Origin: Escherichia phage JS98 | Sequence record: NC_010105.1 | DNA length: 64,000 nt | Reading direction: 5' to 3' (one strand) | Shown: in pieces, positions 1-64,000 of the stretch | Numbering within the stretch: the stretch's first letter is position 1 | How the letters are laid out: each line of letters starts with the position of its first letter | Program-made: the position numbers and the translations under genes | The notes under the pieces: model-generated | The model's database searches: none | What the model saw: the letters and a program-made list of their open reading frames with translations, nothing else | What the model was told of the DNA's origin: nothing

Positions 1-1
1 T

Positions 2-961
2 AAGGCTCTTCAAGCAAGCCCACTCGCATCCACTAGCGCTACAGAATTGGCTGAGGCCCTTCAAGAAGGTTTGGTGTCATTAACATGTCGTCTGGTTCCT
101 GATGCGGCTCACACAGAGAAATTCGAAGCAGGTGATGTTGAAATTAGTAATGCAGTATTCCAGGTTAATAAATGGAACGCACCTGTTAAGTCTCGTAAAC
201 TTAAAACCGCTTTGACTGTAGAACTAGCCCAAGACATGGAATCCAATGGCTTTGACGCCCCTGCGTTCTTAGAAGACCTTTTAGCCACTGTAATGGCTGA
301 TGAAATCAATAAAGACGTACTACAATCCTTGATTACCGTATCTAAACGTTACAAAGTAACTGGTGTATCTGATAATGGTATTATTGATTTGTCCTATAAT
401 TCCGCCCCAGAAAGTGCACGTAAATTATATGAAATGGTTTGTGAGATGAATTCTGAAATTCAGAAAACCACTTCTTATTCAGGTACGTTTGTTGTCGCAT
501 CTAGTCGTGCTGCTGCTATGCTCGCTGGTTCAGGTTGGTTGAAACATAAACCAGAAGATGAAGCTTGGCTCCCAGAAACTGCTTACGGTTATTTGATTAA
601 TGGATTGCCTGTATTCTGTGATGTTAATAGTCCTTTAGATTATGTTATCGTAGGCGTTAAAGAAGATTACGGCGGTAATGAAGTAGTTGGTTCTATTTTC
701 TATGCTCCATATACCGAAGGTCTGGATTTAGACGACCAAGAACATGTTGGTGCGTATAAAGTTATTGTAGACCCTGATAGTTTACAACCGGCTATTTCTC
801 TGATGGTTCGTTATGCACTTTCAGCAAACCCATATACCGTTGCTAAAGATGATAAAGAAGCTCGTGTTATAGACGCAACTAATATGGATTTAATGGCAGG
901 TCAGAGTAACATGTCTTATCTGCTTGGTGTTAAACTTCCTCCGATTATTTACGAGGCATAA
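2..961 (+). CDS. 23: Major capsid protein gp23, C-terminal part (5' end outside window)
   Basis: Frame is open from nt 2 to the window edge (track start 47 is a TTG); paralogous to the downstream gp24 ORF (shared SRKLKT-LTVELAQD-ESNGF, INKDVLQSLITVS); sits directly upstream of gene 24 as in T4. Confidence 0.8.
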   Translation, partial: KALQASPLASTSATELAEALQEGLVSLTCRLVPDAAHTEKFEAGDVEISNAVFQVNKWNAPVKSRKLKTALTVELAQDMESNGFDAPAFLEDLLATVMADEINKDVLQSLITVSKRYKVTGVSDNGIIDLSYNSAPESARKLYEMVCEMNSEIQKTTSYSGTFVVASSRAAAMLAGSGWLKHKPEDEAWLPETAYGYLINGLPVFCDVNSPLDYVIVGVKEDYGGNEVVGSIFYAPYTEGLDLDDQEHVGAYKVIVDPDSLQPAISLMVRYALSANPYTVAKDDKEARVIDATNMDLMAGQSNMSYLLGVKLPPIIYEA

Positions 962-2245
962 ATGAAAAAGATTAATGCATTAATACAAGAATCAACTTTG
1001 ACGGCGGCCAACCAGGTCGCCCGTCCTAATCTTCTTTCATATACCCAGGCAACTAATAAAAGAATTTTTAAAGCCCTTGTTGCTGAACAAAAAACTACTC
1101 AACCTGTTGCAGCATTATATGGTGTCCGTGTTTTAAACCCAGACGATAAAATGACTTATCTCGGCGGAGCCACTTTTGCAGGCGAAATTGGTATGTTCGA
1201 ACGTAAAAACATTCCTGAGTTCACCGATAAAGACGAAGCATATGCTGTTGGCGATATGTTCCAATTCGAAAGTGTGGTTTTCAAGGTATTAGAAGCTTCT
1301 CCGTTTGCAGGAACAACTGAAACCGATTTGAGTGAAGTTATTTCAGAAGCTATTGCCGCGGGCCATATTCGTATGATGTCTGATGCAGCCTTTACCAATA
1401 AATTTGAAAAAGGTCATCCTGAGATTGCTGAAGCAGGGTTCCGTATTGATAAGTGGCAGACTGAAGTTAAATCGCGTAAACTTAAAACTTCTTTGACTGT
1501 GGAACTGGCCCAGGATTTAGAATCCAACGGGTTTAATGCACCGGACTTTATAGACAATATTTTGGCTATTCAAATGGCTGAAGAAATTAATAAAGACGTA
1601 TTACAGTCCTTAATTACAGTAAGTTCTCGTTTTAAAGTCCAAGGAGTTTCTGAGAAAGGTGTCTTGAACTTAACAGACCCACAATACGATAACGCCCAAG
1701 ACCGAGCACGTACCTTGTATTACTATATGTGTGAAATGAATTCTGCTGTTCAACGCCAGACTTCGTTTGCAGGTACTTATGCAGTAGCTTCTTCTCGCTG
1801 CGCTGCTATTTTAGCTGCATCCGGTTGGGTTGAGAAAAAAGAAGACCAAGACGAATTAGCTTATGGCGTATTAAAGAACGGTCTACCACTTTATGCTGAT
1901 ATGAACAGCCCGTGTGATTATGTTATTGTCGGTGTAAATGCTCAGATGGGTGAAGGGCAGACGGTCGCATCTTTGTATTATGCGCCTTATACGGAAGGGC
2001 TCGAAGAGGTTGATGATGAAGGTGATACTTCAGTAGGTGAATTCAAGGTTATTGTAGACCCGGATTCATTGCAACCTACCATATCTTTATTGGCTCGGTA
2101 TGCATTGACTGCGAATCCTTATACCGTCGCTAAAGACGACAAAGAAGCTCGTATTATTGATGGTGCGGATATGGACAAAATGGCTAATCAAAGTCAATTG
2201 AGTTCTTATCTTGGTGTAAAACTTCCTCCATTGGATAAAAACTAA
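962..2245 (+). CDS. 24: Head vertex protein gp24
   Basis: 427 aa, same length as T4 gp24; gp23 paralog; followed by rnlB as in T4. Confidence 0.85.
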   Translation: MKKINALIQESTLTAANQVARPNLLSYTQATNKRIFKALVAEQKTTQPVAALYGVRVLNPDDKMTYLGGATFAGEIGMFERKNIPEFTDKDEAYAVGDMFQFESVVFKVLEASPFAGTTETDLSEVISEAIAAGHIRMMSDAAFTNKFEKGHPEIAEAGFRIDKWQTEVKSRKLKTSLTVELAQDLESNGFNAPDFIDNILAIQMAEEINKDVLQSLITVSSRFKVQGVSEKGVLNLTDPQYDNAQDRARTLYYYMCEMNSAVQRQTSFAGTYAVASSRCAAILAASGWVEKKEDQDELAYGVLKNGLPLYADMNSPCDYVIVGVNAQMGEGQTVASLYYAPYTEGLEEVDDEGDTSVGEFKVIVDPDSLQPTISLLARYALTANPYTVAKDDKEARIIDGADMDKMANQSQLSSYLGVKLPPLDKN

Positions 2246-2248
2246 AAA

Positions 2249-2264
2249 GGGACCTTACGGTCCC
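2249..2264. terminator. Bidirectional hairpin terminator GGGACC-TTAC-GGTCCC between gene 24 and rnlB
   Basis: Perfect 6 bp stem, tetraloop, T-run on + side and A-run (U-run on - transcript) on the other. Confidence 0.6.
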
Positions 2265-2273
2265 TTTGTCGTC

Positions 2274-3278
2274 TTATGACACTAATTCAATCCATACGGC
2301 TCGTAAGGTATCTTTTACGCACTCAACGAGCTGCTTTTTAACTTCAACAGGATTTTCGGCATCAGTTAATTCTAATTCTTCACGGGCAGCTTCTTCAAGG
2401 ATATCTTGAACTGTCAAGCCCATTACCTTTCCAAAATCCTTTTTAGATACTTCACCAATCTTACTGATGACATTATTAATGCGGTTAACAGTCACATAAT
2501 CAGTGAATTGCCACATCAAATCCATATCATCTTGGGATAAAACCACTGCAGCTTTAATAGGCTTATCAGACTTTTTCTTCTCGCTGAATTTAGAGTTCTT
2601 ACATTTAATCGCTACACGATTTCCATTAGGAAGCCAGGTAGGAATATCAGGTTTAAGTACAAAGCCTTCAGCCGTGAATACTTTACCTTCTACCTTAGGA
2701 ATAAAGTCTGTCGAGTTTGCAATAGTTAAGCCAGCGTTATCCACCGCAAAATTGTAATCTGGGATAACAGAATCAAAATCATTAGGAAGTTTAATAAGGT
2801 CTTCAAAGCTACCAGTAGCCAAACATGGAGCTACCTTAAACTTATGGATAATACAGAAGGCTTCCATCAATGTATCGGTTAGAACAGATTCAGTGCCATC
2901 TTCCTTAGTAACTCGGATATCGAACACATAAAAGTCTTTATCACCGTAGTCCACATTCTTCTGGATACCTGGCCCAGCTAATTCGCCATAAATCTGGTAT
3001 GACTGGTAATTAATCGATTCAATTAGATGTTGAACAGATTTAATAGAATCAGCGTAGTTCTTGAGTACAATTTCATAACCATAGAAATCTTCAGCAGGGA
3101 GGATAGGGCCAGTGCGCTTGGCGCATGTGACTGCGTCACGTTCTATGATTAAACTAAAGTTGGTTCCATGAATCTTCTCACGTGCTACCCATTCACCACC
3201 AGTCAAACCGTTAGTACGGAGTTTTTCGATAAACTTACTGTTGTAGTGGTTTTCGAGACTGCTATATTTCTTGAACAT
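2274..3278 (-). CDS. rnlB: RNA ligase 2 (Rnl2)
   Basis: 334 aa; N-terminus [16 protein letters not shown]...KIHGTN matches recalled T4 Rnl2 including the KxHG adenylation lysine motif. Confidence 0.92.
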
Positions 3279-3392
3279 AAATCACCATAATAAATATAAT
3301 TAAATAGAAGAGCTAGTAGTCTTCTGTCACCAAGCCAAATGGTTTAACGGAAGGACCTAGACCCATTATAACACACCTAAATTTAAAGCATA

Positions 3393-3602
3393 TTAATTTG
3401 AACTAGAACGCGCTTTGCGCCGAACCTTGTTGTTCAATCTTTTACGATAAACAATCTTTTCTTTCGCTTTAAATTTGGCCTTGGCTTGTTCTACATCAAC
3501 CCATGCTTTGGCCATGTCCTTAGCGGTCCCGCCCATTTTTTTAGCAATTTCTATAAAATTCAACCCAGATTCGTGTAAAAAATGTACTTTAACCTTATCC
3601 AT
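3393..3602 (-). CDS. Small basic protein with HTH-like segment (24.2/24.3-like position)
   Basis: 69 aa ORF with ATG; own early promoter upstream; function unknown. Confidence 0.5.
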   Translation of the reverse strand: MDKVKVHFLHESGLNFIEIAKKMGGTAKDMAKAWVDVEQAKAKFKAKEKIVYRKRLNNKVRRKARSSSN

Positions 3603-3632
3603 AACAATTCTCTCGTTGAGTCGGTAAAACTC

Positions 3633-3662
3633 ATCTTAACATAGAATTTTTAACTTGTAAAC
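3633..3662 (-). promoter_or_regulatory. T4-type early promoter (-35 GTTTACA, 17 nt spacer, -10 TAAGAT)
   Basis: rc of 3656-3662 is GTTTACA; -10 at 3633-3638; about 30 nt upstream of the 3602 start codon. Confidence 0.5.
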
Positions 3663-3688
3663 AGGAATTTTGTACTTTAATGCAAAAT

Positions 3689-3702
3689 GGGCCTTGCGGC
3701 CC
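3689..3702 (-). terminator. Hairpin GGGCC-TTGC-GGCCC 5 nt downstream of hoc stop
   Basis: On the - transcript the stem is followed by AUUUUGCAUU. Confidence 0.55.
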
Positions 3703-3706
3703 TTAA

Positions 3707-4555
3707 TTAATAAACGTAATCGTATATAATACCAGCTTCTAAAGCGGTGCGATGAATAATTCGTCCATTACGAGATTCTTGTACATCAACCTCCGGATAA
3801 TCGGTAATCATTTTTTGAAGTGTATATCGGTGCAAATAATACGGGCTATCTGGGTCATCAGTTTTCCAGTCTTGTCCGGCAAGAGTCATTTTCTGAATTT
3901 CATCCATAACCCACCAACCACACCAGATATAAGCTGAATTACGTACTGGCAATGGATGAACGTAAGGTAATTCGCCATCTGGAACAGGTGCGACTTTAGC
4001 TGTGACTGTTACATTACCAGTTTTTGTGACAGTTGCCTGGTTATAATCTGTAGCAGATACAACAACAGAAACTTCAATTAACTGGGAACCTTCGGCGCTT
4101 GTGTCGATTGCTAAAGTATCCGTGGTGCCAACTACAGGAGAACCGTCTTTCTTCCAAGAATAGGCAAAAGTAGCACCAGCAGGCGCACCGGCTACAGTAG
4201 CTTTAAAAGAAGCCGGAGTTCCTTCAGGAACATTAATTGATTCTGGGGTTAATGTAACAGAAACACCTGACATTGTTTTATTCTGGATAGTTAAAGTTGT
4301 CTCAGCCTCAGCAGTTTCCGGTTCACCGTCTGCCGGAGTGGTAGTTGCAACAACTTTAATAGTCTTACTGCCTGCTGGACCAACAGCGACATAAGCCATT
4401 GCTGCAGTTACAGAAGATTGAGGAACGCCATCAACGGTCCAGACAAATGATTCGGTACCTTCAGCTGCAGCACCGGAACCAGTCGCAGTGAAATTGGTTG
4501 TTGCTCCAATAACGGCCGTAGCCGCCAAAGGAGCAATATCTACGGTATAAGCCAT
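3707..4555 (-). CDS. hoc: Hoc, highly immunogenic outer capsid protein (Ig-like repeats)
   Basis: 282 aa, T/V/A-rich beta-sandwich-like repeats then conserved C-terminal capsid-binding-like region; position after rnlB block and before inh as in T4. Confidence 0.75.
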   Translation of the reverse strand: MAYTVDIAPLAATAVIGATTNFTATGSGAAAEGTESFVWTVDGVPQSSVTAAMAYVAVGPAGSKTIKVVATTTPADGEPETAEAETTLTIQNKTMSGVSVTLTPESINVPEGTPASFKATVAGAPAGATFAYSWKKDGSPVVGTTDTLAIDTSAEGSQLIEVSVVVSATDYNQATVTKTGNVTVTAKVAPVPDGELPYVHPLPVRNSAYIWCGWWVMDEIQKMTLAGQDWKTDDPDSPYYLHRYTLQKMITDYPEVDVQESRNGRIIHRTALEAGIIYDYVY

Positions 4556-4564
4556 AATAAACCC

Positions 4565-5236
4565 TTATTTTAAAGTGATAAAAGATGAGTTACGAGTTTC
4601 TCGTACTAGAACAGACCCATTACGATTGATGTAATAAATCAAGCTGAATAGCGTTTGGTGTGCGGTAGGATGTTGGAAACTGGTTGGACGTTCTTTCCAG
4701 TCCGGAGTCTCAGAAATCCACTGATAAATCCACCATGGAACAGTACAGAATCCAGGGTTCTTACCGATAAGCAAAAGATTAGGACTGAAGTTTTCGGGTA
4801 AAGAGAACACAGGTTTTTCCGATTCAATAACCTTGGTTACAGCCTCTTTGAATTTCTCTTCGACAAACGGGACATCCTCTTCAATAATCTCTACCTTAGG
4901 AAGTTCGGCTACCTCTATTACTTCAACAACCGCCTCAGGAGCATCGAACAGCACGGTTGCTTCTTCTTTAGCTGGTTCTGCACCTTCGATAAAATCGTTA
5001 TCACCGGTGAGTTCGTCAGCAGCATCAATCAAATCAGAAATAGACAAACCTTCGGTTTCTGGGAGTGGTTCGTCAGCCAAGGCTTTAAGCCCTTCAGAGA
5101 TATCGATAATCAAATTATCAAACGAACGGGTTTTCTTAAGTTTTAAACCGAACTGTTCGCCGTATTCGATTAACTTAGCTTTAGCTTCTTTTTTATCTTC
5201 GAGTGCACGAAGCTCTTCAATATATTGAGTATCCAT
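4565..5236 (-). CDS. inh: Inh, inhibitor of prohead protease
   Basis: 223 aa acidic protein at the T4 inh position (between hoc and uvsW); late promoter upstream. Confidence 0.65.
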   Translation of the reverse strand: MDTQYIEELRALEDKKEAKAKLIEYGEQFGLKLKKTRSFDNLIIDISEGLKALADEPLPETEGLSISDLIDAADELTGDNDFIEGAEPAKEEATVLFDAPEAVVEVIEVAELPKVEIIEEDVPFVEEKFKEAVTKVIESEKPVFSLPENFSPNLLLIGKNPGFCTVPWWIYQWISETPDWKERPTSFQHPTAHQTLFSLIYYINRNGSVLVRETRNSSFITLK

Positions 5237-5253
5237 AATTAGTCTCTTGTTGG

Positions 5254-5261
5254 TGTATAAA
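5254..5261 (+). promoter_or_regulatory. Late promoter TATAAATA (uvsW)
   Basis: Exact TATAAATA about 30 nt upstream of uvsW ATG. Confidence 0.6.
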
Positions 5262-5267
5262 TATAGT

Positions 5268-5275
5268 TATATTTA
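5268..5275 (-). promoter_or_regulatory. Late promoter TATAAATA (inh-hoc operon)
   Basis: rc of TATTTATA; about 30 nt upstream of inh ATG; divergent with the uvsW late promoter. Confidence 0.6.
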
Positions 5276-5291
5276 TAACTGAGAATTACTT

Positions 5292-6788
5292 ATGCAAATT
5301 CAAGTACATTTTGATAATTTTAGTCATGTCCGTATCGAGTGTGATGAATCTACATTCTACGAACTCAGAGACTATTTTAGCTTTGAAGCTGATGGGTATA
5401 AATTCAACCCTAAATTTCGTTATGGGCAATGGGATGGACGTATTCGTCTTCTGGATTATAACCGTAAACTGCCTTATGGACTTGTTCCTCAAATTAAAAA
5501 GTTCGCTGAACAATTTGAATATTCTCTGTGGATTGACCCACGTATTCTTGAACAGGAAGATATTTCTCGTGAAGATTTTGACTCATGGGTAGCTTCTCAA
5601 GAAATTTATTCAGGGTCTACCAAGATTGAGCCTCATTGGTATCAGAATGAAGCCGTATACAACGGCCTGACAAAACGTCGCGCAATTCTGAATTTACCTA
5701 CATCCGCAGGTAAATCATTAATCCAGGCACTCCTGAGTCGATATTACGTTGAGAACTATGAAGGTAAAATCCTTATCTTAGTTCCTACTACTGCACTTGT
5801 CGACCAGATGATTAATGACTTCATTGATTATCGTTTGTTCCCTAAAGATGCTATGCTTGGTATTCGTTCAGGTACTGCTCGTGATTCCGATGCAATGATT
5901 TATGTTTCAACTTATCAAACGGCTATTAAACAACCTAAAGAATGGTTTGCTCAGTTTGGTATGTTTATGAACGACGAATGCCATTTGGCAACAGGTAAAT
6001 CAATTTCTACTATCATCGAAGGCCTAACCAATTGTATGTTTAAATTCGGTTTGTCTGGTTCTTTAAAAGATGGTAAAGCCAATTTAATGCAATATATGGG
6101 TTTATTTGGTGATGTGTTTAAGCCAGTATCCACTTCGCAGTTAATGGAAGAAGGACAGGTTACAGACCTTAAAATCAACAGTATTTTCCTTCGGTACCCA
6201 GACGAATTCACTGTTAAGATGAAAGGTAAAGATTACCAATCAGAAATAAAGGTCATTACTAAGGCTACTCGTCGTAATAAATGGGTTGCTAATTTAGCTG
6301 TTAAACTCGCTAAGAAAGAAGAGAACGTATTCCTGATGTTTAAAAACATCGAGCACGGTAAAACTCTTTTTGAAATGGTTAAAGAGCAACATAAAGAAGT
6401 TTATTACGTATCAGGTGAAGTTAATACCGAAACGCGTAATGCTCTGAAAGTAATGGCGGAAAATGGTAAGGGTATTATTGTTGTGGCAAGTTATGGTGTG
6501 TTCTCTACTGGTATTTCCGTTAAGAACCTTCACCATGTTGTATTTGCTCATCCGGTAAAATCCAAAATCATTGTACTCCAGACAATCGGTCGTGTACTCC
6601 GTAAACATGCTTCTAAATCAACAGCACAAGTTTGGGACATTATAGACGACATGGGCGTTAAGCCTAAATCAGCAAATGCTAAAAAGAAATATGTTCATTT
6701 GAATTATGCATTAAAACATGCCTTAGAACGTATTCAACGTTATGCTGACGAGAAATTTAATTACGTAATGAAACAGGTGGATTTATGA
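5292..6788 (+). CDS. uvsW: UvsW SF2 DNA/RNA helicase
   Basis: 498 aa; Walker A LPTSAGKS, DEAH-like MNDECH, helicase C motifs; T4 position. Confidence 0.9.
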   Translation: MQIQVHFDNFSHVRIECDESTFYELRDYFSFEADGYKFNPKFRYGQWDGRIRLLDYNRKLPYGLVPQIKKFAEQFEYSLWIDPRILEQEDISREDFDSWVASQEIYSGSTKIEPHWYQNEAVYNGLTKRRAILNLPTSAGKSLIQALLSRYYVENYEGKILILVPTTALVDQMINDFIDYRLFPKDAMLGIRSGTARDSDAMIYVSTYQTAIKQPKEWFAQFGMFMNDECHLATGKSISTIIEGLTNCMFKFGLSGSLKDGKANLMQYMGLFGDVFKPVSTSQLMEEGQVTDLKINSIFLRYPDEFTVKMKGKDYQSEIKVITKATRRNKWVANLAVKLAKKEENVFLMFKNIEHGKTLFEMVKEQHKEVYYVSGEVNTETRNALKVMAENGKGIIVVASYGVFSTGISVKNLHHVVFAHPVKSKIIVLQTIGRVLRKHASKSTAQVWDIIDDMGVKPKSANAKKKYVHLNYALKHALERIQRYADEKFNYVMKQVDL

Positions 6789-7012
6789 AGTCCTTTAAAG
6801 AAGTTATCTATGAAGCCTCTATCGAGAGCTTCATGTCTAAAATTAGTTCCTGTCAGACCATGGAAGGTCTGGAGGAATTAGAGAAGTATTACAAAACTCG
6901 TAGTAAGGAAGCCGAACTTCGTGATTCGGATGATATCAGCGTACGCGATGCATTGGCTGGTAAGAGAGCCGAATTGGAGTCGATGGACGACGAGGAAGAG
7001 GAAGATTTCTAA
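6785..7012 (+). CDS. uvsW.1: UvsW.1 small acidic protein
   Basis: 75 aa ORF overlapping uvsW stop (ATGA coupling), as in T4. Confidence 0.75.
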   Translation: MKSFKEVIYEASIESFMSKISSCQTMEGLEELEKYYKTRSKEAELRDSDDISVRDALAGKRAELESMDDEEEEDF

Positions 7013-7019
7013 ACAAAAA

Positions 7020-7042
7020 GGGCCCAACCTTTCGGAAGGGCC
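7020..7042. terminator. Bidirectional hairpin between uvsW.1 and the uvsY operon
   Basis: GGCCC..CCTT-TCGG-AAGG..GGGCC nested stem; A-run upstream on + strand gives a U-run on the - transcript. Confidence 0.55.
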
Positions 7043-7072
7043 AATAACCATAAAATGGCTATACACACTAGA

Positions 7073-7240
7073 CTAAAGTAATAATTGTGTTTCGTTCAGC
7101 TGTTCTTCAGTGTTTTCCGTAACAGGCATGCTTTGAACGTAATTATAACATGAACCCGGATGAACCGGACCTTTTTCTGTTTCAACAACCAATGCAGCAT
7201 CGATTGGAGTTTTACAGACAACGCAAATCTTATCTGACAT
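7073..7240 (-). CDS. Small CxxC protein (uvsY.-2-like)
   Basis: Manually read 55 aa ORF MSDKICVVCKTPIDAALVVETEKGPVHPGSCYNYV...; ATG preceded by GGAGA SD. Confidence 0.5.
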   Translation of the reverse strand: MSDKICVVCKTPIDAALVVETEKGPVHPGSCYNYVQSMPVTENTEEQLNETQLLL

Positions 7241-7268
7241 GATTGTCTCCTTAGTTTAACTTACATAT

Positions 7269-7367
7269 CTATTTATTACTTGCTAAAGCGGCATTAATGA
7301 ATTCTTGGAGAAGTTTCATCTTATTGGCATCTACTTTAATGGGTTTGGTATTTTTAGTACGTCTCAT
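7269..7367 (-). CDS. Small basic ORF (uvsY.-1-like)
   Basis: Manually read 32 aa ORF whose ATG overlaps the uvsY stop (TAATG coupling). Confidence 0.35.
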   Translation of the reverse strand: MRRTKNTKPIKVDANKMKLLQEFINAALASNK

Positions 7368-7801
7368 TATTTGCCAGCCTCAAATTGTCTCATTTCATGC
7401 ATGGTCTTAAGGTTAAAACCTCGCGCCTTAATAGCATCCAGTGCCGAACTACAAAAGTCCTGTAATAAAGCCCAATACTGGATTGATGTATCTATTTTAA
7501 TCACGCTAGAATCTGCGGCCATTACAGTCTTTAATTCTGACTTCTCGTATTGGTCCATACAAACCTCATCACCAGGCTCTCCACGTCCCGTGTAGAAATC
7601 TAATCGCTTCTTAAGAGAGGTCTTTTTCTGGATTTCTAATCGCATTATCTCTTTCTTACAATTCGTATACAGCCTTAGCCATTTGCTGTGCAGCAAAACG
7701 TTATTCTGTACTTCATACTGTAAACGAGTCCCATCAATCTTTAAATCTTCATCCAAAGCATCTTGGAATGATTCCAATTTATATTCAATCTCTTTACTCA
7801 T
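7367..7801 (-). CDS. uvsY: UvsY recombination mediator
   Basis: Matches recalled T4 UvsY (TRLQYEV.NNV.L.SKWL, EAGK C-terminus); likely start is the internal ATG at 7801 (track start 7834 is upstream). Confidence 0.88.
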   Translation of the reverse strand: MSKEIEYKLESFQDALDEDLKIDGTRLQYEVQNNVLLHSKWLRLYTNCKKEIMRLEIQKKTSLKKRLDFYTGRGEPGDEVCMDQYEKSELKTVMAADSSVIKIDTSIQYWALLQDFCSSALDAIKARGFNLKTMHEMRQFEAGK

Positions 7802-7831
7802 CGCATGTTTCCTGTGTAATAACCATAGGAC

Positions 7832-7859
7832 CATTATACACTATTCATTTGAACAGCAA
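7832..7859 (-). promoter_or_regulatory. Candidate MotA-dependent middle promoter of uvsY
   Basis: rc reads TGCTGTTCA then 12 nt then TATAAT; the MotA box is imperfect. Confidence 0.35.
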
Positions 7860-8249
7860 TTAACCACTCTGTGAGAGCTGGATTCTAATTTGCTCTAATG
7901 TATCCGGGTCATCAACAATACTAAACTGGACGGTTACTATAATAGAGTTGTCATCATAAACAGGGGTAACGCCTACGGCAAGGGCAGAAATTCTAGGTTC
8001 GAAGTTCCGCACAGCGGAAACTATATTACGCTTAATGGTATCCGTAATTAATGGGGTGATATTCTCAAATAGTTGATTACTGATATCACAACCAAATTCA
8101 GGCATAAAAGGGCGAGAACCTTTACGAGTAGTAATAATGCCTAACAAACTATTTTTTACTGCACGGGCCCCTGTAGCTTTAGCGACGTCTCTATTCCAAG
8201 ACGTCCTCATTTCAGGGTCTAAATCTGAATACATTTTATCGATATTCAT
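7860..8249 (-). CDS. 25: Baseplate wedge subunit gp25
   Basis: 129 aa; T4 order 26-25-uvsY; start overlaps gp26 stop. Confidence 0.8.
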   Translation of the reverse strand: MNIDKMYSDLDPEMRTSWNRDVAKATGARAVKNSLLGIITTRKGSRPFMPEFGCDISNQLFENITPLITDTIKRNIVSAVRNFEPRISALAVGVTPVYDDNSIIVTVQFSIVDDPDTLEQIRIQLSQSG

Positions 8250-8872
8250 TACATCACCTTAAAGAACTCTTTAAGTCCCTCAATAACGTGGACGGTATGC
8301 TCACCACATTCACAAGAAATAGGTATGGCCAAAATAGGCTTAGGGGCGACTAGAGCATCATAAATTTCTTTTACATCTTTTTCTGTTATCACAGAATAAA
8401 GGTCGTCTAGTTCCGCATCACTTAAATCAGAAAGAAGAAGCTTTTCGCCTGCAGAAGTTAAAATATAATCGATACATCCTGCAACCATCATAGCCCTATT
8501 TTTGTCTTCAAAGAGCTTAGGATATCTGAACACTATTTTAAAGTTGCCGAAGTCCTTAATAATATCAGGCTCTTTACCTAATGTAGCGCGAGTTAACGTC
8601 ATAGGGACAATCTGTGAGCGACCACAACTACAAACCCACTCACGTTCTATATTCACTTCAGCTAGTGAATGGGCCCACAGGTTTATCACCAGGAGCTCAG
8701 ATTCTTGCTTGTTTAAACCACGAGCATCTGTGCAATTCAAAATGAGTTCATTGATAAAGGGCTCTATTCTGTCTTCTAATTTAGCTTGGAGCAAGTCCTT
8801 ATACTCTCTGAGGGTAAATGCTCTGCATTTTATGGTCTTGTTTTTAATTTTTACGTCAAAAGTATAATTCAT
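8249..8872 (-). CDS. 26: Baseplate hub subunit gp26
   Basis: 207 aa; divergent from gene 51 across a shared late-promoter region as in T4. Confidence 0.75.
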   Translation of the reverse strand: MNYTFDVKIKNKTIKCRAFTLREYKDLLQAKLEDRIEPFINELILNCTDARGLNKQESELLVINLWAHSLAEVNIEREWVCSCGRSQIVPMTLTRATLGKEPDIIKDFGNFKIVFRYPKLFEDKNRAMMVAGCIDYILTSAGEKLLLSDLSDAELDDLYSVITEKDVKEIYDALVAPKPILAIPISCECGEHTVHVIEGLKEFFKVM

Positions 8873-8890
8873 TGTCTTCTCCTTTAAGCT

Positions 8891-8902
8891 TATTTATAAA
8901 TA
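8891..8902. promoter_or_regulatory. Divergent late promoters (TATAAATA on + for gene 51; TATAAATA on - for 26/25)
   Basis: Sequence TATTTATAAATA contains the motif on both strands. Confidence 0.55.
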
Positions 8903-8922
8903 CATCAATAAGAGGATACCCT

Positions 8923-9675
8923 ATGGCTAATATAGTACGTTGCGAAATGCCTGATGGAGTCCACCGATTTAAACCTTTTACAGTAGCTGATTATCGTGAT
9001 TTTATTTTGATTCGAAATGATATGAATAATAAATCACCTGAAGAGCAAAAACAAATTTTAGATGAGTTACTGGAAGAATACTTTGGTGAGTACCCTGTGT
9101 CATGGCGCCCATACATGTTTATTGAATTGTATACGTCATCTCTCGGCAAGACCAAAATTCCTATCCGATACACTTGCAGTAAGTGTGAAAAGGATAAACA
9201 AGTCTTATTCAATTTGAAGCAGGCCAAGTTAGATAACCCTACAATTGAAGTGGCTGGCTTGAAACTAACATTCAAATTTCCGGAAATAGAATATCACGAC
9301 AAATCTGAATTGATTTTGAACACCCTCCAAACAGTAGAAGATGAAAATGGGACCTATAATTGGACTGACCTTTCTGAAGAAGACCAGTTAGCCGTAATAG
9401 ATGCTATAGACTTATCTACTTTAGAGGATATAGTCAAACAAACAAGCCCTATTCATTTCGAGCTCAAATACGGGTGCTGTAATCGTAGAACAATTACATA
9501 CACTGACATTTTAGAAGTGTTTAAACTTATAGTCAATCCGGATGAGATATTTTTATTTTACCAAATAAACCATTTACTGGTAAAGAACAATTATTCATTA
9601 GAAAGCATTATGCAGATGATTCCAATTGAACGCGGCATTGCTTTGTCTTTGGTTGAAAAGGACCTTAAGAAATGA
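8923..9675 (+). CDS. 51: Baseplate hub assembly protein gp51
   Basis: 250 aa from the ATG at 8923 (track start 8872 lies upstream of the late promoter); position as in T4. Confidence 0.75.
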
Positions 9676-10841
9676 GTTCAAAAACTATGCAGCGTGAAGG
9701 CTTTCCTAATATTAGTATACGCCTTTACGAAGATTATGACGCCTGGTTAGAGCATCGTTTTGTTGAACTAGGCGCGACATTTACTACCCTAACAATGCGA
9801 GATGGTCTTTATGGTAATAATGAAGGATTGCTCCAGTTTTATGATGCAAAAAACCTTCATACTAAAATGGATGGTGAACAAATTATCCAAGTTTCTGTTA
9901 AGAATGCCAACTCGGAACGTACCCAATCAAGAATTTACGGAAGTAAACACTTTGCAGTAGGGGTGGATTCTAAGGGCGACAATATCATAACAATACAACT
10001 CGCCCCTATCCACTTTTTAGAAAATCTTAAATTCGGACGTATGTTCTTCCCTAGTGTTCAAGAAACATTAACCGAAATGATTGGGGTTATTTATCAAGAC
10101 CGACCACTCCTTGCACCTCCATTGAACGGGATAAACGTTTATGTTCCTAATGTTCCTTGGTGTGATTCTATGGACAGATATATGGAATTTGTGCGAGAAG
10201 TAGGTATGGCTGTTGAATCCGATAAATTTGTATTTGTCTGGGAAGATATAGATGGTATTTCTATCATGGACTACGAATTTATGGTTAATCAAGAGCCTAT
10301 CAATTTTGTGGTTGGCGAGCCTCGTTTAATAGGCCAATACGTTCAAGATATGGATACTCCTATTGCATTTGATTTTGAGTGGTTAACTAAAGCCAACCAA
10401 CATACCCGAAAACCGTACGAAAATGCTACAGTATATGCCCATTCGTTCCTAGATAAAAACGCCACACGAATTACTTTTGGTGATGGGCAAAACAGTATAT
10501 TGGTTTCTCGTTCAGGTGGATATTCTGATTATACCTACCGAAACGGGTTTGAAGAAGCTGATAGATTGGTTACTATGGCCCAGTATGATGGGTACGCTCA
10601 TTGCAAGGTATATGGGAACTTTGAATTAACTCCGGGTGATAAGATTAATTTCTACGACCCTAAAAACCAGTTCCAATACGATTTTTATGTAGACGAAGTT
10701 ATTCATGAAGTGAGTAACAATACATCAATTACAAACCTTTATATGTTTACTAATGGTAAGCCTATTAAGATTGAAGAGCCACCGAAGGTTAAAAATGAAC
10801 TTAAAACTGATACTCCCGATCAAGAAAATAACGCTGGGTGA
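9672..10841 (+). CDS. 27: Baseplate hub subunit gp27
   Basis: 389 aa; T4 order 51-27-28-29. Confidence 0.8.
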
Positions 10842-11316
10842 TAAAGAGATTTCCATTCCTAAATTGGGTCTTAAACACCAAAAATTGGTTAAAGATGAAA
10901 AAGACCCTTATAAAGCTCTTCATATATTAATGAGTTCCATTTATAAGGGTTTAACTGCAGCCGAAACCGATTTCGCTGCTCTTCATCTTTTAGAATTCAA
11001 CGGACGGCTAAAAGAAAAGGTAACTAAGGATGGGTTTACGTATAACCTAAATGACCTTTATATCTGCCAACGTCTTGAATTCCAATTCCAAGGTAAAACA
11101 TTTAAATTTAAATCACATGAACCGTTCCAAACATTTGGTCCTGTTGATAGTGTATTACAATCCCTTTACCTTGGGGACGATGTACCAGATTTTCTGGATA
11201 TGCCTGCCTTTGTTGCTACATGGGCCGACGATATAACTTCTACTGTAGCTATCCCTGGTCCTAATGGTCCTATTAAAGGATTGCTTAAAATCATGGATAT
11301 CTTAAATGAAGAATGA
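10795..11316 (+). CDS. 28: Baseplate hub distal subunit gp28
   Basis: 173 aa from the internal ATG at 10795; overlaps gp27 3' end as in T4. Confidence 0.7.
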
Positions 11317-13042
11317 ATCTAATCAGAATAGTTTTCGTCGCAATAAACTGATTGAAGAAATGGCTCCTCAGCGTCGTGCTGAGGCGCTAGCCCAAACCCA
11401 GAACGACGAATTAGGAAATATAACAGAAGCTTTATCAGAAACCCAGGCGGCGTCTGAATTGCTCTCTGAAGTTGTTGAAACAAAGTCTAATCAGATTATT
11501 AATTCTATAGACCGAGTAGATAAAAGTGTTCAAGATGTTGTCGCCGGAACAGAATTAACGGCTGAAGCTATATCAGAGCAAACCCAACAATCTAAAGCTC
11601 TTTCGGATGCATTAAACGAAAAGATTAATAAGCTTTCTAATATGTTGGAGGCTAAATTCTCTGGTATTTCTATTCCGCCGGAAGGGAGCTCGTTAAAGGT
11701 TATTGAAGACTCTATTCCTGAAGAACCTAAGGCTGAAACTCCTAAAGTTCCTGCTGTTATTGAAGATATTCTTCCGCCTGAAGATAATAAACCTGACGCT
11801 GAATTTGTACCAGAGCCTCCTAAAAATTCGGATGAAGGTAAAGAAGGTGATAAGTCTTCTCTTTCCGATAAAATCGAAGCCCTTACAAAAATAACCGAAA
11901 AAGGATTTAAAGCTTCTATAGGCGTCGCTGATAGAATTTCAGGTATGCTTTTTAAGTATACTATTACTGCCGCCGCTGAAGCTGCTAAACTCGCCGCAGG
12001 CCTAGCCCTTTTAATATTTGGTATAGATGCTATTCGTGTATACTTCCAATATTTCATGGACCAATTTAATGAAGGATGGAAAAAATTTAACGATAAGTTT
12101 AAAGAGTGGGGACCCGTACTTGAAGGCTTAATGACCTGGGCCAAGAATGCTGAAGCTATGTTTAGCGAAAGAAATTGGCTAGGTCTGGCTGAAGCTATTA
12201 TTCGCGGTATGGTTAATCTTACCAAAAATATGGCACAACTGTTAATGCTCGGTATTTCTAAATTGATTTCTGCTATTTTAAGTAAAATACCGGGTATGGG
12301 TGATTTGGCTGAAAACGTAGAGGCATCCGCTTTAATGTCGTATCAACAAAATACCGGAGCCACTTTAGATGACGAAGACCAAACTAAAGTAGCCAAGTAC
12401 CATGATAGACGTTCAGCTGAGGCTTTAGAAACAGCCGAGAAAATGAATAAGAAGTATAAGGGTAAACCTGAGCTTATAAACCAGGCAGAGAAATACGGTA
12501 ACCTTACTAAAGAACAAGCCGACCAATTACGCGCTGGTGGAATTGACACAAGCTTCCGTGACCTCCCTGAAGAAGAACGTTTAGAGTATTTTAAGAAACG
12601 TGATAAAGCCCAGGCTGATATTATTCGTTTAACTCAAACCGCCGATAATATAATGAAGCCTGATTCTAAAGATATCGAAAATGCCAAGGCATTTAAAGCG
12701 GATATCGAGAAACAATTGGCTGACCCTATTATGGCTAAAGGTGGAGCACCTAAGGACCTTAATATCCAGCAATTACTTGATAAGATGAATAAATCTTTAG
12801 AGAAATTTAATGAAGCTGAAAAGCCTAAACCTGCTTCTGTAGCGGAATCTCCTGAAAATACTCAGGTTAAAAAGGTTGACGAGCAAATGAGAGCAAAGGA
12901 AAATGCTAAATATAGTCAGCAAGCTCCAACTCAAATAAATCAGCAAACGAATATCAAGAAAACGAGTAAGACTAGTTATAATTTACCACCACAGTCTTCC
13001 ACTCCTGCTCCTGGTATGCGTCAAGCTACTAAAGTTAATTAG
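11306..13042 (+). CDS. 29: Baseplate hub subunit / tail length determinator gp29
   Basis: 578 aa, coiled-coil and low-complexity rich; T4 position. Confidence 0.8.
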   Translation: MKNESNQNSFRRNKLIEEMAPQRRAEALAQTQNDELGNITEALSETQAASELLSEVVETKSNQIINSIDRVDKSVQDVVAGTELTAEAISEQTQQSKALSDALNEKINKLSNMLEAKFSGISIPPEGSSLKVIEDSIPEEPKAETPKVPAVIEDILPPEDNKPDAEFVPEPPKNSDEGKEGDKSSLSDKIEALTKITEKGFKASIGVADRISGMLFKYTITAAAEAAKLAAGLALLIFGIDAIRVYFQYFMDQFNEGWKKFNDKFKEWGPVLEGLMTWAKNAEAMFSERNWLGLAEAIIRGMVNLTKNMAQLLMLGISKLISAILSKIPGMGDLAENVEASALMSYQQNTGATLDDEDQTKVAKYHDRRSAEALETAEKMNKKYKGKPELINQAEKYGNLTKEQADQLRAGGIDTSFRDLPEEERLEYFKKRDKAQADIIRLTQTADNIMKPDSKDIENAKAFKADIEKQLADPIMAKGGAPKDLNIQQLLDKMNKSLEKFNEAEKPKPASVAESPENTQVKKVDEQMRAKENAKYSQQAPTQINQQTNIKKTSKTSYNLPPQSSTPAPGMRQATKVN

Positions 13043-13044
13043 GA

Positions 13045-14139
13045 ATGATAATGAAAGTAAAAGAAATTGACATTGACGTAGCCTCCTTATTTAAAGGAGG
13101 TTCAAAAACCTCCGCGGGCCAATCTAAAGCTAAACCGGCCCAAACTACGGTAACTGCCCAGTATCCGGCCGAAAGGGCCTCCGGCAATGATACCTCTACA
13201 GATATGGTGTTAAACGATTTATATAAAAATGGATTACTTTTTACGGCATATAATTTTAGCTCTCGCGTATCACCTGATTTACGTAACGACCGCTCAAGCC
13301 AAATGACCAAAAAGTTTTCAAAAGCTGCAGGTAAACTTACCAGTAATACTGGAGGGTTCAGTGCTGTTAAAAACCTGTTTAGTAACAACTCTAAAGGAGT
13401 TAAATTTGATAGCCAGGCTTTAGCCAATATTTTGCTCCCTCGTTCTAAATCTGATGTTGATTCGGTTACGCATAAATTTAATGATGTAGGCGAATCATTA
13501 ATTACTAAAGGTGGTGGTACTGCTACGGGTATTTTGAGTAACGTTGCCAGTACTGCTGTATTTGGTGCATTGGAATCTGTAACTAACGGTGTAATGGCCG
13601 ATTCCGGTGAGCAAATATACACAACCGCACGTAGTATGTATGCAGGACCAGATAACCGTACTAAGGTATTCACTTGGGAAATGACCCCTAGAAACGCCCA
13701 AGACCTTATTCAGATTATTAAAATATACGAAATCTTTAATTACTATTCTTATGGTGAAACAGGCAACTCTGCCTTTGCCGGTGAATTAAAAGAGAAGATT
13801 GATACTTGGTACCGTTCCACATTTAAAAAAGAAGCTATTGATAACTTTGACGGCAAGCTATTAGGAGAAGGTATCACAAGTTTCCTTTCTAATGTTATTG
13901 TGGTAAGTAACCCAACTATTTGGTATATTCGAAACTTTGGTAATACAAGTTCATATGACGGACGTGAAGATATTTTCGGACCGTGCCAAATCCAAAGTAT
14001 ACGATTTGATAAAACTCCCGACGGACATTTTAATGGTTTGGCTATTGCTCCTAACTTACCATCCACGTTTAGTTTAGAAGTTACTTTCCGTGAAATCATT
14101 ACTTTGAACCGTGGCTCACTTTATACGGAAGGATTCTAA
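13045..14139 (+). CDS. 48: Baseplate tail tube cap gp48
   Basis: 364 aa, same length as T4 gp48. Confidence 0.8.
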   Translation: MIMKVKEIDIDVASLFKGGSKTSAGQSKAKPAQTTVTAQYPAERASGNDTSTDMVLNDLYKNGLLFTAYNFSSRVSPDLRNDRSSQMTKKFSKAAGKLTSNTGGFSAVKNLFSNNSKGVKFDSQALANILLPRSKSDVDSVTHKFNDVGESLITKGGGTATGILSNVASTAVFGALESVTNGVMADSGEQIYTTARSMYAGPDNRTKVFTWEMTPRNAQDLIQIIKIYEIFNYYSYGETGNSAFAGELKEKIDTWYRSTFKKEAIDNFDGKLLGEGITSFLSNVIVVSNPTIWYIRNFGNTSSYDGREDIFGPCQIQSIRFDKTPDGHFNGLAIAPNLPSTFSLEVTFREIITLNRGSLYTEGF

Positions 14140-15092
14140 TGTATACTTTACAAGAATTTCAAAACCAGGCAATTAATATTGACCTACAAAGGAATAACCT
14201 GTTTAGTGTAGTATTTGCTACAGTTCCTTCTTCTAAATCCCAAGCGCTCCTCGACCAGTTCGGTGGAGCTTTATTTAACAATATCCCGTTGAATACCGAT
14301 TTGTTTGGAATTACCCAAGGAGATTTAACCCAAGGTGTTACGACATTAGTGACAGCGGGCACTCAGAAGTTGATTCGTAAGTCAGGCATAAGTAAATATC
14401 TGATTGGAGCTATGTCATCCAGGGTTGTGCAGAGCTTACTAGGTGAGTTTGAAGTCGGAACTTATCTTATGGATTTTTTCAATATGGCTTATCCTACGGC
14501 GGGTCTTTTAGTCCATGCCGTTAAAATTCCGGATAATACTTTGAACTATGAAATGGATTTGAACCACAACTCGCCTAATATCAAAATTACCGGAAGAGAA
14601 TATTCCCCATTGGTATTAAGCTTCCGTATGGATTCTGAAGCTGCTAACTACCGTGCTTTTAATGATTGGGTCAATAGTGTCCAAGACCCTATTACACAAT
14701 TAAGAGCATTGCCTGAAGATGTTGAAGCTGACATCCAAGTCAACCTTCATTCTCGTAATGGATTGCCACATACGGTGGTAATGCTTAATGGATGTGTTCC
14801 TGTTAGTGTTTCATCGCCGGAATTATCCTATGATGGTGATAACCAAATTGCTTCGTTTGATGTTACATTTGCTTATAGAAGTGTGCAGACAGGTGCAGTT
14901 GGTAAACAAGCTGCTTATGAATGGCTGGAAGATAAAGTCCTTAAAGGCGTAGCAGGTATAAGTGAGAGTAACTCATTAAGTGCTTCTGTAGCTAAATTAA
15001 GCCGACTTTCAGGAGCTTCTAGTGGATTGACCGGATTGGTTAATACATTTGGTGGGCGTGCTATTAATAATGGAATATCCAGGTTGCTATAA
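14139..15092 (+). CDS. 54: Baseplate tail tube initiator gp54
   Basis: 317 aa; T4 order 48-54. Confidence 0.8.
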   Translation: MYTLQEFQNQAINIDLQRNNLFSVVFATVPSSKSQALLDQFGGALFNNIPLNTDLFGITQGDLTQGVTTLVTAGTQKLIRKSGISKYLIGAMSSRVVQSLLGEFEVGTYLMDFFNMAYPTAGLLVHAVKIPDNTLNYEMDLNHNSPNIKITGREYSPLVLSFRMDSEAANYRAFNDWVNSVQDPITQLRALPEDVEADIQVNLHSRNGLPHTVVMLNGCVPVSVSSPELSYDGDNQIASFDVTFAYRSVQTGAVGKQAAYEWLEDKVLKGVAGISESNSLSASVAKLSRLSGASSGLTGLVNTFGGRAINNGISRLL

Positions 15093-15099
15093 CAAAAAA

Positions 15100-15117
15100 G
15101 GAGAGCGTAAGCTCTCC
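15100..15117. terminator. Bidirectional hairpin GGAGAGC-GTAA-GCTCTCC after gene 54
   Basis: 7 bp stem flanked by A-run and T-run. Confidence 0.6.
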
Positions 15118-15126
15118 TTTAGGGGT

Positions 15127-15417
15127 TTATTTACGGAACGAAATGAAACCTGCTGCTGTCATTAATGGCTGCTTTTTAACAAAGACCGTAATAGAAATAG
15201 GAGCTTCAGATTCAAGCTGGCCGGTTACTACACCATTAAAGATATTTTCAGTTTGTTCGGGTTGTGAAAAATTTTCAATTGGACGTAAGTCGAACTGCTT
15301 GTCTTCGCCGAAAACTCGACGTAATTCATTACCGACTGCACTGTCGAACTCTTCAGAAGCAGGGATAACGTTTTCAACTACCAGTTCTTGACCGTTAAAG
15401 CGGAATGCAGATTTCAT
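15127..15417 (-). CDS. Hypothetical early protein (alt.-x position)
   Basis: 96 aa ORF with SD-ATG and its own early promoter. Confidence 0.55.
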   Translation of the reverse strand: MKSAFRFNGQELVVENVIPASEEFDSAVGNELRRVFGEDKQFDLRPIENFSQPEQTENIFNGVVTGQLESEAPISITVFVKKQPLMTAAGFISFRK

Positions 15418-15445
15418 AATGTTCTCCTCATGTTTGTGTAAGGTA

Positions 15446-15475
15446 ATAGTACCACATCCTTGTGGTGTTGTAAAC
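15446..15475 (-). promoter_or_regulatory. T4-type early promoter (-35 GTTTAC, 17 nt, -10 TACTAT)
   Basis: rc of 15469-15475 and 15446-15451; conserved leader CTTACACAAACATGAGGAGAAC before the ATG. Confidence 0.55.
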
Positions 15476-17601
15476 TACATTTTGAATTTATTTGGTAAAG
15501 AAGAGATGTCCAAAGATGCAGCAAGGATTTCCATAGCCTCATTACTTTCTGAAACAGATTCTGAAACTAGGAATTCTTTAAACCCGTTCATCAATTTAAC
15601 TTCACCGGTTTCCATCAGATGGTCACCATCGTAAACGGACTCACTGAGTTCTGAAGGAGATGTCACTGTAGCTTCCATAAGGTATTTGTGAGATACTCTA
15701 TCATTCATAGCAAAAGCCGCTACTTTATCAACCTTCAACAATAATCCTCGCGGAAGGATAATTTCTGCTTCTTCGGAATATTCTGTAAGGTCACCAGGAG
15801 CGATAACTTTAACTGCTTCAGCACCTCGAATAACCATACCGATTTCAGCAATCCTGTCTGCAGGGCCTTCAGGTGCAATTGGATTACCGAACTCGTCTTC
15901 TTCCCATTCTACCTCTTCATCATCAACTTCGCCTACATCAGATGAACTACCACTGGCTAATTTAAACAACTCATCAGCGGAGGATAAAGAACCTTCATCA
16001 CCAACAAAAACTGCTTGGTTGTCGAGGGCCATATAATTTTTACCAAATTCGCCAAAGATATTAGGCTTTAATGAAGCAGACACAAAGTTCTTAAAGTAAA
16101 ATGTTTTGTTATCAATATTATGGCGCAGAATTTTGTATGGTAAATCCTGACCACGATACAAAATAGTACCCTTAGGAAGTTTAATACCCTTGGTAAATGC
16201 TGAGTCTAAATCCTTAATCAATTTAATAGCTGTTGTATTGTTTTCGGATTCAGGTTTACCTAAAAGGAATAAGTTCATAGGAGCATATTCAGCCGCACAA
16301 TATTCAATAATGGCATTGCTTTCGTCTTTGGTCAAGCCCTTAGGTTTAATGAGCTCGCCTGAATAAGCATATGCATCGCTAATAGAATCGTTAATCAGTT
16401 TATAAACGGCTTCCATAGCGAAAGCAATTCGGGATGCTTTCTCTGAAGGAGACCCCTGAAAACGGGCACTCAGGTTATTAACAATTCTCTTAATAATATC
16501 CAGACTATTGGTAGTATTGATTTGAGAAAGGCCACTTAAAAGTCTATCGACTTCCGTATTAAAAAATGCCATATTATTAGAGTAAATTTCAAACCCTTGT
16601 TTATCTCTATTAGCATAATTTAGTTTAAATTTACTATCAGTCATTAAAGCGTGCGTGAGAGCAATGGTGTATCTAAAGTTGGCAAGGTCCTCACTCTTAG
16701 ATTTAAACTGAGAGGCCTGACGCATTTTAGTAATAGCACCTTTTTTAAAGTTCTGACTAATCTGCTCAATACCTTCGTTCTCAGGGCCTTCGGCCGAGTG
16801 AACAGGGACAGAAGCTTCAAACTCGTTATAAACCTGCAATTCTTTAGGTGATAAAGTTTCAGGTTCGGCAGTAGAATACTGCGCTGCTGCAGCCATACGA
16901 CGGGAAATCTTAGTACGAGAAATAACAGCCTTATCGGTACGTTTCTCTTCAACCTGTGCAATAGATGCTGCTACGGCTTCGACCTTACTTACAGCCTGGC
17001 CGGTTTTCTTAGAAACATAAACTTCACCGACTTTAGACTCAACCTTGGTATAAAGGTCCGCATCAATTTCAGGCATACCCTTGATATCTTCGATATTAGT
17101 GCCACGACGTGCTAAAAGAACGTATGTATGTTTACCACTAAACTGGAACATATCATCGACAACTTTAAACTTACCACCGGTACGGGCCATCGCCAAACGA
17201 GCTAATACACGCTGAACAGTAGGGCCTTTACCTTTCATTTTCTTGGTAGGGAAACGGAATAAAACCGCATCCATTTTAAGTTTATTTACTTGTTCGTATA
17301 TCGTATCGAAAATAGTATTCAATGTACCAAGTGGGTCGGAACCAAGGCCACCTTTGAGTTCAGCCGGGGCACCCTTGCTCGACAAACTCATTAAAATAAC
17401 ATGGACATATTTGTCGCCTGGCTTAACCATTTTAATAGCGTCTCCTTGAGACGCATAAGATACCATACGAGCAACCAGGTTATCGTTACCCGGTGCATGG
17501 ATAGAGAAAATCTGTGGAATACCGGAACCCGGTTTAAGATTTGTTACTGGATAGTTTTTAGCGGAATCACTATCAAAAACCTCGTTTAAATTTTCCATCA
17601 T
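15475..17601 (-). CDS. Alt-family ADP-ribosyltransferase, paralog 1
   Basis: 708 aa; N-terminus shared with the neighbour (MVSYASxGDAIK..VKxGDKY.HVILMSLS.KG.PAELKGGLG); C-terminal R / STS-like (VSASL) / ExE (EAEIILPRGLL) ART motifs. Confidence 0.8.
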   Translation of the reverse strand: MMENLNEVFDSDSAKNYPVTNLKPGSGIPQIFSIHAPGNDNLVARMVSYASQGDAIKMVKPGDKYVHVILMSLSSKGAPAELKGGLGSDPLGTLNTIFDTIYEQVNKLKMDAVLFRFPTKKMKGKGPTVQRVLARLAMARTGGKFKVVDDMFQFSGKHTYVLLARRGTNIEDIKGMPEIDADLYTKVESKVGEVYVSKKTGQAVSKVEAVAASIAQVEEKRTDKAVISRTKISRRMAAAAQYSTAEPETLSPKELQVYNEFEASVPVHSAEGPENEGIEQISQNFKKGAITKMRQASQFKSKSEDLANFRYTIALTHALMTDSKFKLNYANRDKQGFEIYSNNMAFFNTEVDRLLSGLSQINTTNSLDIIKRIVNNLSARFQGSPSEKASRIAFAMEAVYKLINDSISDAYAYSGELIKPKGLTKDESNAIIEYCAAEYAPMNLFLLGKPESENNTTAIKLIKDLDSAFTKGIKLPKGTILYRGQDLPYKILRHNIDNKTFYFKNFVSASLKPNIFGEFGKNYMALDNQAVFVGDEGSLSSADELFKLASGSSSDVGEVDDEEVEWEEDEFGNPIAPEGPADRIAEIGMVIRGAEAVKVIAPGDLTEYSEEAEIILPRGLLLKVDKVAAFAMNDRVSHKYLMEATVTSPSELSESVYDGDHLMETGEVKLMNGFKEFLVSESVSESNEAMEILAASLDISSLPNKFKM

Positions 17602-19689
17602 TTACCCTTGGATGAATTTTTCTGGTATGCCATAGAGGTCTATGCATGAAGCCAAAAGAGGCAGTACGTCAAACCGTGTAGATTTAACAAATGAATCAAA
17701 AGATACAGGGCTTTCGGAAGTATCGAAGTCATCTTGGTATACGACCAACTCACCAGTTTCCATTAGTACGTCACCATCATACACTACAGATTCTTGAAGC
17801 TCATCTGATGTCATAACTTCAGCTTGAATAAATTTATTGTTAGACACCGCCCCAGAACCAGTATTGGCTGATGCATCCACGATTTTATCTATTTTTACAA
17901 GTAGCCCGCGTGGTAAAATTATTTCCTTTTCGTTGGCATGCATGCTTAATTGGCCAGGATAAATCACGTTAACCTTATGAGCGCCACTAATAGCCCAGCC
18001 AACATCAACACGGATTTGATCCGGTGCATACATATGTGTACGCACTTGACTAGCCGAGATGGTAACGCCTTCGTCATTATTATCAATGTTTAATTCTTTT
18101 CGAACATCATCGGAAGCAAGACCAATAGCCGCATTCTCTTTAAAGCCACCAAAAATGATTGGAGCCAATGAGGTTGAAACATAGTTTCTAAAATAGAATA
18201 CCTTATTTTTAACTAATGCTTCGTAGATAGGCGCGCGCAAAGATTGTGCTCTATAAACCATTATTCCTTCAGGTAAACGGTCACCATTTTTAAAGGCAGA
18301 ATCCATTCCATCAATAGCACGTTTAACTTCGCTTTCGTCCAAAACTTCATAAAAGCCCGGTTTATAACGGCCAAGAAGGACATTGTTAATATCAATATAA
18401 GCTGAAGAGGCGTATTCTCTGATAGCTCGTTTTTCTGCAAGTGTATATTGTTTAGGGTCTCGAGATGTTGTTATATTAAGAATTTCTCTAGTTGATTCTA
18501 TAGCGTATGTATACATTATCTTAGACAAGAATGAAGACTTACGTTGTTTCCATACTCTTTCACTGTTTTCATTCAATATCTCTTTTTCCAAATGGAAATT
18601 GTCTTTTCTATAATCTTCAAACCAATCACTTTTAATAGATTCTGCGATTTCATTAGCAGCTTCAACAAAGGCGGCTAAAGCTTTAACTGACGTGGTTTTT
18701 TCATTTTTAATTTTTTTGACAAATTTTTCTAAAGAAGAGTTAATTTTATCACCGTAAGAAACTTCATCCGCAAATTTAAATGAATCATCCATAGTATTAT
18801 AAATTTTAAAATCAATAGCCGTAGCCAGCTTATCCTTAGCTGTTTCGGATGATAATGATAATTCAACTTCGGCTGCTTGTGGAATTAATTCCGCCGTAGC
18901 AGGCGCACTGAACTCATTGGCAGTTTGTTCATATTTCTGAAATAATTCACCTTCATTACGGTCTGCTTCTAATGACTGGCTTGCCGCAATCGCACGACGA
19001 GAAATCTTAGTCTTGGTTATAACCATTTTATCAGTGCGACGTTCTTCAACTTTAGCAATACTGCCGGCAATAGCGGTTTCTTTAGTAACCTGAGCGCCTT
19101 CTTTTTTAGAAATATAAACTTCACCAACATCAGAATCTACCTTAGTATATAATTCGGCATTAATTCCAGGCATACCTTTGATATCTTCGATATCAGCTTG
19201 TTTACGAACTACTAGGATATAAGTATGTTTACCGGTAAATTGGTACATGGCTGGAACTACTTTAAAACGTCCACCGGTTTTCTGTGCTACCAAACGTTGG
19301 ATAATCCGTTGGACAATAGGTCCTTGTCCTTTCATTTTCTTGGTTGGAAAACGGAACATCACAGCATCCATACGAAGCTTTTTAACTTGTTCGAATACTA
19401 CGTCGAAAATGGTATTAATAGCATCAATAGGAGTAGGGCCTAATCCACCTTTAAGTTCGGCTGGAGTACCTTTAGCTGATAAACTCATCAAAATAACGTG
19501 GGCATATTTATCACCTAATTTAACCTGTTTAATAGCATCGCCTTCAGAGGCATAAGATACCATACGAGCAACTAATTGGGATTCGGCGTCGCCAATCTTC
19601 CAAATCTGGGGTACTTTAAGTTTTGGGTTTAAGTTTACAGTAGGCAGGGTGCCTTCGGACTCAAACACCTCATTCAATTGTTCGGTCAT
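17602..19689 (-). CDS. alt: Alt ADP-ribosyltransferase, paralog 2
   Basis: 695 aa; VSTSL and EKEIILPRGLL motifs; N-terminal capsid-targeting-like sequence; position next to ligase as in T4. Confidence 0.8.
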   Translation of the reverse strand: MTEQLNEVFESEGTLPTVNLNPKLKVPQIWKIGDAESQLVARMVSYASEGDAIKQVKLGDKYAHVILMSLSAKGTPAELKGGLGPTPIDAINTIFDVVFEQVKKLRMDAVMFRFPTKKMKGQGPIVQRIIQRLVAQKTGGRFKVVPAMYQFTGKHTYILVVRKQADIEDIKGMPGINAELYTKVDSDVGEVYISKKEGAQVTKETAIAGSIAKVEERRTDKMVITKTKISRRAIAASQSLEADRNEGELFQKYEQTANEFSAPATAELIPQAAEVELSLSSETAKDKLATAIDFKIYNTMDDSFKFADEVSYGDKINSSLEKFVKKIKNEKTTSVKALAAFVEAANEIAESIKSDWFEDYRKDNFHLEKEILNENSERVWKQRKSSFLSKIMYTYAIESTREILNITTSRDPKQYTLAEKRAIREYASSAYIDINNVLLGRYKPGFYEVLDESEVKRAIDGMDSAFKNGDRLPEGIMVYRAQSLRAPIYEALVKNKVFYFRNYVSTSLAPIIFGGFKENAAIGLASDDVRKELNIDNNDEGVTISASQVRTHMYAPDQIRVDVGWAISGAHKVNVIYPGQLSMHANEKEIILPRGLLVKIDKIVDASANTGSGAVSNNKFIQAEVMTSDELQESVVYDGDVLMETGELVVYQDDFDTSESPVSFDSFVKSTRFDVLPLLASCIDLYGIPEKFIQG

Positions 19690-19712
19690 AATAATTCCTC
19701 TTTAATAACCGT

Positions 19713-19720
19713 ATTTATGC
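19713..19720 (-). promoter_or_regulatory. Possible weak late promoter (CATAAATA) for alt
   Basis: One mismatch to TATAAATA; about 25 nt upstream of the alt ATG. Confidence 0.3.
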
Positions 19721-19726
19721 CATAAA

Positions 19727-19740
19727 AGGCCCGAAGGCCT
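19727..19740 (-). terminator. Hairpin AGGCC-CGAA-GGCCT between the small ORF and alt
   Basis: On the - transcript the stem is followed by UUUAUGG. Confidence 0.45.
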
Positions 19741-19910
19741 TAAAGTGGTAGCAACGTACGATATACTTCGAATGTCGGGCCTTTTTCATAGCCGTCAAAC
19801 ACGTCTTTAAAATCGGCAAAAGCTATTTCATCCTCAAACTCTAGGATGATTTGAGAGGCCGCAGTGTTATTTGTGTTTGTTACAACAATTGTTTCTAAAT
19901 AAGCTTTCAT
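19740..19910 (-). CDS. Hypothetical small protein
   Basis: 56 aa from the internal ATG that abuts the ligase stop. Confidence 0.45.
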   Translation of the reverse strand: MKAYLETIVVTNTNNTAASQIILEFEDEIAFADFKDVFDGYEKGPTFEVYRTLLPL

Positions 19911-19911
19911 A

Positions 19912-21435
19912 TTATAGTCCAGTTTGAGACCAATCACCAAATACATCTTCAAATGTATCAGCTTCAGTTTTATCGAAACGCCAACCTTTAATAATTGGAA
20001 GGAAAATACCTACAGTATCAGTACGTCCTTTAGAATGAACCCAACCATTACATTCACAGTCAGCAATACGTCCAATCAACTTACCTTCACGAGCTTGTTT
20101 CATAAGAAGTTCACGGTCTAAATCAGGGCGGTCTTCTAATGGAATCAACACCTTTTTACCTGATTTATCTTTCTTATGGGTAGTATCTTTAAAGCCTGAG
20201 CCGCAGTCACTTGTAATTCGACGACAACGTGATACCAACTCGACACCGCCAAGTTTGTTAGGGTCCTTCGAGTGTTCATAATAACCTACCACTTCTAAAG
20301 CGATATCGATTACTTCTTTGAACTTGATAAGATTCTTAGAACGGCGGTTTTCCCAGTAGGAGTCCATGTTCTTAAGGATAATACCTTCCAGGCCTTGGTC
20401 GACATATTTCTTATAAACGACTTTAGCTTCGTCAAGATTATTGACCCATTGGTTTTCGATAGCTTCAACACGCGTTGTACCATGCAATACGACATTATGA
20501 GCAACCATAAGTTCTAAGGCAGTAAAGCGTACATCGTACTTATCGCCTTTAATTTTACCTTCGGAATATACGACATCCAATGGGACATAATCCCACGCCT
20601 GTAACACCATACCTGCTGCTTCGGTTGGGGTAATAGTTCCTTGAAGAGCCTTGTTAGCCAACCCGTTTGAAGTAGAACGATCGGCTACGGTTTGGAATTC
20701 CTTGGCTTTACTTAATTCAGGAAGTTCCTCATCAAACATACTAAACAAATCATTAGATGCTTTAGGTTCTACTTTAGGAGTGTGGTAAACTAATTCGCCA
20801 TCAATCATAACACCATTAGGATGGCGCTGTCGAGCTTCTTCGGTCATGGCCATTAATTCGGCCGCCAAAAGATTAAGCCCTTGGTATTCATTACCACCAC
20901 GAGTAAGGAATGTTACGCCATCGTTACGAACTTCAGCAAAACAACGAGCACCGTCAGCTTTTAATTGGGCGAACGCGGGCCATTTAATATTTTTCTTAAT
21001 CAAATCTTCATCATAAGAACTAGCCAACATTTGAGGTTGTTCAGGGATTAAACCTTTCCAAACCTTGTTAGCAATAGAAATCGATGCACCACATTCAAGG
21101 TCACGCATCATTACGCGACGTAATACCTCAGCGTCAGGACCCTTGGCATCAGCAATAATTTGGGCAAGCTCTTCAATAGCAGCATTACCCGTAATCTTAC
21201 GGGTGGCTAATGTGAACTCAGCGAAATCAAGAAGGTCTTCAAGTGTAATCATACCAAAGGATTGAGACGTAAATCCAGGTTCAGGCCACTTTTTAATACC
21301 GTAGTTCAGACGACGGGTATAAGCCATACGATATACACGTTTCAGAAGCTCGTTATCCTTTTCACGAGCAATAATAGCTTCTTTAGCTTTAGTAGAATCA
21401 ATAGAAGCAATTTCGTTTAAAATATCTAAAATCAT
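19912..21435 (-). CDS. 30: ATP-dependent DNA ligase gp30
   Basis: 507 aa; KADGAR adenylation motif; T4 position. Confidence 0.92.
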   Translation of the reverse strand: MILDILNEIASIDSTKAKEAIIAREKDNELLKRVYRMAYTRRLNYGIKKWPEPGFTSQSFGMITLEDLLDFAEFTLATRKITGNAAIEELAQIIADAKGPDAEVLRRVMMRDLECGASISIANKVWKGLIPEQPQMLASSYDEDLIKKNIKWPAFAQLKADGARCFAEVRNDGVTFLTRGGNEYQGLNLLAAELMAMTEEARQRHPNGVMIDGELVYHTPKVEPKASNDLFSMFDEELPELSKAKEFQTVADRSTSNGLANKALQGTITPTEAAGMVLQAWDYVPLDVVYSEGKIKGDKYDVRFTALELMVAHNVVLHGTTRVEAIENQWVNNLDEAKVVYKKYVDQGLEGIILKNMDSYWENRRSKNLIKFKEVIDIALEVVGYYEHSKDPNKLGGVELVSRCRRITSDCGSGFKDTTHKKDKSGKKVLIPLEDRPDLDRELLMKQAREGKLIGRIADCECNGWVHSKGRTDTVGIFLPIIKGWRFDKTEADTFEDVFGDWSQTGL

Positions 21436-21695
21436 TTTACCGTCCTTACAGTTTGTGTACTTCTATTATAAGCTACTTCATCTAAAAGCTCATTTAAAGT
21501 TTTGTGATACGATATAATACGCTTATCTTTAATATCATATTCAGTAACATACATAAATCCACGCCGAACACATTGGATAAAGATATCTTCATCTTTGGCT
21601 TGGAAATATACAGGGTTCAATCGAAGGAATTGCCTAAAGTTTCCATAATCATGGGATTTAGGGATTCCATCAGTAATAGTATGAACAACAAACAT
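21432..21695 (-). CDS. Hypothetical protein (30.1 position)
   Basis: ORF-track protein; internal ATG at 21695 abuts the upstream gene stop. Confidence 0.5.
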   Translation of the reverse strand: MFVVHTITDGIPKSHDYGNFRQFLRLNPVYFQAKDEDIFIQCVRRGFMYVTEYDIKDKRIISYHKTLNELLDEVAYNRSTQTVRTVK

Positions 21696-21696
21696 A

Positions 21697-22335
21697 TTAA
21701 CCTCGTGCAATCCATTCAACGGCTGCATTATTACGAAGGGATTCGATTGCTGCGATATCGTCCCATGAATTAACCTTTACGGCTAAATTAGGTTTAAAGT
21801 CGCGTTCACCACGGGCTAACCAATAAACTTGGATATCCATGAGAATATTAGATGCGGCGTCACAGTGGTGAGCCAAATCGTCAACATAAAACTTAATGCG
21901 TTTACCGTATGTATTTTTAGCTCTTATGAACAGGTCTTCTTTTGATTCTGAATGACCACACATCAGAATCTCCTTGAATGCGCCAGGGAACAAAGCATTC
22001 AAATTGAATTGTCTATTCAGCAGAGCATCAATTGAGTCGCCTAGCGCAGTCACGGCTACAAAATCGAAGTCTTTTTTGAGCTTGTTGATGTGTTTTAATG
22101 CGTCCATGTAAGGGGACAGATAACGAATAAAATCTGACTGGTTATATTTCTCGATTAAACGGGCGCCTAATTCGTCGTCACAATTAAACAGTTCGCCTGG
22201 AGATAAGAAACGTTCGTCCTGAATCATATTCAAAATATGTTCTAAAGGCAAATTATATTTCTGTGCGAAATAAGGCAAGCCGGACTGCCAACTTAAACAT
22301 ACTCCATCGATATCTGTTAAGATAACTGGTTTCAT
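21697..22335 (-). CDS. HAD-superfamily-like hydrolase (30.2 position)
   Basis: 212 aa; N-terminal ILTDIDGV (HAD motif I-like DxDG) and later FYVDD (motif IV-like). Confidence 0.55.
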   Translation of the reverse strand: MKPVILTDIDGVCLSWQSGLPYFAQKYNLPLEHILNMIQDERFLSPGELFNCDDELGARLIEKYNQSDFIRYLSPYMDALKHINKLKKDFDFVAVTALGDSIDALLNRQFNLNALFPGAFKEILMCGHSESKEDLFIRAKNTYGKRIKFYVDDLAHHCDAASNILMDIQVYWLARGERDFKPNLAVKVNSWDDIAAIESLRNNAAVEWIARG

Positions 22336-22799
22336 AATAAATCTCTCAATTTGTTTAGGATGTCGATAAACTCTTTTTCAGTTAGTATTGTATCACATTC
22401 TTTGAGGTGGCTTGCCATTGAATGCTTTAAAACCTTACCTTTAGTGGCTTGTAAAGCTTCTCGGAATCCTTTGTTCTGGAGCGCTGCTTCAAAATACGCA
22501 CTTTCGTAAAGCTCTTTCCACGCTTCGGAATATCTTGAAAACGGGGTCCCAAGCCAGAACAACGTGCCACGGTCCTGAGCTCTAGCATAAGCTCGACCAG
22601 CTTTTTGCGCGTCTAACCCGGACATCCTAAATATACGTCTTTGTTGTTCAACATTTTTCACCTTACACCCTTGGAGGAATCCTTCGAGTCCACCAAATTG
22701 GATACCATCCATAACGAAAGGCCATTTAGCAAAGTTACTTAATGCACATGATGGCCACGGAAAGTTACTTCTAATTTCTAACTCAGACATCTTTGACAC
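22332..22799 (-). CDS. NADAR (DUF1768/YbiA-like) domain protein
   Basis: 155 aa; ALSNFAKWPFVMDGIQFGGLEGFLQGCK matches the NADAR signature as I recall it. Confidence 0.6.
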   Translation of the reverse strand: MSKMSELEIRSNFPWPSCALSNFAKWPFVMDGIQFGGLEGFLQGCKVKNVEQQRRIFRMSGLDAQKAGRAYARAQDRGTLFWLGTPFSRYSEAWKELYESAYFEAALQNKGFREALQATKGKVLKHSMASHLKECDTILTEKEFIDILNKLRDLL

Positions 22800-22998
22800 T
22801 TATAATTTCAACATCAGCCCAATAACCATAACCCGGCAGTCGGTCTTCAATGGATAAACCACCATCATGTTTAGGCATTTTAATTGTCATGATATAAGGT
22901 TCTAAATGGTCCGCCGTATGAGGAGAAACATCAGTCACACGATAAGTCACTTCAACCATTTCCGTACCTAACAATTTCTGAATCAGTTTCTTGACCAT
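22783..22998 (-). CDS. Hypothetical protein
   Basis: 71 aa ORF in the early operon. Confidence 0.45.
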   Translation of the reverse strand: MVKKLIQKLLGTEMVEVTYRVTDVSPHTADHLEPYIMTIKMPKHDGGLSIEDRLPGYGYWADVEIISVKDV

Positions 22999-22999
22999 A

Positions 23000-23194
23000 T
23001 TATCCTCGCTTCAAACATTTGATTACAGACAATTCAGAACCCATGCGAACGTCTTCAGTGCCATCGACCCATAGGACCGTGTAGGCTTCTTTAATAGTAG
23101 CATTACCCAATTTAAAAGCAGGTAAAACCTTTGAAATCATACCAGGAATACCTACACCTTTTAACTGAACGGTTTGTGATAAGAATAGTTGCAT
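23000..23194 (-). CDS. Hypothetical protein
   Basis: 64 aa ORF, tightly packed. Confidence 0.45.
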   Translation of the reverse strand: MQLFLSQTVQLKGVGIPGMISKVLPAFKLGNATIKEAYTVLWVDGTEDVRMGSELSVIKCLKRG

Positions 23195-23514
23195 TAGAAC
23201 CTCATCTGGAATCCATGTGATTTAACATTACCGCCGTAGATGTCAGAAGTATTGACTTCGCGGGCGACACTTGGGTCGATGTTAATATCGCGGTTGAGCT
23301 TAGTGATTGCTAGGGTGTCACGACCATTGACTGTACGGAATTCTACTGGACAAACCACATCAGCATAGGCCTTAATGGATTCACGAGTAGGCTGTTTGTC
23401 AGCAGGAACATCTTTACCTGCCTTAGAGAAAACAACTTCACAGAAATTTTTACGAGTATCGAAATAAGTGGTCATAAACATAATATTTTCCTCAAAGGAG
23501 GCCGAAGCCTCCAT
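23194..23514 (-). CDS. Hypothetical protein (likely start at 23481)
   Basis: An in-frame ATG at 23481 is preceded by TGAGGAAAAT SD and the 23497-23512 hairpin. Confidence 0.5.
   Translation of the reverse strand: MEASASFEENIMFMTTYFDTRKNFCEVVFSKAGKDVPADKQPTRESIKAYADVVCPVEFRTVNGRDTLAITKLNRDINIDPSVAREVNTSDIYGGNVKSHGFQMRF
23497..23512 (-). promoter_or_regulatory. Hairpin GGAGGC-UUCG-GCCUCC followed by SD (recurrent module)
   Basis: Perfect 6 bp stem with UUCG loop on the - transcript immediately 5' of UGAGGAAAAU; same stem as at 63006. Confidence 0.5.
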
Positions 23515-23522
23515 TTTTAAGA

Positions 23523-23888
23523 TTAGATATCAAATTCATTCAGAACTACATCAAAGATTGCTTCCAGGTGTTCAGGTTTAGCACGGTTGCTCAGGATGTG
23601 ACGAATCCAGGTTTTAACCAGAAGCTTACGATTATCACCGTTCCAGCAAGGATGGGTACCTAAATCACGTTGACGGAAATCATCATCCAAAGCGATTTTA
23701 AAAGTAGAACCTTCCATAGTGATTGAAACCGTGATACCATTTTCAAAGCGCATATAAACGTAGTTAGGAGTCATGCACTGTTCGATTTCGCACACTGTGC
23801 CGTTGTTGTGTTTCCACAGACAAATAACTTCAGAAGAACCAGCGATACCGTTAGAAACATATTTACGTTCGAAGTTGATGTAGTTCAT
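23523..23888 (-). CDS. Hypothetical early protein
   Basis: 121 aa; own early promoter and conserved leader. Confidence 0.55.
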   Translation of the reverse strand: MNYINFERKYVSNGIAGSSEVICLWKHNNGTVCEIEQCMTPNYVYMRFENGITVSITMEGSTFKIALDDDFRQRDLGTHPCWNGDNRKLLVKTWIRHILSNRAKPEHLEAIFDVVLNEFDI

Positions 23889-23932
23889 TTTATTCTCCAG
23901 TTTGTTTTCGTATTATTTGGTACAGGTCTATA
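23886..23932 (-). repeat. Leader repeat copy A (identical 39 nt, about 47 nt with 1 mismatch, shared with 24292-24338)
   Basis: cattttattctccagtttgttttcgtattatttggtaca occurs at both loci, covering start codon, SD and 5' leader. Confidence 0.85.
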
Positions 23933-23958
23933 ATAACACAACCTGTACCAAAGTAAAA
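23930..23958 (-). promoter_or_regulatory. T4-type early promoter flanked by 9 bp inverted repeat GGTACAGGT/ACCTGTACC
   Basis: -10 TATTAT, -35 GTTTTAC by rc; perfect IR at 23918-23926 and 23940-23948 brackets the -10. Confidence 0.5.
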
Positions 23959-23961
23959 CAT

Positions 23962-24294
23962 TTATTTCACAACATTCCAATTTTTCATATCAAGTTTACC
24001 AACTTTTTTCATCTGAGCAATCAGACGTTCAGCACGTGTACGGGCATTAACGTAATAGAATTCACCAATTTTGTTTTCTTCAATACGGCCAGTAATTACA
24101 GTTTTCAGTTCATAAATCCAACCTGTAAAGAAGTTGTGAAGCTCGATGGTAAATGTGAAATCAGTACCCATACCTTCAGTTGTTTCAACTTCGATGATAT
24201 CACCTTCAACTGCAGTCAGGACCCACATGGTTTCTTGATATTCACCGTTGAAACATTTAGCTTTAACAGATGCGTTCAGGTTTACAGTTTTCAT
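23962..24294 (-). CDS. Hypothetical early protein
   Basis: 110 aa; own early promoter; leader identical to its neighbour. Confidence 0.55.
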   Translation of the reverse strand: MKTVNLNASVKAKCFNGEYQETMWVLTAVEGDIIEVETTEGMGTDFTFTIELHNFFTGWIYELKTVITGRIEENKIGEFYYVNARTRAERLIAQMKKVGKLDMKNWNVVK

Positions 24295-24338
24295 TTTATT
24301 CTCCAGTTTGTTTTCGTATTATTTGGTACATGTCTATA
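24292..24338 (-). repeat. Leader repeat copy B
   Basis: See 23886-23932. Confidence 0.85.
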
Positions 24339-24364
24339 GTATCATGCCTACCGGAGATGTATAC
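24336..24364 (-). promoter_or_regulatory. T4-type early promoter (-35 GTATACA, -10 TACTAT)
   Basis: rc of 24358-24364 and 24336-24341. Confidence 0.45.
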
Positions 24365-24393
24365 CCTTTTTTTAAAGATTTAGAAACAAAAAT

Positions 24394-24411
24394 GGGACTC
24401 CGAAGAGTCCC
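24394..24411 (-). terminator. Intrinsic terminator GGGACUC-UUCG-GAGUCCC + U-tract
   Basis: 7 bp stem with UUCG loop on the - transcript followed by AUUUUUGUUUCU. Confidence 0.65.
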
Positions 24412-24416
24412 ATAAC

Positions 24417-24578
24417 TTATGCCTGAGGCTTACCAAAGCAAGCAGCATCTGCACGCAATACTGCACGAGCACGAGCTTGAAGCTTATCAACTACCTGATT
24501 GATACGCTTGTTGGACGCACGCTTGTAACCAGCGCGTTTAGAGGTACCGTCAACTACTTTAACTTCTTTCTTAGCCAT
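24417..24578 (-). CDS. Small basic protein, 53 aa
   Basis: Manually read MAKKEVKVVDGTSKRAGYKRASNKRINQVVDKLQARARAVLRADAACFGKPQA; strong terminator follows. Confidence 0.45.
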   Translation of the reverse strand: MAKKEVKVVDGTSKRAGYKRASNKRINQVVDKLQARARAVLRADAACFGKPQA

Positions 24579-24884
24579 TTTTAAATCTCTTAAATTAGGA
24601 TGCAGGACTTATTGACATTGCCTGCGCAAGCCCTCAAGGGGAACATAGGTTTTAGATATTTAACGACAGGATAACCATAAACCTCGTCATCATAGCTCTT
24701 ATCTGTTGCACACCGTTAGCTTAAAGGTTCCGGGTTCGATTTCTCGAGGATAAGATATATACTGATGGATATATAGGCCTTGAGGCGTACTCCCGATTGG
24801 CCATCACCTCGGGGTAGCATGCACTTGCCGCTATAAAATACATTCAAGAGGTACACCGTAAAACTGCTGGGGTCTTAAAACTAT

Positions 24885-24902
24885 AATGATTCGCAAATCA
24901 TT
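24885..24902 (-). other. Hairpin AATGATT-CGCA-AATCATT 30 nt downstream of rIII
   Basis: Perfect 7 bp inverted repeat; AT-rich stem, so terminator function is uncertain. Confidence 0.35.
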
Positions 24903-24930
24903 AATCAGACAGTTCGACGGCTCCTCGATT

Positions 24931-25179
24931 TTACTTCAGGGTAATAATAAAATGACGTACTGCTTTACGAGCTGCTGAAGCCAAAGGCTTAGCATATTTC
25001 AGTTCATCTTTTGCTTCCAGTTCAGCAGCCAGAGTAGCCTGAGCAGGATTAAGATGTTTGAAATAACGCAGGATTTCCAGTGCTTCGGCTTCAACATCAA
25101 TAGATGCGCCGTAGTTTTCGTGACCGTTGTTCCAAGCGTTGCGTTGCAGTTCAAGAGCGTGATTCAGATGTTTGTTCAT
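24931..25179 (-). CDS. rIII: rIII lysis-inhibition accessory protein
   Basis: 82 aa from the internal ATG (T4 rIII is 82 aa); position between the 30.x block and gene 31 as in the T4 map. Confidence 0.6.
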   Translation of the reverse strand: MNKHLNHALELQRNAWNNGHENYGASIDVEAEALEILRYFKHLNPAQATLAAELEAKDELKYAKPLASAARKAVRHFIITLK

Positions 25180-25331
25180 TTTAAATTCTCGATTCGAGAT
25201 AAAGATTGGTGGACACGTTCTTCTGAATTTCACTTCCTTTCGGCAAGTCTCTCAGTTGTAGTCCACCGCTTAGGATTAGCTAACCCCATACACCAGCAAA
25301 GCTCTGTATGACATTAGCCAATCCATATTAT

Positions 25332-25339
25332 TATTTATA
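25332..25339 (-). promoter_or_regulatory. Late promoter TATAAATA upstream of rIII
   Basis: Exact rc motif about 150 nt upstream of rIII. Confidence 0.4.
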
Positions 25340-25663
25340 TCACTTATAAAGACACGGAATAGCTTTATAGTGACAGGTAACGAATTTCTGTTTAATTTCT
25401 TTAGGCTGTTTAATACCCAATGCAACTAAAGGATGTGGCACGTTAGCAATCTTACCAACAGGAAGTGGAGTCAAATCGCCTACTTCACAAAACCCTTCAG
25501 GGACATCAGGTCCTACAGAATAAATTTCACAAAGTTCAGGGATTTCACCTTGATGAAGTTTGCCAATAACGATACCAGATGCAGTAGTTTCTTCATCGCC
25601 AGCTTGTTTTGGTTCGGAAACGAGAATAACATATTCTCCGACCGCTTTAATAGGAAGTTCCAT
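25340..25663 (-). CDS. 31: Co-chaperonin gp31 (GroES-like)
   Basis: 107 aa with GroES-like fold pattern; T4 position; MotA-type promoter upstream. Confidence 0.8.
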
Positions 25664-25694
25664 ATTTAATCCATGTTGTTTTGTTGATAGATTA

Positions 25695-25719
25695 ATAATA
25701 ACACGCTATTCTTAAAGCA
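25695..25719 (-). promoter_or_regulatory. MotA-dependent middle promoter of gene 31
   Basis: rc reads ATGCTTTAAG then 12 nt then TATTAT. Confidence 0.5.
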
Positions 25720-25721
25720 TA

Positions 25722-26021
25722 TTACAGGACAAGCAGAGTTTCAGTCTGAAGCCCATTAATAGAAATCAGTTTATCGAAACGGAACGAGCGCCAGTCATTA
25801 ACCTTGGTATCAAATACACGAATATAATTAACCGGTTCTTTATTAGCTTCTGGGCCCGGGGCTTGAATTTCTTTATACGGGAGGAGGTCCAGGTCGCGAG
25901 TACAAGTCATACGACGAACACTACCATCCGCCTTTTCAAACAGAACTTCGTGAGTACCTACAGACAGAATAGTCTTGGCTTTTTCACGGAGCCGAATAGT
26001 TTCTTGTTCAGTTAAAATCAT
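25722..26021 (-). CDS. Hypothetical protein (31.1 position)
   Basis: 99 aa ORF. Confidence 0.5.
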   Translation of the reverse strand: MILTEQETIRLREKAKTILSVGTHEVLFEKADGSVRRMTCTRDLDLLPYKEIQAPGPEANKEPVNYIRVFDTKVNDWRSFRFDKLISINGLQTETLLVL

Positions 26022-26023
26022 AA

Positions 26024-26257
26024 TTATTCCAGAATAGTTTTAATAGTGGTTGCATTACGCTCTTTTAGAGCTCTTAGTAGGCTATGGCAATTATCAAGAA
26101 TAGGCACCGTTTTGTATTTCATGTTGGCATAGACCCACTCAGATTTATAGTACGATTTCCATCGAGAGAAAAAGTACTTTTTGTATTCTACCGAATAGGC
26201 TACTAAGCTTTCACCTTTTGAATTCAGACCTGAAAACTTCACTAATCGAAATTTCAT
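26024..26257 (-). CDS. Hypothetical protein (31.2 position)
   Basis: 77 aa ORF. Confidence 0.5.
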   Translation of the reverse strand: MKFRLVKFSGLNSKGESLVAYSVEYKKYFFSRWKSYYKSEWVYANMKYKTVPILDNCHSLLRALKERNATTIKTILE

Positions 26258-26802
26258 TATTCACCACAATAGTTTTGAATTGATTCCCAGTTCAGAGAAC
26301 GGAGACCAGTACGGTTATACTGGATAACTTCGATGCCTGATTCACGGAGGATATCATCCCATCCTTCAGGATTTCGGTCATAGAGTTCAGCATAAACCAG
26401 CGTTTTAATTCCGGACTGCGCAATAGACTTAGCACAATCTGCACATGGGGACAGTGTCACATACATCGTAGCACCGTCAATAGAACTTCCTGTACGAGCT
26501 GCAAACAGGATAGCATTCAGTTCAGCATGGATTTCATTTTTGGATGACCACGCGGCATGAGCCATACGATGTTCTTTAAGAAGAATCGATTTATGGGACA
26601 TTCGTGCCGTGTCATACACAACACGAGTCCAGTCCTGTTCCACTGCATGGTCGCAACAGTTAACACCACCAGACGGAGAACCATTATACCCTGTAGAAAT
26701 AATACGGCCATTCTTTTCAATAACCGCGCCCACTTTCCATGAACAACATTTTGATTCCTGAGAAATCAGATATGCAATCTGAAGATATGTACTTGCTTTC
26801 AT
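26257..26802 (-). CDS. cd: dCMP deaminase
   Basis: 181 aa; HAE zinc-binding motif and PCxxC (SPCADCAK). Confidence 0.9.
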   Translation of the reverse strand: MKASTYLQIAYLISQESKCCSWKVGAVIEKNGRIISTGYNGSPSGGVNCCDHAVEQDWTRVVYDTARMSHKSILLKEHRMAHAAWSSKNEIHAELNAILFAARTGSSIDGATMYVTLSPCADCAKSIAQSGIKTLVYAELYDRNPEGWDDILRESGIEVIQYNRTGLRSLNWESIQNYCGE

Positions 26803-27032
26803 TCTACGAACACTCGCTGCGCTTCGACCAGACCATCAGAACCAAGTTTTAACTGGGTAATCTGGCTGACATTTTTAGGATTAACGATAACCAATACCGC
26901 ACGTGGTGATTCCTGGATTACTCGCAGAGTTGCATCAGGAAAACGTACAGAAACCTTATTAATCAGGGCCTGAGCAAATTCTTTAACTTTAACTTGAAAC
27001 TGCTCTACAGTAATAGGTTGTTCGCTCAGCAT
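26799..27032 (-). CDS. Hypothetical protein (cd.x)
   Basis: 77 aa ORF. Confidence 0.5.
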   Translation of the reverse strand: MLSEQPITVEQFQVKVKEFAQALINKVSVRFPDATLRVIQESPRAVLVIVNPKNVSQITQLKLGSDGLVEAQRVFVE

Positions 27033-27697
27033 TAGATGGTCTCCAACTTAAGTTGTTTGGTAGTGGTAGCTTGGGTAACGTCGCCTTTAACAATATAACA
27101 CACTTGTTGGAACGAATTAGTCAAAAGCTCTTCGGCTTGACGGTCGGCTTGTTCCTTTGTGTTATGGCTAGAATGAACTTCAATCTTACCATTTTTAACG
27201 ATAAGCACTTTCCAATCCGCAGTGGCTTTTACTGGTTTAGGTCCACCATTTTCAGGAATACTCACCGAGGCCAGTGGACGTACTACTTCAATAAAGTAAT
27301 CGAATTCATGGCCAAAAAAGCCTGAGGAATTAAAAAGAACAGCATTTGCATCATCAGGATTACCTGTGATTTTGCTCGGGTCGACAAACATCATCTCGTC
27401 ATATACACGAATTCGGCTTACACGTTCACGCCCATTATGGTAATCAATTTCAACTTCAAACGGATTCATACCTACATACTTGGCAAAAGCTGTATTGAGG
27501 CCATAAGCGCCGTTATTAGTGAATTTGTTTTTAGTGTATTCACTACCGAACTTATAAAACTTACGCTCTTCAAAGAACTTGCTCATTTCGATTTCCTCAT
27601 TTGTTTCGGTAGGACTACTATACCACAGTCCTACCGTGATGTAAACACTTAAATTGCTTCGACAACTACCGTTTGTTTCTGGAAGTCCATTTTGCAT
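27032..27697 (-). CDS. Hypothetical protein (cd.x; true start may be an internal ATG)
   Basis: 221 aa ORF-track protein. Confidence 0.5.
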   Translation of the reverse strand: MQNGLPETNGSCRSNLSVYITVGLWYSSPTETNEEIEMSKFFEERKFYKFGSEYTKNKFTNNGAYGLNTAFAKYVGMNPFEVEIDYHNGRERVSRIRVYDEMMFVDPSKITGNPDDANAVLFNSSGFFGHEFDYFIEVVRPLASVSIPENGGPKPVKATADWKVLIVKNGKIEVHSSHNTKEQADRQAEELLTNSFQQVCYIVKGDVTQATTTKQLKLETI

Positions 27698-27927
27698 GAA
27701 ATAGCTAAAATGTGGTTATCAATTTTAAACGGAACAATTGCAAATGCTGTACCAGGCGTGAGTTGGACAGTGATTGCATCAACTGCATCTGGGAACATGA
27801 TTTCCAGAATAGCAGACAAACGTCCGTGCACTTTTAATTCAGTCGACGTGTCGACAGGTTCGTATAGGTAATCAGATACAATCTGACTAAAAACCACTTT
27901 AACAATTTCAGAATAAGTAGGGAACAT
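27649..27927 (-). CDS. Hypothetical protein (cd.x)
   Basis: 92 aa ORF. Confidence 0.45.
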   Translation of the reverse strand: MFPTYSEIVKVVFSQIVSDYLYEPVDTSTELKVHGRLSAILEIMFPDAVDAITVQLTPGTAFAIVPFKIDNHILAISCKMDFQKQTVVVEAI

Positions 27928-28142
27928 AATTACCTCAGTGTACTGTATGGACCTTCACGTTAACAATAAACCGGTCAACGACTTCAGTCAGAGGAACGAA
28001 CTCAACATAGTACTCACCTTTGTAACGTTCATTCAAATCGTTACGGAGAGCTGCTAGTGAATTAATGAGGGTAGGAGACATATTAAGCCCTACCAGTTTC
28101 TGAAGCTCTTTATAAGCTTCTTCTTCAACTTCATGGTGTTTG

Positions 28143-29561
<1,419 letters not shown>

Positions 29562-29565
<4 letters not shown>

Positions 29566-30059
29566 ACACCAAGCTCCTTATAAAGCTCTTCACGGCAGGT
29601 TTTAAGGATTTTACCAGTTTCATAAGCAACACTTTCAGGAACATCGCCGAGGGTTACTGCGGATTGCATTTGACCATGGCGCTTAGCTGCGTATTCAAAA
29701 CTTTTTACTAGCTCACGAATACGTTCTTTTTCTTCATAAAGCGATTGGTTTTCTTTATAGCACGCCGTAACATCTAAGATTGAATTCCACACATCAGAAG
29801 GAATAGGTTTGGACAATTTCAACACTCGGCTCGGGAAATCATTCCATGGGGCATAGTATTCAACTTCTGTAATAACTCCACCTTTACATTCTGTAATAAA
29901 AAATCGAGCTTTACCTTCCAAAGGTGTTTTACGGCAAGAACCAATTCGGGCCAGATTTTGGAAGAATTCGTCTTTACACTTCATGATATTATTAGCGTTC
30001 TCAACATACCATAATATTTTCATATCCAATTCCTCAATTTTTATAATCCGTAGGAGCAT
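29562..30059 (-). CDS. Hypothetical protein
   Basis: 165 aa ORF. Confidence 0.5.
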
Positions 30060-30086
30060 TATACTCTGCTCCCAAGAGTTTGTAAA

Positions 30087-30194
30087 CTACTTTCCAAAAA
30101 TACCATTCATACACAGGCTGAACACGATACCAAAGCAAAAACATGCAGCACCGAATTTAAAAACATCCCACCCATCGATACAGGCTTCAATCAT
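30087..30194 (-). CDS. Small membrane peptide (about 35 aa)
   Basis: In-frame ATG at 30194 overlaps the o-spanin stop (ATGA); hydrophobic FGAACFCFGIVFSLCMNGIFG. Confidence 0.35.
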   Translation of the reverse strand: MIEACIDGWDVFKFGAACFCFGIVFSLCMNGIFGK

Positions 30195-30481
30195 TTGCAC
30201 TTCTCCTCTTTTAGTCCGGAACGATAATAACATAACATAGATTTCTGGTCTTGTACATATCTTTTTACGTCGTTCAACCAAATACGATGTTCTTGGGAAT
30301 CTTCAAACGGCATACCAACCCAAGCCTTACCGTCGATTACCTTAACCTGCCATTTAACATTATGTTCGGCAATAGGTTGTGGCCATGAAGGGTGGAGTTG
30401 TTGCTTAGGCGCTACAGGGATGTCCTGGGCACATCCAACTAACAAGCCAATAGATAACATTACAGCAGCCAATTTAATCAT
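30191..30481 (-). CDS. pseT.2: Outer-membrane spanin (o-spanin, lipoprotein)
   Basis: 96 aa; signal peptide with lipobox LLVGC; overlaps the i-spanin 3' end. Confidence 0.75.
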   Translation of the reverse strand: MIKLAAVMLSIGLLVGCAQDIPVAPKQQLHPSWPQPIAEHNVKWQVKVIDGKAWVGMPFEDSQEHRIWLNDVKRYVQDQKSMLCYYRSGLKEEKCK

Positions 30482-30831
30482 TCTGTGATGCTCCTGAAGT
30501 CTTCTGTAAAGGAATCGAAGGACTTGTTGATTTGTTTTTCGACCAATCCTGGCTTACTTGCCACCACGTGCGCCTTCTTCGAATCTTTACGGAGCTTTTC
30601 ATTTTCTGCCTTAATTTTATCCATTCGGGCATTCATTTCAGTAGTACGGAATTCAATATCCGAGTATTGACCACGAAGGTCCTCTACAGCTTCGGCGTTC
30701 TGTTTAGCTGTTTGCTGGGTTGTTTTCAGTTCTTCAGTTAATGTATCAATACGGCTTGATTGATACGAAATAAAACCGTAAGCACCTACTGCAATGGCTC
30801 CAGCTAAAAGGTAAATACTTAATTTAGACAT
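30478..30831 (-). CDS. pseT.3: Inner-membrane spanin (i-spanin)
   Basis: 117 aa; N-terminal TM helix then coiled-coil periplasmic domain. Confidence 0.75.
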   Translation of the reverse strand: MSKLSIYLLAGAIAVGAYGFISYQSSRIDTLTEELKTTQQTAKQNAEAVEDLRGQYSDIEFRTTEMNARMDKIKAENEKLRKDSKKAHVVASKPGLVEKQINKSFDSFTEDFRSITE

Positions 30832-31319
30832 TTGGTAATAATCTCGATGATGTCATCACGTGACAGGGAGTTGATAAGAACCGTTTTAGGATTTTCACAC
30901 TGAACTTTGTACGTTTCGAACATAAAACACAATTCTTCAGCGGTATGGTAAGGACTTGAAATGCCAAGGCGATTAAACTTGTCGCTTAATGGGTCACAAA
31001 TCAAATAAAAAGTGATTCCTGCGATTTTGACATTAGGTTGACTGATATTAATGAATACCTCAGCATCATACTTAGAAAGGTTGTTTTGGAGAAACTCCAC
31101 CATAGAGTTAACAGCTTCAGGCATGGCTTCACGCTTTTCTTCTGCATAACGAGTAGAGTATTCTTTTTGCTTAATTTTCTTTTTAGCATTTTTAGCTAAA
31201 GTAACACGAAGATCGGTTAGGTAGCCTACTGCACGAGAACCTTTAAAAACTTGGATACCGTCAGTAGAGTCACCAAAAGCTTTAACAACCATTTCGTTGG
31301 TAATCATTTGCATATTCAT
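30819..31319 (-). CDS. alc: Alc-like protein (assigned by position only)
   Basis: 166 aa (T4 Alc 167 aa) between rnlA and the spanins; own early promoter. Confidence 0.45.
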   Translation of the reverse strand: MNMQMITNEMVVKAFGDSTDGIQVFKGSRAVGYLTDLRVTLAKNAKKKIKQKEYSTRYAEEKREAMPEAVNSMVEFLQNNLSKYDAEVFINISQPNVKIAGITFYLICDPLSDKFNRLGISSPYHTAEELCFMFETYKVQCENPKTVLINSLSRDDIIEIITKCLN

Positions 31320-31348
31320 TTTGTTTTCTCCTCATTAGTTGGTAAGTC

Positions 31349-31378
31349 TATACTAACACATCATGAGGAGATGTAAAC
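31349..31378 (-). promoter_or_regulatory. T4-type early promoter (-35 GTTTAC, 17 nt, -10 TAGTAT)
   Basis: rc motif; conserved leader ...CTAATGAGGAGAAAACAAA ATG. Confidence 0.5.
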
Positions 31379-32526
31379 TACTCTACCACAATTTCTTTCA
31401 AATATTTTTCAGGGATTTGGGCCTTATGATTTTTCAAGAACACAGAGTTAATCTGGTCCATGACCGTATCATAATTAATACCGTCTACGTACGCCTGCAT
31501 AAGAATAGAGAACAGCCCTGGGAAGTCTTTGAGGATTAACTGACCGGTGACAGCATAGTCTTTACGGTCACGGCCTTTGAGCTGAGAATATGCCGCTTCT
31601 AACAAAGCCAAGGACTGTTCTAAGTAGTCTAAATGGATACGTTCAAATGCATTGATTTTCTCGATAGCAAATGAATCAGTGCTGAACAAACCTCGGAGGT
31701 CATCGGTTCCGCCAGCCACTACAACTTCAAACAAACGTTCGTTATTGTTAATGGAATCTTTGGTATGATGCAGTGCGCTATACCAAGCGGTTTTGAGTTT
31801 AAAGAACGTGCCATCTTTAAGTACAAAGATAAAGCCTTCAATACCCTCTTGTTTACGGATATTGTCAACAAAATCGCCTTCAGAGAGTTCATAGCTTTTA
31901 ACCAAATGCTTACGCAGAGCGCCATCTTTAAACAGTTCAGCGTAAGGGATATATTCACCCGTTTCGTTATTACGAACGTTCAGTAAGATAAGGTTTGTTT
32001 CTTGGTAAGCCAGCACAATACGGTTAGTAGGCGAAACATACTCGAGGTTACATGTATAGCCTGCTTTAGTAATTTCTTCTAAACGAGCAGCGAAGGCCTC
32101 GTTTTCAGGGAGTCGAAGGAAACGTAAAGAATCATGTACCATCGACGAGTGGATAGAGCCTTTAGATTTAACAGAAAGATATTGTCTGTCCATGAAGGTA
32201 GAAATCAAGGAACCATCTTCCTTAGCCATTACGAGGTCGATATTTTCTTGTGATAAATCCAAACCAATAGTCAATGGATTTTCATCGAGATTAAAGAACT
32301 TTTGCATAGGGCGAGCAGCGATACGTACAGGACCGTTCTCGTCCATTTCAAACATAATGCCTCGGCACTCTAGTGCGCCGTCTTCCAACCAATCACTGTA
32401 CGATGCATAGTTATAACTAAAGATGCGATAGTTGACTCCTAGCGCACTCTGGAAGTCTTTAAAGAAGAACTTAGATTTAGTCGAGTTTTTAACCAAAGTC
32501 ATCAAGTTATCATATAATTCAATCAT
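31378..32526 (-). CDS. rnlA: RNA ligase 1
   Basis: 382 aa; YRIFSYNYASYSDW, LECRGIMFEMD and AKEDGSL (adenylation lysine) match recalled T4 Rnl1. Confidence 0.92.
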   Translation of the reverse strand: MIELYDNLMTLVKNSTKSKFFFKDFQSALGVNYRIFSYNYASYSDWLEDGALECRGIMFEMDENGPVRIAARPMQKFFNLDENPLTIGLDLSQENIDLVMAKEDGSLISTFMDRQYLSVKSKGSIHSSMVHDSLRFLRLPENEAFAARLEEITKAGYTCNLEYVSPTNRIVLAYQETNLILLNVRNNETGEYIPYAELFKDGALRKHLVKSYELSEGDFVDNIRKQEGIEGFIFVLKDGTFFKLKTAWYSALHHTKDSINNNERLFEVVVAGGTDDLRGLFSTDSFAIEKINAFERIHLDYLEQSLALLEAAYSQLKGRDRKDYAVTGQLILKDFPGLFSILMQAYVDGINYDTVMDQINSVFLKNHKAQIPEKYLKEIVVE

Positions 32527-32936
32527 TGCTTTATCCTATGTTGGGTATTCCAAGGTGGATTAAATTTCTTTATGAACATTGGCTCTTCAAGAGACATGGT
32601 CTCAACTGACATAGTTCCAAGTTCGTTAGTCATCGACAGATTAAAGCACTGTCTAGCATAGAACTCTACCTTTTTACCGGCCATTAATGCTTCATGAATC
32701 AGAATGGACTTGGTCGAATCCGACGTTTGGTCCTTACGATTAATGGCGGTTCGGTAGTAGTTGATGCGCTTACGAAGATTTTTAGTCTTCCCGATGTAGA
32801 CTAGTATATCATCAACCGCTATAGCATATATGACATTTTGTTTATTTGGAACCGTGATAGGGGCTATAGTAGCATCTGTTTGGAGCTCCAGTGTAACGTA
32901 CTTGATAAAGCTAAATTCATCTGCGATTTCTTTCAT
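32523..32936 (-). CDS. denA: Endonuclease II (GIY-YIG-like)
   Basis: GIY-YIG-like VYIGKTKNLRKRINYY; position after nrdB; likely start is the internal ATG at 32936. Confidence 0.75.
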   Translation of the reverse strand: MKEIADEFSFIKYVTLELQTDATIAPITVPNKQNVIYAIAVDDILVYIGKTKNLRKRINYYRTAINRKDQTSDSTKSILIHEALMAGKKVEFYARQCFNLSMTNELGTMSVETMSLEEPMFIKKFNPPWNTQHRIKQ

Positions 32937-32944
32937 AGCAATAA

Positions 32945-32958
32945 GGGGCCGAAGCCCC
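32945..32958 (-). other. Hairpin GGGGC-UUCG-GCCCC between nrdB and denA
   Basis: Perfect 5 bp GC stem with UUCG loop on the - transcript. Confidence 0.45.
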
Positions 32959-32963
32959 ATTCC

Positions 32964-34133
32964 TTAAAAATATTTCTTGTATGACGCCATTACTTTTTCA
33001 TCGACATCATTATCAATTTGTGCTACAAGGTAAGAACTGATTTCCACTTCCTGAGGAGCAGCCTGTACAGCATCAGAGTTCAGGTATTCGCGAATCCAAG
33101 GATAAGGATGGCGAGTAGGGGCATCAGTAATAGGACATGGTAAGCCACATTGCTTCATACGAGAAACTGTCAGGTAATCGACAAAAGCACCCATGTTCTG
33201 AGTATTTAATCCAGGGCAAGTACCATCTTTGAACAGGTGAGCGGCCCACTCTTTTTCTTGTCGGTTAACTTCCATGAAAATATCAACTGCTTCTTGTTCG
33301 CACTCTTGAGCAATTTTAACCCATTCATCACCATCCGTACCAAGCTGGAGTTGACGAATAATGTATTGGGTGCCTTTAAGGTGAAGCTGTTCATCACGTG
33401 CAATGAACTTCATAATCTTAGCATTACCTTCCATGATTTCCATATTCTTATGGAAGTTAAAGGTACATGCGAAAGATACGTAAAAACGAATAGCTTCCAA
33501 TGCGTTGATTACATGGAGACAGAGGTAAAGAGAACGCATTAGTTCGTATTTGGCCTGTTTTACGCCTTCGCCAAACTCGTGATATTCTTCTAAAGCATTC
33601 TGGTAAAGTCGGGTTTTCTCAATAACATCATCATAATAACGACCAATAGATTCAGCACGTTTCATGATAGCTTCATCTAACAGAATTTCATCAAATACCT
33701 TAGATGGGTCTGTATAGAGGTTACGCATGATATGGGTATACGAACGAGAGTGAATGGTTTCACTAAAGGTCCATGTGGCCACCCACGTATCAAGGCTAGG
33801 GTCTGAAATCAATGCTTGGAGTGCAGCAGAAGGAGCACGTCCCTGGATACTATCCAGAAGTGATTGATACTTCAGGTTATTGGTAAAAATATTTTGCTGG
33901 AATTGTGGAAGCTTATTAAACTGGGCAGCATCCATCATCAAGTTAACTTCCTCTGGACGCCAGAAGAAACTCAACTGCTTTTCACAAAGCTCTTCGAATA
34001 CTTTATGACGTTGGATATCGTAACGAGCAATACCCAATCCTGAACCAAAGAACATCGGTTCGACTAAAACATCAACTGGGGTAGTATTAAAAACTGTAGA
34101 CATGTTATTCTCATTTGTTAGTGACTCATCCAT
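32964..34133 (-). CDS. nrdB: Ribonucleotide reductase small subunit (uninterrupted)
   Basis: 389 aa continuous ORF of the class Ia R2 family. Confidence 0.9.
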   Translation of the reverse strand: MDESLTNENNMSTVFNTTPVDVLVEPMFFGSGLGIARYDIQRHKVFEELCEKQLSFFWRPEEVNLMMDAAQFNKLPQFQQNIFTNNLKYQSLLDSIQGRAPSAALQALISDPSLDTWVATWTFSETIHSRSYTHIMRNLYTDPSKVFDEILLDEAIMKRAESIGRYYDDVIEKTRLYQNALEEYHEFGEGVKQAKYELMRSLYLCLHVINALEAIRFYVSFACTFNFHKNMEIMEGNAKIMKFIARDEQLHLKGTQYIIRQLQLGTDGDEWVKIAQECEQEAVDIFMEVNRQEKEWAAHLFKDGTCPGLNTQNMGAFVDYLTVSRMKQCGLPCPITDAPTRHPYPWIREYLNSDAVQAAPQEVEISSYLVAQIDNDVDEKVMASYKKYF

Positions 34134-34155
34134 GAGTCAATTATAATCAGATTTA

Positions 34156-36411
34156 TTAAAGCTTACAAGCTGCGCAATCATCGGCTTTAGGAGTTTCGAT
34201 TTCATAATCGTCAGTACCAGAGCCATCACGGGTGTTATGATAGTAAAGGTTCTTACCACCAAAGTACCAGAAATATAACAGGTCATCAAGCATTACCGAC
34301 ATAGGAACTTTTCCTTTCTCATAATTCTGAGGGTCATAATACGTATTCGCTGATGCTGATTGGCAAACCCATTTCAACATAATTGCCACTTGGGTAAGAT
34401 AAGGTTTATTACCTTTCTTAGCGAGGCTCCAAGCGTAATCATAAAGGCCTTGGTTATGTTCTACATTAGGAACTACCTGTCGGAAGTTACCTTCTTTAGA
34501 TTCTTTAATACTTACCGGGCCACGCGGAGGTTCGATACCGTTGGTAGAGTTGGAAACTTGGCTGCTTGACTCGCATGGCATAAGTGCTGATAATGTGCTA
34601 TTACGGATGCCATGTTTAGCCAAGTCTTCCCGCAACGCCGACCAGTCACAAACATAGTTTGGGGCTGCGATTTGGTCAATCTTTTTATTGTACCAGTCGA
34701 TAGGAAGCTCGCCTCGAGACCATTTAGTGTCTGAATAATACTCGCAAGGTCCTTTTTCTTCGGCCAACTTGATTGATGCTCGGATAAGTCCATACTGTAA
34801 TCTCTCAAACAGTTCATGAGTTAAATCGTTTGCGTCTTCATAAGAAGCAAAGTTGCTTGCCAGCCATGCTGCGTAGTTAGTAACACCGACACCCAAGTTA
34901 CGACGTTTCTTAGCCTTCAGAGCTTCAGGAACAGGATAATCTTGGTAGTCTAACAAGTTATCAAGTGCACGTACCTGTACTTCAGCAAGTTCGTTGATTT
35001 TGTCTTGGTCTTGCCAATCAAAGTTATCCAATACGAATGCAGACAGAGTACACAATCCGATTTCAGCATCAGGACTATTCACATCGGTAGTCGGGATAGC
35101 AATTTCACAACACAGGTTACTCTGGCGAATAGGAGCCTTTTCACGAATAAATGGTGTGAAGTTGTTAGTGTTATCAACGAACTGAGGATAAATTCGTGCA
35201 GTGCCTGAACGTTCGGTCATAAACAATTCGAAGAGGTCGCGTGCTTTAATACGTTTCTTACGAATACTAGAGTCTTTTTCAGCAGCTTCATACAATTCAC
35301 GGAAACGTTCTTGGTCTTCAAAATAAGAATAATAAAGCTCGCCGCCCATTTCATGAGGACTAAACAGGGTAATGTAATCATTTTTACCGAAACGTTCCAT
35401 CATCAGGTCGTTTAACTGGATTCCGTAGTCCATATGACGAATACGGTTCTCATCGACACCTTTGTTGTTTTTCAAAACGAGCAGATTTTCAACTTCCAAA
35501 TGCCAAATAGGATAATAAGCAGTAGCAGCGCCGCCACGGATTCCACCTTGTGAACATGATTTAACAGCAGTCTGGAAATGTTTCCAGAATGGAATAACAC
35601 CGGTATGTTTGACTTCACCCATGCCAATACGAGAACCTTCAGCACGAATCATACCAACGTTGATACCAATACCTGCACGTTTAGAAATGTATTCAATTAT
35701 TGAGTTGGCAGTTTTGTTAATAGATTTCAGCGAGTCGCCTGCTTCAATAACCACACAAGAACTAAATTGACGAGTTGGAGTACGTGCACCAGCCATAATA
35801 GGAGTAGGCAACGAAACCTGACGAGTACTTACAGCGTCATAAAAACGAATAATATGTGCTAAACGGTTACCTGGCTCGTCTTGGTGTAAGGCCATACCAA
35901 TACACATGATAGCGAACTGAGGAGTTTCATAGATTTTACCAGTTGTTTTATCTTTAACCAGATATTTCTCTTTCAGCTGCATCGCACCAGCATATGTCAA
36001 TTCGAAATCGCGTTCATGCTTGATATGAGATTCTAAGAAAGTAATTTCTTCTGCAGAATATCGAGACAGCAATTCTGGGTCATATTTACCTTCGTTAACA
36101 CAATAGGAAATATGGTCAATAAAACTACGTGGTTCAAACTGACCGTAAACTTCTTTACGCAGTGCAAACATCAATTGCTTTGCGGCAACATACTGATAGT
36201 CAGGCTCTTCAACCGAGATAAGGTTGGCTGCTACCTTAACAGTCAGATTTTGGATATCTTTGGTAGTCATACCATCACGAAGGTGGGTTTTGATTTCTTC
36301 GTATAATTCATAGGGGTCGATTTGGGTTCCTTCACAGCCCCAAGTCAGAACTTTAATAATTTTTTGTGCGTCAAAATCTTGGGATACACCACTACTCTTT
36401 TGTACTTGCAT
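34156..36411 (-). CDS. nrdA: Ribonucleotide reductase large subunit
   Basis: 751 aa class Ia R1. Confidence 0.92.
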   Translation of the reverse strand: MQVQKSSGVSQDFDAQKIIKVLTWGCEGTQIDPYELYEEIKTHLRDGMTTKDIQNLTVKVAANLISVEEPDYQYVAAKQLMFALRKEVYGQFEPRSFIDHISYCVNEGKYDPELLSRYSAEEITFLESHIKHERDFELTYAGAMQLKEKYLVKDKTTGKIYETPQFAIMCIGMALHQDEPGNRLAHIIRFYDAVSTRQVSLPTPIMAGARTPTRQFSSCVVIEAGDSLKSINKTANSIIEYISKRAGIGINVGMIRAEGSRIGMGEVKHTGVIPFWKHFQTAVKSCSQGGIRGGAATAYYPIWHLEVENLLVLKNNKGVDENRIRHMDYGIQLNDLMMERFGKNDYITLFSPHEMGGELYYSYFEDQERFRELYEAAEKDSSIRKKRIKARDLFELFMTERSGTARIYPQFVDNTNNFTPFIREKAPIRQSNLCCEIAIPTTDVNSPDAEIGLCTLSAFVLDNFDWQDQDKINELAEVQVRALDNLLDYQDYPVPEALKAKKRRNLGVGVTNYAAWLASNFASYEDANDLTHELFERLQYGLIRASIKLAEEKGPCEYYSDTKWSRGELPIDWYNKKIDQIAAPNYVCDWSALREDLAKHGIRNSTLSALMPCESSSQVSNSTNGIEPPRGPVSIKESKEGNFRQVVPNVEHNQGLYDYAWSLAKKGNKPYLTQVAIMLKWVCQSASANTYYDPQNYEKGKVPMSVMLDDLLYFWYFGGKNLYYHNTRDGSGTDDYEIETPKADDCAACKL

Positions 36412-36441
36412 AATTTCCTCAATATGTTAGGTTCTACAATT

Positions 36442-36466
36442 ATTCTATCATAGAACCTGTTAAGCA
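36442..36466 (-). promoter_or_regulatory. Candidate MotA-dependent middle promoter of nrdA, -10 bracketed by 7 bp inverted repeat
   Basis: rc reads TGCTTAA then 12 nt then TAGAAT; IR GGTTCTA/TAGAACC at 36430-36436 and 36451-36457. Confidence 0.4.
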
Positions 36467-36477
36467 TGGACTGATAT

Positions 36478-36888
36478 TTATAGGTCTTCTAATGAGAACG
36501 TATCTTTGAAAAGTTTGTTAACAACCAGGGCTATCACATCCCCATGACAGTCCTTAGGTTTACAGGTACACGCTATTCGCATACCTCTAAGGGTTTCAAG
36601 GTGTTCTCTTTTAATTTCACCTGATTTTATTTTAGCAATAAAGTATTCTTTAAAGTTCTTGATGTTTTCCTCGCGGGTACCGTCTTTAAATGGATTACCC
36701 CACATGGTTCCACGCTGGATATTGACATCAAAATCTTCTTTATACTTGTTAACAACTCTACAGACTCTCATTATAGCACCAAATTCAGCCCAATCATAAT
36801 AACCAAAAATAAGGTACCAGCGATTTGAATTTTCATACAGCCATCTTAGCCTTAATAGTAGGGTGCGATTCATAACCTTTAAGAACAA
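36478..36888 (-). CDS. Hypothetical protein with GNPF...CxC...CHGDV motif (likely start near 36774)
   Basis: Track ORF overlaps td 3' end; the internal ATG at 36774 gives about 98 aa; motif resembles the DUF4326 family as I recall it. Confidence 0.45.
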   Translation of the reverse strand: MFLKVMNRTLLLRLRWLYENSNRWYLIFGYYDWAEFGAIMRVCRVVNKYKEDFDVNIQRGTMWGNPFKDGTREENIKNFKEYFIAKIKSGEIKREHLETLRGMRIACTCKPKDCHGDVIALVVNKLFKDTFSLEDL

Positions 36889-37689
36889 AATCAGACGGCT
36901 TCATTGAATCAACCCAAGACAGTTGTGTCTTAGTGTCCCAAAGAATAAACTCTTCCGGTAAATTAATTTCTAATTCACAAAGCTCTTTAGGCTCACGACG
37001 AAGAACTTCTTGGCATTGTTCAACGTGATTAGAATAGATATGCGTATTGCCGCCTGAGAACACTAAATCGCCCGGAATAAGATTACACATCTTAGCTACA
37101 ATATGCACAAGAGCGGCGTAAGAGGCGATATTAAATGGCAATCCTAAGAACACGTCAACAGAACGTTGGTACCACTGGAGGTCAAGATGGCCATTACGAA
37201 CGTTGAACTGATAAAAACAATGACATGGTGGAAGAGCCATCTGGTCGATTTCAGCCGGGTTCCATGCGGATACGATTTGACGTCGGTCATTAGGCATCTT
37301 TTTAATACGGTCGATAATTTCTACAACCTGGTCGACCCCACCAAAATCTCGCCATTGTTTCCCGTATACCGGGCCTAGTTCACCACTATGATACCCTAGG
37401 TCTTTGGCCTGATTTTCATAGTTCTCGTCCCAAATAGTTTTACCGTCAATTAATGAACCGTGAGTACGGAAACGAAGGTCGTTAACGTTTGTTGAACCCG
37501 AAAGGAACCAAAGGAGCTCAGCAATACAGGCTTTCCATGCTAATTTTTTAGTTGTTACCGCAGGAAAGCCTTTAGTTAAATCAAAACGTAATTTAGTACC
37601 GAACAGTGCAATTGTACCGGTTCCAGTGCGGTCGTCGGTTTCGTAGCCATTTTCCAGGATATCTTTAATTAAAAATTGATATTGTTTCA

Positions 37690-37702
<13 letters not shown>
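36833..37702 (-). CDS. td: Thymidylate synthase (uninterrupted)
   Basis: 289 aa continuous ThyA. Confidence 0.92.
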
Positions 37703-38814
<1,112 letters not shown>

Positions 38815-38815
<1 letters not shown>

Positions 38816-39060
38816 TATAGCACCTCAACATGTGTGATATCGTTTGGCCAAATAATGTCATGATGGTTATAATAGGAAATATCACCCTTAACAAAACGAT
38901 AATTATTACCACGGCCTTGCTCCCAGGCCAAAGATACCTTATGGAGGTTTTCATAACGGTCCCTGACCCAAAAGGATTCGTCATATGCAGTATTATTATA
39001 AAGTCTATCCAATTCTGCTTCGGTACCAGTAAACTCTTTTAAATTGATAGTAATTTGCAT
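38815..39060 (-). CDS. Hypothetical protein (frd.x)
   Basis: About 82 aa from the internal ATG at 39060. Confidence 0.45.
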
Positions 39061-39070
39061 TATATTTTCC

Positions 39071-39310
39071 TCACGCTTTCTTAGCGATTTTCCAGTCAGC
39101 TTTAAATTGGTCAACATCAGAATGGTGAATCCAGAAACCAGATGAGCTACCATCTTCATAAAGAGGACAACCATCACACTCATCTTTCCAGCCCATTTCA
39201 CACAAAGCTTGTTCGGCTTTTTCCAGAGCTTCCGGATTGCTACCTTGGATTGTGAAGTACCATTTGCCTTTAACTTCAGAATCTTTAATTGATTCGCGTT
39301 GTAATTTCAT
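39071..39310 (-). CDS. Hypothetical cysteine-containing protein
   Basis: 79 aa; own early promoter. Confidence 0.5.
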   Translation of the reverse strand: MKLQRESIKDSEVKGKWYFTIQGSNPEALEKAEQALCEMGWKDECDGCPLYEDGSSSGFWIHHSDVDQFKADWKIAKKA

Positions 39311-39336
39311 TTTATTCTCCTCAAGTTGATAAGGCT

Positions 39337-39366
39337 ATAGTATCACTACCATAGCCTTAGGTAAAC
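39337..39366 (-). promoter_or_regulatory. T4-type early promoter with imperfect inverted repeat around the -10
   Basis: rc GTTTAC ... TACTAT; AAGGCTATAG / CCATAGCCTT inverted repeat. Confidence 0.5.
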
Positions 39367-39368
39367 AC

Positions 39369-39596
39369 TTATTTTTGAATTAAGCCCATATAAAATTCAG
39401 CGTCTTCAGCATGCATACCATCGCAATATTCATCAGCCATAAAGCGGGTAAGGTCTTCAAGAGGACCTTGAACTTCAATTTGCATACTACAGAATTGTGT
39501 GTCTTTGATATAAGTCATAGTCAAAGAAGGATAACGATTACGGATAACTTCGTAAGTGTATTCAAAATCAACGATATCAATATTAACCTTAGCCAT
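39369..39596 (-). CDS. Hypothetical protein
   Basis: 75 aa; own early promoter. Confidence 0.5.
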
Positions 39597-39628
39597 TTTA
39601 TTTTCCTCACTCGTTAGTTGATAGGTCT

Positions 39629-39657
39629 ATAGTATCATGCCTATAGACCTTGTAAAC
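39629..39657 (-). promoter_or_regulatory. T4-type early promoter with perfect 9 bp inverted repeat GGTCTATAG/CTATAGACC
   Basis: -10 TACTAT, 17 nt, -35 GTTTAC; IR at 39624-39632 and 39641-39649. Confidence 0.55.
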
Positions 39658-39659
39658 AT

Positions 39660-39920
39660 TTATTTTTGAATTTTATCAAGCCATTTACCAAGCTTAATCA
39701 TTTCTTTGGTAGCTTTTTCCATACTTCTGAATTTAACCAGTAAGGGTTGAGCATCAACACCCATAACTAAGGTGGTTACAAGACTATGTTCGCCTACAAG
39801 CCATAACGAATACGTTTGGATATCGAGGCCGTAATTTCGGTCTTTATGAACTCGTACACCCATCACTTCAAATTTCTCACTGGCTTTTTCTACTGCATCC
39901 AGGAAATCATCTTTAGTCAT
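39660..39920 (-). CDS. Hypothetical protein
   Basis: About 86 aa from the ATG at 39920 that abuts the upstream stop. Confidence 0.45.
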   Translation of the reverse strand: MTKDDFLDAVEKASEKFEVMGVRVHKDRNYGLDIQTYSLWLVGEHSLVTTLVMGVDAQPLLVKFRSMEKATKEMIKLGKWLDKIQK

Positions 39921-39921
39921 G

Positions 39922-40305
39922 TTAGGCCTTAAAAGTTTTTTGCAAAAGTTCAATAATTTGGTCGACGTTCTGTTCAGTGACAATGCAATGGATTTGGGTC
40001 ACGCCGGTCTTAGTAACAGGTTTGTCAACTTCATCTTGTCCATCATATTCACGGAAGCAATAGAACTCATCTTCATGCAATTCAAAATATTCCTCTAGTG
40101 TTCCGTCTGCACTAAAAATCTTGCCATTAGCACATTTTATTTTAGTTACAAATTTATCCCCATCTGTGGTCGTTGTATCCTTTACTTCAAACCACCCACC
40201 GTTTTCTTGGATAATATCGACCATATCATTATTATTGATAGGGGTGATATTGATAAAAGCTTTGATACACTCAGGGCGAAGTTCGTATTTTTTACCAATT
40301 TTCAT
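39922..40305 (-). CDS. Hypothetical protein, tandem paralog A
   Basis: 127 aa; about 30 percent identical to the upstream ORF (shared EYFEL.E.EF..F.E.DG, T..T.IH and C-terminal L..TF). Confidence 0.55.
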   Translation of the reverse strand: MKIGKKYELRPECIKAFINITPINNNDMVDIIQENGGWFEVKDTTTTDGDKFVTKIKCANGKIFSADGTLEEYFELHEDEFYCFREYDGQDEVDKPVTKTGVTQIHCIVTEQNVDQIIELLQKTFKA

Positions 40306-40308
40306 TTT

Positions 40309-40680
40309 TTAAATTCCAAAGGTAGCTTTAATCAAGGCAACAACTTCTGCCGCATTTTTGTGATTTACCTGCACATGAATGGTTTGGGTATCAACAGCAG
40401 GAGCATCGCCATCAACTTCCAGGAAGTGACAGAATTCCCATTCACCGAGTTCAAAGTACTCATCAGAATCACCCATACTATTCAGGATGGTGCCATCTTT
40501 CATTTCAACTTTTTCAACAAAATAAACACCTTCAATACAACGCATATCCAGGACTTTGAAGGAATTGCCATGTTGTTCCAACAACCTGACTATGCACGAA
40601 TTATAATTATCATCAGGACTACCAGCGGTGAATTGTTTTTTGGCAGCAGGGTCTAATACGTAAAATTTACCAGTTTCCAT
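40309..40680 (-). CDS. Hypothetical protein, tandem paralog B
   Basis: 123 aa; paralog of 39922-40305; own early promoter. Confidence 0.55.
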   Translation of the reverse strand: METGKFYVLDPAAKKQFTAGSPDDNYNSCIVRLLEQHGNSFKVLDMRCIEGVYFVEKVEMKDGTILNSMGDSDEYFELGEWEFCHFLEVDGDAPAVDTQTIHVQVNHKNAAEVVALIKATFGI

Positions 40681-40709
40681 TTTTATTTCCTCATGTAGTT
40701 GATAGGTCT

Positions 40710-40738
40710 ATAGTATCATGTTTAAAGGCATTGTAAAC
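40710..40738 (-). promoter_or_regulatory. T4-type early promoter
   Basis: rc GTTTAC, 17 nt, TACTAT; conserved leader CTATCAACTACATGAGGAAATAAAA ATG. Confidence 0.55.
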
Positions 40739-40790
40739 CATTAAATGCCAAAAAGGGAAGACCGAAGTCTTCCCATTATAAATCAATAAC

Positions 40791-41696
40791 TTATAGACCA
40801 GCTAACAGGTCGTCCAGACCATCGTCATCAGAAGGACTTACTGATGGCTCAGGAGTAGTGGAACGGGTCGGTGTAGACGGTTTAGAATCATATGCATCAA
40901 GGTCTGCACTGAATGCGTCCAGGTCATCACCAATCTTATCAGCAGCTGCAGAAGCTTTAGCGGCAGCACCACCAAGAGCAGCAGTACCAACAACTTTCTT
41001 AAACTTGGCTTCGTTAGTTTCAAAAGATTTGAACTCGAGCAGTTTAGAAAGGTCGTGCATTTCTTCCATCAATTTAGCTTGGTAAGCTTCATCATTGATG
41101 TTAGGAATTTCAGACTGACCCATGAATTTGGAATCGTCGTAGTTTTTGAAGTCACCAACTTTCTTAGATTTCAGTACGAAGTTAGCACCATCAAACGGAC
41201 ATGTTACGTCAACCGGCACTTCACCAATATCAGTATCAACTTCAACCATCTGGTTGATTTTATCCATAATTTTCTGACCGAAACGGAATTTAAACACTTT
41301 ACCTTCGTTAGCAGGCACTGCACTATCCTTAATAACAAGGATGTTAGCCCAGAAGGAAGTTTTACGTTTCATCAGTTTGTATTCGGCGTTATTAGTATTA
41401 TACGTATCGTTCTGGTTCATGTATTTACATACAGGACAAGAATCGAAATCACCGTGAGTAGACGTACAGTTTTCAATGTACCATTGACCATTTTTCTTAA
41501 AGCCGTGGTTAACGAGCTTAACGAATGGAGATGGATTTTCTTCGTTTTTCGAAGGTAGGAAACGAATTACCGCAGTACCAACACCATTGTCATCTTTCAA
41601 TTTCCATTCAGCTTTATCATCGGAAGAGAAAGAAGAACCACCTTTCATTGCAGACAGTTGAGCAGCCAGTTGGGAAGGGTCTTTACGTTTGAACAT
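40791..41696 (-). CDS. 32: ssDNA-binding protein gp32
   Basis: 301 aa; matches recalled T4 gp32 (AVIRFLPSK, zinc site region, acidic C-tail). Confidence 0.92.
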
Positions 41697-41760
41697 ATTA
41701 TTTACCTTAGCAGATTTTAGCAGTTGTATTTTATTAACAGTTTTTAACAGATTGAGTTAG
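41697..41760 (-). promoter_or_regulatory. Gene 32 5' leader with reiterated CUG(U/C)UAA(A) motifs (candidate translational operator)
   Basis: Leader contains ctgttaaaaa, ctgttaataaaa, ctgctaaaat, ctgctaagg immediately before the ATG. Confidence 0.4.
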
Positions 41761-41761
41761 T

Positions 41762-41789
41762 ATATTAACACATTTAATATGAAGCATTA
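41762..41789 (-). promoter_or_regulatory. MotA-dependent middle promoter of gene 32
   Basis: rc reads TTAATGCTTCA then 12 nt then TAATAT. Confidence 0.5.
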
Positions 41790-42440
41790 AAACTTACAAG
41801 ATTTGATAGTTTCAATGAACAATTTACGAGCTTCTAAATTATCGATTATAAGAATTTTCTTATAAGCATTTAATTTAGTCGAATACTTAGACCACACTAA
41901 ATCGTTGGTCTGTTCATCATGTTTATTTATTATATCCATAAATGAATCAAGCAAAATAAACGTTTCGAATGAAATAACATTCGATTGGAGGAGCTTAAAA
42001 ATATAGCTCGAGTTAACTTTTTTATTATACTCAAAAATTTCAGAAAGCGCTTGAACTTCCACTTTCTTACTGAAATAATAGATGTTTTTGATATCATCCT
42101 CAAAAACTTGTTTTATTCTTTTAAGTCTACCGATATATTCTCGGTAAAAGACTAAGGCGTCAGCATCACTGATGTCGCCAATCCATGCGTCTTGGTTAGC
42201 CACCAAGTTACTCATGAAGATAAGAGCAAGCTCTTTCAAAGTGTATTTATCACTCAATTTCTCGAAGAAATATTTGTCACGACGTTTTTGGTAAGCCGTA
42301 TCAGAGATTCGCATGACCCAGTTATATTTTATAACGTCGTATTTGGCATTGAAGTGATGTTTGAGCATTAAGTATAGTGAATATACGCTCTTACCATTCA
42401 CCATACGGTTATTGTTTGGTGGCATGCGAATCTTAATCAT
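41787..42440 (-). CDS. 59: Helicase loader gp59
   Basis: 217 aa; matches recalled T4 gp59 along most of its length. Confidence 0.92.
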   Translation of the reverse strand: MIKIRMPPNNNRMVNGKSVYSLYLMLKHHFNAKYDVIKYNWVMRISDTAYQKRRDKYFFEKLSDKYTLKELALIFMSNLVANQDAWIGDISDADALVFYREYIGRLKRIKQVFEDDIKNIYYFSKKVEVQALSEIFEYNKKVNSSYIFKLLQSNVISFETFILLDSFMDIINKHDEQTNDLVWSKYSTKLNAYKKILIIDNLEARKLFIETIKSCKF

Positions 42441-42739
42441 AACAAGAAATCCAGGGTATTAGTTTTTTGCGTTCGTGCCATTGAAGGACGAAGCAAGTTA
42501 TCATCAATGGCCTCGTTCATAATTTTATCAATAATTCCTGCAGGCAAATAACGAGCAAAGTTACCTTCAGGGATACTGTTCTCTTCCAACCATGCGGTAG
42601 CCGCTTCGAGATAGCTACATCCTTCAGCCTCAACAAAGGCCTCAATATCAAGGCCATTCTGTTGTTTATTTACCAATACATGGACAGGTTCAGAAGCGGT
42701 ATTAACCGCTCCATCAAAATCATTCAAAGATTGTGTCAT
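42437..42739 (-). CDS. 33: Late transcription accessory protein gp33
   Basis: 100 aa acidic protein at the T4 gene 33 position. Confidence 0.7.
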   Translation of the reverse strand: MTQSLNDFDGAVNTASEPVHVLVNKQQNGLDIEAFVEAEGCSYLEAATAWLEENSIPEGNFARYLPAGIIDKIMNEAIDDNLLRPSMARTQKTNTLDFLL

Positions 42740-42974
42740 ACAGTTCTACCACTTCAGTTTTTTCGTCTTCGAAACGTTCACGAGTGCCTTTATGATACAG
42801 GGAGAACAGCTGGTTAAACATTTTACCGTCTACACCAAGTTCAGTCTTAGCACGGTCTTTGATATCTTTAATTTCGTCACCATATGCTTCCATTTTTAAT
42901 TTAGTATCGGAAGCAGTTTTAATCAACTGGGCTAGGGTATTACCATGTTCTTCTTGGTTGAATTCAACTTTCAC
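42720..42974 (-). CDS. dsbA: dsDNA-binding protein DsbA
   Basis: 84 aa at the T4 dsbA position. Confidence 0.65.
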   Translation of the reverse strand: MKVEFNQEEHGNTLAQLIKTASDTKLKMEAYGDEIKDIKDRAKTELGVDGKMFNQLFSLYHKGTRERFEDEKTEVVELYDTIFE

Positions 42975-43000
42975 TTTTTCTTTTAGCCATTATATTCACC

Positions 43001-43948
43001 TTAATAAAAATCAGCTACTGTAGCAGTTAGTTTAGACAAACCTGATTTAACGAAATAAGGATAAACTTTAGATTTCGAAGGTTTGTTATACGTATTATAT
43101 CTTTCAGTAATTAAAGCAACAATATCATCTGGAATAAAGTCCATATCAATTAAGATTTGGTTTTCACAGAAACGTTCATATTGTTCCTCAGTAAGAAGTG
43201 TTTTAATTATATCACGGTCATAATAATTCAGAGCAATTGCTTCAAGTTCCTTAGCACGAGTGCTAGGAGTACGTTCACCTTCAACCATTGTCAACCAATA
43301 ATCACCACGAACTTTAATACTTGCAACGTTATCCTTGCGGTCACCTTTAATAACCTTAGTCACACAATCAAGCAGAGCATCACCAGATTTTGTTTTGACG
43401 AATTTTTTCTGCATTGGAGACCATTGTTTTACACCAGGGAATTTATGAAGTTGGGTAAAGTCACCATCAGAAGAACCAATCATAACCGGATGGCCTTTAG
43501 CCGTAAGGATACGAGTCAACACAGCAATATGGTCATCGGCCTCGATTGTATCGATATTCATAACAATATAAGGCATATTTTGTTCCAGTTCATCCACAAT
43601 AATATGCATTGCAGTGAATAAGCCTTCCCAATCAAATGGTGATTCGTCACGTGCCTTAGCACGGTTTTTCTTATAATAAGAAGAATAACGACGACGCCAA
43701 TAACCTGATTTAGAGTTATCAACACAAATGATTAGTTGGTTGTAACCTTGTTTTTTAAAGTCTTTAATGTTTTTCTTGATTGAATTCAAGACGAGATGTC
43801 GAAGCATTGCTGTTGTTACTTTAGGAAATCCAGCGTTTTCACCAAATTCTTGGAAGGCTGCCGCCATAATGATTTGGCTGAAATCCAGGAGTAAAAATCC
43901 ATCTTTTTGTTGGTCTTCTTCAGGAAGTAAAAAATCTAAATCGTTCAT
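43001..43948 (-). CDS. rnh: RNase H (5'-3' exonuclease, FEN family)
   Basis: 315 aa; matches recalled T4 RNase H motifs (SGYWRR, YKKNR, EADDHIAVL, SSDGDFTQLHK). Confidence 0.9.
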   Translation of the reverse strand: MNDLDFLLPEEDQQKDGFLLLDFSQIIMAAAFQEFGENAGFPKVTTAMLRHLVLNSIKKNIKDFKKQGYNQLIICVDNSKSGYWRRRYSSYYKKNRAKARDESPFDWEGLFTAMHIIVDELEQNMPYIVMNIDTIEADDHIAVLTRILTAKGHPVMIGSSDGDFTQLHKFPGVKQWSPMQKKFVKTKSGDALLDCVTKVIKGDRKDNVASIKVRGDYWLTMVEGERTPSTRAKELEAIALNYYDRDIIKTLLTEEQYERFCENQILIDMDFIPDDIVALITERYNTYNKPSKSKVYPYFVKSGLSKLTATVADFY

Positions 43949-43979
43949 ATGAACCTCTGTCCAATTAGTGTAGAAGGTT

Positions 43980-44008
43980 ATTATATCATGGCCCTGGAAG
44001 AAGTAAAC
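43980..44008 (-). promoter_or_regulatory. T4-type early promoter of rnh (GTTTAC-N17-TATAAT)
   Basis: rc motif with consensus -10 TATAAT. Confidence 0.55.
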
Positions 44009-44015
44009 ACTTTGC

Positions 44016-44023
44016 TATAAATA
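44016..44023 (+). promoter_or_regulatory. Late promoter TATAAATA (gene 34)
   Basis: Exact motif about 33 nt upstream of gene 34 ATG. Confidence 0.6.
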
Positions 44024-44055
44024 GTTCTATACCCTGAAAACGAAAAGGAAATAAA

Positions 44056-47000
44056 ATGGCTGATATTTTAAAACCTGCATTCCGTGCTACATCCGGACTC
44101 GATGCTGCGGGCGAGAAAGTTATCAATGTTGCCAAAGCCGATTACAATGTACTAGATGATGGCGTCAACGTTGAATTCTTTATAGATGAGAACACCATCC
44201 AGGCGTACGACGAGACGCGCGGATATAAGAAAGGGTTTGCAGTAATCCATGACCAACGTATTTGGGTTGCTCAACGTGATATCGCTGCACCAGCTGGAAC
44301 TTTTGTACCTGGTTATTGGACCGCTACCCGTACTGACCCTAAATGGATTACAGTAGCATCTCCTACGCGCCAGTTGGCTTCCGGTGAATATATTGCGGTG
44401 GACTCAGCTGCTAGCTTTACTACATTTACTCTGCCTCCTAACCCTACTGATGGCGATACCGTCGTAATCAAGGATATCGGTGGCCGTGTAGGTTATAATG
44501 AAATCAAGGTTCAATCTAGTTCTGCTCCAGGCGGCGGTAATCAGAAAATTGTTCGATTTGGTAACCAGTTCTCTGAAACTCTGATAACCAAACCTTTTTC
44601 TTATAACATGCTTATCTTTGCTAACCGTCTTTGGCATTTCTGGGAAGCAGGTAACGAAGAACGTGGTATTCGCGTAGAGCCTAATACTGCACAGTTCCAA
44701 GCTCAAGCGGGTGATAACGTTTTACGTCGTTATACTTCAGGTGCAGTAATTAAGTTTACTCTTCCTAAGTATGCGAACCAAGGTGACATGGTTAAAACCG
44801 TAGATATCGATGGTCTTGGAAGTAAGTTCCACTTAATAGTTGAAACCTTTGATGCATCGTCTTCATTAGGTAAGCCTGGCCAGCATAGCATGGAATTCCG
44901 TACCTCTGGTGATGGATTCTTTGTTTATAACTCTGTTGAAAAAATGTGGTATGTTTGGGACGGTGACCGTCAAACTCGTCTGCGTGTTATTCGTGATGAC
45001 GTAGAACTTTTGGCTAACGAAAGTATTATTGTTTTTGGTCCTAATAACACAACTCCACAAACTATTAACATCACTTTACCTACTAGCGTAGCGCAAGGCG
45101 ATACTATTAAAATCGCATTGAACTATCTTCGTAAAGCACAGACAGTAAATATTAAGGCTGCTGTAGGTGATAAAATTGCTTCTTCGGTTCAATTGCTCCA
45201 ATTCCCTAAACGTTCAGAATATCCACCAGATACTGAATGGGTGTTGAATGACGTATTGACCTTTAATGGTAATATAAGTTATACCCCGGTTATTGAACTG
45301 AGTTATATCGAAGACACCATTACAGGCGGTAAATATTGGGTTGTTGCCCAGAACGTTCCTACGGTAGAACGTGTAGATTCTAAGGATGATTTAACTCGTG
45401 CTCGTCTAGGTGTTATTGCCCTTGCGTCTCAGACCCAGGCAAACGTCGACCATGAAAATAATCCTGAAAAAGAACTTGCAATTACTCCTCAGACTTTAGC
45501 TAATCGTGTTGCCACTGAAACTCGTCGTGGTATTGCTCGTATTGCTACGACTGCTCAGGTGAACCAAGACACAACTTTCGCTTTCCAGGATGATTTGATT
45601 ATTTCTCCTAAGAAATTAAACGAACGTACTGCAACCGAAACTCGTCGTGGTGTAGCCGAAATTGCTACGCAACAGGAAACTGATGCTGGTGTTGACGATA
45701 CCACCATTATTACTCCTAAGAAGCTACAGACGCGCCAGGGCACTGAAAGTCTTTCAGGTATTGTAAAATATACCTCTACGGTGGACACCATTCCTGCGAC
45801 TGCTAGGGACACTGTAGGTACTAACGTTTACAATAAGAACGTAGGCAATTTGGTTATTTCTCCTAAAGCACTTGACCAGTATAAAGCTACTCAAGCCCAA
45901 CAAGGTACGGTATATCTTTCTACCCAGTCAGAAGTTAATACTGGACAGTCTGCTAGCGGATTTGCTAACAGTGCAGTTTCTCCTGAAACGTTGCATGCCC
46001 GTGTGGCTCTTGATACTCGTACAGGGTTAATTGAAATTGCTACGCAAGTAGAGACCGATACTGGAACAGATTATACTCGTGCGGTAACGCCTAAAACGTT
46101 AAATGATAGGAAAGCTACGGAAGGATTGACTGGTATTGCTAGAATTGCAACCCAAGCAGAATTTGATGCAGGCACGTTAGATAATGTTATTTCAACTCCG
46201 TTGAAAATTAAAACAAGACTTAATGATACTGCTAGAACTTCTGTCTCAGCAGCCAGTGGTTTGATTGAATCAGGAACCTTATGGAACCATTATACACTAG
46301 ATATTAGAGAAGCAAATGAGACCCAACGTGGTACGGCTCGTCTGGCTACCCAGACCGAAGTCAATGTTGGCACTGATGACAAAACCATCATCACTCCTTT
46401 GAAATTACACTCTAAAAAATCTACTGAAAGTTCTGAAGGTATTATTCGCGTTGCAACGAATACCGAAACCACTGCAGGAACTTCTAAAGTTCTGGCTGTA
46501 AGCCCTTCTGGTTTAAAATATGTAGTACAGTCCGAAACCACTTGGGAAGCTACTGCACTTCGTCGTGGATTTGTTAAATTGACCGAAGGTGCTTTGACTT
46601 ACTCAGGAAATAAAGTTACCGGTTCTGGTGTTAAATTTAACTCAGGTACAGGCCTTTATGAGAATGACGATACTGTTCTGAATGCAGCCAACTATCCTAA
46701 AACAGGTTATGCGGTTTCATCTTACGAGATGAATAAAACTTTACAGAACTTTTTACCTATAAATGCTACGGCTGTGAACTCCGAGAAATTGGATGGTCTG
46801 GATTCACTTCAGTTCATTCGTAGAGACGTCGACCAAACAGTTAATGGTTCTTTAACCCTGACCAAACAATTGAACCTGGCGGCTCCTCTGGTGTCTTCTA
46901 GTACTGCTAATATTACCGGCAACACTATTTTAGGTTCTCTGGAAGTAACCGGGAATTCTACTTTTAAAAATGATGTATCTGTTAGCTCAGGTAAATCTAT

Positions 47001-48105
47001 TAAATTTGTAGGACCACAGTCAGGTGCCGGTACTTGGAACTCTCAAGGCGATACTTTAGCTCCGATTTTTGCCGAGATAAATTCGACCCCGGATGCCAAG
47101 TTCCATCCTATTGTTAAACAACGTTTAGGGCAAGGTACATTCTCTTTAGGCACTGTAAACGATGGAACTCGTGATTTTAAAATACATTATCTTCCATCGC
47201 CGGGTTCTTTAGAATCTTCCTACTGGACCTTTAATACGACTGGTGACTTTGCTGTTAATAGTGGTTCCATTAGTATTTCTAAGAATGCTAATATCACAGG
47301 TATAACCACTTCTAACGGTGTTTCTACAACCACACTAAATGCTTCTGCTCTGTCTTCATTGCAAAACGTAACTACTTCAGGTACTATCGTTTCTACAGGG
47401 CAAGTATCGGCAAACAATGGTTTGGTTGCTCAAAAATACGTCCGCTCTGTTGGTGTTAAACCTACATTAGCATCCCAGGCCCCTACTGCAGAAACAGTTG
47501 GCTTCTGGTCTGTCGATATCAATGATTCGGCTACATTTAACCTGTTCCCAGGTTATTGGACGATGAAAACTAAACGTCAGGTTAATATCGATACGGTCCA
47601 AACTAAACCTGCAGGTGTTTCTGATGAGATATGGAATGCTTCTGGTTGGTTGACAGAAACGGGTGCATTTAGTTCCCCGGCTATTCGTTATCGTAACGAA
47701 GACGGTAGTTTTGGTGACGAAGTTCTCGGTACATCAGGTCAGAAATTACGTGGTACTTGGTTTGATTATTCTGTTCGTGATAAGGAAGTTAAATATCCTG
47801 GTACGTTAACACAGTTTGGTAATACATTGGATTCATGTTATCAGGATTGGGTGTGCTATCCTACAGGATTGAATGGTGGTACTATTCGTTATACTCGCAC
47901 CTGGCAGAAAAATAAAAACGCATGGACTACGTTCTCTATGGTCTATACCGCAGATAACCCTCCTTCTGCGGAAGAGGTTGGTGCATTGCCTGCTGATAAC
48001 GCTACAATGGGTAACATTACAATCCTTGATTGGTTACGTATTGGTAACGTTCGCATTATTCCTGACCCAGTAACCAAATCCGTTAAGTTTGAGTGGATTG
48101 AATAA
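44056..48105 (+). CDS. 34: Long tail fibre proximal subunit gp34
   Basis: 1349 aa; N-terminus resembles T4 gp34; repetitive beta-rich sequence. Confidence 0.88.
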   Translation: MADILKPAFRATSGLDAAGEKVINVAKADYNVLDDGVNVEFFIDENTIQAYDETRGYKKGFAVIHDQRIWVAQRDIAAPAGTFVPGYWTATRTDPKWITVASPTRQLASGEYIAVDSAASFTTFTLPPNPTDGDTVVIKDIGGRVGYNEIKVQSSSAPGGGNQKIVRFGNQFSETLITKPFSYNMLIFANRLWHFWEAGNEERGIRVEPNTAQFQAQAGDNVLRRYTSGAVIKFTLPKYANQGDMVKTVDIDGLGSKFHLIVETFDASSSLGKPGQHSMEFRTSGDGFFVYNSVEKMWYVWDGDRQTRLRVIRDDVELLANESIIVFGPNNTTPQTINITLPTSVAQGDTIKIALNYLRKAQTVNIKAAVGDKIASSVQLLQFPKRSEYPPDTEWVLNDVLTFNGNISYTPVIELSYIEDTITGGKYWVVAQNVPTVERVDSKDDLTRARLGVIALASQTQANVDHENNPEKELAITPQTLANRVATETRRGIARIATTAQVNQDTTFAFQDDLIISPKKLNERTATETRRGVAEIATQQETDAGVDDTTIITPKKLQTRQGTESLSGIVKYTSTVDTIPATARDTVGTNVYNKNVGNLVISPKALDQYKATQAQQGTVYLSTQSEVNTGQSASGFANSAVSPETLHARVALDTRTGLIEIATQVETDTGTDYTRAVTPKTLNDRKATEGLTGIARIATQAEFDAGTLDNVISTPLKIKTRLNDTARTSVSAASGLIESGTLWNHYTLDIREANETQRGTARLATQTEVNVGTDDKTIITPLKLHSKKSTESSEGIIRVATNTETTAGTSKVLAVSPSGLKYVVQSETTWEATALRRGFVKLTEGALTYSGNKVTGSGVKFNSGTGLYENDDTVLNAANYPKTGYAVSSYEMNKTLQNFLPINATAVNSEKLDGLDSLQFIRRDVDQTVNGSLTLTKQLNLAAPLVSSSTANITGNTILGSLEVTGNSTFKNDVSVSSGKSIKFVGPQSGAGTWNSQGDTLAPIFAEINSTPDAKFHPIVKQRLGQGTFSLGTVNDGTRDFKIHYLPSPGSLESSYWTFNTTGDFAVNSGSISISKNANITGITTSNGVSTTTLNASALSSLQNVTTSGTIVSTGQVSANNGLVAQKYVRSVGVKPTLASQAPTAETVGFWSVDINDSATFNLFPGYWTMKTKRQVNIDTVQTKPAGVSDEIWNASGWLTETGAFSSPAIRYRNEDGSFGDEVLGTSGQKLRGTWFDYSVRDKEVKYPGTLTQFGNTLDSCYQDWVCYPTGLNGGTIRYTRTWQKNKNAWTTFSMVYTADNPPSAEEVGALPADNATMGNITILDWLRIGNVRIIPDPVTKSVKFEWIE

Positions 48106-48113
48106 GAGGTATT

Positions 48114-49235
48114 ATGGAAAGATTTATGGCAGAATTTGGACAAGGATATGTCCAGGTTCCTACATTATCTGAAAACAATGCTGTAAGGTATAAACTTAGT
48201 ATAGCTGGTAGTTGTACTAAGTCTACTAAAAAAGCGTATGTTAAATTTCAAGATGGGGACTTCGGTCCCCAGAATTTTCAAAATGGACTAAACCTTATAG
48301 AAATTGATGTTAGTGCCGAACCTAAAGTGGTGGCTAACAAAACTTATAGCTTTACAAAAGATTTTGATGTTATCTCTGAAGCTTTTATTACTTACATAAG
48401 TTCAATACCGGCCAATAGAATAGTTTGTTTAGTATCTTCCGGTAGATTAAATGCTTCACAAAATCTTATTGATTGGTTCCGTGCAGCAGGAAGTACTGCA
48501 TTTCCATCTAAGTGGCTAATAGACCGCTTCGAGCCGTCTTATTCAGCTTTTTACGTGTCCGGTAGAAATACTATAGTGATGGAACACGTCCTTTATAATG
48601 ATGGGGTGCTTGTTGAAGATGTTTCTACACCATTAGAAGTCGTTTTTGACGATATCAGTGATGTAGGCGGGACCGGGTATCCTATAAGAATAGTAGAAGA
48701 TGAAAACACTTATCTAAGTAATGGTGGAGAAGAAATAAAACGTTTCCCTACCGAATCTCCTACTACTCCTTGCGCCGATTATAACATGAAGCCTGGGGAA
48801 TTCTTTTATCTTAAATTCCAAATGATGTGTGACCAGGAATTAAAAGATTTAGGGACCTCTCAGATGTCTGTTAGATTTTTTAATGCCTCAGGTGCTTTAA
48901 CAGGGTCGGTTAATATGGAAGTTCCACCTAATGTCCCTGCTGGGTCTTGGATGACTTTTGAGCGGGTAATTGAAGTTCCTGCTAATACTGAAACATTTAC
49001 ATTGTATGCAAGAAAAACAGTGGCCGATGGAGTTGGCGGTGTACGTAATGTGATGTTCGGGGAAGTATCAGAGCCAGAATCTCAACCTAAATCGGCCGAA
49101 TTTGGTGTAAATGGTATTCGTATGAATTTCGGTACCGAAACTAAGAATATGGGTACTACCATAGCCCAGTTATACGATAAAACAGGTACTAAACCAGGAC
49201 AGGTTTGGGTGTCTGAATTTAGAGAAAAATATTAA
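48114..49235 (+). CDS. 35: Long tail fibre hinge connector gp35
   Basis: 373 aa; T4 order 34-35-36-37. Confidence 0.8.
   Translation: MERFMAEFGQGYVQVPTLSENNAVRYKLSIAGSCTKSTKKAYVKFQDGDFGPQNFQNGLNLIEIDVSAEPKVVANKTYSFTKDFDVISEAFITYISSIPANRIVCLVSSGRLNASQNLIDWFRAAGSTAFPSKWLIDRFEPSYSAFYVSGRNTIVMEHVLYNDGVLVEDVSTPLEVVFDDISDVGGTGYPIRIVEDENTYLSNGGEEIKRFPTESPTTPCADYNMKPGEFFYLKFQMMCDQELKDLGTSQMSVRFFNASGALTGSVNMEVPPNVPAGSWMTFERVIEVPANTETFTLYARKTVADGVGGVRNVMFGEVSEPESQPKSAEFGVNGIRMNFGTETKNMGTTIAQLYDKTGTKPGQVWVSEFREKY
48254..48269 (+). other. GC-rich hairpin GGGGAC-TTCG-GTCCCC inside gene 35 coding sequence
   Basis: Perfect 6 bp stem with UUCG loop encoding DGDFGPQ, followed by AGAATTTTC. Confidence 0.3.
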
Positions 49236-49257
49236 GGAACCTTCGGGTTCCTTTTTC
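49236..49257 (+). terminator. Intrinsic terminator GGAACC-TTCG-GGTTCC + TTTTT after gene 35
   Basis: Perfect stem, UUCG loop, T5 tract. Confidence 0.7.
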
Positions 49258-49270
49258 GTTTTCTACAGCC

Positions 49271-49278
49271 ATAAATAT
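49271..49278 (+). promoter_or_regulatory. Possible late promoter (CATAAATA) for genes 36-37
   Basis: One mismatch to TATAAATA, about 33 nt upstream of gene 36. Confidence 0.35.
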
Positions 49279-49310
49279 ATAAAAGGCTATAACTCCCAAA
49301 GGAAACTCAA

Positions 49311-49958
49311 ATGGCAGATTTAAAATTAGGTTCTACAGCAGGAGGTTCGGTATTATGGCACCAAGGTAATTTCCCCTTAACGCCTGTATCAAATGACCTT
49401 CTTTACAAAACGTATAAAGTTTACACCGAGTATAATAAACCTCAAGCAGTTGATAACGATTTCGTTTCAAAAGCTAATGGTGGTAATTATAAGAACAACG
49501 TGTATTTTGAAAAAGGTTTGACCTTTAATGATACTAATGGATATGGTATTAAATTAGGAGCAAGAACCGGCGGAGCCCCTTTCACAGCTTCTTTCCGTAT
49601 TAAAGGTGCTTTTGGATATGAAACGGAAGATGGTACTCCGTTTATGATATTTGACCCAAATACAACAGTTGGTGCTAAACGTCTTACTGTAATGGGTGAT
49701 TCGTTATTCCGTCAAGTTTATGATGAATCAGGCCGCGTATTCAGCCCAGGCAACACCCCTACTAAAGCTCAAGTTGGATTGTCATTAGTAGATAACGCAA
49801 AACAGGTCCAAATAAATAATACTAATATGCAAACAATGACTGGGGTACTTGCGGCTCCTAACTTCATTTCATTAAATCCGGCCTCTGACGCAGGACATGT
49901 TCCGCGTTTCGACCAGATTGTTATTAAAGATTCTATCCAAGATTTTGGTTATTATTAA
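49311..49958 (+). CDS. 36: Long tail fibre hinge connector distal gp36
   Basis: 215 aa; T4 position. Confidence 0.8.
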   Translation: MADLKLGSTAGGSVLWHQGNFPLTPVSNDLLYKTYKVYTEYNKPQAVDNDFVSKANGGNYKNNVYFEKGLTFNDTNGYGIKLGARTGGAPFTASFRIKGAFGYETEDGTPFMIFDPNTTVGAKRLTVMGDSLFRQVYDESGRVFSPGNTPTKAQVGLSLVDNAKQVQINNTNMQTMTGVLAAPNFISLNPASDAGHVPRFDQIVIKDSIQDFGYY

Positions 49959-49966
49959 GAGGCATT

Positions 49967-52900
49967 ATGGCTACTTTAAAACAGATACAATTTAAAAGAA
50001 GTAAAGTAGCTGGTGTACGTCCTACGCCAGCGCAGTTGGCTGAAGGCGAGCTGGCTATTAACTTAAAAGACCGTTTGTTATTTACCAAAGATGACACTGG
50101 AGCGATTATCGACCTTGGCTTTGCTAAAGGTGGTAATATTGATGGTAATGTTATTCATAACGGTAATTACAATCAAACTGGTGATTATACTCTTAACGGT
50201 GTATTTACTCAAATTGGTGATTTCAATCTCAATGGCATTGCTCGTGTAACTCGTGACATCATTGCAGCCGGGCAGATAATGACCCACGGTGGAGAACTTA
50301 TTTCTAAGAGTGCCTCAACTTCTCACCTTCGTTTCTTTGATGGCAATGACCGTGAACGTGGTATTATCTTTTCTCCTAATAACGCAGGAGCAACCAACCA
50401 AGTAGTTAATATTCGCGTACAAGATTATTCTACCGCAAGCGAAAGCACTTATGCATTTTCAGGCAATGGTTTGTTCACTTCACCTGAAGTATCAGCATGG
50501 AAATCTATTTCGTCTCCACAAGTTCTGACCGATAAAGTTATTACAAATGGGAAGAAGACGGGCGATTATGATATCTATTCATTAGCAAATAACACTCCAT
50601 TTGAAGAAGGCGAAACGGCTATTAACCACCTCCGTGTTATGCGAAATGCTGTAGGAGCAGGTATTTTCCACGAAGTTAATGTTAATGACGGAATAACCTG
50701 GTATTCCGGAGATGGCTTAGACACTTATCTTTGGTCGTTTAACTGGGCCGGTGGATTGAAAGCCGGTCATTCTATTTCTGTAGGTCTTCCAGGCGGTTCT
50801 AAAGGATATTCTGAATTAGGAACAGCTTCAATTGCCCTCGGTGATAATGATACCGGATTTAAATGGCATCAAGATGGGTATTTCTTTAGCGTTAATAACG
50901 GCACAAAAACTTTCCTTTCTGGCCCGGCGGAAACCACCAGTCTTAGAAAAATGGTTATGGGTTATTCTGTAAACGGTGCCGATTTAACCACTCCTCCGGT
51001 GGAAAACTATGCTTTGGCTACTGTTGTCACTTATCATGATAATAACGCATATGGTGATGGTCAAACTCTTTTAGGATATTATCAAGGTGGAAATTATCAC
51101 CACTATTTCCGTGGTAAAGGTACTACAAACGTTAATACCGCTGGCGGTTTGTTAGTTACTCCTGGTAATATTGATGTTGTTGGTGGTTCAGTTAATATTG
51201 ATGGTCGCAACAACGCTTCGACTCTTTTGTTCAGAGGAAATACAACAGGAAATAGTTCAGTTGATAATATGACTATCAGCGTTTGGGGTAACACTTTTAC
51301 TAATGTTGCCGGCGACCGTAAAAACGTAATGGAAATATCTGATGACGTCGGTTGGATGCATTATATTCAGCGCAAAACCGATGGCAAAGTTGAAGCCCAT
51401 TTAAACGGTACCTTAGGTGTAAATGAAAGTATAAATGTCGGTAAGGAAGTTAATGTCTCCGGTACTATTGCAGGTAATGCTGTAAACGCTCTTAGAATTT
51501 GGAACGACGATTATGGTGCTATTTTCCGCCGTTCAGAAACAAGTCTTCATATTATTCCAACAGAATTTGGTCAAGGTAAAACAGGCGATATTGGTTACCT
51601 TCGTCCTTTAAGTATAGATTTGAGCAACGGTAAGGTTGTTATTCCTGACCTAGATTTGAGCTATGCTTCTTTTGCAGCTAACGGTTATATTAAATTTGGT
51701 GGTCATGGTGCGGGCGCAGGCGGTTACGATATACAGTATTCACAAGCAGCTCCTATTTTCCAAGAAATTGACGATGACGCAGTAAGTAAATATTATCCTA
51801 TTGTTAAGCAGAAATTCTTACAAGGAAAAGCTGTTTGGTCTTTAGGTACTGAAATTAATTCCGGGACTTTTGTTTTGCATCATATAAAAGAAGACGGGAC
51901 CCAGGCTCATACCTCAAGATTTAATGCTGATGGTACAGTTAACTTCCCCGATAACGTGCAGGTTGGTGGTGGTGAAGCTACTATTGCTCGAAACGGTAAT
52001 ATCTGGTCCGATATTTGGAAAACGTTTACTTCAGCAGGCGATGTAACTAATATTCGCGATGCTATTGCCTCCCGTGTGGCCAAAGAAGGTGATACGATGA
52101 CCGGCCGCTTAACTCTTAATGCAAACTCGGATGCTATTGTTATTAACAGTGCTGCAACCGAATCTGGTTATGTGAAAGGACAAAAAGCTGGTGTTGATAA
52201 CTGGTATGTAGGCAATGGCGGCGCTGATAACGCCCTATCGTTTTATAGTTTCCGAACTAATTCAGGCGTTAATATTCATAATAGTGGGGAAATTGCTTTA
52301 GCTCCTCAAGGGTCGGATACTTTTTATTTTAATAGGGACCGTCTTTATATAAAGGGTTCACAATGGGCTGCACACCAGGCTGGCGATTGGGGAAACCAAT
52401 GGAAGCAAGAAGCCCCTGTGTTTGTAGATTTTGGTAATGTTGGTAATGATAGTTATTATCCGATTATCAAAGGAAAATCTGGTATTACTAACGAAGGATT
52501 CGTATCCGGTGTAGATTTTGGTATGCGCCGCATCACTAATACATGGGCGCAAGGTATTATTCGTGTAGGTAACCAGGAAAACGGTTCCGACCCGCAAGCT
52601 ATCTATGAATTCCACTCTAATGGTACTTTTTATGCTCCAAGCTTACTTAAGAGCAACAGAGTATCGGCTGGCGGTGGAGACCCTGTATGGGGTGGACCGT
52701 GTATTGTTATCGGCGATAATGACACAGGTCTAGTTTGGGAAGCAGATGGTATTTTCAACGCATATGCAAACGGCCAAGGCGTATTCAGTTTTAGAGCTGG
52801 TCTCGCACAAACGTTCTTTAACGTAGCGTTACACTGTAACGCCGGGATGTATGTTCGTGATAACATCGATGTTAACGACGTTTATATTCGTTCTGATATT

Positions 52901-53209
52901 CGTTGTAAGTCGGAAATTAAGCTTATAGAGAATGCCCAAGAGAAATCTAAACTCTTAGGTGGTTATACTTATCTGCTTAAAAACTCTGTCACAGATGAAG
53001 TTAAACCATCTGCAGGTTTAATTGCTCAGGAAGTTCAAGAAGTATTGCCTGAACTTGTGACTGAAGATAAAGAGACCGGCTTACTTCGTTTAAACTATAA
53101 CGGTATTATCGGTTTAAATACTGCTACTATCAACGAGCATACTGATGAAATCAAGGAATTGAAATCTGAAATTGCTGAGTTGAAAGCATTAATTAAATCA
53201 TTATTATAA
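49967..53209 (+). CDS. 37: Long tail fibre distal subunit gp37 with C-terminal intramolecular-chaperone-like domain
   Basis: 1080 aa; C-terminal ...[14 protein letters not shown]...GGYTYLLKN...[15 protein letters not shown]... resembles S74-type auto-chaperone domains. Confidence 0.85.
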
Positions 53210-53212
53210 GAA

Positions 53213-53228
53213 AGGGCCCTCGGGCCCT
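53213..53228 (+). other. Hairpin AGGGCC-CTCG-GGCCCT between genes 37 and 38, immediately 5' of the gene 38 SD
   Basis: Perfect stem; followed by GGAGGTTTTT ATG. Confidence 0.45.
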
Positions 53229-53238
53229 GGAGGTTTTT

Positions 53239-54027
53239 ATGGCAGTAGTAGGAATTCCCGGTTGGATTGGAACATCAGCAGTGGCTGAAACAGGTCAACG
53301 TTGGATGACAGCAGCTTCTAGAGAATTGCGTCTTGGTAACCCATCTTGGATGTCGCAATTTGCTGGTCGGTCCCGTGAGATTATTCACACCCTTGGCGCA
53401 GACCACAACTTTAACGGGCAATGGTTTAGAGACCGTTGTTTTGAAGCCGGTGCCGCACCTATTGTGTTTAATATCACCGGTGATTTAGTATCTTATACTA
53501 AAGATGTTCCATTGTTCTTTATGTACGGTGATACCCCTAATGAATACGTTACTTTGAATATTCACGGCGGGGTCCATATGTGGGGACGTGGTGGTAACGG
53601 TGGGACCCGTGTTTGGATAGCAGGTACAAATGGTGGTGATGTAATTCAAAACGACATTGGAGGCCGACTCCGTATCTGGAACTATGGCGTTATAGCTTCA
53701 GGTGGTGGCGGCGGCGCCGGATGTGCTTCAAATAACTCTTGGCTTGAAGCAGGTACAGCCGGTGGCGGCGGTGGTAGACCATATGGATTAGGTGGTACTA
53801 ATGGCGCCGTAATGCCTGGCGGCAACGCTAGTTATACCGGACCAGGTGGCGGTGGTAGCTTTGGCGGACAGTGGGGTGGTGGTAATGGTGGCGACGCAGG
53901 CGGGGCTGGTGGCGGCGCTTACGGTCGAAACGTTAAATACGGCTCGCAAGGCGGAGCCGGGCGCGCGGTATTCGGAAGTTCTCCTTCATGGGGCGCTACA
54001 GGCACTATCTACGGCTCATGGTTATAG
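53239..54027 (+). CDS. 38: Receptor-recognising adhesin gp38 (T2-type, glycine-rich motifs)
   Basis: 262 aa; conserved N-terminus [11 protein letters not shown]; C-terminal half has multiple poly-Gly blocks separated by short variable segments. Confidence 0.85.
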
Positions 54028-54038
54028 TACATAAGCGC

Positions 54039-54046
54039 TATAAATA
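54039..54046 (+). promoter_or_regulatory. Late promoter TATAAATA (holin t)
   Basis: Exact motif about 20 nt upstream of the t ATG. Confidence 0.6.
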
Positions 54047-54064
54047 TCTTTAAAGGAGAAAAGT

Positions 54065-54718
54065 ATGGAACCAAAAGTAGGAATATCAATACCCGACCTA
54101 CTTTTTGGACTTCTTGATAGAATTTTTAAAGATAATGCGACCGGGAAAGTTGTTTTTTCCCGGGTACTAGTTATTGTTCTATTATTTTTAATGGCGGTAA
54201 TCTGGTATAAAGGTGATGCACTTTTAGATGCGTACAGGGATGCTTCATATGCCTCATACACTGAAATGATAAGGCAAGACCAGGATAACAGATTTAAAAT
54301 TGCAGCTATCGAGCAAATCCAGATAGTCCACTCGTCAAGTGGAGCAGACTTTACAGCAATATATTCTTTTAGGCCAACCAACCTTAACTACTTTGTGGAT
54401 ATGGTGGGATATGAGGGGATATTGCCTGATACAGTCGACGAAAAAAATTTAGGTGGGTTTCCAATAGATAAAACTTCGGCGGAATATTTGGCGGGGGTTA
54501 ATGGTAATTATTTTGAATCCAGTACGGAATCTGTATTCTTACCAACAAAGAAAAAAAGCAGCTTCGCATATATGTTCAGCTGCCCGTTCTTTAATTTGGA
54601 AAACGTTTATGCAGGCACAGTCTCGCTGTACTGGTATAAGCAAAAACCTAACCTTGGTTTTGATAGGCTTTCTGCTATGTGTGGACAAGCAGGTCGTACG
54701 CTTGGGCGTACACGTTAG
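54065..54718 (+). CDS. t: Holin T
   Basis: 217 aa; matches recalled T4 holin T (LDRIFKDNATGKV, single N-terminal TM, PTKK). Confidence 0.9.
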   Translation: MEPKVGISIPDLLFGLLDRIFKDNATGKVVFSRVLVIVLLFLMAVIWYKGDALLDAYRDASYASYTEMIRQDQDNRFKIAAIEQIQIVHSSSGADFTAIYSFRPTNLNYFVDMVGYEGILPDTVDEKNLGGFPIDKTSAEYLAGVNGNYFESSTESVFLPTKKKSSFAYMFSCPFFNLENVYAGTVSLYWYKQKPNLGFDRLSAMCGQAGRTLGRTR

Positions 54719-54990
54719 AATCCGGAGGTATACATCATAAGATAACGGTGTATATCTTCGAATCCTTCGTTAAATTGTTCAATAATTTGTTCAATTTCAT
54801 CTTCAGATAAACTTTTAAACAACTTGTTAAACGATACATTGTTTAACTCATTCCCATTCTCATTTCTCAATCCCAACTCATTCAAAAACGCGATAAACAC
54901 ATCGCGCTTCATCGTAATATCTTCCCGGTCGGTTTTAATCAAAATTGAAGTTATAGTAACAATTTCAGAAACGATTTCAAATTTAGTCAT
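54715..54990 (-). CDS. asiA: Anti-sigma70 factor AsiA
   Basis: Matches recalled T4 AsiA (ITSILIK..REDI, FIAFLNE, EQFNEGFE..YRYL.MYT); ATG at 54990 (track start 55005 is TTG). Confidence 0.85.
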   Translation of the reverse strand: MTKFEIVSEIVTITSILIKTDREDITMKRDVFIAFLNELGLRNENGNELNNVSFNKLFKSLSEDEIEQIIEQFNEGFEDIHRYLMMYTSGF

Positions 54991-55040
54991 TTTTAATTTA
55001 CTCAAGTATTCAATAAGACATTCAATTATTCAGTAAGGGT

Positions 55041-55069
55041 ATTATACTATTATTCCTCTGGGTTGTACA
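55041..55069 (-). promoter_or_regulatory. Candidate early promoter of asiA (TGTACA-N17-TATAAT)
   Basis: rc motif with consensus -10 but imperfect -35. Confidence 0.35.
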
Positions 55070-55214
55070 CATGATTTTCCATCTGTACAACATATTCCTG
55101 ATACATCTGTTCAACTGGTTCCTGGAACTTAAAATCTGCTCCAAGGAATTCCTCAAAGCAAGACTGTTCGCGTGTACGCTGGCCAGTAATGGTGTTCTCT
55201 AAGTTATGACTCAT
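55050..55214 (-). CDS. Small protein (asiA.1 position)
   Basis: Manually read 54 aa ORF MSHNLENTITGQRTREQSCFEEFLGADFKFQEPVEQMYQEYVVQMENHVYNPEE. Confidence 0.4.
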   Translation of the reverse strand: MSHNLENTITGQRTREQSCFEEFLGADFKFQEPVEQMYQEYVVQMENHVYNPEE

Positions 55215-55303
55215 AATGATTCCCCTTGTGCTTCTGCTTACGTTTGGACTGCATTTCAGTTTTCTTCTTATCCTTATGGACAGACGCCTTATTGAAATCG
55301 TGC

Positions 55304-55582
55304 TTAGCTACCAGGTTGTTCATGCAATTCCCTTAATTTGTATTCAAGATAGTTAATAATTGCTTTATTTGTTGCAATATACATATCACGTAGGAAGGGT
55401 TTCAGACCTTCTCTAACTCTATACGTGTTATCACTAATATCCTTTATATATTCATGGTCTAAAGCATCCCAAGCCGGTTGGTTGACATAAGTTCCCCAGT
55501 TGTCTTCAACCATAACATTCAGGCGTTTAATATGGTTGATATGGGCTTCGATTGCATCAATCTGGAGTTGTTTAAGATTCAT
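55304..55582 (-). CDS. arn: Arn, anti-restriction nuclease
   Basis: 92 aa (T4 Arn is 92 aa) at the T4 position between asiA and motA. Confidence 0.7.
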   Translation of the reverse strand: MNLKQLQIDAIEAHINHIKRLNVMVEDNWGTYVNQPAWDALDHEYIKDISDNTYRVREGLKPFLRDMYIATNKAIINYLEYKLRELHEQPGS

Positions 55583-56070
55583 TAGTAAAGGTCCTCAGAG
55601 TAAAGTTCTTTTTCACTACCACCACGTTCAATACGAACTTGATTAGCATATGTTGCAATAATCATTGCTTCTTCGCGAGTCCAATAATTTGAGTATTGGT
55701 CGATAAATCCTTGGTCATCACCGCAAACATGCTCTGACACAAGTTTATCACTTACTTGGTCAAGCACTTCTGCCATATCTTTTGAATAATGACGAGCTCC
55801 TGGAATAACCAGAGTCCCACCGTCTTTTAACTTAAAGCGATTGGCTGCGCATACAATTCGACGTTGGTATTTTTCATTGTTATTCCAATGAGCAATCTGC
55901 CAACAGATTTCAGGAACCTCTTCCAAAACATCCTCTTCCGAATATTCAGTGTAGTCACCGTAGGCCCGTAATTTGGCCGCTAAGCTTTCAGGCGTCTCGC
56001 GAGAAAGAGCTTTATCTAATAAAGCCATACGGTCTTTAAAGGATAATTCTTTACCTTTTAATGGGTTCAT
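55582..56070 (-). CDS. Hypothetical protein (arn.x), tentative macro-domain-like motif
   Basis: 162 aa; [24 protein letters not shown] loosely resembles a macro-domain NAAN...GGG block; weak. Confidence 0.4.
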
Positions 56071-56414
56071 TTGAAAATCACCTTATGGCCGTTATCTTTA
56101 GCAAATTCTTGAATTTTGGTGGCTGTTTCAATTAAATCACCTTTATAATAGGATGATAATTTAATATCGACCGATTGGCCAGCACCATGCGAAGTTATGT
56201 TTACCTTTTCTATAAAAATAATCTCAAGAAACCGCAATAACTGCATACCGAATTCAAGATGAACATTGTCAATATGAAGGTTGAGTTGGTAAATTTTCTT
56301 AATACCGTTTACTAAAGCTACACGCTCGTCCCAATCATTACGCTGCTCTTCAATCAATTTAAGGGAATGACCTTCACCGTCCCAGTTAAGTTCCATCGGA
56401 ATCATTTGAACCAT
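56067..56414 (-). CDS. Hypothetical protein (arn.x)
   Basis: 115 aa ORF. Confidence 0.5.
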
Positions 56415-56731
56415 CCTTTAACACGTTGCCATAAAGTTTTCTGTTGAGCTTTATTAACACCAATTGAACGAATAACAGGTTGTGATTCCTGGTATTCTTT
56501 GTAGTCGGCTTTATAGACTTCATAAGCAGCCGGAACAAAGGTGCTGATGGCTGCCATAAAGTTCTTACGAATTCCCATAGAAGCTTCAGAACCACCACGG
56601 ATGATTAAGTATTTACCCGCTTTAATCTTGACAATAGTTCCAAGATAAGCGCCATGGTACCAAATATCCCAACCTTCTTGAGTAGGTTCTGCACAACGAC
56701 GAAGTTCATTAACAATATTCAGCTTGTTCAT
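56402..56731 (-). CDS. Hypothetical protein (arn.x)
   Basis: 109 aa ORF. Confidence 0.5.
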   Translation of the reverse strand: MNKLNIVNELRRCAEPTQEGWDIWYHGAYLGTIVKIKAGKYLIIRGGSEASMGIRKNFMAAISTFVPAAYEVYKADYKEYQESQPVIRSIGVNKAQQKTLWQRVKGWFK

Positions 56732-56749
56732 AATAATTTCCTCAGTCAG

Positions 56750-57382
56750 TTAAATTGCGTTGGTTACGGTTTTGATAACTTCAGATGATACGTTTTGGAA
56801 GTCGATATAAGTATTCTTACCACCGGTCTTAATCTTAACATCAAGATTCAAAGAAGTAAACACTTGTTTTTCTTTATCGGTCATATTATAACCGAAGATA
56901 CGCATCATTCCGTCACGACGGACTTCGATTTGACGAATACCATTGGTACGTTTAGCGAATCGAACTTCAATATTGCTACGGTTTTCAGCGATTTCACGAA
57001 TCTCGATACGGTCTTCTAACAAAGATTTAACTTCATCAGCCAATACTACCATTTCAGGAGTAACACCACGTGAACTGCGAGTTTTACGTTTTTCCAACAT
57101 CTCTGGAGCATTTTCAGAAGCGAACAGGTCGGCAGCTTTTTGAACTAGGTCCATTGCTTCACCTGTAGCCACCAGTCCATCACCAGATTTTTCGATGAAT
57201 CCTTTCTTAATCAATACACCGATGTTAGAGTTAACTACCGCTGCACTAAATTGTTCACTCAGGGCTTCACGGACTTCGCCTGAAGTGATGAAGTTATGCT
57301 TGATGATATGTACTAAGATTGAAGCGGTTTTTTCATTCAGGGCGTCTTCAGAAGCTTTGATGATATAAGTAATTTTAGACAT
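56750..57382 (-). CDS. motA: MotA middle-transcription activator
   Basis: 210 aa; matches recalled T4 MotA (MSK.TYIIKAS, NSNIGVLIKKG..EKSGDGL, KRTNGIR, RIFGY). Confidence 0.9.
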   Translation of the reverse strand: MSKITYIIKASEDALNEKTASILVHIIKHNFITSGEVREALSEQFSAAVVNSNIGVLIKKGFIEKSGDGLVATGEAMDLVQKAADLFASENAPEMLEKRKTRSSRGVTPEMVVLADEVKSLLEDRIEIREIAENRSNIEVRFAKRTNGIRQIEVRRDGMMRIFGYNMTDKEKQVFTSLNLDVKIKTGGKNTYIDFQNVSSEVIKTVTNAI

Positions 57383-57405
57383 TTTAATCTCCGATAACCA
57401 TTTAT

Positions 57406-57445
57406 TTGATAGGTCTATAGTATCATGTTTAAAGCAGAAGTAAAC
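57406..57445 (-). promoter_or_regulatory. T4-type early promoter of motA (40 bp identical to 57731-57770)
   Basis: ttgataggtctatagtatcatgtttaaagcagaagtaaac; rc gives GTTTAC, 17 nt, TACTAT. Confidence 0.6.
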
Positions 57446-57486
57446 TTTATTTTGAGCTCTTTTTCAAGAGCTCTGGTAAAAATTAC

Positions 57487-57702
57487 TTAGATTGATAGGT
57501 CTTTAATCTCAGCGATTAAAGCAGCTTTTCTTTCACGAAGTTTTTCCAGTTCACGACCATTAGAGCCGCGAACTACTAAGGAATTTATCTCCACTTCCAA
57601 CCAATTTAGTTTTTCAACTAGTTCTTTACGTTTGGCATTCATACCAGGTTTAACTTTACCGAAACGGATGGTAGCGTTTTGGGTATTTTTCATCTTATTC
57701 AT
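57487..57702 (-). CDS. Hypothetical protein (motA.1 position)
   Basis: 71 aa basic coiled-coil-like ORF with own promoter. Confidence 0.5.
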   Translation of the reverse strand: MNKMKNTQNATIRFGKVKPGMNAKRKELVEKLNWLEVEINSLVVRGSNGRELEKLRERKAALIAEIKDLSI

Positions 57703-57730
57703 TTTTGTGTCTCCATTTCACTCTGTTGTT

Positions 57731-57770
57731 TTGATAGGTCTATAGTATCATGTTTAAAGCAGAAGTAAAC
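57731..57770 (-). promoter_or_regulatory. T4-type early promoter (duplicate of the motA promoter)
   Basis: Identical 40-mer to 57406-57445. Confidence 0.6.
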
Positions 57771-57795
57771 ACTTTTTTCACTAAACCCAAAAAAA

Positions 57796-57811
57796 GGAAC
57801 CCGAAGGTTCC
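57796..57811 (-). terminator. Intrinsic terminator GGAACC-UUCG-GGUUCC + U7 after gene 52
   Basis: Perfect stem; AAAAAAA on + strand gives a U-tract on the - transcript. Confidence 0.7.
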
Positions 57812-57912
57812 TTACTTTTTAAAGTGGGCCGCTATTAAACCTATAGCTATGCCCGTTGCCAGGCCTAGGATAACAGCAAAGATACAGAGTAACAAGAACT
57901 CGACTCCAAGGC

Positions 57913-59241
57913 TCATAGAGCCTCCAAATCTTTAACATACTCGGTTACAACATCAGTGGTTTTCCAGTATTGATGCTCTTCCTTCTTAGCCTTGGCTTCC
58001 AAAGCCAGTTTCTTAGCTTCATCGGACGTGATATGGAAAATATTCATTGCTACGAGTTTATCAGCGTATTCACCATAGACTTTATTGCTGGCCAATTCTT
58101 CGGTTAAAACCTTACGGGTCTTACCTTGGATAACCACTACGCCATCAATAACATCTTTGATAAATGTGGCTTTAGCCAATGCCAGTTTGAAAGCTTCTTC
58201 GGTTTCGATGATTTTACCATCAATACGTTTTTGTACAAAGGTCTTACGGACCTCAACGAAATCACGAATCAGTTCAACTACATCTTCGTAAACCTTAAGT
58301 TTACCTTTCTCATTAATGACGGTCAGGTTTTGCGAACGACGTTCGATTAACCCGAAGTCCTTCATGATTTTTTCATGCTTCTTATTTTCTTCAGTAGGCA
58401 ATTCATATTCTTTACGAATCTTAACCTTGAAGCCGAAACCATTCTCGTCACAGTCGTCATCATACGTGATATACCCTTTGTCTTCTAAAGGGTCCAGTAC
58501 CTTGGCCACATACGTTTCACGGTCGTATTTGTACGGGATTTCTGTGATATGCATTTGGGTTCGAGATGTGAACTTATACGTGCCTCGTAGTTCATAACTA
58601 CCCGGTTCAATCTCAACCACATCACCACGGAATTCCGGATAAGCCACCTTAGGCTTGGTTACGCGTTTTTCTTGAAGAACCTGCAATACAGCTTTCTTAA
58701 CAGAATCAAAACTATGAGGAAGAATATTAGTTGCATAACCAGTTGCAATACCGGAAATACCATTAAGAAGAACAGTAGGAATAATAGGCAGATAAAAAGC
58801 TGGTGGCTTATGTTCGACATCCGCATGAACCGGAGCATATTCTGTATCCTTATAAACCTTTGCGAAATTAGTTCCAATTCGTGCAAAAATATAACGAGAG
58901 GCTGCCGCCTTTTGAACTAATCGAGAACCAAAGTTACCTTGGCCATCCAACAGCGGGAAGTTGTTGTTCCATGTGTTAGCCATCAAAGCCCCTGCTTCTT
59001 GAGCAGAACCTTCACCGTGGTGATAACCAAGGTCGGCTACACCACCTGCAATAGAAGCCAGTTTGTGGAATTTTTCTTTATTACCACGAGCCATATCAAG
59101 ACAACGAGCAACTACAAAACGTTGTACAGGTTTAAAGCCATCAATCATATTTGGAATGGCTCGGTTTTCGACAGTATACATTGCATAAGCCAATGCTTCA
59201 TTGTCGATAATACTTTTTAAACCACGAGATGTTAATTCCAT
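57913..59241 (-). CDS. 52: DNA topoisomerase II medium subunit gp52
   Basis: 442 aa (same as T4 gp52); GyrA-like N-terminal cleavage-religation region. Confidence 0.9.
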   Translation of the reverse strand: MELTSRGLKSIIDNEALAYAMYTVENRAIPNMIDGFKPVQRFVVARCLDMARGNKEKFHKLASIAGGVADLGYHHGEGSAQEAGALMANTWNNNFPLLDGQGNFGSRLVQKAAASRYIFARIGTNFAKVYKDTEYAPVHADVEHKPPAFYLPIIPTVLLNGISGIATGYATNILPHSFDSVKKAVLQVLQEKRVTKPKVAYPEFRGDVVEIEPGSYELRGTYKFTSRTQMHITEIPYKYDRETYVAKVLDPLEDKGYITYDDDCDENGFGFKVKIRKEYELPTEENKKHEKIMKDFGLIERRSQNLTVINEKGKLKVYEDVVELIRDFVEVRKTFVQKRIDGKIIETEEAFKLALAKATFIKDVIDGVVVIQGKTRKVLTEELASNKVYGEYADKLVAMNIFHITSDEAKKLALEAKAKKEEHQYWKTTDVVTEYVKDLEAL

Positions 59242-59245
59242 AATT

Positions 59246-59386
59246 TTACCATACTAGTGAATGAATAGCCATAATAACATCGGAAATAAAAAGCACAACT
59301 TGGATAAGACCGAATATTACTCCATAATACAGTGCTACCAATAAAGCAGCAAGGGCCACCGAGTAGCCCAAGATTTTCTTAATCAT
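59246..59386 (-). CDS. Small membrane peptide, 46 aa (52.1-like)
   Basis: Manually read [46 protein letters not shown]; ATG overlaps the upstream stop. Confidence 0.45.
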   Translation of the reverse strand: MIKKILGYSVALAALLVALYYGVIFGLIQVVLFISDVIMAIHSLVW

Positions 59387-59540
59387 TTTTAATCATCTTA
59401 AGTAAACCGACAAAAGTAGAAAGAACCCAGCCAATAAACAGAAAACTTAAGAATACCGGACCAGGGGTCCACACGCCTAAAAAGAAGCAAACCGAACAGA
59501 CTATAGCCGTAATAAGTTCAATAAAAACTATGATAATCAT
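59379..59540 (-). CDS. Small membrane peptide, 53 aa (ac-like cargo A)
   Basis: Manually read MIIIVFIELITAIVCSVCFFLGVWTPGPVFLSFLFIGWVLSTFVGLLKMIKND; preceded by hairpin + UAAUGAGGAAAAU SD. Confidence 0.45.
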   Translation of the reverse strand: MIIIVFIELITAIVCSVCFFLGVWTPGPVFLSFLFIGWVLSTFVGLLKMIKND

Positions 59541-59550
59541 ATTTTCCTCA

Positions 59551-59628
59551 TTAGCGTCCGAAGACGCCTTTAGTTTTAAGATTGTTACGATAGAACTGCA
59601 TCACATGTTCGTTATGGGAATTACTCCG
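59551..59628 (-). pseudogene. stp-like copy lacking a start codon
   Basis: rc encodes (R)[24 protein letters not shown] in the stp frame, but the first codon is CGG and no in-frame ATG lies upstream. Confidence 0.5.
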
Positions 59629-59689
59629 TAATACAGTGTTACCAATAAAGAAGAAAGGGCTACCGAGTAACCCAAGATTTCTTAATCAT
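59625..59689 (-). pseudogene. Truncated, frameshifted copy of the 46 aa membrane-peptide gene
   Basis: About 89 percent identical to 59321-59386 with a 1 nt deletion; reads MIKKSWVTR*. Confidence 0.5.
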
Positions 59690-59835
59690 TTTTTGGTAAA
59701 GGCCTGTAGAATCAGAACAAATGCCAATATGAATTGTGGAATGGCCTGAGAAATGACCGAAGTTTCACCCGTTGTAATAGTCCAAATACCTAGATAAGTC
59801 CAAATACCCGCAGCAAAACCTTGTAAAATATTCAT
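59686..59835 (-). CDS. Small membrane peptide, 49 aa (cargo B)
   Basis: Manually read MNILQGFAAGIWTYLGIWTITTGETSVISQAIPQFILAFVLILQAFTKK; preceded by hairpin + UGAGGAAAAU SD. Confidence 0.45.
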   Translation of the reverse strand: MNILQGFAAGIWTYLGIWTITTGETSVISQAIPQFILAFVLILQAFTKK

Positions 59836-59842
59836 ATTTTCC

Positions 59843-59923
59843 TCAAGGGCGTCCGAAGACACCAGTTAATTTCAGATTATGACGGTGCCATTGCATCACA
59901 TGTTCATTATGGAAGTTACTCAT
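59843..59923 (-). CDS. stp: Stp peptide (26 aa)
   Basis: rc encodes [26 protein letters not shown], matching recalled T4 Stp ([26 protein letters not shown]) at 20 of 26 positions. Confidence 0.7.
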
Positions 59924-60089
59924 AGATACCACACATTTTGCATAAACGTTCAAAACAGATATAACCACCACATAAACACATCATGACGGCAACTTTATCA
60001 TTAAAGGGCATACCGAAAGCCATAAAGGCTCCGGTAACTACTAATAAAGCTAAAACAAATAGATAACCCATTACAAAGAACGTTCTCAT
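59916..60089 (-). CDS. Small cysteine-rich membrane peptide, 57 aa
   Basis: Manually read [57 protein letters not shown]; abuts the ndd stop. Confidence 0.4.
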
Positions 60090-60090
60090 A

Positions 60091-60540
60091 TTAATAACTC
60101 TGTAGAACGAATTTAAAGTTATCAGCCAACATGCGGTTCATTTCTTCCAGGGTCTGAAGGTCGGAACTATGGTTGCGAGTGAAAGCCATTGCAATTTGAC
60201 CCTTACCAAAACCTGTAGTCAGTGGTTTCATTTTAGAAGCAGGTACATAAAGAACTTCATACACTACACCATTCACAGCCATAGTACGAGCTGATTGAGA
60301 ACGTTTCTTACGGATGTTAGCTACAATACCATCAAGACCTTGAGCTGAACGTTGGTTGCCGACATAAAAGCGTGCAGCTACGACACGAGAATCTGCTTCA
60401 CCTTTAACAAAGAAGTAGAAGCCTGGTTGAGCCGAGATTTCTTTAGAAGGCTTACCATTTTGGTATTCGCCATTCTTAACATAAGCAACAGTAGTAGCAC
60501 CAGCAGACAGAACGTTACCGCGAGTCATATAAGTATTCAT
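60091..60540 (-). CDS. ndd: Ndd nucleoid disruption protein
   Basis: 149 aa; matches recalled T4 Ndd ([51 protein letters not shown]). Confidence 0.9.
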
Positions 60541-60589
60541 ATCAATTTCCTCAGTAGATTAATGTTTTGTTATCCAGTCAACGAGAACC

Positions 60590-60618
60590 ATTATAACATG
60601 ATTCTCGAGGTTGTAAAC
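60590..60618 (-). promoter_or_regulatory. T4-type early promoter of ndd (GTTTAC-N17-TATAAT)
   Basis: rc gives consensus -35 and -10. Confidence 0.6.
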
Positions 60619-60962
60619 TATTTTTGTAGCTGTTCTAAAATAAATCCGCTTGTATAAAAGGAAGCATTATATACCTTATTCAGTGGGTTCAAAGCGCGTC
60701 CATAGGTATCACGTAATTCTTTGATAACGTTTTCATAACTCACGTAGTAAGCACTATGATAACCAGGGTCCATACTCATACGAAATTTAATGAACCGATA
60801 AAAGCCTGTTTCCGGGTCTTGAACGAAAACGAAATCAGCACTCGTCATAATCTTTGAATGTACGCCGGGAATCATACTTTGATTGAATGCCACCGATGCA
60901 TCCTGAAGGCTGAGTTGTTTAAAGAACATTACCTTAGCATTACCAAAAAATACTTTAGACAT
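60618..60962 (-). CDS. Hypothetical protein (ndd.x)
   Basis: 114 aa ORF. Confidence 0.5.
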   Translation of the reverse strand: MSKVFFGNAKVMFFKQLSLQDASVAFNQSMIPGVHSKIMTSADFVFVQDPETGFYRFIKFRMSMDPGYHSAYYVSYENVIKELRDTYGRALNPLNKVYNASFYTSGFILEQLQK

Positions 60963-60976
60963 GATAATTTCCTCAA

Positions 60977-61222
60977 TTATTCAGGGTCAACTGCACCATC
61001 CCACAGGTCAACTTCTTCTGATAATTCCATCAGTTCATCAACCGTGAAACACTCGGTATTATTTTCAATAGCAAAACGCTTTTGATAAAAAGGATAATCC
61101 AAACAGTTTTCAGTACGAATGGGCCGCTCGCTATTATCCATTAAAGGAGAAATACGAATCAATTGTTGACCATTACCTAAGACAAATTTTTCACCAACTG
61201 CGATATCTTTAAAAAGTTTCAT
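60977..61222 (-). CDS. Hypothetical protein (ndd.x)
   Basis: 81 aa ORF. Confidence 0.5.
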   Translation of the reverse strand: MKLFKDIAVGEKFVLGNGQQLIRISPLMDNSERPIRTENCLDYPFYQKRFAIENNTECFTVDELMELSEEVDLWDGAVDPE

Positions 61223-61238
61223 AATATTTTCCTAAGAA

Positions 61239-61427
61239 TTAAAGAACTTCTTCAATTTGAATGTATTCGCTATATCCTTCCTCGATGAGGATATCGCGGG
61301 CGCAGTCAGCGCTGATATAAAAATTAAAGCTAACGGTAGTAATCACTTTACCGTGCAGCTTTACTTTATAAATTCGATTACCCATAATATTTTCCTCAGA
61401 AGTTAAAGAATACACGTACATGGTCAA
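61239..61427 (-). CDS. Hypothetical protein (likely start at the internal ATG near 61385)
   Basis: The internal ATG is preceded by UGAGGAAAAUAUU SD. Confidence 0.45.
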   Translation of the reverse strand: MTMYVYSLTSEENIMGNRIYKVKLHGKVITTVSFNFYISADCARDILIEEGYSEYIQIEEVL

Positions 61428-61506
61428 TCATAAAAACGATTGGGAAAATGCTCAATACCATTAACAACACAAACATGTTCCAAATTGCTTTAAGTAAGTT
61501 TTTCAT
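61396..61506 (-). CDS. Small membrane peptide, 36 aa
   Basis: Manually read MKNLLKAIWNMFVLLMVLSIFPIVFMIDHVRVFFNF; own early promoter. Confidence 0.35.
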   Translation of the reverse strand: MKNLLKAIWNMFVLLMVLSIFPIVFMIDHVRVFFNF

Positions 61507-61532
61507 AATCATCTCCATTAGTTGATAGGTCT

Positions 61533-61561
61533 ATAGTATCATGTCTAATGGAGATGTAAAC
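61533..61561 (-). promoter_or_regulatory. T4-type early promoter
   Basis: rc GTTTAC, 17 nt, TACTAT. Confidence 0.5.
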
Positions 61562-61651
61562 TGATTTATGCTAATTTCCACAACAATAAACTAAAGCATA
61601 TACAAATAATTGGAATACAAGTCATCCAAATAAGGCACCACGTTTTGCTAC

Positions 61652-61912
61652 TCATAATACTATCTCTTTTATTTCCATAAACCCATCATTCAGTGCATGG
61701 CGGAGTTCATAATGGATATCTATACCATCGACATTATCTAATTTACCGTCGATAAGTTTTTGTAAATCTTTTTTTGACGCTATCAAAGGACGAAGAAATC
61801 TACAATTAGAAAGGGATAATTCCGTAATAACATCTTCACCTGATGCATCGTACATTGCGGCAACAACTTTACCCGTAACTTTGTGTTTAGCGTAATATAA
61901 TTTGATATCCAT
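61652..61912 (-). CDS. Hypothetical protein
   Basis: 86 aa; own early promoter. Confidence 0.5.
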   Translation of the reverse strand: MDIKLYYAKHKVTGKVVAAMYDASGEDVITELSLSNCRFLRPLIASKKDLQKLIDGKLDNVDGIDIHYELRHALNDGFMEIKEIVL

Positions 61913-61943
61913 TTTGTTTTCCTCTCATGTAGTTGATAGGAAG

Positions 61944-61973
61944 ATAGTAACACCATCCATGGCGTATGTAAAC
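61944..61973 (-). promoter_or_regulatory. T4-type early promoter
   Basis: rc GTTTAC, 18 nt, TACTAT. Confidence 0.45.
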
Positions 61974-61986
61974 ACTTATTTTAAAA

Positions 61987-62607
61987 TTATAAGGCGAGAT
62001 ACCAGCCGTTGTAATTACTCTTACGGACTAGCTTTTTGATGGATTCTCTGTCACCAGAGAACTTAGGAGTGAACAGGACGTCGCCTGCCTCATTTACTGA
62101 AGTGTCGAATATAATTATACAGTCTGCAACTTTATGATTCAAGAGCGGTCCTAGGTTTATCCCTGTTCCATAAGGGAAGTCACCCGAGTATCCTGTAGTG
62201 CAGGAAATCCACTTAGAATCGGATTGGTGGGTCTTGACCTCTACACGTAGCCCACAATACATAGGATGGGCTAAAACGTCCCAGGCGTAGGTATAAGGGT
62301 CGTCATGGTCTTCCAGACCGCTGTTGACATATCCTTTCAACCAATCAGCAACCATGTACTCTGCATACGTTGCAATAACACACCGAGTCAATACTTCTTT
62401 CTTATCTTGGGATGGGTCTTGGCTTAAGGAATACAATACGGTATCCTTAATCTTGACCTTCATTTCACCCGTTAAATCAGATGTCTTCAGGGTAAATGTC
62501 GGCATCTTCGACAGTCGAACTAGTCCCGGATTTGACGGATTCATAATCACCACCAATATACAATTCTTCGACGTGAACATTACCAAAATAGATACGAGAG
62601 TTTTCAC
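61987..62607 (-). CDS. denB: Candidate endonuclease IV (assigned by position; start uncertain, possibly 62544 or 62505)
   Basis: 206 aa track ORF; an internal ATG would give about 185 aa (T4 DenB size); sits next to rIIB as in T4. Confidence 0.45.
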   Translation of the reverse strand: MKTLVSILVMFTSKNCILVVIMNPSNPGLVRLSKMPTFTLKTSDLTGEMKVKIKDTVLYSLSQDPSQDKKEVLTRCVIATYAEYMVADWLKGYVNSGLEDHDDPYTYAWDVLAHPMYCGLRVEVKTHQSDSKWISCTTGYSGDFPYGTGINLGPLLNHKVADCIIIFDTSVNEAGDVLFTPKFSGDRESIKKLVRKSNYNGWYLAL

Positions 62608-62803
62608 TCAATTTACTGTGGTCTAATTTTTTAAGGTTTTCAACTGAATCGAAAATCACATCTGTTGCAAAAAGATGGCCTGTAGCTTTATCAGATTTGA
62701 TTACATCTACACAATAAACCTTATCGGCCACGTGATTACCTTGGAGATAACTATCTTTGATATCTTCGTCGCCCACGTTCATGAAATTAATCATTTTACT
62801 CAC
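62477..62803 (-). CDS. Hypothetical acidic protein
   Basis: 108 aa ORF. Confidence 0.45.
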   Translation of the reverse strand: MSKMINFMNVGDEDIKDSYLQGNHVADKVYCVDVIKSDKATGHLFATDVIFDSVENLKKLDHSKLSENSRIYFGNVHVEELYIGGDYESVKSGTSSTVEDADIYPEDI

Positions 62804-62993
62804 CGAAATAAGAAATACGAACCTCTAAACAATGAGCATATGCACCCATCGCGTCCAGTTGTGCAATAAGTAACCCTTGTTGACGGATATCAAGAGTTTC
62901 AAAAACACCACCTTTAATAAACTCTTCGAGAGCATTAATTTTCAGGACCAGTTGGTCATATTCTTCAATTACACGTGCTTGGAAACCTAACAT
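62796..62993 (-). CDS. Hypothetical protein
   Basis: 65 aa; ATG preceded by UAAUGAGGAAUU SD and hairpin. Confidence 0.5.
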   Translation of the reverse strand: MLGFQARVIEEYDQLVLKINALEEFIKGGVFETLDIRQQGLLIAQLDAMGAYAHCLEVRISYFGE

Positions 62994-63005
62994 AATTCCT
63001 CATTA

Positions 63006-63021
63006 GGAGGCCGAAGCCTCC
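63006..63021 (-). promoter_or_regulatory. Hairpin GGAGGC-UUCG-GCCUCC followed by SD, downstream of rIIB
   Basis: Same stem as at 23497-23512. Confidence 0.5.
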
Positions 63022-63031
63022 GTTTATTGAT

Positions 63032-64000
63032 TTAGTATTTGTATTCGTTTGCGAACTGTTCAGTGACGTCTTCCAGAACTTCATAATAACATACACGCAT
63101 TTTAGCATCACCATAATCAACCGGGATACTAACAACATCACGTGGGTTAACTTTGCATGAAACTACTTTACAGTTAGAGTTACCAAAATGACCAATATAG
63201 CTACGAGAGCAAACGTGCAGACCACTTGAACAAGTTACTTCATCATCGTCATTTACACGAGAACGTGGCATTTTAACTGGCTTACCTGGCGAGTTATCAA
63301 ACGTACCAGTACGGCAGTCGGTGTAATCAGAGTTAACAACTTTCCATGCGATAAAGTGGCCATCTTCAGTGATTTTGATATCGTTCGCGACCAGGAAGTC
63401 GAACAGACGCTGTACAGCTTTTTCACTTGGGTTTTCTAACAGATTCTCAAGGAACGGCAGGTAGAATTCAAAATCTTCGCCATTTTCCATTGAGGTGATA
63501 ATACGGTCAATCAACCCTGAACGCAATTCGATACCTTGATAAACCAGACGTCCACCTTCAATACGAACGTTACCTTTAACGAAAGCCTTAACAGCTTCTT
63601 TAATGGAAATCAGTTTAATCGCGTCATCAAAACGGGATTCTTTAAGGGCCTGTACGATGGCATCAAAATGTTTGTTCTTATTAGTGGTGTTCCATACTGT
63701 ACGGCCTTCAGTGATGGATACGAATTTAGAACTAGCGTTCCAGATAATTTCTGGACGAGAGCCACCAATAGTAACTTCAACCGGAACTACACGAGGCTCG
63801 TTAGGAACCGTTACTTTGATATTTCCGGTAATAGCCACTTGTGAACGTTTAGCTTCTTCAGCATTTTTCAGAACTTTACGGACCGTATCAACCGAGATAC
63901 CAAAATCTTCGGCCAGTTCAGATTGGGTATAATTACCTGAAGCATACATAGAAGTAATTAAGGTTTGTTCGTATTCAGAGACACATTTAATATTGTACAT
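63032..64000 (-). CDS. rIIB: rIIB
   Basis: 322 aa; N-terminus MYNIKC and internal blocks match recalled T4 rIIB; start codon is the last 3 nt of the window. Confidence 0.88.
   Translation of the reverse strand: MYNIKCVSEYEQTLITSMYASGNYTQSELAEDFGISVDTVRKVLKNAEEAKRSQVAITGNIKVTVPNEPRVVPVEVTIGGSRPEIIWNASSKFVSITEGRTVWNTTNKNKHFDAIVQALKESRFDDAIKLISIKEAVKAFVKGNVRIEGGRLVYQGIELRSGLIDRIITSMENGEDFEFYLPFLENLLENPSEKAVQRLFDFLVANDIKITEDGHFIAWKVVNSDYTDCRTGTFDNSPGKPVKMPRSRVNDDDEVTCSSGLHVCSRSYIGHFGNSNCKVVSCKVNPRDVVSIPVDYGDAKMRVCYYEVLEDVTEQFANEYKY

Follow-up and report, generated by a model that had tools for sequence, protein, structure and literature searches.

Putative early-promoter cassettes on the minus strand

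The window, meaning the whole stretch of 64,000 nucleotides analyzed, is from a Dhakavirus, a T4-like coliphage of the JS10/JS98 type, with about 97% identity to JS10 and a matching gene order. A position-weight scan found 17 putative T4-type early promoters, all on the minus strand; none was found on the plus strand, and shuffles yield 0-1. Searching for the pattern GTTTAC-N16-18-TAnnnT returned 18 minus-strand and two plus-strand matches. A sequence-only reading of this DNA had counted at least 14 minus-strand sites. That count was right. A start codon follows every cassette with 14-50 nt from the -10 to the ATG. The promoters are laid out as GTTTAC, then 17-18 nt, TGn, and TAnnnT. TG is present at the extended -10 position in 15 of the 17, and the region upstream is 75% AT (genome, 60%). 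Start sites are predicted by rule, at the seventh nucleotide beyond the -10. The cassettes, each named by the position of its -35 G, are as follows (SD, Shine-Dalgarno).

3600-3677, minus: cassette 3662, upstream of gp24.3 homolog (ORF 3393-3602, ATG 3602); -35 3662-3657, -10 3638-3633; weakest of the matches (score 18)
15415-15490, minus: cassette 15475, upstream of alt.-3; -35 15475-15470, -10 15451-15446; small in-spacer hairpin ACCACA/TGTGGT (15466-15461 and 15456-15451)
23886-23973, minus: cassette 23958, upstream of 30.7-like ORF (23523-23888); -35 TTTTAC 23958-23953, -10 23935-23930; 12-bp stem TTTGGTACAGGT/ACCTGTACCAAA (23952-23941 and 23927-23916) either side of -10
24292-24379, minus: cassette 24364, upstream of 30.8-like ORF (23962-24294); -35 GTATAC 24364-24359, -10 24341-24336; spacer TCTCCGGT (24357-24350) pairs with SD region ACTGGAGA (24307-24300), one G.U
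27584-27661, minus: cassette 27646, upstream of 184-aa ORF (27032-27586); -35 27646-27641, -10 27622-27617; 10-bp stem CGGTAGGACT/AGTCCTACCG (27636-27627 and 27616-27607) either side of -10
30021-30102, minus: cassette 30087, upstream of 153-aa ORF (29562-30023); -35 30087-30082, -10 30063-30058; stem TGGGAGCA/TGCTCCTA (30074-30067 and 30058-30051), 8 positions, one G.U
31317-31393, minus: cassette 31378, upstream of alc; -35 31378-31373, -10 TAGTAT 31355-31350; spacer TCTCCTCAT (31371-31363) pairs with SD ATGAGGAGA (31335-31327)
39308-39381, minus: cassette 39366, upstream of frd.1; -35 39366-39361, -10 39342-39337; 9-bp stem TAAGGCTAT/ATAGCCTTA (39359-39351 and 39338-39330) brackets and overlaps -10
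39594-39672, minus: cassette 39657, upstream of frd.3, conserved core; -35 39657-39652, -10 39634-39629; 10-bp stem AGGTCTATAG/CTATAGACCT (39650-39641 and 39632-39623)
40678-40753, minus: cassette 40738, upstream of frd.2a, conserved core, without internal stem
43946-44023, minus: cassette 44008, upstream of rnh; -35 44008-44003, -10 TATAAT 43985-43980; discriminator AACCT (43979-43975) pairs with SD AGGTT (43956-43952)
54988-55085, minus: cassette 55070, upstream of asiA; -35 GTGTAC 55070-55065, -10 TATAAT 55046-55041
57380-57460, minus: cassette 57445, upstream of motA, conserved core
57700-57785, minus: cassette 57770, upstream of variable 71-aa ORF (57487-57702), conserved core
60538-60633, minus: cassette 60618, upstream of ndd; -35 60618-60613, -10 TATAAT 60595-60590; stem CGAGAATC/GGTTCTCG (60607-60600 and 60589-60582), one G.U, brackets -10
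61504-61576, minus: cassette 61561, upstream of ndd.4-like small ORF (61396-61518; start likely ATG 61506), conserved core; 12-bp stem CATCTCCATTAG (61556-61545)/CTAATGGAGATG (61521-61510, 3' arm counted manually on the sequence) spans SD and two in-frame ATGs
61910-61988, minus: cassette 61973, upstream of 86-aa ORF (61652-61912); small spacer hairpin ACGCCA/TGGTGT; discriminator CTTCC pairs with SD GGAA(A)

About half of the cassettes precede named genes (alc, motA, asiA, ndd, rnh, frd.1, frd.3, and alt.-3), and a cassette is present at only 15 of the 73 minus-strand junctions tested. The idea that they mark every small early ORF thus did not hold. A core repeat proposed for at least five genes does exist in five exact copies (39618, 40699, 57406, 57731, and 61522; 0 expected), as the 22-mer TTGATAGGTCTATAGTATCATG rather than a 23-mer. 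The leader motif (C)TATCAA(C), thought to be part of the shared architecture, is found in seven of 17 cassettes with near variants at 31378 and 39366, and so marks a sub-family. Identical stretches between cassettes reach 41 bases; cassettes 57445 and 57770 are twins, identical from the -35 through +5, and both JS10 and RB14 have members of the 30087 family at other genes. At least 11 of the 17 positions agree in 12 of 136 spacer pairs, compared to 0.12% of random pairs, suggesting common descent.

T4-family early promoters have GTTTAC at the -35, TGn, a -10, and an AT-rich upstream region (Nolan 2006, PMC1524935; Hinton 2010, PMC2988021). The promoters in the window share with them GTTTAC at -36 to -31, the extended -10, the A/T-rich upstream element, conserved positions beyond the hexamers, and a C-rich -3 to -1. 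They differ in having a sub-family with an invariant 17-mer, TACTATAGACCTATCAA, through the discriminator and first transcribed bases, and in their hairpins, which those descriptions do not mention.

Hairpins within and before the cassettes

Perfect inverted repeats of 9-12 bp with the 5' arm within the -35/-10 spacer occur in six of the 17 cassettes, while perfect repeats of at least 9 bp occur in 1.1% of random 75-nt windows (binomial P ~2e-8). Spacer and cognate downstream region can pair over at least 9 bp in 27% of cases versus 4% with the downstream region of another cassette, in sets that, like those used for the G.T/A.C, covariation, and 105-cassette comparisons below, include orthologs and paralogs; P values from them overstate independence. 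The embedded stems are of two sorts, with either the -10 bracketed or the spacer paired with the Shine-Dalgarno of its own gene. All four inverted repeats of the sequence-only reading are present and longer than the 7-9 bp claimed (12, 10, 9, and 8 bp). The one at 36430/36451 was taken for part of an early cassette but belongs to the ATGCTT MotA-box promoter of nrdA. The sequence-only reading had overlooked perfect repeats of 10 bp at 27646, 12 bp at 61561, and 9 bp at 31378. The nrdA promoter and the hairpins lying apart from the promoters are listed here.

3689-3702, minus: separate hairpin GGGCCGCAAGGCCC, T-rich tail, upstream of cassette 3662
24392-24413, minus: terminator-like hairpin ATGGGACTCTTCGGAGTCCCAT, UUCG loop, then TTTTG, upstream of cassette 24364
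36429-36467, minus: middle-type promoter of nrdA, MotA box ATGCTTA, not an early cassette; 8-bp stem AGGTTCTA/TAGAACCT (36458-36451 and 36436-36429) surrounds its -10
40755-40774, minus: terminator-like UUCG hairpin GGGAAGACTTCGGTCTTCCC, then TTTTT, directly upstream of cassette 40738
57454-57474, minus: hairpin AGAGCTCTTGAAAAAGAGCTC upstream of the motA cassette, no T-run behind
57794-57813, minus: terminator-like UUCG hairpin AAGGAACCTTCGGGTTCCTT, then TTTTT, upstream of cassette 57770

Hairpin position follows the space before the promoter. All five cassettes with a gap of 41-52 nt before the -35 have a separate hairpin (at cassette 3662 the preceding stop codon is 44 nt away), and all eight with a stop codon abutting the -35, as at alt.-3, have an embedded one. 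Across 105 distinct cassettes, orthologs and paralogs included, the two kinds are negatively associated (OR 0.16, p=0.002). Of the five separate hairpins in the window, three combine a UUCG loop with four or five T in a row, resembling intrinsic terminators. Tuerk and colleagues are said to have described C(UUCG)G hairpins between T4 genes in 1988. The CUUCGG loops at 57813-57794, 40774-40755, and 24413-24392 resemble them, a match limited to the separate version, as the embedded stems have unrelated loops containing the -10.

The internal stem is absent from cassettes 55070 and 40738, and at the former, upstream of asiA, a hairpin was looked for and none found. At the frd.3 locus the spacer is with or without a stem depending on the phage, suggesting that some loci can do without it. 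The alc promoter retains a hairpin across genera though its position shifts and the arms are unrelated.

The likeness to T4-type promoter/stem-loop cassettes noted from the sequence fits the promoter-early stem-loops (PeSLs) of RB49 and phi1 (Arbiol et al. 2010, PMC2839356). Both are repeated composites in which an AT-rich region and an early promoter of the sigma-70 type are combined with a stem-loop, an SD, and an ATG, and both precede small genes of unknown function. In both, G-T pairs occur in the stem-loops, most of which sit in the -35/-10 spacer or extend into the -10, and recombination between neighboring copies deletes or swaps the intervening gene. The RB49/phi1 elements have TTGACA rather than GTTTAC (T4 type) at the -35, GGGG/CCCC-rich stems not seen here, and conservation over ~100 bp compared to about 55-60 bp here; the spacer-SD pairing subclass is not mentioned in the PeSL papers. 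PeSLs of T4/PST and KVP40/nt-1 are also similar, with a T4/PST consensus in the same family (TTTACW, N17, TAYWAT) and middle-promoter versions (PmSLs) that match the nrdA site (Comeau et al. 2014, PMC4122927). That paper places its stem-loops just upstream of the promoter, whereas about half are embedded here.

RNA pairing and alternative explanations

Since the 5' arm lies ahead of the transcription start predicted for the cassette's own promoter, the hairpin would be unable to form in RNA from that promoter. Within the stems, non-Watson-Crick positions are G.T in seven cases and A.C in one, a small count that includes orthologs and paralogs. The closing pair in the 27646 family runs through a C-G, U.G, U-A series, and the 30087 family has a double change from G-C to C-G. 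Spacer and SD covary around an identical core (CTCCAGTAG/CTACTGGAG, CTCCATTAG/CTAATGGAG, and CTCCTGTAG/CTACAGGAG), and at the 24364 site the MN04 counterpart, TCTCCAGT, makes the pairing perfect. In a formal covariation test on a set with orthologs and paralogs, the stems beat 500 of 500 shuffles. Opening the ribosome-binding region is predicted to cost an extra +6.9-13.6 kcal/mol in read-through RNA at four of the 17 cassettes (+6.9 at rnh and +8.3 at 61973), while all 35 control gene starts stay below 7 kcal/mol. Compensatory and G.U substitutions suggest pairing at the RNA level, in a helix that only read-through transcripts would be able to form.

The T4 e, soc, 49, and I-TevI hairpins are comparable in that the SD and/or AUG is in a helix of long upstream transcripts, and the DNA for the 5' strand includes a promoter whose transcripts, being free of the inhibitory arm, are translated (Uzan and Miller 2010, PMC3014915). 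There the internal promoter is late (gp55, TATAAATA) and the logic delays expression, whereas here a putative sigma-70 early promoter provides its spacer as the 5' arm and the cassette is dispersed.

All the hairpins, embedded ones too, might instead be terminators or attenuators for upstream transcripts. The PeSL authors proposed this function and demonstrated it for one RB49 stem-loop, which was as effective as the rrnB T1 terminator in lowering lacZ expression (PMC2839356). The separate hairpins at 24413 and 40774 have terminator-like scores and T-runs, and the mutual exclusion of upstream and embedded hairpins suggests they do the same job. However, AUCAAC or AAACAA-type sequences rather than U-runs follow the embedded stems, none of which a terminator scan picks up, leaving a classical terminator role for them unsupported, and SD-pairing stems with loops of 23-42 nt make poor terminator hairpins. 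We regard one terminator role for all as rather unlikely.

Action at the DNA level, as palindromic operators for a phage protein shutting off early promoters or as cruciform/hairpin recombination hot spots that endonuclease VII might cut, would suit the operator-like repeats around the -10. The shut-off of T4 early promoters is not fully understood (PMC3014915, PMC2988021), and one crossover was placed in a PeSL loop with speculation on a binding protein (PMC2839356). It is nevertheless very unlikely, as only complementarity is kept while the arm sequences vary by cassette, arguing against a sequence-specific protein. Tolerance of G.T over A.C and the stepwise U.G path are strand-specific and RNA-like, the arms can be anywhere from 8 to 42 nt apart with an SD able to serve as the 3' arm, and hairpin position depends on the upstream stop codon, a feature of the message. 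That same position rule, together with enrichment over random, shuffled, and non-cognate spacer/leader pairs, three independent stem families with compensatory changes, and the alc hairpin, makes it scarcely credible that the repeats are functionless by-products of cassette duplication or templated (quasi-palindrome) mutation in ordinary promoters, even though stemless cassettes and orthologs exist and the CTATAG of the conserved core, itself palindromic, favors chance extension.

Gene exchange and the probable role of the cassettes

Single shuffling events can be made out clearly. Between twin cassettes 57770 and 57445 is a slot that contains unrelated genes, three in all, depending on the phage, with other genes in JS10/MN04/IME281 and in IME341; it is empty in WG01 and KIT01, where a single chimeric cassette remains. 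In dhabil, a 290-bp insertion is flanked by duplicated GTTTACATCTC. The up to 41 identical bases in common suggest homologous recombination between cassettes. These events bear out the proposal that cassettes drive shuffling only in part, as breakpoints occur at nine of 15 cassette junctions and 26 of 58 plain gene junctions (Fisher p=0.22), an enrichment that is not significant, which is a point of difference from the RB49/phi1 PeSLs. Many plain deletions terminate at SD-ATG microhomologies. The cassettes are neither the sole breakpoints nor demonstrably preferred ones.

With a probability of roughly 0.7, we read the cassettes as sigma-70-dependent early promoters of a PeSL-type promoter-plus-leader family, mostly with an insulating hairpin specific to read-through RNA. 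PeSLs as a kind are already published; the hairpin position rule, the two embedded stem types, and the RNA-helix reading are added here. A cassette would comprise ~60-80 bp, from the AT-rich upstream region through GTTTAC, a 17-18 nt spacer with TGn, the -10, and a short leader to the SD and ATG. Most would carry one hairpin with its 5' arm upstream of their own transcription start, formed only in RNA reading in from an upstream promoter. Available space would set its placement: as a separate element where a 41-52 nt gap precedes the -35, or, where a stop codon abuts the -35, encoded within sequence-neutral parts of the promoter. In the latter case the spacer's partner would be either the discriminator/+1 region, leaving the -10 in the loop, or the Shine-Dalgarno of the gene itself.

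The hairpin would thus insulate each module against transcription from upstream. The SD-pairing type would keep the downstream gene from being translated off read-through RNA, and the -10-bracketing type more likely attenuates read-through or protects the upstream message at its 3' end. Homologous recombination at the cassettes would allow the genes between them to be swapped, deleted, or inserted.

Early promoters and their kinship

The gene order of the window is that of JS10 (genus Dhakavirus, Straboviridae): 24, rnlB, uvsW, the baseplate genes, alt, 30, cd, pseT, alc, nrdAB, td, frd, 32, rnh, tail fibres 34-38, asiA, motA, 52, ndd, denB and rIIB. By megablast, JS10 is 97.3% identical over the full length of 36000-44000, and 811 T4-type records match this segment. 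Nearly all early genes of the window are carried on the minus strand. The pattern GTTTAC-N16-18-TAnnnT has 18 matches on that strand and two on the plus strand. An iterated weight-matrix scan placed all of its 17 sites on the minus strand, with 0-1 raw matches in shuffled sequences. All 17 are on the coding strand and are followed by a start codon, 14-50 nt separating the -10 from the ATG, with a Shine-Dalgarno sequence (SD) and ATG at the 3' end. The -35 is an exact GTTTAC in 13 of them (variants TTTTAC, GTATAC and GTGTAC); 15 have an extended -10 TG(n) and all 17 a TAnnnT -10. The 21 nt upstream are 75% A+T, compared with 60% for the genome, and a shared 22-mer is present in five exact copies with none expected. 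Recurrent early-promoter cassettes upstream of genes, as the sequence-only reading had proposed, are therefore real. By sequence the 17 sites are T4-type early promoters of the sigma-70 type, for which immediate-early activity with the unmodified host RNA polymerase is predicted. A generic sigma-70 scan was uninformative as it gave 49 matches with 53 expected and so no excess; only the phage-specific motif discriminates. No Rfam family matched anywhere in the window.

Small ORFs of unknown function lie downstream of eight cassettes. The other genes are alc, motA, asiA, ndd, rnh, frd.1, frd.3, frd.2a and alt.-3. That cassettes mark every small ORF was an overstatement, given that the gene junctions tested comprised 15 with a cassette and 58 plain ones.

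Each cassette is named here by the coordinate of the G of its -35. Similarity between cassettes spans the -35 to about +14 (55-60 bp) and ends about 20 nt upstream of the -35; the upstream 20 nt are themselves near-random between cassettes. Beyond TGn, we know of no sequence requirement in the promoter spacer. Spacers nevertheless match at 11 or more of 17 positions in 12 of 136 pairs, versus 0.12% of random 17-mers. The twin cassettes 57770 and 57445 (the latter upstream of motA) are identical over 41 nt, from -35 to +5. On these similarities the cassettes are related copies, not merely similar signals. Families also reappear before non-orthologous genes and in other genera. That of cassette 30087 precedes 55.2 and e.6 in JS10 and motB in RB14, whose first 50 kb represented the T4 type. 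In T4-like contigs, the stem family of cassette 27646 precedes alc. Thirteen of 42 spacer types occur with at least two leader types, and there is one strict four-combination set, implying crossovers inside the invariant core. In JS10 a 61561-type spacer sits on the nrdC.8 leader, and the pairing is broken there.

Related arrangements were seen at other promoters. The MotA-box (ATGCTT) middle-type promoter of nrdA (36429-36467, minus strand) has a stem around its -10 of the same kind as the early cassettes. In some IMG/VR contigs a MotA box is joined to the invariant core of the early cassettes (ATGCTTAAATGTC..CATA + TACTATAGACCTATCAA), which suggests that promoter class may be switched by exchange of the upstream half. 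After the -10, the leaders of cassettes 24364 and 23958 (23886-24379) agree in 19 of 20 nt (GTACCAAATAATACGAAAACAAACTGGAGAATAAAATGAA); their promoter halves are different. JS10 is without both genes led by these cassettes (30.7-like and 30.8-like); the right junction of the deletion is at the -10/+1 of cassette 24364 and the left at the 30.6/30.7 junction.

Position and pairing of the hairpins

All four inverted repeats described from the sequence alone were found, each longer than described. That at 36430/36451 had been counted as an early cassette and belongs to the nrdA middle-type promoter. Perfect repeats at cassettes 27646 (10 bp), 61561 (12 bp) and 31378 (9 bp) had been missed. A perfect repeat of at least 9 bp within -35 to +45 is present in six of the 17 cassettes (binomial P about 2e-8); the corresponding rates are 1.1% for random 75-nt windows and 1.3% when cassettes are shuffled. 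Fifteen of the 17 have a stem within or beside the promoter, and 55070 is the sole cassette without any hairpin. Folding each cassette inside a longer RNA, together with an inverted-repeat search, gave four classes.

Hairpin classes of the minus-strand cassettes, by coordinate of the -35
Separate hairpin upstream of the -35 (n = 5): 3662, 24364, 40738, 57445, 57770
Stem bracketing the -10 (n = 6): 23958, 27646, 30087, 39366, 39657, 60618
Spacer or discriminator paired with the SD (n = 3-5): 61561, 31378, 24364; weaker, 61973 and 44008
Small hairpin inside the spacer (n = 2): 15475, 61973

Where the hairpin sits follows the room left by the upstream gene. A separate hairpin occurs in five cassettes, precisely those in which the preceding stop codon lies 41-52 nt from the -35; in the eight whose hairpin is embedded in the promoter, this distance is -1 to +3 nt. 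Among 105 distinct cassettes, taken from the window plus seven relatives and mutually non-independent, embedded helices of at least 7 bp and upstream hairpins of at least 6 bp were negatively associated (odds ratio 0.16, p = 0.002). Given this association and the position rule, the two forms appear to be alternative versions of a single function, each located at the earliest available position beyond the upstream coding sequence. The alc promoter varies between lineages. Its spacer pairs with the SD in Dhakaviruses, whereas in T4-like contigs an 11-bp stem brackets the -10. In a third lineage GGGG...CCCC encloses the -35 and a T-rich run comes next, and one contig has just a small hairpin inside the spacer. 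As read from these sequences, a hairpin is retained at alc and its position shifts. RB14 has both embedded types at some promoters, and the arms of its nrdC.8 spacer-SD pair are unrelated to the Dhakavirus arms.

Three of the five separate hairpins have a CUUCGG loop and a T-run; two of these three (24413 and 40774) scored as terminator-like and the third lies outside the scanned region. The embedded stems could likewise be intrinsic terminators, but no U-run follows the stems around the -10 or those pairing with the SD and the terminator scan was negative for embedded stems, so this was rejected as their main reading. Alternatively, the embedded repeats might act as a DNA operator or cruciform, which we rank low. 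Thirty distinct near-perfect stems hold seven internal G.T positions and one A.C. In the 27646 family the closing pair varies: C-G (window), U.G (JS10) and U-A (T4-like phages). Tolerance of G.U and this path are both strand-specific, which favours a helix in RNA over a palindrome in DNA and, as far as sequence can tell, selection of the hairpin as RNA on the transcribed strand.

Own and foreign pairings were compared in 89 distinct cassettes, drawn from the window, the complete JS10 genome and five further Dhakavirus relatives. Of their spacers, 27% form a perfect helix of at least 9 bp with their own downstream region, compared with 4% when paired with that of another cassette. Changes between orthologs keep the pairing: ACTGGAGA is the partner of both TCTCCGGT (window) and TCTCCAGT (MN04), and CTATAGACCT of both AGGTCTGTAG (IME341) and AGGTCTATAG. 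Between loci of the 30087 family, only two paired positions differ (GGGAGC/GCTCC versus GGGACC/GGTCC). Pair counting on the four-sequence alignment A2 was underpowered, 259 of 500 shuffles reaching the observed value, and only its pair types were used.

An IMG/VR search with a 184-aa protein gave five loci, too few for covariation, and was replaced by annotated genomes and a pattern search with the invariant core TACTATAGACCTATCAA. The latter gave 64 loci and, with those already fetched, 93 distinct cassettes. Spacer and SD-leader arms covary around an unchanged 23 nt (CTCCAGTAG/CTACTGGAG, CTCCATTAG/CTAATGGAG, CTCCTGTAG/CTACAGGAG and TCTCCTCATG/CATGAGGAGA). For this helix in 60 distinct core cassettes, 56.2% of cells are paired (51.1 +/- 1.1 in shuffles), 56 cells are changed on both sides (30 in shuffles) and the covariation score is 0.219 (0.154 in shuffles). 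None of 500 shuffles matched any of the three measures, and all slid registers scored lower. Covariation supports a putative pairing of the SD in these cassettes.

Wherever a hairpin is present, its 5' arm is upstream of the predicted start site and thus missing from the cassette's own transcript, in which the helix cannot form. We compared the energy needed to open -14 to +3 around the ATG in that transcript and in read-through RNA arriving from a promoter upstream. The predicted extra cost in read-through RNA is 13.6 kcal/mol for 61561, 8.7 for alc (31378), 8.3 for 61973 and 6.9 for rnh (44008), and 2.1 or less in the remaining cassettes. Among 35 plain gene starts with the same added upstream length, the maximum is 5.1 kcal/mol and none reach 7. 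The SD and AUG are thus predicted to be paired in RNA from upstream and free in RNA from the internal promoter.

We propose, with a probability of about 0.4, that the 17-nt spacer of the early promoter in T4-type phages doubles as a cis anti-Shine-Dalgarno or hairpin arm. Transcripts from the own promoter alone would be translated and RNA from upstream neutralised. This insulator would move with the cassette, be re-tuned to each SD by compensatory change and shift between genera (to surround the -35 or the -10, or to cover the SD), the hairpin being kept.

Gene exchange at cassettes and at plain junctions

Breakpoints were taken from chained blastn of the window against seven relatives (JS10, MN04, IME281, dhabil, IME341, WG01 and KIT01). 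The regions 16900-44060 and 54700-63790 contain 34 distinct events of at least 40 bp with 61 breakpoints, 12 of them inside genes. A few chained WG01 and KIT01 gaps (57445..59620) are chaining artefacts and were left uninterpreted. Nine of 15 junctions with a cassette have a breakpoint versus 26 of 58 plain junctions (one-sided Fisher p = 0.22; seven relatives). Many plain deletions end exactly at the SD-ATG with 7-14 nt of microhomology, for example AGGAAAATATTATG, TTCAAATGA and TATAATGC. With breakpoints also at plain junctions, whole-gene indels are a general property of gene junctions.

Some individual events do involve cassettes. Between cassette 57770 and its twin 57445 is a slot occupied by unrelated small genes, three in all: one in the window, one in JS10, MN04 and IME281, and one in IME341. 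In WG01 and KIT01 the slot is empty and a single chimeric cassette, joined at the shared core, combines the terminator-promoter half of 57770 with the motA leader. A 290-bp gene insertion in dhabil is bounded by duplicated GTTTACATCTC, and IME341 has a gene flanked by two other stem-bearing cassettes in place of cassette 39366. These events, the spacer/leader combinations and JS10 nrdC.8 carry an apparent signature of inter-cassette recombination. The earlier suggestion that cassettes drive gene shuffling is partly supported, by such swaps but not by a significant enrichment of breakpoints; it was overstated, whole-gene indels being about as frequent at plain junctions, where they commonly use SD-ATG microhomologies.

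Other differences from the relatives were noted. IME281, WG01 and dhabil have a 136-bp deletion (61246-61383) that removes the small ORF 61239-61427; its ends both carry the translation-initiation sequence AGGAAAATATTATG, marking a gene-precise indel by SD-ATG homology and not by a promoter cassette. The tandem paralogs frd.2a and frd.2b (40309-40680 and 39922-40305) are a single copy in dhabil, IME341, WG01 and KIT01, and the alignment blocks flanking the deletion share an overlap of 18-19 nt close to the start codons. A 463-bp segment downstream of ndd (59626-60090; ORFs 59686-59862 and 59916-60089), with no cassette or obvious homology at its ends, is absent in JS10, MN04 and dhabil; in IME281, KIT01 and WG01 just 59923-60090 is missing. 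An insertion of about 1.9 kb in JS10, with a tail-fibre-like and a hoc-like gene on the plus strand, begins 4 nt before the -35 of cassette 3662 (window 3666-3723); JS10 also has an extra 370-bp gene upstream of rnlB (window 3279) and an internally different hoc (4282-4317). Tail-fibre genes 34 and 37 and the adhesin gene 38 (44056-54030, plus strand) are mosaic relative to all relatives, with replaced segments (46445-47785, 50163-53239 and 53307-54039) unconnected with cassettes. Two tandem alt (ADP-ribosyltransferase) genes are present, as in JS10 (15475-19689); about 480 bp of this region (18437-18920) is replaced in JS10, IME281 and IME341. IME281 encodes an extra 649-bp ORF, possibly a homing endonuclease, exactly at the rnlA/denA junction (IME281 15840-16490; window 32533-32539).

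Relation to published stem-loop cassettes

The consensus of the T4 early promoter, with GTTTAC at -36 to -31, and its UP/-35/TGn/-10 nature are established (PMC1524935, PMC2988021). The definition of promoter-early stem-loops (PeSLs) comes from RB49/phi1, where the stem-loop takes one of five places: upstream of the -35, across it, within the spacer, across the -10 or just before +1 (PMC2839356). They were extended to T4/PST and KVP40/nt-1, middle-promoter versions included (PMC4122927). The sequence-only reading was right to see PeSL-like cassettes here. Both have a sigma-70-type early promoter, an AT-rich upstream region, a stem-loop, and an SD with a start codon. PeSL copies are conserved up to about 100 bp, whereas similarity here covers 55-60 bp. 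PeSLs are found preferentially in hyperplastic regions before genes of unknown function, and 8 of our 17 cassettes precede such ORFs. PeSLs are also linked to insertion, deletion or replacement breakpoints of close relatives, for which the cassettes here offer individual events without significant enrichment. The PeSL stem-loop is proposed to terminate or attenuate upstream transcription; here, hairpins 24413 and 40774 are terminator-like by sequence and the embedded stems are not. Recombination between PeSL copies is reported to yield mini-circles. JS98-type phages are mentioned in the PeSL literature only for 'PeSL-like sequences' near gene 43, and our literature search, which did not cover the JS98 genome paper (PMC2168658; it may list these promoters), found no Dhakavirus-specific description of PeSLs or early promoters. 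The finding is a published class re-identified in a genus where it was mentioned only in passing, and is not by itself a discovery. Added to the class are a rule for hairpin placement from the distance to the preceding stop codon, sequence evidence of selection as RNA on the transcribed strand, and a subset with predicted occlusion of the ribosome-binding site only in read-through RNA. The PeSL papers (PMC2839356, PMC4122927) make no mention of translation or SD pairing.

In T4 e, soc, 49 and I-TevI, a late promoter is contained in the DNA that encodes the 5' strand of a helix sequestering the SD (PMC3014915). The internal promoter is late (gp55) TATAAATA in those genes but early GTTTAC/TGn/-10 in the cassettes, which by analogy would work like these hairpins and are not members of that system.

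Since JS10, JS98 and other Dhakaviruses are phage-therapy candidates, there is some practical value in knowing which genes are in swappable slots. The most interesting residue, going by sequence statistics and covariation, may be the embedded hairpin confined to read-through RNA and its SD-occluding subclass. If true, the logic of the T4 lysozyme hairpin would no longer be confined to a few late genes but would take in a class of early promoters that is dispersed and mobile, and occlusion of the ribosome-binding site limited to read-through RNA would be a possible way for a compact phage genome to tie early genes to their own promoters.

Follow-up and report, generated by a model that had tools for sequence, protein, structure and literature searches.

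Does a second, diverged alt gene supply a T4-like phage with an enzyme that has host targets of its own, or with more of the same activity? The question is raised by Escherichia phage JS98 (NC_010105.1), of which a stretch of 64,000 nucleotides, referred to here as the window, was analysed. Two Alt-like genes stand there in tandem on the minus strand (Table 1). ADP-ribosylation of host proteins, RNA polymerase alpha among them, is known for T4 gpAlt only.

Table 1. Features of the alt locus, in window positions; a slash within a peptide marks the predicted cleavage site.
Feature	Position	Strand	Details
Signals 5' of upstream gene	19696..19739	(-)	hairpin GGCCTTCGGGCC and T run 19739-19724; late-promoter-like CATAAATA 19719-19712; RBS GAGGA 19700-19696
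Upstream Alt paralog ('alta' position), cassette type A2	17602..19689	(-)	695 aa; ORF, Pfam PF03496, phrog_802
Upstream N-terminal module, aa 1-237	18979..19689	(-)	short propeptide to invariant E7 (MTEQLNE/V), then basic alpha/beta domain
Upstream ART domain, aa 411-625	17815..18459	(-)	R480 18250-18252, S505 18175-18177, E587 17929-17931, E589 17923-17925
Exchangeable middle+ART cassette of upstream copy	17840..19000	(-)	DNA breakpoints at about 19000 and 17840
Gene junction CAAGGGTAAATGATG	17596..17611	(-)	upstream stop codon abuts downstream start codon(s)
Downstream Alt paralog ('altb' position), cassette type B	15475..17601	(-)	708 aa; ORF, PF03496, phrog_802
Downstream N-terminal module, aa 1-240	16882..17601	(-)	propeptide (M)MENLNE/V, then basic alpha/beta domain
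Downstream all-helical middle domain, aa 241-419	16345..16881	(-)	helices in AF2 model
Downstream ART domain, aa 420-645	15667..16344	(-)	R483 16153-16155, S508 16078-16080, E611 15769-15771, E613 15763-15765
Downstream disordered, strongly acidic loop, aa 518-581	15859..16050	(-)	64 residues; net charge -16, pLDDT <50
alt.-3 homologue, last gene of cluster	15127..15417	(-)	96 aa; phrog_1739 E 1e-42; synteny with T4, JS10, RB14
Terminator after alt.-3 homologue	15097-15120		terminator scan

Two Alt-family paralogs at the T4 alt position

Sequence comparison confirmed both ORFs, which lie exactly as an initial annotation had placed them, as intact Alt-family ADP-ribosyltransferase (ART) paralogs. 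Both match PF03496 (E 7e-18 and 1e-28 for the two proteins), and both cover positions 1-674 of the 674 in phrog_802 (E 1e-257 upstream, 9e-252 downstream). Every homologue, the 99%-identical P0001 among them, has a precomputed assignment to PF26846. The pair lies between alt.1/gene 30 and alt.-3/gene 54, a gene order shared with the T4, JS10, RB14 and Mosigvirus annotation.

The two proteins are 41% identical over their full length (BLASTP, E = 7e-152), far beyond chance. Identity is 65% in the N-terminal module (aa 1-237), 14% in the middle (aa 238-410), 39% in the ART domain (aa 411-625) and 40% in the C-terminal tail. The middle regions share only a 34-column local match in profile-profile comparison (hhalign, probability 87%), so the 'clearly different central regions' of the initial annotation, flanked by a common N-terminus and ART core, stand. 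Its motifs likewise occupy the catalytic positions: R480 (VYRAQ), S505/S507 (VSTSL) and E587/E589 (EKEIILPRG) upstream, and R483 (ILYRGQ), S508/S510 (VSASL) and E611/E613 (EAEIILPRG) downstream. Arg, the first Ser and both Glu residues are invariant columns among 75-77 homologues and are intact in both copies; the loss of catalytic residues that would have spoken against two enzymes is not seen. The downstream copy has SAS in place of the near-invariant STS. Its acidic loop joins the S-x-S strand to the strand preceding the Glu-x-Glu loop, and the core of this acidic loop, DVGEVDDEEVEWEEDEFG, is an insertion that neither RB14 alt.-2 nor P0002, the closest metagenomic relative, has. AF2 models of the upstream and downstream proteins reach pLDDT values of 80.9 and 75.9. 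Within a cassette type, dN/dS is 0.03-0.16 in every domain; both copies are under purifying selection.

Both proteins have the ART fold of the C3/VIP2 (R-S-E) clade. They share this fold and the R / S-T-S / E-x-E signature with C3, Vis and iota-like bacterial toxins, but identity to these is 13-25%, and in the Alt ART an extra variable insert separates the S-x-S strand from the Glu-x-Glu loop. T4 gpAlt (alt, P12726) is the closer model: genomic position, four-part layout, L/I-x-E propeptide site, R-S-ExE ART domain and the tail motifs YDGDxLMETGE and KF(x)QG all correspond. Nevertheless, identity to T4 gpAlt is only 42% for the upstream and 33% for the downstream copy. The single intact T4 copy carries a middle+ART cassette of another type (24%/55% identical to the upstream and 11%/39% to the downstream copy).

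The downstream gene probably starts at its second ATG (17598), giving 707 aa, because relatives have TAAATAATG where the window has TAAATGATG. An AAGG Shine-Dalgarno-like element lies within the last two codons (Q-G) of the upstream gene, and the junction CAAGG(G/A)TAAATNATGGAA recurs in JS10, at both KIT01 junctions and in RB14. The conserved hairpin, (C/T)ATAAATA motif and RBS occur before the first gene only. JS10, KIT01 and Mosigvirus show the same layout of these signals; at the place of the motif, T4 and RB14 carry the canonical TATAAATA. The window motif is a 7/8 match to a late promoter, lies downstream of the hairpin and belongs to a motif class no commoner than chance. Most likely, a single late-type promoter serves both genes and their translation is coupled.

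Age and distribution of the tandem pair

The window belongs to a Dhakavirus. Its whole 5 kb locus is 99.1% identical to that of MN04, where both genes are annotated, and the pair is named alta/altb at the same locus in JS10 and IME08. Other Dhakaviruses carry two or three 'Alt-like' genes. KIT01, WG01 and UGJNEcP3 have three; in KIT01 the insertion point of the third falls within the downstream gene's N-domain. The upstream protein is 100% identical to its MN04 counterpart and at least 95% identical to proteins of only eight phage records, after which the next best match is the single Alt of Mosigviruses (73%). Its cassette is rarer than that of JS10 alta, to which it is 35% identical in the middle and 60% in the ART domain. 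The downstream gene shares 99% identity with JS10 altb, and its protein is at least 90% identical to those of 42 phage records; the next best (47%) comes from the second of the Tequatrovirus Alt genes (RB14 'alt.-2').

Tandem pairs extend to many Tequatroviruses, for example RB14 and teqdroes, and about half of the Alt-bearing phage records have at least two copies. RB14-type Tequatroviruses carry alt and 'alt.-2' with the same junction, and the second gene is of B type and ends in KFKM; the N-domains, however, are of Tequatrovirus type, 42-46% identical to those of the window.

A single Alt is found in Mosigviruses and, intact, in T4. The initial annotation gave T4 a single alt, which is correct for intact genes but leaves out alt.-1 and alt.-2, which the T4 GenBank record describes as stemming from an old duplication of alt's first part. 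In the full-length downstream paralog of RB14 they correspond to nt 1-351 (95%) and nt 2042-2123 (98%). Because they match the two ends of that gene, T4 must have lost about 1.69 kb by deletion, and because the remnants are of the downstream type, the pair is ancestral rather than a new duplication. The tandem pair is thus old, common among T4-like phages and annotated before; T4 has lost the second copy. In view of these remnants, of alta/altb in JS10 and IME08 and of the Tequatrovirus pairs, the proposal that the second copy departs from the T4 state is wrong or at least too strong. Relatives such as JS10, IME08 and RB14 do carry both genes as described orthologs, but not with a known identical function. 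Alt paralogs were noted in 2006 (PMC1524935), and divergence of their targets was proposed in print in 2026 for phage 6phi13 (PMC13600099). With the pair annotated and this idea published, the addition made here is modularity.

A lineage-bound N-domain and exchangeable cassettes

In T4, about 40 copies of gpAlt enter the prohead core, and the prohead protease gp21 cuts off a small N-terminal peptide, a cleavage demonstrated for T4 alone (PMC9958956). The window proteins match the L/I-x-E site in sequence (MTEQLNE/V and (M)MENLNE/V; MELITE/L in T4), and E7 is invariant among homologues. The basic N-terminal modules both have a pI of 9.65, with a net charge of +11 in the upstream copy. For the upstream module, identity is 98% with JS10 alta and 65% with the downstream copy and drops to 46% with T4 Alt; the downstream module shares 99% with JS10 altb and 45% with RB14 alt.-2. 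Among 1.84 billion proteins, the Alt N-domain family comprises 70 cluster representatives, Alt-like proteins only, and nearly all of these begin to match no later than about residue 30. Models of the N-domain have weak similarity to the GNAT fold. A profile search with the N-domain did not find GNAT among PDB sequences, and comparison with an approximate E. coli RimI sequence gave a probability of 0.1% (hhalign). At the GNAT cofactor loop, Q/R-x-x-G-x-G/A, the N-domain reads L-K-G-G-L-G, with G-x-G present and Q/R missing.

The middle+ART part behaves differently. Window and JS10 differ only at about 17840-19000, with 40-65% nucleotide identity inside this segment and about 95% outside it. Against KIT01 the pattern is reversed (97-100% inside, 85-95% in the flanks), and dS is 0.03-0.05 inside the cassette versus 0.51 in the N-domain. 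N-domains resemble each other within a lineage (65% between the window copies, 67% between T4 alt and RB14 alt.-2) and are 42-46% identical across genera. Gene conversion or co-adaptation to the same capsid can each explain their similarity within a genome. Middle and ART domains group by cassette type across genera: the window B cassette is 44%/58% identical to RB14 alt.-2, the A2 cassette 68%/81% to Mosigvirus, and JS10 alta 67%/94% to RB14 alt. The two identities correlate (r = 0.92). Where N-domains are at least 90% identical, the ART domains fall below 65% in 55 of 120 pairs. RB14 and T4 are 96-98% identical in the flanks and 40-70% in the alt cassettes; between JS10 and RB14, ART DNA is 84-96% identical, compared with 62-67% for gp54, alt.-3 and ligase. 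The basic N-domain and acidic tail therefore track phage lineage, while middle+ART behaves as an exchangeable cassette.

A conserved N-terminal delivery module joined to a variable C-terminal module exchanged by recombination recalls polymorphic toxins. However, proteins with the N-domain are nearly all ART proteins of 600-712 aa rather than carriers of many unrelated enzymatic tips. The outliers checked were truncated or had divergent ART-like motifs, apart from P0177, whose cargo was not recognised. The ORF list of the window locus contains no immunity-like gene. Membership in polymorphic toxin systems was therefore rejected, and the analogy concerns the mode of locus evolution. The T-even internal proteins IPI, IPII and IPIII are also head-packaged and injected and combine a conserved targeting part with highly diverse cargo (PMC3012670). 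Their targeting signal is about 10 residues long and their cargo consists of unrelated small proteins, whereas Alt conserves a whole domain of 240 aa, and nearly all family members checked carry an ART as cargo.

One set of host targets or two

With a probability of roughly three in four, both window genes encode functional Alt mono-ADP-ribosyltransferases that are modular, swap cassettes and have partly different targets. Each protein has four modules. A short propeptide ending at L-x-E and the basic alpha/beta N-domain form the first, which would serve for uptake into the prohead core and for ejection together with the DNA, as in T4 gpAlt. An all-helical middle domain follows, then a C3/Vis-like ART of the Arg / Ser-x-Ser / Glu-x-Glu type, presumably arginine-specific, and an acidic C-tail. 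Recombination is proposed to swap middle+ART between phages, also across genera, with N-domain and tail serving as homology arms. Unequal crossing-over at the repeated N-domains and junctions would add copies to the tandem array and remove them. This phage carries A2 upstream and B downstream, B being the ancient type that is the second gene of RB14-like Tequatroviruses and was deleted in T4. Since the helical domain and the active-site loops are where the cassettes diverge most, the two injected enzymes likely modify partly different host proteins at infection; such concentrated divergence fits different substrate spectra. That the window proteins are packaged, processed and injected, and that they modify arginine in distinct targets, is inferred; T4 gpAlt is the model for packaging, processing, injection and substrates.

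T4 ModA and ModB are small early proteins made after infection, not packaged and without the Alt N-domain. They are nonetheless adjacent paralogous R-S-E ARTs of one phage with different host targets (PMC10468400). The window proteins matched one place in T4 only, and ModA/ModB were absent among these matches. More speculatively, the alt locus may be a small arsenal of injected effectors, with a lineage-locked packaging module and cassettes that move between genera, each aimed at different host proteins, possibly defence components; the GNAT-like N-module would then have a role beyond packaging. This extension is tentative and somewhat doubtful.

Cassettes of different type could nonetheless share one main target, RNA polymerase alpha. 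If both copies modify its Arg265, the pair may be kept for dose or for robustness across slightly differing hosts, with no new function. Both copies have the LPRG motif and E-x-E, the usual signature of arginine-specific ARTs, and T4 and Mosigviruses thrive with one. Yet the middle domains are so dissimilar, and the loops beside the active site so unlike in length and charge, that plain redundancy is unlikely; two cassette types staying distinct across genera under purifying selection are hard to square with it. It is quite improbable that only one copy is packaged and injected, the other acting late in the producing cell like ModA/ModB or as a structural or core protein with vestigial activity. 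The unusual acidic insert and the SAS of the downstream copy may hint at this, but against it both proteins share the N-terminal module, with its invariant L-x-E site, basic domain and identical pI, both ART domains are strongly constrained, and both genes appear to share one late-type promoter. The initial annotation implied that the genes were duplicated recently in this lineage and then diverged fast, a reading that can practically be dismissed: the N-terminal modules are closer to each other than either is to T4 Alt, but the downstream type has a Tequatrovirus orthologue by position and sequence, down to the KFKM terminus and the T4 remnant, and cassette nucleotide identity between the window copies is 33-57%, near saturation.

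Natural Alt variants, in which the same delivery module carries different middle+ART cassettes, offer a ready panel for mapping how Alt chooses its substrates. The locus is also a counter-example to the view that T4-like genera exchange no genes, as the ART domains of JS10 and RB14 are 94% identical in genomes that are about 65% identical.

The Alt pair and its locus

The initial annotation described two adjacent ADP-ribosyltransferase (ART) paralogs of the Alt family, and this description is borne out: the two products align over their full length with 41% identity (E = 7e-152), both match the Pfam family ADPrib_exo_Tox, and both match the Alt PHROG from end to end. The genes lie in the order seen around alt in T4, with baseplate genes 54, 48 and 29 following convergently after alt.-3. 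Over the 5 kb spanning both open reading frames (ORFs), identity is 99.1% with Escherichia phage MN04 and 90-97% with other members of the JS98/JS10 group of Dhakaviruses. As for the neighbouring alt.-3 gene, C-terminal extensions of Alt.-3 allow T4 to escape the CmdTAC defence system (PMC11618068).

Features of the Alt locus, in transcription order
Feature	Position	Strand	Remark
DNA ligase gp30	19912..21435	minus	first in transcription order
alt.1	about 19740..19910	minus	between gp30 and the 695-aa ORF
Upstream Alt ORF, 695 aa	17602..19689	minus	
Downstream Alt ORF, 708 aa	15475..17601	minus	
Sigma-70/early-like promoter, TTTACA-17-TACTAT	15474..15446	minus	just 5' of the alt.-3 homologue
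alt.-3 homologue, 96 aa	15127..15417	minus	homologue of T4 alt.-3
Strong terminator	15097-15120		3' of the alt.-3 homologue

The shared N-terminal part and different central regions that had been noted are likewise evident in a 13-protein alignment, in which the two copies are 65% identical over residues 1-237, 14% over residues 238-410, 39% over residues 411-625 and 40% over the last 70 residues. When the two kinds of middle region are compared profile to profile, the only match is a local one of 34 columns. Loss of catalytic residues in one copy was also considered; in both proteins the Arg, the leading Ser of the S-x-S motif and the two E-x-E glutamates occupy columns invariant among 75-77 homologues. 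Within a cassette type (the middle and ART regions together), dN/dS is 0.03-0.16 in every domain, indicating that selection maintains both genes. Intact ORFs, invariant catalytic columns and these ratios rule out a pseudogene or decaying duplicate. A PDB sequence search with the full proteins returned no relative, profile searches of PDB sequences matched ART toxins only, and NCBIfam holds no family matching the window proteins. By every feature testable in sequence the two genes belong to the Alt family, and their packaging and activity are predicted.

According to AlphaFold2 models (pLDDT 75.9 for the downstream and 80.9 for the upstream copy), each protein consists of an alpha/beta N-domain (about residues 17-200), a middle domain made up of helices only, the ART domain and a tail with little order. 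In the downstream copy, the S-x-S strand and the strand before the Glu-x-Glu loop are separated by 64 disordered residues, an acidic loop with a net charge of -16. Neither RB14 alt.-2 nor the nearest metagenomic relative has the insertion that forms the core of this loop, and in the lineage of the downstream copy STS is replaced by SAS. Membership of the N-domain in the GNAT family was not adopted, the similarity being a weak one of the modelled fold only and without sequence support; it is kept as a lead.

Lineage-bound ends and an exchangeable cassette

Both ends of Alt proteins, the N-terminal 237 and the last 70 residues, go with the phage lineage: the upstream copy matches JS10 alta at 98% in the first part and 97% in the second, and between T4 alt and teqdroes alt the identity is 99-100% in both. 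N-domains of paralogs within one genome are 65-67% identical, and those of cross-genus 'orthologues' 42-46%. The boundary between ART domain and tail is marked in all Alt types by the strictly conserved motif VYDGDxLMETGE (window tails at 17602-17814 and 15478-15666), which includes an L-x-E that matches the consensus of the gp21 prohead protease. In an exhaustive HMMER search the Alt N-domain was confined to 70 representatives, nearly all ART-bearing. Two rare metagenomic proteins are of unusual build: P0175 (1142 aa) has the N-domain followed by a divergent ART-like region and a long extension, and P0177 (541 aa) has it without a recognisable ART motif. The idea that the N-domain is a general delivery module for non-ART cargo is not supported; apart from P0177, the outliers are truncated or carry divergent ART-like motifs.

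Unlike the N-domain and tail, the middle and ART regions sort into types that cut across genera. Type B, that of the downstream copy, is 44% (middle) and 58% (ART) identical between Dhakavirus and Tequatrovirus. JS10 alta and RB14 alt share 67% and 94% in these regions, and the type of the upstream copy is 100% and 98% identical to its counterpart in KIT01 and 68% and 81% identical to the only Alt that a Mosigvirus encodes. Further cassette types are those of T4 alt and of the middle gene of KIT01. Across 75 homologues, middle and ART identities are correlated (r = 0.92), and the ART regions are less than 65% identical in 55 of the 120 pairs whose N-domains are at least 90% identical. One and the same cassette type is carried by both kinds of Dhakavirus N-domain.

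The DNA shows the same pattern. The window is about 95% identical to JS10 but only 40-65% identical from roughly 19000 to 17840; against KIT01 it is 97-100% identical within that interval and 85-95% beside it, with a dS of 0.03-0.05 inside versus 0.51 in the N-domain. RB14 and T4 are 96-98% identical in the flanking genes and 40-70% in the alt cassette. Between JS10 and RB14, the ART DNA is 84-96% identical (alta ART region of JS10, L002, against alt of RB14, L004) compared with 62-67% for the flanking gp54, alt.-3 and ligase genes, a clear case of lateral transfer between genera. Such exchange contrasts with the claim that these phage groups do not exchange genes (PMC5885020).

KIT01 has a third Alt gene between the other two (681 aa; 4103-6148 in its comparison sequence, L003), whose cassette type is its own, at most 23% identical in the middle and 40% in the ART region to all others compared. 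Its N-domain derives from the downstream copy, and a Q-G/TAA/ATG junction stands on both its sides. This extra gene sits inside the N-domain of the downstream gene, which it matches at 91-98% over its first 60 codons, a pattern that unequal crossing-over predicts.

The second copy in relatives

A second Alt gene is not unusual, and the tandem pair was already known. JS10 and IME08 annotate the same two genes as alta and altb, and KIT01, WG01 and UGJNEcP3/4 have three. Searches with tblastn identified 1,220 phage records with Alt-like sequences, which occupy 1,832 places in all; of 60 records sampled evenly down the ranking, 28 had at least two such places. Alt paralogs of T4-like phages were noted as early as 2006 (PMC1524935), and the divergence hypothesis of the initial annotation was printed almost identically in 2026 for Tequatrovirus 6phi13 (PMC13600099).

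The second copy had been regarded as a departure from the T4 state, a view that is mistaken or goes too far, since other Dhakaviruses and many Tequatroviruses carry the second gene and T4 keeps its remnant. RB14 (where it is labelled alt.-2), teqdroes and many other Tequatroviruses have it at full length, and the GenBank record of T4 describes alt.-1 and alt.-2 as the 5' portion of alt, duplicated long ago. The 423 nt from T4 alt to alt.-3 correspond to nt 1-351 (95.4%) and nt 2042-2123 (97.6%) of the second RB14 gene (T4 L001 5553-5975 against RB14 L004 4001-6125). T4 alt.-1 and alt.-2 thus represent the beginning and the end of a B-type gene that RB14 retains at full length; T4 lost about 1.69 kb of it by deletion, with a 1-nt frameshift. 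Given the Tequatrovirus orthologue and the T4 remnant, a recent duplication was rejected.

Expression and predicted roles

Between the alt.1 stop codon and the ATG that starts the upstream gene stand, in order, a hairpin (GGCCTTCGGGCC plus a T run), CATAAATA and GAGGA; in T4 and RB14 the place of CATAAATA is taken by TATAAATA. The upstream stop codon directly adjoins the downstream start, with an AAGG element within the last two upstream codons, and this junction is kept in JS10, KIT01 and RB14. A separate promoter for the downstream gene finds no support: around its start no motif resembles TATAAATA, the closest 7-of-8 match being within the first gene, about 290 nt further 5', and a sigma-70 scan stayed at chance level. 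Judged from motifs only, the conserved junction and the lack of a comparable promoter motif make co-transcription and translational coupling most likely. At 17596-17611 the window reads TAAATGATG where all relatives read TAAATAATG, resulting in an extra in-frame ATG. Because of this difference, and because the first ATG is only 3 nt from AAGG, the second ATG (17598) is probably the true start of the downstream protein, giving it 707 residues.

In T4, about 40 copies of gpAlt occupy the prohead core, gp21 removes a small N-terminal peptide, and the injected protein ADP-ribosylates RNA polymerase and other proteins (PMC9958956; PMC5512222; PMC10468400). By homology with T4 gpAlt, both window proteins would probably be incorporated into the prohead core, cut after the invariant E7 and ejected together with the DNA, each bearing its own helical-domain-plus-ART cassette. 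Since two cassette types are kept apart under purifying selection, distinct host targets for the two enzymes are the most economical prediction. Literature searches found no virion proteomics of any two-Alt phage and no functional study of any second Alt paralog.

The Alt locus evolves in a manner similar to polymorphic effector loci and to the T-even internal-protein genes, in which a conserved targeting part is joined to diverse cargo (PMC3012670). It is a member of neither class, however: almost all family members checked carry an ART as cargo, and the locus contains no immunity gene. The exchange of cassettes, also across genera, and the weak GNAT-like resemblance in the N-domain models offer a lead for a short note and no more.

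Follow-up and report, generated by a model that had tools for sequence, protein, structure and literature searches.

A predicted AdfN orthologue and a neighbouring HAD-family phosphatase gene in a JS10-like Dhakavirus

Phage NADARs, DarTG1 and the gene 30 region

Within the NADAR superfamily, the gp30.3 proteins make up the branch from phages (PMC11125620, Toxins 2024). T4 gp30.3 has already been published under the name AdfN, for anti-DarT factor NADAR, by Johannesman et al. (2025, PMC11825919). The resistance of phages T2 and T4 to DarTG1 was mapped to gene 30.3, which was then renamed adfN (PMC11825919, Nat Commun 2025). Purified T4 AdfN, alone in vitro, strips ADP-ribose from DarT1-modified DNA; the substitutions E36A and K43A each impair it, and the truncation found in RB69, which removes the final 15 residues, lowers its activity (PMC11825919). 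T4 gp30.3 hydrolyses guanine-ADP-ribose, not thymidine-ADP-ribose (PMC11125620). The same study reports that a residue on the last strand is histidine in phage NADARs, glutamate in YbiA, and aspartate in the DarT1-linked NADARs. (Its methods describe the T4 gp30.3 construct as "residues 1-208", while 30.3 of NC_000866 has 152 amino acids.) In a transposon screen, T4 adfN was dispensable on E. coli K-12, and its mutants were lost under DarTG1 (bioRxiv 10.1101/2025.11.20.689424).

In the absence of infection, T4 AdfN fails to save E. coli from DarT1. Among phages, AdfN from T4 rescued RB69 fully and T5 and Bas25 weakly. Because uninfected cells were not rescued and phages other than T-even phages were helped only weakly, some T-even factor or context seems to be required.

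The counter-defence enzyme is therefore already known, from work published in 2024-2025. Once host DarTG1 fires, its toxin DarT1 ADP-ribosylates guanines in the phage DNA, and replication is blocked. AdfN then hydrolyses the guanine-ADP-ribose bond, which allows replication to resume, so that the phage protein plays the role of an "orphan antitoxin."

We analysed a stretch of 64,000 nt of phage DNA (the window). Positions 21400-23000 are 99% identical at the DNA level to Escherichia phage JS10 (Dhakavirus), and in JS10 the matching stretch is annotated with genes 30.1, 30.2, 30.3, and 30.4, which lie beside the DNA ligase gene (gene 30). Judging from this match, the source of the window is a JS10-like Dhakavirus, which is a T4-like phage of E. 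coli. The five genes form a tight head-to-tail string (30.4-30.3-30.2-30.1-30), all on the minus strand. Gene 30.4 (22783..22998; 71 amino acids) is identified by phrog_2042 (E = 6e-35), by the JS10 annotation, and by the junction sequence. Its stop overlaps the start of 30.3, or adfN (22332..22790), by 8 nt. Gene 30.3, a predicted NADAR-fold DNA ADP-ribosylglycohydrolase of 152 amino acids, in turn overlaps 30.2 (21697..22335; 212 amino acids) by 4 nt (ATGA). A single base separates 30.2 from 30.1 (TAAtATG). Gene 30.1 (21432..21695; 87 amino acids) encodes a DUF3045 protein (PF11243, E = 3.6e-19), is annotated in both JS10 and T4, and lies between 30.2 and the ligase gene, with which it shares an ATGA. 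Gene 30 itself (19912..21435) encodes the ATP-dependent DNA ligase (PF01068, E = 1.9e-23).

Also on the minus strand are two Alt-type ADP-ribosyltransferase genes, as the original prediction had stated: altA (17602..19689; 695 amino acids; PF03496, E = 1.3e-28) and altB (15475..17601; 708 amino acids; PF03496, E = 7.3e-18), which are "alta" and "altb" in JS10. The two paralogues are full-length and in tandem (15475-19689), whereas in T4, by its annotation notes, no more is left of the second copy than two remnants, alt.-1 and alt.-2.

At 23523-24294 (minus strand), the window has genes 30.7 (PF06919) and 30.8 (PF06019) between 30.6 and 30.9. In the JS10 annotation, 30.6 is directly followed by 30.9, which implies an indel of about 1.1 kb relative to the window and a variable region. 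A strong terminator-like hairpin (24392-24413, minus strand; 9 pairs, ATGGGACTCTTCGGAGTCCCAT and then a T-run) comes directly after 30.9. It lies upstream of the string of genes from 30.8 to the ligase and may mark the boundary of a transcription unit. The original prediction spoke of an early operon; a promoter scan of 19500-26500 found 11 sites, as compared to 19.3 expected from shuffled sequence, which is neutral on this point.

Gene 30.3 and the NADAR family

The ORF at 22332..22799 (minus strand) encodes 155 amino acids from a GTG at 22799 and contains ALSNFAKWPFVMDGIQFGGLEGFLQGCK. The true start is probably the ATG at 22790, which gives 152 amino acids, because T4 and JS10 are both annotated with 152 amino acids and because the N-terminus MSELEIRSNF is common to the close relatives. 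The protein matches PF08010 (Phage_30_3) across profile positions 2-138 of 138 (E = 2e-65; 219 bits, with a cutoff of 36), and its homologues number 791 cluster representatives at E ≤ 1e-3 in an exhaustive search. For gp30.2, the corresponding results are a match to phrog_420 (E = 2e-70) and 123 homologues. Given these family matches and numbers of homologues, neither ORF is a chance ORF.

Within adfN lies an alternative-frame ORF (22427-22588, minus strand), the counterpart of T4 30.3'. In T4 and most relatives, this frame stays open for 76 codons, as compared to 61 codons (53 from the ATG) here and in JS10, and it has diverged far more in sequence than the main adfN frame. It is probably not coding.

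The original prediction was that the 155-amino-acid ORF carries the NADAR signature. This proved correct, although in Pfam the protein belongs to PF08010, which is kept as a separate family, and has no match to the NADAR family PF08719. Other searches with the single sequence also failed to place it (E = 0.78 for YbiA in the PDB and E = 0.036 in NCBIfam). Since single sequences placed neither gp30.3 nor gp30.2, profiles and predicted structures were needed.

When a profile of the gp30.3 family (69 sequences) was compared to the PDB, the sole match was E. coli YbiA (2b3w; E = 3.5e-4). In this alignment, the family's SmEGfLqslK motif falls on SEHYFQAQK of YbiA, which is the E...QxxK motif; the catalytic Glu and Lys of the NADAR E-x3-Q-x2-K helix, which touch ADP-ribose, are present in gp30.3 as E36 and K43. 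Ten of the 69 family members weakly match Pfam NADAR at E ≤ 0.01 (the best E is 1.1e-4), and one member, P0077, scores 27.3 bits against PF08719, which is below the cutoff of 35.1. The AlphaFold2 model of gp30.3 (pLDDT 94.5, pTM 0.89) gave the same answer. Foldseek matched it confidently to just three PDB entries, which are the three NADARs with solved structures: YbiA (2b3w; probability 1.00), the Phytophthora nicotianae NADAR with ADP-ribose (8bau; 1.00), and the Geobacter lovleyi NADAR (8bat; 0.98). Every other PDB match had a probability under 0.1. So by its family profile and its modelled fold, rather than by a direct match to Pfam NADAR, gp30.3 is a NADAR-fold enzyme.

The window protein aligns to T4 gp30.3 without gaps over all 152 residues, with 85% identity (23 of the 152 residues differ). 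E36, K43, and H123 are all present. The C-terminal helix is intact: the alignment to T4 extends to the final residue (152 of 152), and the model has a helix at 138-151. In the alignment of the 69 family members, N19 is invariant, and the positions with at least 90% conservation include L17, S18, F25, E36, L39, Q40, and H123. H123 lies within LKHS, where it immediately follows the last strand of the prediction (E120-122), and matches the last-strand histidine that was described for phage NADARs (PMC11125620).

With E36, K43, and H123 all in place and the C-terminal helix intact, we have high confidence that 22332..22790 encodes a functional orthologue of AdfN; its activity and its role in counter-defence are inferred from the T4 protein. 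The window would thus add one more intact allele of AdfN, in a Dhakavirus, and we predict that this phage is resistant to DarTG1. The original prediction, which was made from raw sequence alone, had proposed that the protein reverses ADP-ribosylation by DarTG-type defence systems. This amounts to a rediscovery, as the T4 orthologue de-ADP-ribosylates DNA and neutralises DarTG1 (PMC11825919, PMC11125620).

Some other members of the gp30.3 family are tandem duplications or fusions (relatives P0022, P0023, P0034, P0050, and P0098). The tandem proteins have two stretches that match Pfam (and a third that was found by phmmer) within 290-480 amino acids. The fused proteins have an ASCH domain or a prolipoprotein diacylglyceryl transferase (Lgt) domain.

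Gene 30.2 and its neighbours

The neighbouring gene had been described in the original prediction as HAD-like, and its protein is a HAD-fold hydrolase. ILTDIDGV lies at residues 5-12 of gp30.2 and FYVDD at 149-153. All four HAD motifs are present (I, DxDx[TV]; II, T/S; III, K; IV, DD), along with the Rossmann-like core of the HAD fold. In 46 homologues, D8, D10, K132, D152, and D153 never vary, and at least 90% have T96. The second aspartate of HAD motif I indicates phosphoryl transfer rather than dehalogenation. The cap is helical and of the C1 type. We read gp30.2 as a Mg-dependent, C1-capped HAD phosphatase, which because of this cap most likely acts on a small phosphorylated molecule.

Our leading guess for the substrate is a (deoxy)nucleoside monophosphate. 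The best structural match of gp30.2 is a deoxyribonucleotidase-like protein, and 7 of the 46 relatives have weak matches to Pfam NT5C (the best E is 0.0029). However, gp30.2 itself scores just 12.9 bits against NT5C (E = 0.1), below the cutoff of 24.8, so we call it "deoxyribonucleotidase-like" only. With the single sequence, the PDB search gave 2jao at E = 0.19. The 5'(3')-deoxyribonucleotidases (NT5C; 3bwv, 2jao, 4mum, and 6g2n) are 14-18% identical to gp30.2, and generic HAD phosphatases score as well against it as they do. We also considered kinship to the dNMP phosphatase Dmp of phage T5, and rejected it: hhalign gave a probability of 2.4% and aligned motif I only.

The protein has 278 amino acids in T4 (9475-10311 of the T4 locus, L002), as compared to 212 here. 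T4 gp30.2 and many homologues of 270-300 amino acids continue at the C-terminus for another 85 residues or so, a tail that is absent from the window protein and from many homologues of about 200-220 amino acids.

We asked which genes are found near these two families across viral genomes, using 80 viral loci with a gp30.3-type NADAR gene, 71 loci with a gp30.2 homologue, and a range of 4 kb. Within this range, NADAR genes had a HAD gene as a neighbour at 24 of 80 loci, a ligase gene at 21, and an Alt gene at 15. Every locus with ligase or Alt shows the T4-type gene order. The remaining NADAR loci, which include jumbo phages and other T4-like genera, have no conserved neighbour in common. Similarly, clustering the ORFs from all 80 loci revealed no conserved neighbour outside of the T4-type gene order: the clusters that are present at about 20 or more loci are the T4-type neighbours (HAD, ligase, and small upstream ORFs) and a short minus-strand ORF. 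These counts do not support the original prediction's view of the HAD, NADAR, and Alt genes as one functional set.

Seen from 30.2, the NADAR gene abuts at 14 of 71 loci, lies within 1.3 kb upstream at another 17, and is absent from the 4-kb range at 40. On at least 8 T4-like contigs, the NADAR and HAD genes are over 50 kb apart. A ligase ORF, on the other hand, is within 4 kb of 30.2 at 67 of the 71 loci and usually starts 0-600 nt downstream (at three loci, the order of HAD and ligase is inverted). Other neighbours are less regular: 30.3 is found at 31 of the 71 loci, 30.1 at 23, and 30.4 at 12. We also looked for fusions of HAD to NADAR ("Rosetta stone" proteins) among 10 multidomain NADAR proteins and found none; these proteins have tandem NADAR repeats or fusions to ASCH and Lgt. 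The adjacency of adfN and 30.2 is an ancestral T4-type arrangement that is often broken, and it is the ligase gene that stays with 30.2. Because this conserved partner is the ligase and not adfN, we treat 30.2 as having a separate function. The steady place of 30.2 beside the ligase gene hints that this function is related to the ligase or to nucleotides. Gene 30.2 is widely conserved among T4-like phages, and a ligase-linked phosphatase is the residual curiosity at this locus.

Competing readings and relation to known enzymes

We considered three other explanations for gp30.2. If gp30.2 and gp30.3 formed a two-enzyme module, then the HAD protein might be a T-even-specific helper of AdfN or might process a product that is derived from ADP-ribose. 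The 4-nt overlap of the two genes would fit, as would the similar abutment of 30.3 and 30.2 in T4, and at the 31 loci with both genes, the NADAR gene is upstream of 30.2 and on the same strand, even for homologues with as little as about 43% identity. The literature also leaves room for a T-even helper, as described above for RB69 versus T5 and Bas25. But the partner is missing from the 4-kb range at 40 of the 71 30.2 loci and at about 56 of the 80 NADAR loci, the two genes can be over 50 kb apart, and none of the 10 multidomain NADAR proteins that were scanned has a HAD domain. Furthermore, the main text of the preprint (bioRxiv 10.1101/2025.11.20.689424) gives 30.3/adfN as the hit for DarTG1 and does not mention 30.2, and purified AdfN is active by itself in vitro. 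Overall, we view a module as highly unlikely. A more specific version, to which we give slightly less credence still, is that gp30.2 is the T-even-specific factor for full AdfN activity, either by clearing a phosphorylated product or remnant or by coupling AdfN to repair by the ligase. If this were true, then 30.3-30.2-(30.1)-30 would be a cassette for DNA de-ADP-ribosylation and repair, and not a chance neighbourhood; the often-broken adjacency weakens this idea. Finally, gp30.2 might work with the DNA ligase on DNA ends, for instance by taking off 3'-phosphates at nicks so that these can then be sealed, a 3'-phosphatase role comparable to that of the HAD domain in T4 Pnkp; we consider this unlikely, but not as far-fetched as the other two.

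For gp30.3, one alternative is that it mainly degrades small molecules, either immune signals that are derived from ADP-ribose or YbiA-like intermediates of the riboflavin pathway. YbiA-type NADARs are N-glycosidases of riboflavin intermediates, and the weak NCBIfam match of gp30.3 (TIGR02464, E = 0.036) is to the same branch. That match scores 14 bits, though, with a cutoff of 74; the last-strand glutamate of the YbiA family is replaced by histidine in the gp30.3 clade; and for the T4 orthologue there is direct biochemical and genetic evidence of DNA de-ADP-ribosylation. We regard this alternative as very unlikely. It is even harder to credit that gp30.3 erases the phage's own marks, that is, those that Alt or ModA/B place on protein or RNA, so that the phage would carry a pair of writer and eraser. 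The proximity of adfN to the two alt paralogues (about 2.6 kb) suggests such a link, and viral ART, Macro, and NADAR genes have been discussed as one network (PMC9503650). Against it, the Alt-like genes that lie within 4 kb of NADAR genes (15 of 80 loci) are all in the T4-type order, the published substrate is guanine-ADP-ribose on DNA, with no activity on thymidine-ADP-ribose, and the deletion phenotype depends on DarTG1, with the gene being dispensable on plain K-12. We give this reading almost no weight. Instead, we think it very probable that 30.3 encodes a stand-alone NADAR, AdfN, and that 30.2 has a separate function within a shared ancestral gene order.

The original prediction also proposed that the phage encodes both writers and erasers of ADP-ribosylation, with a macro-like ORF at 55582..56070 (minus strand; 162 amino acids) as a further candidate. 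The first part holds in that both Alt and AdfN are encoded, but the known marks differ: the published substrate of AdfN is the guanine-ADP-ribose that the host toxin DarT1 writes on DNA, and Alt writes on protein. The second part fails. The 162-amino-acid protein is homologous to T4 Arn.3, with 72% identity, and precomputed annotations assign it to PF26092. We found no match to Pfam Macro, its PHROG has no assigned function, NCBIfam was negative, and no macro chain was found in the PDB with either the single sequence or a 23-sequence profile. (Its features include the core RH..QGF.D and, at the C-terminus, an invariant SEDLY.) The UniRef name of its homologues, "Anti-restriction nuclease," looks mis-propagated, as T4 Arn has no similarity to the protein.

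The real macrodomain eraser of T-even phages is T4 Tk.4, or AdfM, which is an anti-DarTG2 factor (bioRxiv 10.1101/2025.11.20.689424) and is not related to the Arn.3 homologue. JS10 Tk.4 matches Pfam Macro (E = 7.5e-8); we found no homologue of Tk.4/AdfM within the 64,000-nt window. The lineage of the phage (JS10) thus has genes for writers (Alt) and for two erasers, AdfN here and AdfM in another part of the genome. To current knowledge, AdfN and AdfM erase DNA marks that are written by the host, and not the protein marks of Alt. Overall, both ORFs of the original prediction were confirmed at the positions it gave, and its interpretation was partly supported: it was right on the central point of NADAR and DarTG, while its side claims either failed or lacked support.

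How does gp30.3 compare to the NADARs that have been described? E. coli YbiA (2b3w), the founding member of NADAR/DUF1768, is the best match by sequence profile as well as by structure (Foldseek E = 6.7e-5, TM 0.67), and both proteins carry the SNFA...E..Q..K motif, albeit with 19% identity. YbiA differs in its last-strand glutamate, in its housekeeping role, and in that it does not rescue cells from DarT1 (PMC11125620). DarG1, the NADAR antitoxin of DarTG1 (8bat, from G. lovleyi), shares the fold and is named in the literature as the closest bacterial relative of the phage NADAR clade. DarG1 also carries out the same reaction, the removal of ADP-ribose from guanine in DNA, that was shown for T4 AdfN. 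Unlike DarG1, the phage protein consists of the NADAR domain alone and lacks an N-terminal extension (152 versus 219 amino acids), it has histidine instead of aspartate on the last strand, and its gene is not linked to a toxin gene; also, T4 AdfN cannot substitute for DarG1 in uninfected cells. As for T4 AdfN, the window's protein differs from it by the 23 substitutions, the phage is a Dhakavirus instead of a Tequatrovirus, and 30.3' is truncated. Otherwise they are alike: both have 152 amino acids, occupy the same slot between 30.4 and 30.2, and share E36, K43, H123, and the C-terminal helix.

Follow-up and report, generated by a model that had tools for sequence, protein, structure and literature searches.

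Identical leaders of the adjacent early genes 30.7 and 30.8 in Dhakavirus: a probable leader copy between promoter cassettes that also mark the joints of gene 30.8

Background

Why do two neighbouring genes of a phage, whose products are unrelated, begin with the same ribosome-binding region, base for base? The question is raised by a stretch of 64,000 nucleotides of Escherichia phage JS98 (NC_010105.1), which is analyzed here as a whole and called the window. An earlier note, made from the letters of this DNA, had pointed to a 39-mer, CATTTTATTCTCCAGTTTGTTTTCGTATTATTTGGTACA, present at 23886-23924 and again at 24292-24330, and had interpreted it as the footprint of a recent recombination or gene conversion between regulatory cassettes.

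The deletions of the T4 rII region are a classic example of how short direct repeats can remove the DNA between them. A more specific framework is offered by the PeSL cassettes, in which an A/T-rich tract precedes a sigma-70-like early promoter with a stem-loop, and the 3' end carries a Shine-Dalgarno sequence (SD) and a start codon; they are repeated in plastic regions of the genome, where they flank genes that differ between close relatives (PMC2839356, PMC4122927). Neighbouring PeSL cassettes recombine, and this leads to the deletion, insertion or replacement of genes (PMC2839356). The T4/PST-type early promoter has the consensus TTTACW-N17-TAYWAT (PMC4122927). A further control acts on the messenger, as efficient cleavage of T4 early mRNAs by RegB/S1 depends on the consensus GGAGRAYARAA, ideally GGAGAAUAAAA, and the site must be single-stranded (PMC1702504).

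We hereby describe the extent and anatomy of the repeat, its distribution in related phages and the exchange of the gene lying between its two copies, and we weigh the possible origins of the identity.

Results and discussion

The locus and its genes

The window belongs to a T4-like phage of the genus Dhakavirus, of JS98 type, and its best matches are MN04 and NC-G, at 99% identity. On the minus strand the order is gp31, rIII, 350 nt of non-coding sequence, 30.9, a UUCG hairpin, 30.8, 30.7, and then 30.6 onward. Gene 30.7 (23523-23888, minus strand) encodes 121 aa of the family PF06919 (Gp30.7); gene 30.8 (23962-24294, minus strand), which is located between the two copies of the repeat, is an allele of the class named A below and encodes 110 aa of the family PF06019 (Gp30.8). 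Gene 30.9 (24578-24417, minus strand) is followed by a terminator-like hairpin with a UUCG loop and a T-run (24392-24413, minus strand), just upstream of the 30.8 promoter. Different Pfam families and a BLASTP comparison of gp30.7 with gp30.8 that returned no alignment allow the two proteins to be taken as unrelated. In T4 both genes are expressed early, as RNA and as protein (PMC9697503, supplement).

The intergenic region between rIII and 30.9 presents a feature of its own, since its conservation between genera far exceeds that of the surrounding genes. It contains an element of about 139 nt (24694-24832, minus strand) for which 137 records of several genera show at least 99% identity, and phages of Klebsiella, Enterobacter, Citrobacter and Erwinia 80-96%; in the loci examined it occupies the same slot, and it is absent from T4, T6, T2, Bp7, IME08, C6, PSD9, TH57 and Mosigvirus. 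Thirteen distinct copies support a six-helix structure with 39 pairs, 10 of them with compensatory double changes; 99.4% of the cells are paired, none of 500 shuffles reaches this support, and slid controls give 0-1. A GNRA-capped hairpin within the element covaries (TCGA/TCGA, CTGA/TCAG, CCA/TGG). Searches of the element against Rfam, up to E = 10, and for tRNAs gave no match, and it looks like an undescribed structured RNA.

Extent and reality of the repeat

The 39-mer occurs exactly twice in the window; a search of the 64 kb with up to three mismatches allowed gave no further copy, and none of 100 dinucleotide-preserving shuffles contained any 39-mer match. The exact identity is in fact slightly longer, 41/41 nt (23884-23924 versus 24290-24330, both on the minus strand), and with the adjoining bases it extends to 52 of 55 positions (23884-23938 versus 24290-24344), the two copies being spaced by 406 nt. 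The edges of the repeat are sharp: past it, the in-register identity is that of background, 21/68 farther upstream of the promoters and 7/28 in the coding sequence. Both genes lie on the minus strand, where the "cat" of the 39-mer is the complement of ATG, and on the coding strand the repeat reads TGTACCAAATAATACGAAAACAAACTGGAGAATAAAATGAA, comprising the leader, the SD (GGAG) and the ATG with two more bases. The open reading frames, Pfam and BLASTP bear out that the segment comprises the 5' leader, SD and start codon of two early genes that are unrelated and lie next to each other. That the coding sequences and the promoters of the two genes differ, as had also been stated, is correct for the coding sequences and for the DNA upstream of the -10 elements, but the promoters, although separate copies, belong to one T4-type family and their -10 regions agree in register at 11 of 14 positions.

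An assembly artefact had been named as the result that would refute the repeat. It is excluded, because at least 57 phage records, sequenced independently, contain the 55-mer at 99% identity or more, every close relative among the matches listed having it in two places, and because point differences specific to one copy are present in IME08, QL01, IME281, VR5 and PSD9.

Anatomy of the two cassettes

In both copies the 41 identical nucleotides correspond to the predicted transcribed leader, the SD and ATG+AA, of gene 30.7 in copy 1 and of gene 30.8 in copy 2. The partially identical extension of copy 1, GTTATTATAGACC (23925-23938, minus strand), covers the -10 of the 30.7 promoter, and that of copy 2 (24331-24344, minus strand) covers the -10 of the 30.8 promoter and falls within the 15-mer CATGATACTATAGAC (24332-24346). 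The predicted early promoter of 30.7 (23930-23957, minus strand) is TTTACT-16-TATTAT, with a TG before the -10 and a score of 9/12, and is conserved in T4, T6, Mosigvirus and Gaprivervirus; the predicted promoter of 30.8 (24336-24363, minus strand) is TATACA-16-TACTAT, with an A-tract upstream and a weaker match to the sigma-70 consensus (8/12), and is orthologous to the 30.8 promoter of Mosigvirus. By the usual spacing we infer that transcription starts at or next to TGTACC, so that the repeat would be the whole 5' untranslated region.

The extended -10 of the 30.8 promoter, CATGATACTATAGAC, is found in six exact copies in the window, all in one orientation and each with an SD and an ATG 15-40 nt downstream. 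About 11 similar cassettes are present in the window, several of them with stems around the -10, and as sequence motifs the CATGATACTATAGAC sites define a dispersed family of putative early-promoter cassettes.

Around the -10 of the 30.7 promoter a stem-loop is predicted (23916-23952, minus strand), TTTGGTACAGG...CCTGTACCAAA, with a stem of 11-12 bp and -18.8 kcal/mol (z = -4.97); none of 200 shuffles folds as well, and the first 9 nt of repeat copy 1 form part of its 3' arm. The stem-loop at the 30.8 promoter is weak (z = -1.76); about 30 nt separate the -35 of this promoter from the UUCG terminator hairpin upstream. A/T-rich tracts, TTTAAAAAAAGGG and GAAATAAATG, precede the -35 elements, and the cassettes end at their 3' side with GGAGAATAAAATG. 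For the leaders with the first codons, minimum free energies of 0 and -0.7 kcal/mol are predicted, and shuffled sequences are more structured. A riboswitch or attenuator was considered and rejected, because the leader is predicted to be free of structure; a known RNA element was also rejected, as the Rfam search of 23400-25300 gave only a chance match to mir-12 below threshold.

A candidate RegB/S1 site in both leaders

The last 11 bases of the leader before UG are GGAGAAUAAAA. The corresponding GGAGAATAAAA, at 23888-23898 for 30.7 and at 24294-24304 for 30.8 (both on the minus strand), is at the same time the SD and an exact match to the 11-nt RegB/S1 consensus. Exact GGAGAAUAAAA sites number three in the 64 kb, two of them inside the repeat, and the predicted energies of the leaders (0 to -0.7 kcal/mol) suggest that both of these are single-stranded. 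RegB homologues with 58-60% aa identity to the T4 protein are encoded by the Dhakaviruses dhaeg, QL01 and fDHCT2; in the phage studied here the regB locus should lie outside the 64-kb window, by synteny with T4. The two sites thus resemble the RegB/S1 targets of T4 (Durand et al. 2006, PMC1702504) in being an exact, predicted single-stranded 11-nt consensus in the SD of early genes, in a genus that encodes a RegB homologue. They differ in that the Dhakavirus enzyme, only 58-60% identical to that of T4, is assumed to have the same specificity, and in that the Dhakavirus 30.7 and 30.8 sites are candidates from a consensus match.

Leaders of 30.7 and 30.8 in related phages

Orthologous leaders in T4, T6, Mosigvirus and Gaprivervirus resemble the Dhakavirus leader at 48-75% in a core of 20 nt. 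In T4 and T6 the leaders of 30.7 and 30.8 have only GGAGAATAAAATGAA in common; in Mosigvirus both leaders are built on one frame (TATAGACNTGTACCA...GGAGAATAAAATG) with different cores, and in Gaprivervirus TH57 the 30.8 leader is unrelated. The identity of the two Dhakavirus leaders is thus attributable to copying rather than to inheritance, because the outgroup leaders diverge and differ between the two genes within T4 and within Mosigvirus. The box GGAGAATAAAATGAA, the last 15 nt, is also present in the T4 orthologues and conserved at both genes in several genera; its role as SD and putative RegB/S1 site argues that it has been conserved for function and not through the Dhakavirus copying event, and the part homogenised specifically in Dhakavirus would be only the approximately 26 nt upstream of it. 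Moreover, since the promoter half lying upstream of the 30.8 leader copy is orthologous to the 30.8 promoter of Mosigvirus, only the stretch between pre-existing patches of homology would have been overwritten.

Copying is therefore the part of the earlier interpretation that stands. Its being recent does not, as the duplication is common to the whole genus Dhakavirus; the event is recent only in relative terms and is old for the genus. Single copies have changed since: IME08 has A for G, QL01 and IME281 have T for G, the SD before 30.7 ends differently in VR5 and PSD9, and IME341 has one extra identical base. Such independent point changes argue against a continuous concerted evolution of the two copies. 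The best outgroup match to the Dhakavirus leader is at only 75%, and either leader may have been the donor. A recurrent homogenisation in other lineages was also considered and was dropped, as the identity of the whole cassettes within one genome (72-78%) is no higher than between genomes; on these comparisons the homogenised leader appears only in Dhakavirus.

Exchange and deletion of gene 30.8

Comparison of the window with Dhakavirus CLB_P2 delimits precisely what has been exchanged. The flanks are 96-99% identical, across 30.6-30.7 on one side and 30.9-rIII on the other, and the only divergent stretch is a block at 23958-24287 (minus strand; 57% nucleotide identity), bounded by ATGAAAA (24288), right after which it starts, and by the -35 of the 30.7 promoter (23957). 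It carries two classes of 30.8 alleles, with 37% aa identity and both belonging to PF06019: class A, of 110 aa, in the window, MN04 and Bp7, and class B, of 122 aa, in CLB_P2, IME08, C6 and PSD9. The class B gene of Dhakavirus is 94-95% identical to that of Gaprivervirus TH57, and the values for 30.7 and rIII are 83-84%; being closer than its flanks, it has been transferred laterally between genera. High identity to TH57 begins exactly at ACTGGAGAATAAAATG and extends across the 30.7 promoter as far as about nt 25 of 30.7. All four combinations of 30.8 class and upstream 30.9 haplotype exist, and so do all four with the downstream 30.6/30.7 haplotype, which indicates repeated exchange on both sides.

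The same swap of A and B, with the identical two breakpoints, is found in Tequatrovirus, between G9062 and T4 and T6. The leaders of these phages are not identical, therefore the identity of 41 nt is not needed for the exchange. A short SD/ATG box together with the 30.7 promoter cassette is enough, and the 41-nt identity is best described as a footprint of recombination.

Gene 30.8 can also be absent. T2 (8 records) and Salmonella phage Manna lack it, and in them the coding sequence of 30.7 directly follows the promoter and leader of 30.8; the junction falls inside GGAGAATAAAA(A)TGAAC, a 15-nt direct repeat of T4-type genomes located in the GGAGAATAAAATGAA box. Among the best 60 records retrieved with a synthetic deletion product as query no Dhakavirus without 30.8 was found, despite the direct repeat of 41-55 nt, so either 30.8 is selected for or its excision is rare. 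Taken together, the breakpoints located at the cassettes in Dhakavirus, Tequatrovirus, Gaprivervirus and T2/Manna point to the cassettes as recombination joints.

At the borders of this picture, C6 and TH57 have an extra gene of 118 aa just after the 30.9 terminator. A scan of IMG/VR with CATTTTATTCTCC-N12-30-GGTACA gave 44 loci, only about a dozen of which are the 30.7/30.8 locus; the others are mostly unrelated genes that have only the GGAGAATAAAATG box in common. Matches to the 55-mer in Klebsiella Jiaodavirus are at another locus.

Origin of the identical leaders

The reading that we consider probable is that the 30.7/30.8 identity is a leader copy, specific to Dhakavirus, produced by recombination between cassettes of the PeSL kind that also mark the joints of 30.8. 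In each cassette, an early promoter of the T4 sigma-70 type would be preceded by an A/T-rich tract, carry a stem-loop around its -10 and be followed by an A-rich leader free of structure and by the box GGAGAAUAAAAUG, and the two cassettes would be arranged in tandem, one driving 30.8 and the next 30.7. In an ancestor of Dhakavirus, the sequence of one leader would have overwritten the variable core of the other, about 26 nt, through homologous recombination or patch gene conversion, possibly primed by the patches already common to both cassettes, TATAGACNTGTACC at the transcription start and GGAGAATAAAATGAA at the start codon. As a consequence both mRNAs would have one open, S1-friendly ribosome-binding region with a perfect RegB/S1 site in the SD, and 30.7 and 30.8 would therefore turn on early and shut off together; these functional steps are suggested by consensus matches and by orthology to T4. 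Comparison of genomes shows that replacement and deletion of 30.8 have their joints in the cassettes, and the repeat would thus be both a product and a substrate of cassette-to-cassette recombination.

The two identical copies could alternatively have been generated by re-insertion. A circular or linear 30.8 cassette with one leader, such as a PeSL mini-circle, may have been integrated before 30.7 by homologous recombination into the 30.7 leader of an ancestor that, as T2 today, had no 30.8; the entry of a cassette bearing a leader would automatically leave two identical copies at its flanks. Phages without 30.8 and with a single hybrid cassette do exist (T2 and Manna), the gene has moved between genera, and mini-circles with re-integration have been proposed, the circles being physically detected in RB49/phi1 (PMC2839356). 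Yet the orthology of the Dhakavirus 30.8 promoter to that of Mosigvirus makes the slot look continuously occupied, and the best 60 records include no Dhakavirus lacking 30.8. Although re-insertion and gene conversion are not separable from sequence alone, we regard re-insertion as possible and rather unlikely.

A bolder form of this idea would make the whole 406-bp unit (30.8, the 30.7 promoter and one leader) a self-contained mobile cassette, which would frequently leave as a mini-circle through the 41-55-nt repeats and re-enter other T4-like genomes at any leader with the RegB/SD box at its end, the two leaders being kept identical by selection. If this were true, the leader would be a portable module for translation and RegB shut-off, co-regulating gp30.7 and gp30.8. 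In IMG/VR, 18 of 20 homologues of 30.8 are in one slot, rIII-30.9-30.8-30.7, and the remaining two, with different neighbours, are distant and too divergent to interpret. We hold such a mobile unit to be improbable.

Convergence or constraint without any copying, under selection for an optimal leader or for a common regulator, might be suspected from the 3' 15 nt, GGAGAATAAAATGAA, which are a match to a functional consensus retained at both genes in several genera, and from the predicted lack of structure in both leaders. The 20-nt core, however, changes fast between genera (48-75%), tolerates single changes within the genus (IME08, QL01, IME281) and differs between 30.7 and 30.8 in T4 and in Mosigvirus, so that the independent identity of 20 out of 20 positions is not credible, and this explanation is very improbable. 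As barely conceivable we consider a remnant of tandem duplication, in which one ancestral gene with its leader was duplicated and the coding sequences then diverged past recognition: the repeats are direct and each precedes a small gene of similar size, but the proteins fall in different families with no alignment, T4 has both genes with unrelated leaders, and a non-coding leader 100% identical beside fully diverged coding sequences is implausible. Chance or an assembly artefact, a general possibility with nothing further in its favour, is negligible in view of the shuffles and of the dozens of independent genomes carrying the pair, some with copy-specific differences.

Comparison with known systems

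All the sequence-level features of PeSL (Arbiol et al. 2010; Comeau et al. 2014) are found at the locus: promoters that match the T4/PST-type consensus, a stem-loop, an A/T tract with SD/ATG, a repeat family, and cassette joints. As in PeSL, the motif is composite and intergenic, with a stem-loop at or overlapping the -10; it is repeated through plastic, non-essential early regions, and its neighbours are small genes of unknown function that vary between close relatives through insertion, deletion or replacement. The differences are that the perfectly identical part is here the predicted transcribed leader and not the promoter/stem-loop, that the two promoter halves are similar only at the level of the family, and that the stem-loop at the 30.7 promoter has no following U-run. 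By these sequence features the 30.7/30.8 cassettes are of the PeSL kind, a concept already published. What is added here is that the perfect identity is confined to the leader, that the minimal joint falls on the RegB/S1 box, and that conversion, replacement and deletion are all found at one locus.

Two other phenomena are comparable as far as they are cited in PMC4122927. The shuffling of the IP locus in T-even phages (Repoila et al. 1994) similarly exchanges alternative small genes within one slot among related T-even phages, but the IP locus has a different genomic position and codes for virion proteins that are injected. The loss of 30.8 in T2 and Manna, with its junction inside a 15-nt direct repeat, resembles the deletions between short direct repeats referred to in the same source (Albertini et al. 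1982); the repeats differ here in being functional regulatory boxes at gene starts, and the deletion product is consequently a viable fusion of a promoter to a gene.

Conclusions

One locus displays three outcomes: the homogenisation of a leader in Dhakavirus, the replacement of an allele in Dhakavirus, Gaprivervirus and Tequatrovirus, and a precise deletion in T2 and Manna. The joints sit in regulatory cassettes, therefore every recombinant would stay correctly expressed. The shortest joint common to these cases coincides with the RegB/S1 and SD box, which suggests that an element of post-transcriptional control doubles as a universal recombination linker. The finding leaves the current understanding of T4-like phages unchanged and is a modest addition to it, as a clean and well-delimited natural example of how small accessory genes are exchanged in these phages.

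Gene gain and loss around 30.8

One Dhakavirus, phage C6 (locus L054, 1395-1751), and the Gaprivervirus TH57 (locus L005, 2574-2930) carry an inserted extra gene of 118 aa that follows the 30.9 terminator and precedes the 30.8 promoter. This gene belongs to phrog_17531 and has its own terminator; no Pfam match was obtained for it. In more distant T4-like phages, namely the phage of IMG/VR record 3300045988_066482 (locus L010, 1831-2343) and the Karamvirus-like loci L085-L088, the distance from the end of 30.8 to the start of 30.7 is about 640 nt, versus some 75 nt. The gap contains an ORF of 170 aa in L010, and the slot thus also takes insertions.

The opposite event is a natural deletion of 30.8, found in phage T2 (locus L058, 1630-1740) and in Salmonella phage Manna (locus L060, 1271-1380). 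In both phages the 30.7 coding sequence is fused to the promoter and leader of 30.8; the junction falls within the GGAGAATAAAATGAA box, and the ATG is preceded there by five A's in T2 and by four in Manna.

At the end of the 30.7 leader copy, PSD9 (locus L055, about 840-885) and VR5 (locus L013, about 170-212) have another SD region, AAACCAAAGGATAATAAAATG, devoid of the RegB consensus; PSD9 also carries a Gaprivervirus-type 30.7 gene. This is a further joint, located inside the leader. Apart from the two leader copies, the only exact GGAGAATAAAA site in the window is at 39310-39320 (minus strand), in the SD of a gene lying behind a promoter cassette.

The intergenic region between rIII and 30.9

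A structured RNA candidate of about 139 nt lies on the minus strand between rIII and 30.9 (window 24694-24832). Its model comprises 39 pairs in six helices, 10 of the pairs with compensatory changes, and it includes a GNRA-capped hairpin that covaries; 99.4% of cells are paired and none of 500 shuffles was equally good. The candidate is found at an identity of at least 99% in 137 phage records from several genera; in phages of Klebsiella, Enterobacter and Erwinia the identity is 80-96%. Its slot is unchanged among the relatives' loci examined. T4, T6, T2, Bp7, IME08, TH57 and Mosigvirus lack it, and an Rfam search gave no match at E values up to 10.

The remainder of this intergenic region (24579-24693 and 24833-24930) is near-invariant across T4, Mosigvirus, Gaprivervirus and Dhakavirus, as exemplified by CCTATGTTCCCCTTGAGGGCTTGCGCAGGCAATG.CAATAAGTCCTGCAT, with just 68-92% identity in the flanking genes. 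Some records annotate small ORFs in it.

Repeats and dispersed cassettes in the window

Longer diverged direct repeats of 70-83% identity (88-379 and 1369-1660; 746-942 and 2033-2229; 17005-17475 and 19102-19572) and a four-copy periodic repeat of 69 nt (45481-46350) probably correspond to paralogous genes and to repeats within proteins.

Early-promoter cassettes of the form GTTTAC-N14-CATGATACTATAGACCTATCAACTAA, followed by an SD and an ATG, are dispersed through the window, all in the same orientation. Their 15-mer starts at 24332, 39625, 40706, 57413, 57738 and 61529 (plus-strand coordinates), and related cassettes are located near 31347, 39333, 43975 and 61940. Several can form stems pairing the spacer with the leader. 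In the cassettes at 61529 and 31347 the SD lies inside the 3' arm of the stem, so that it would be masked in read-through transcripts and free in transcripts from the cassette's own promoter.
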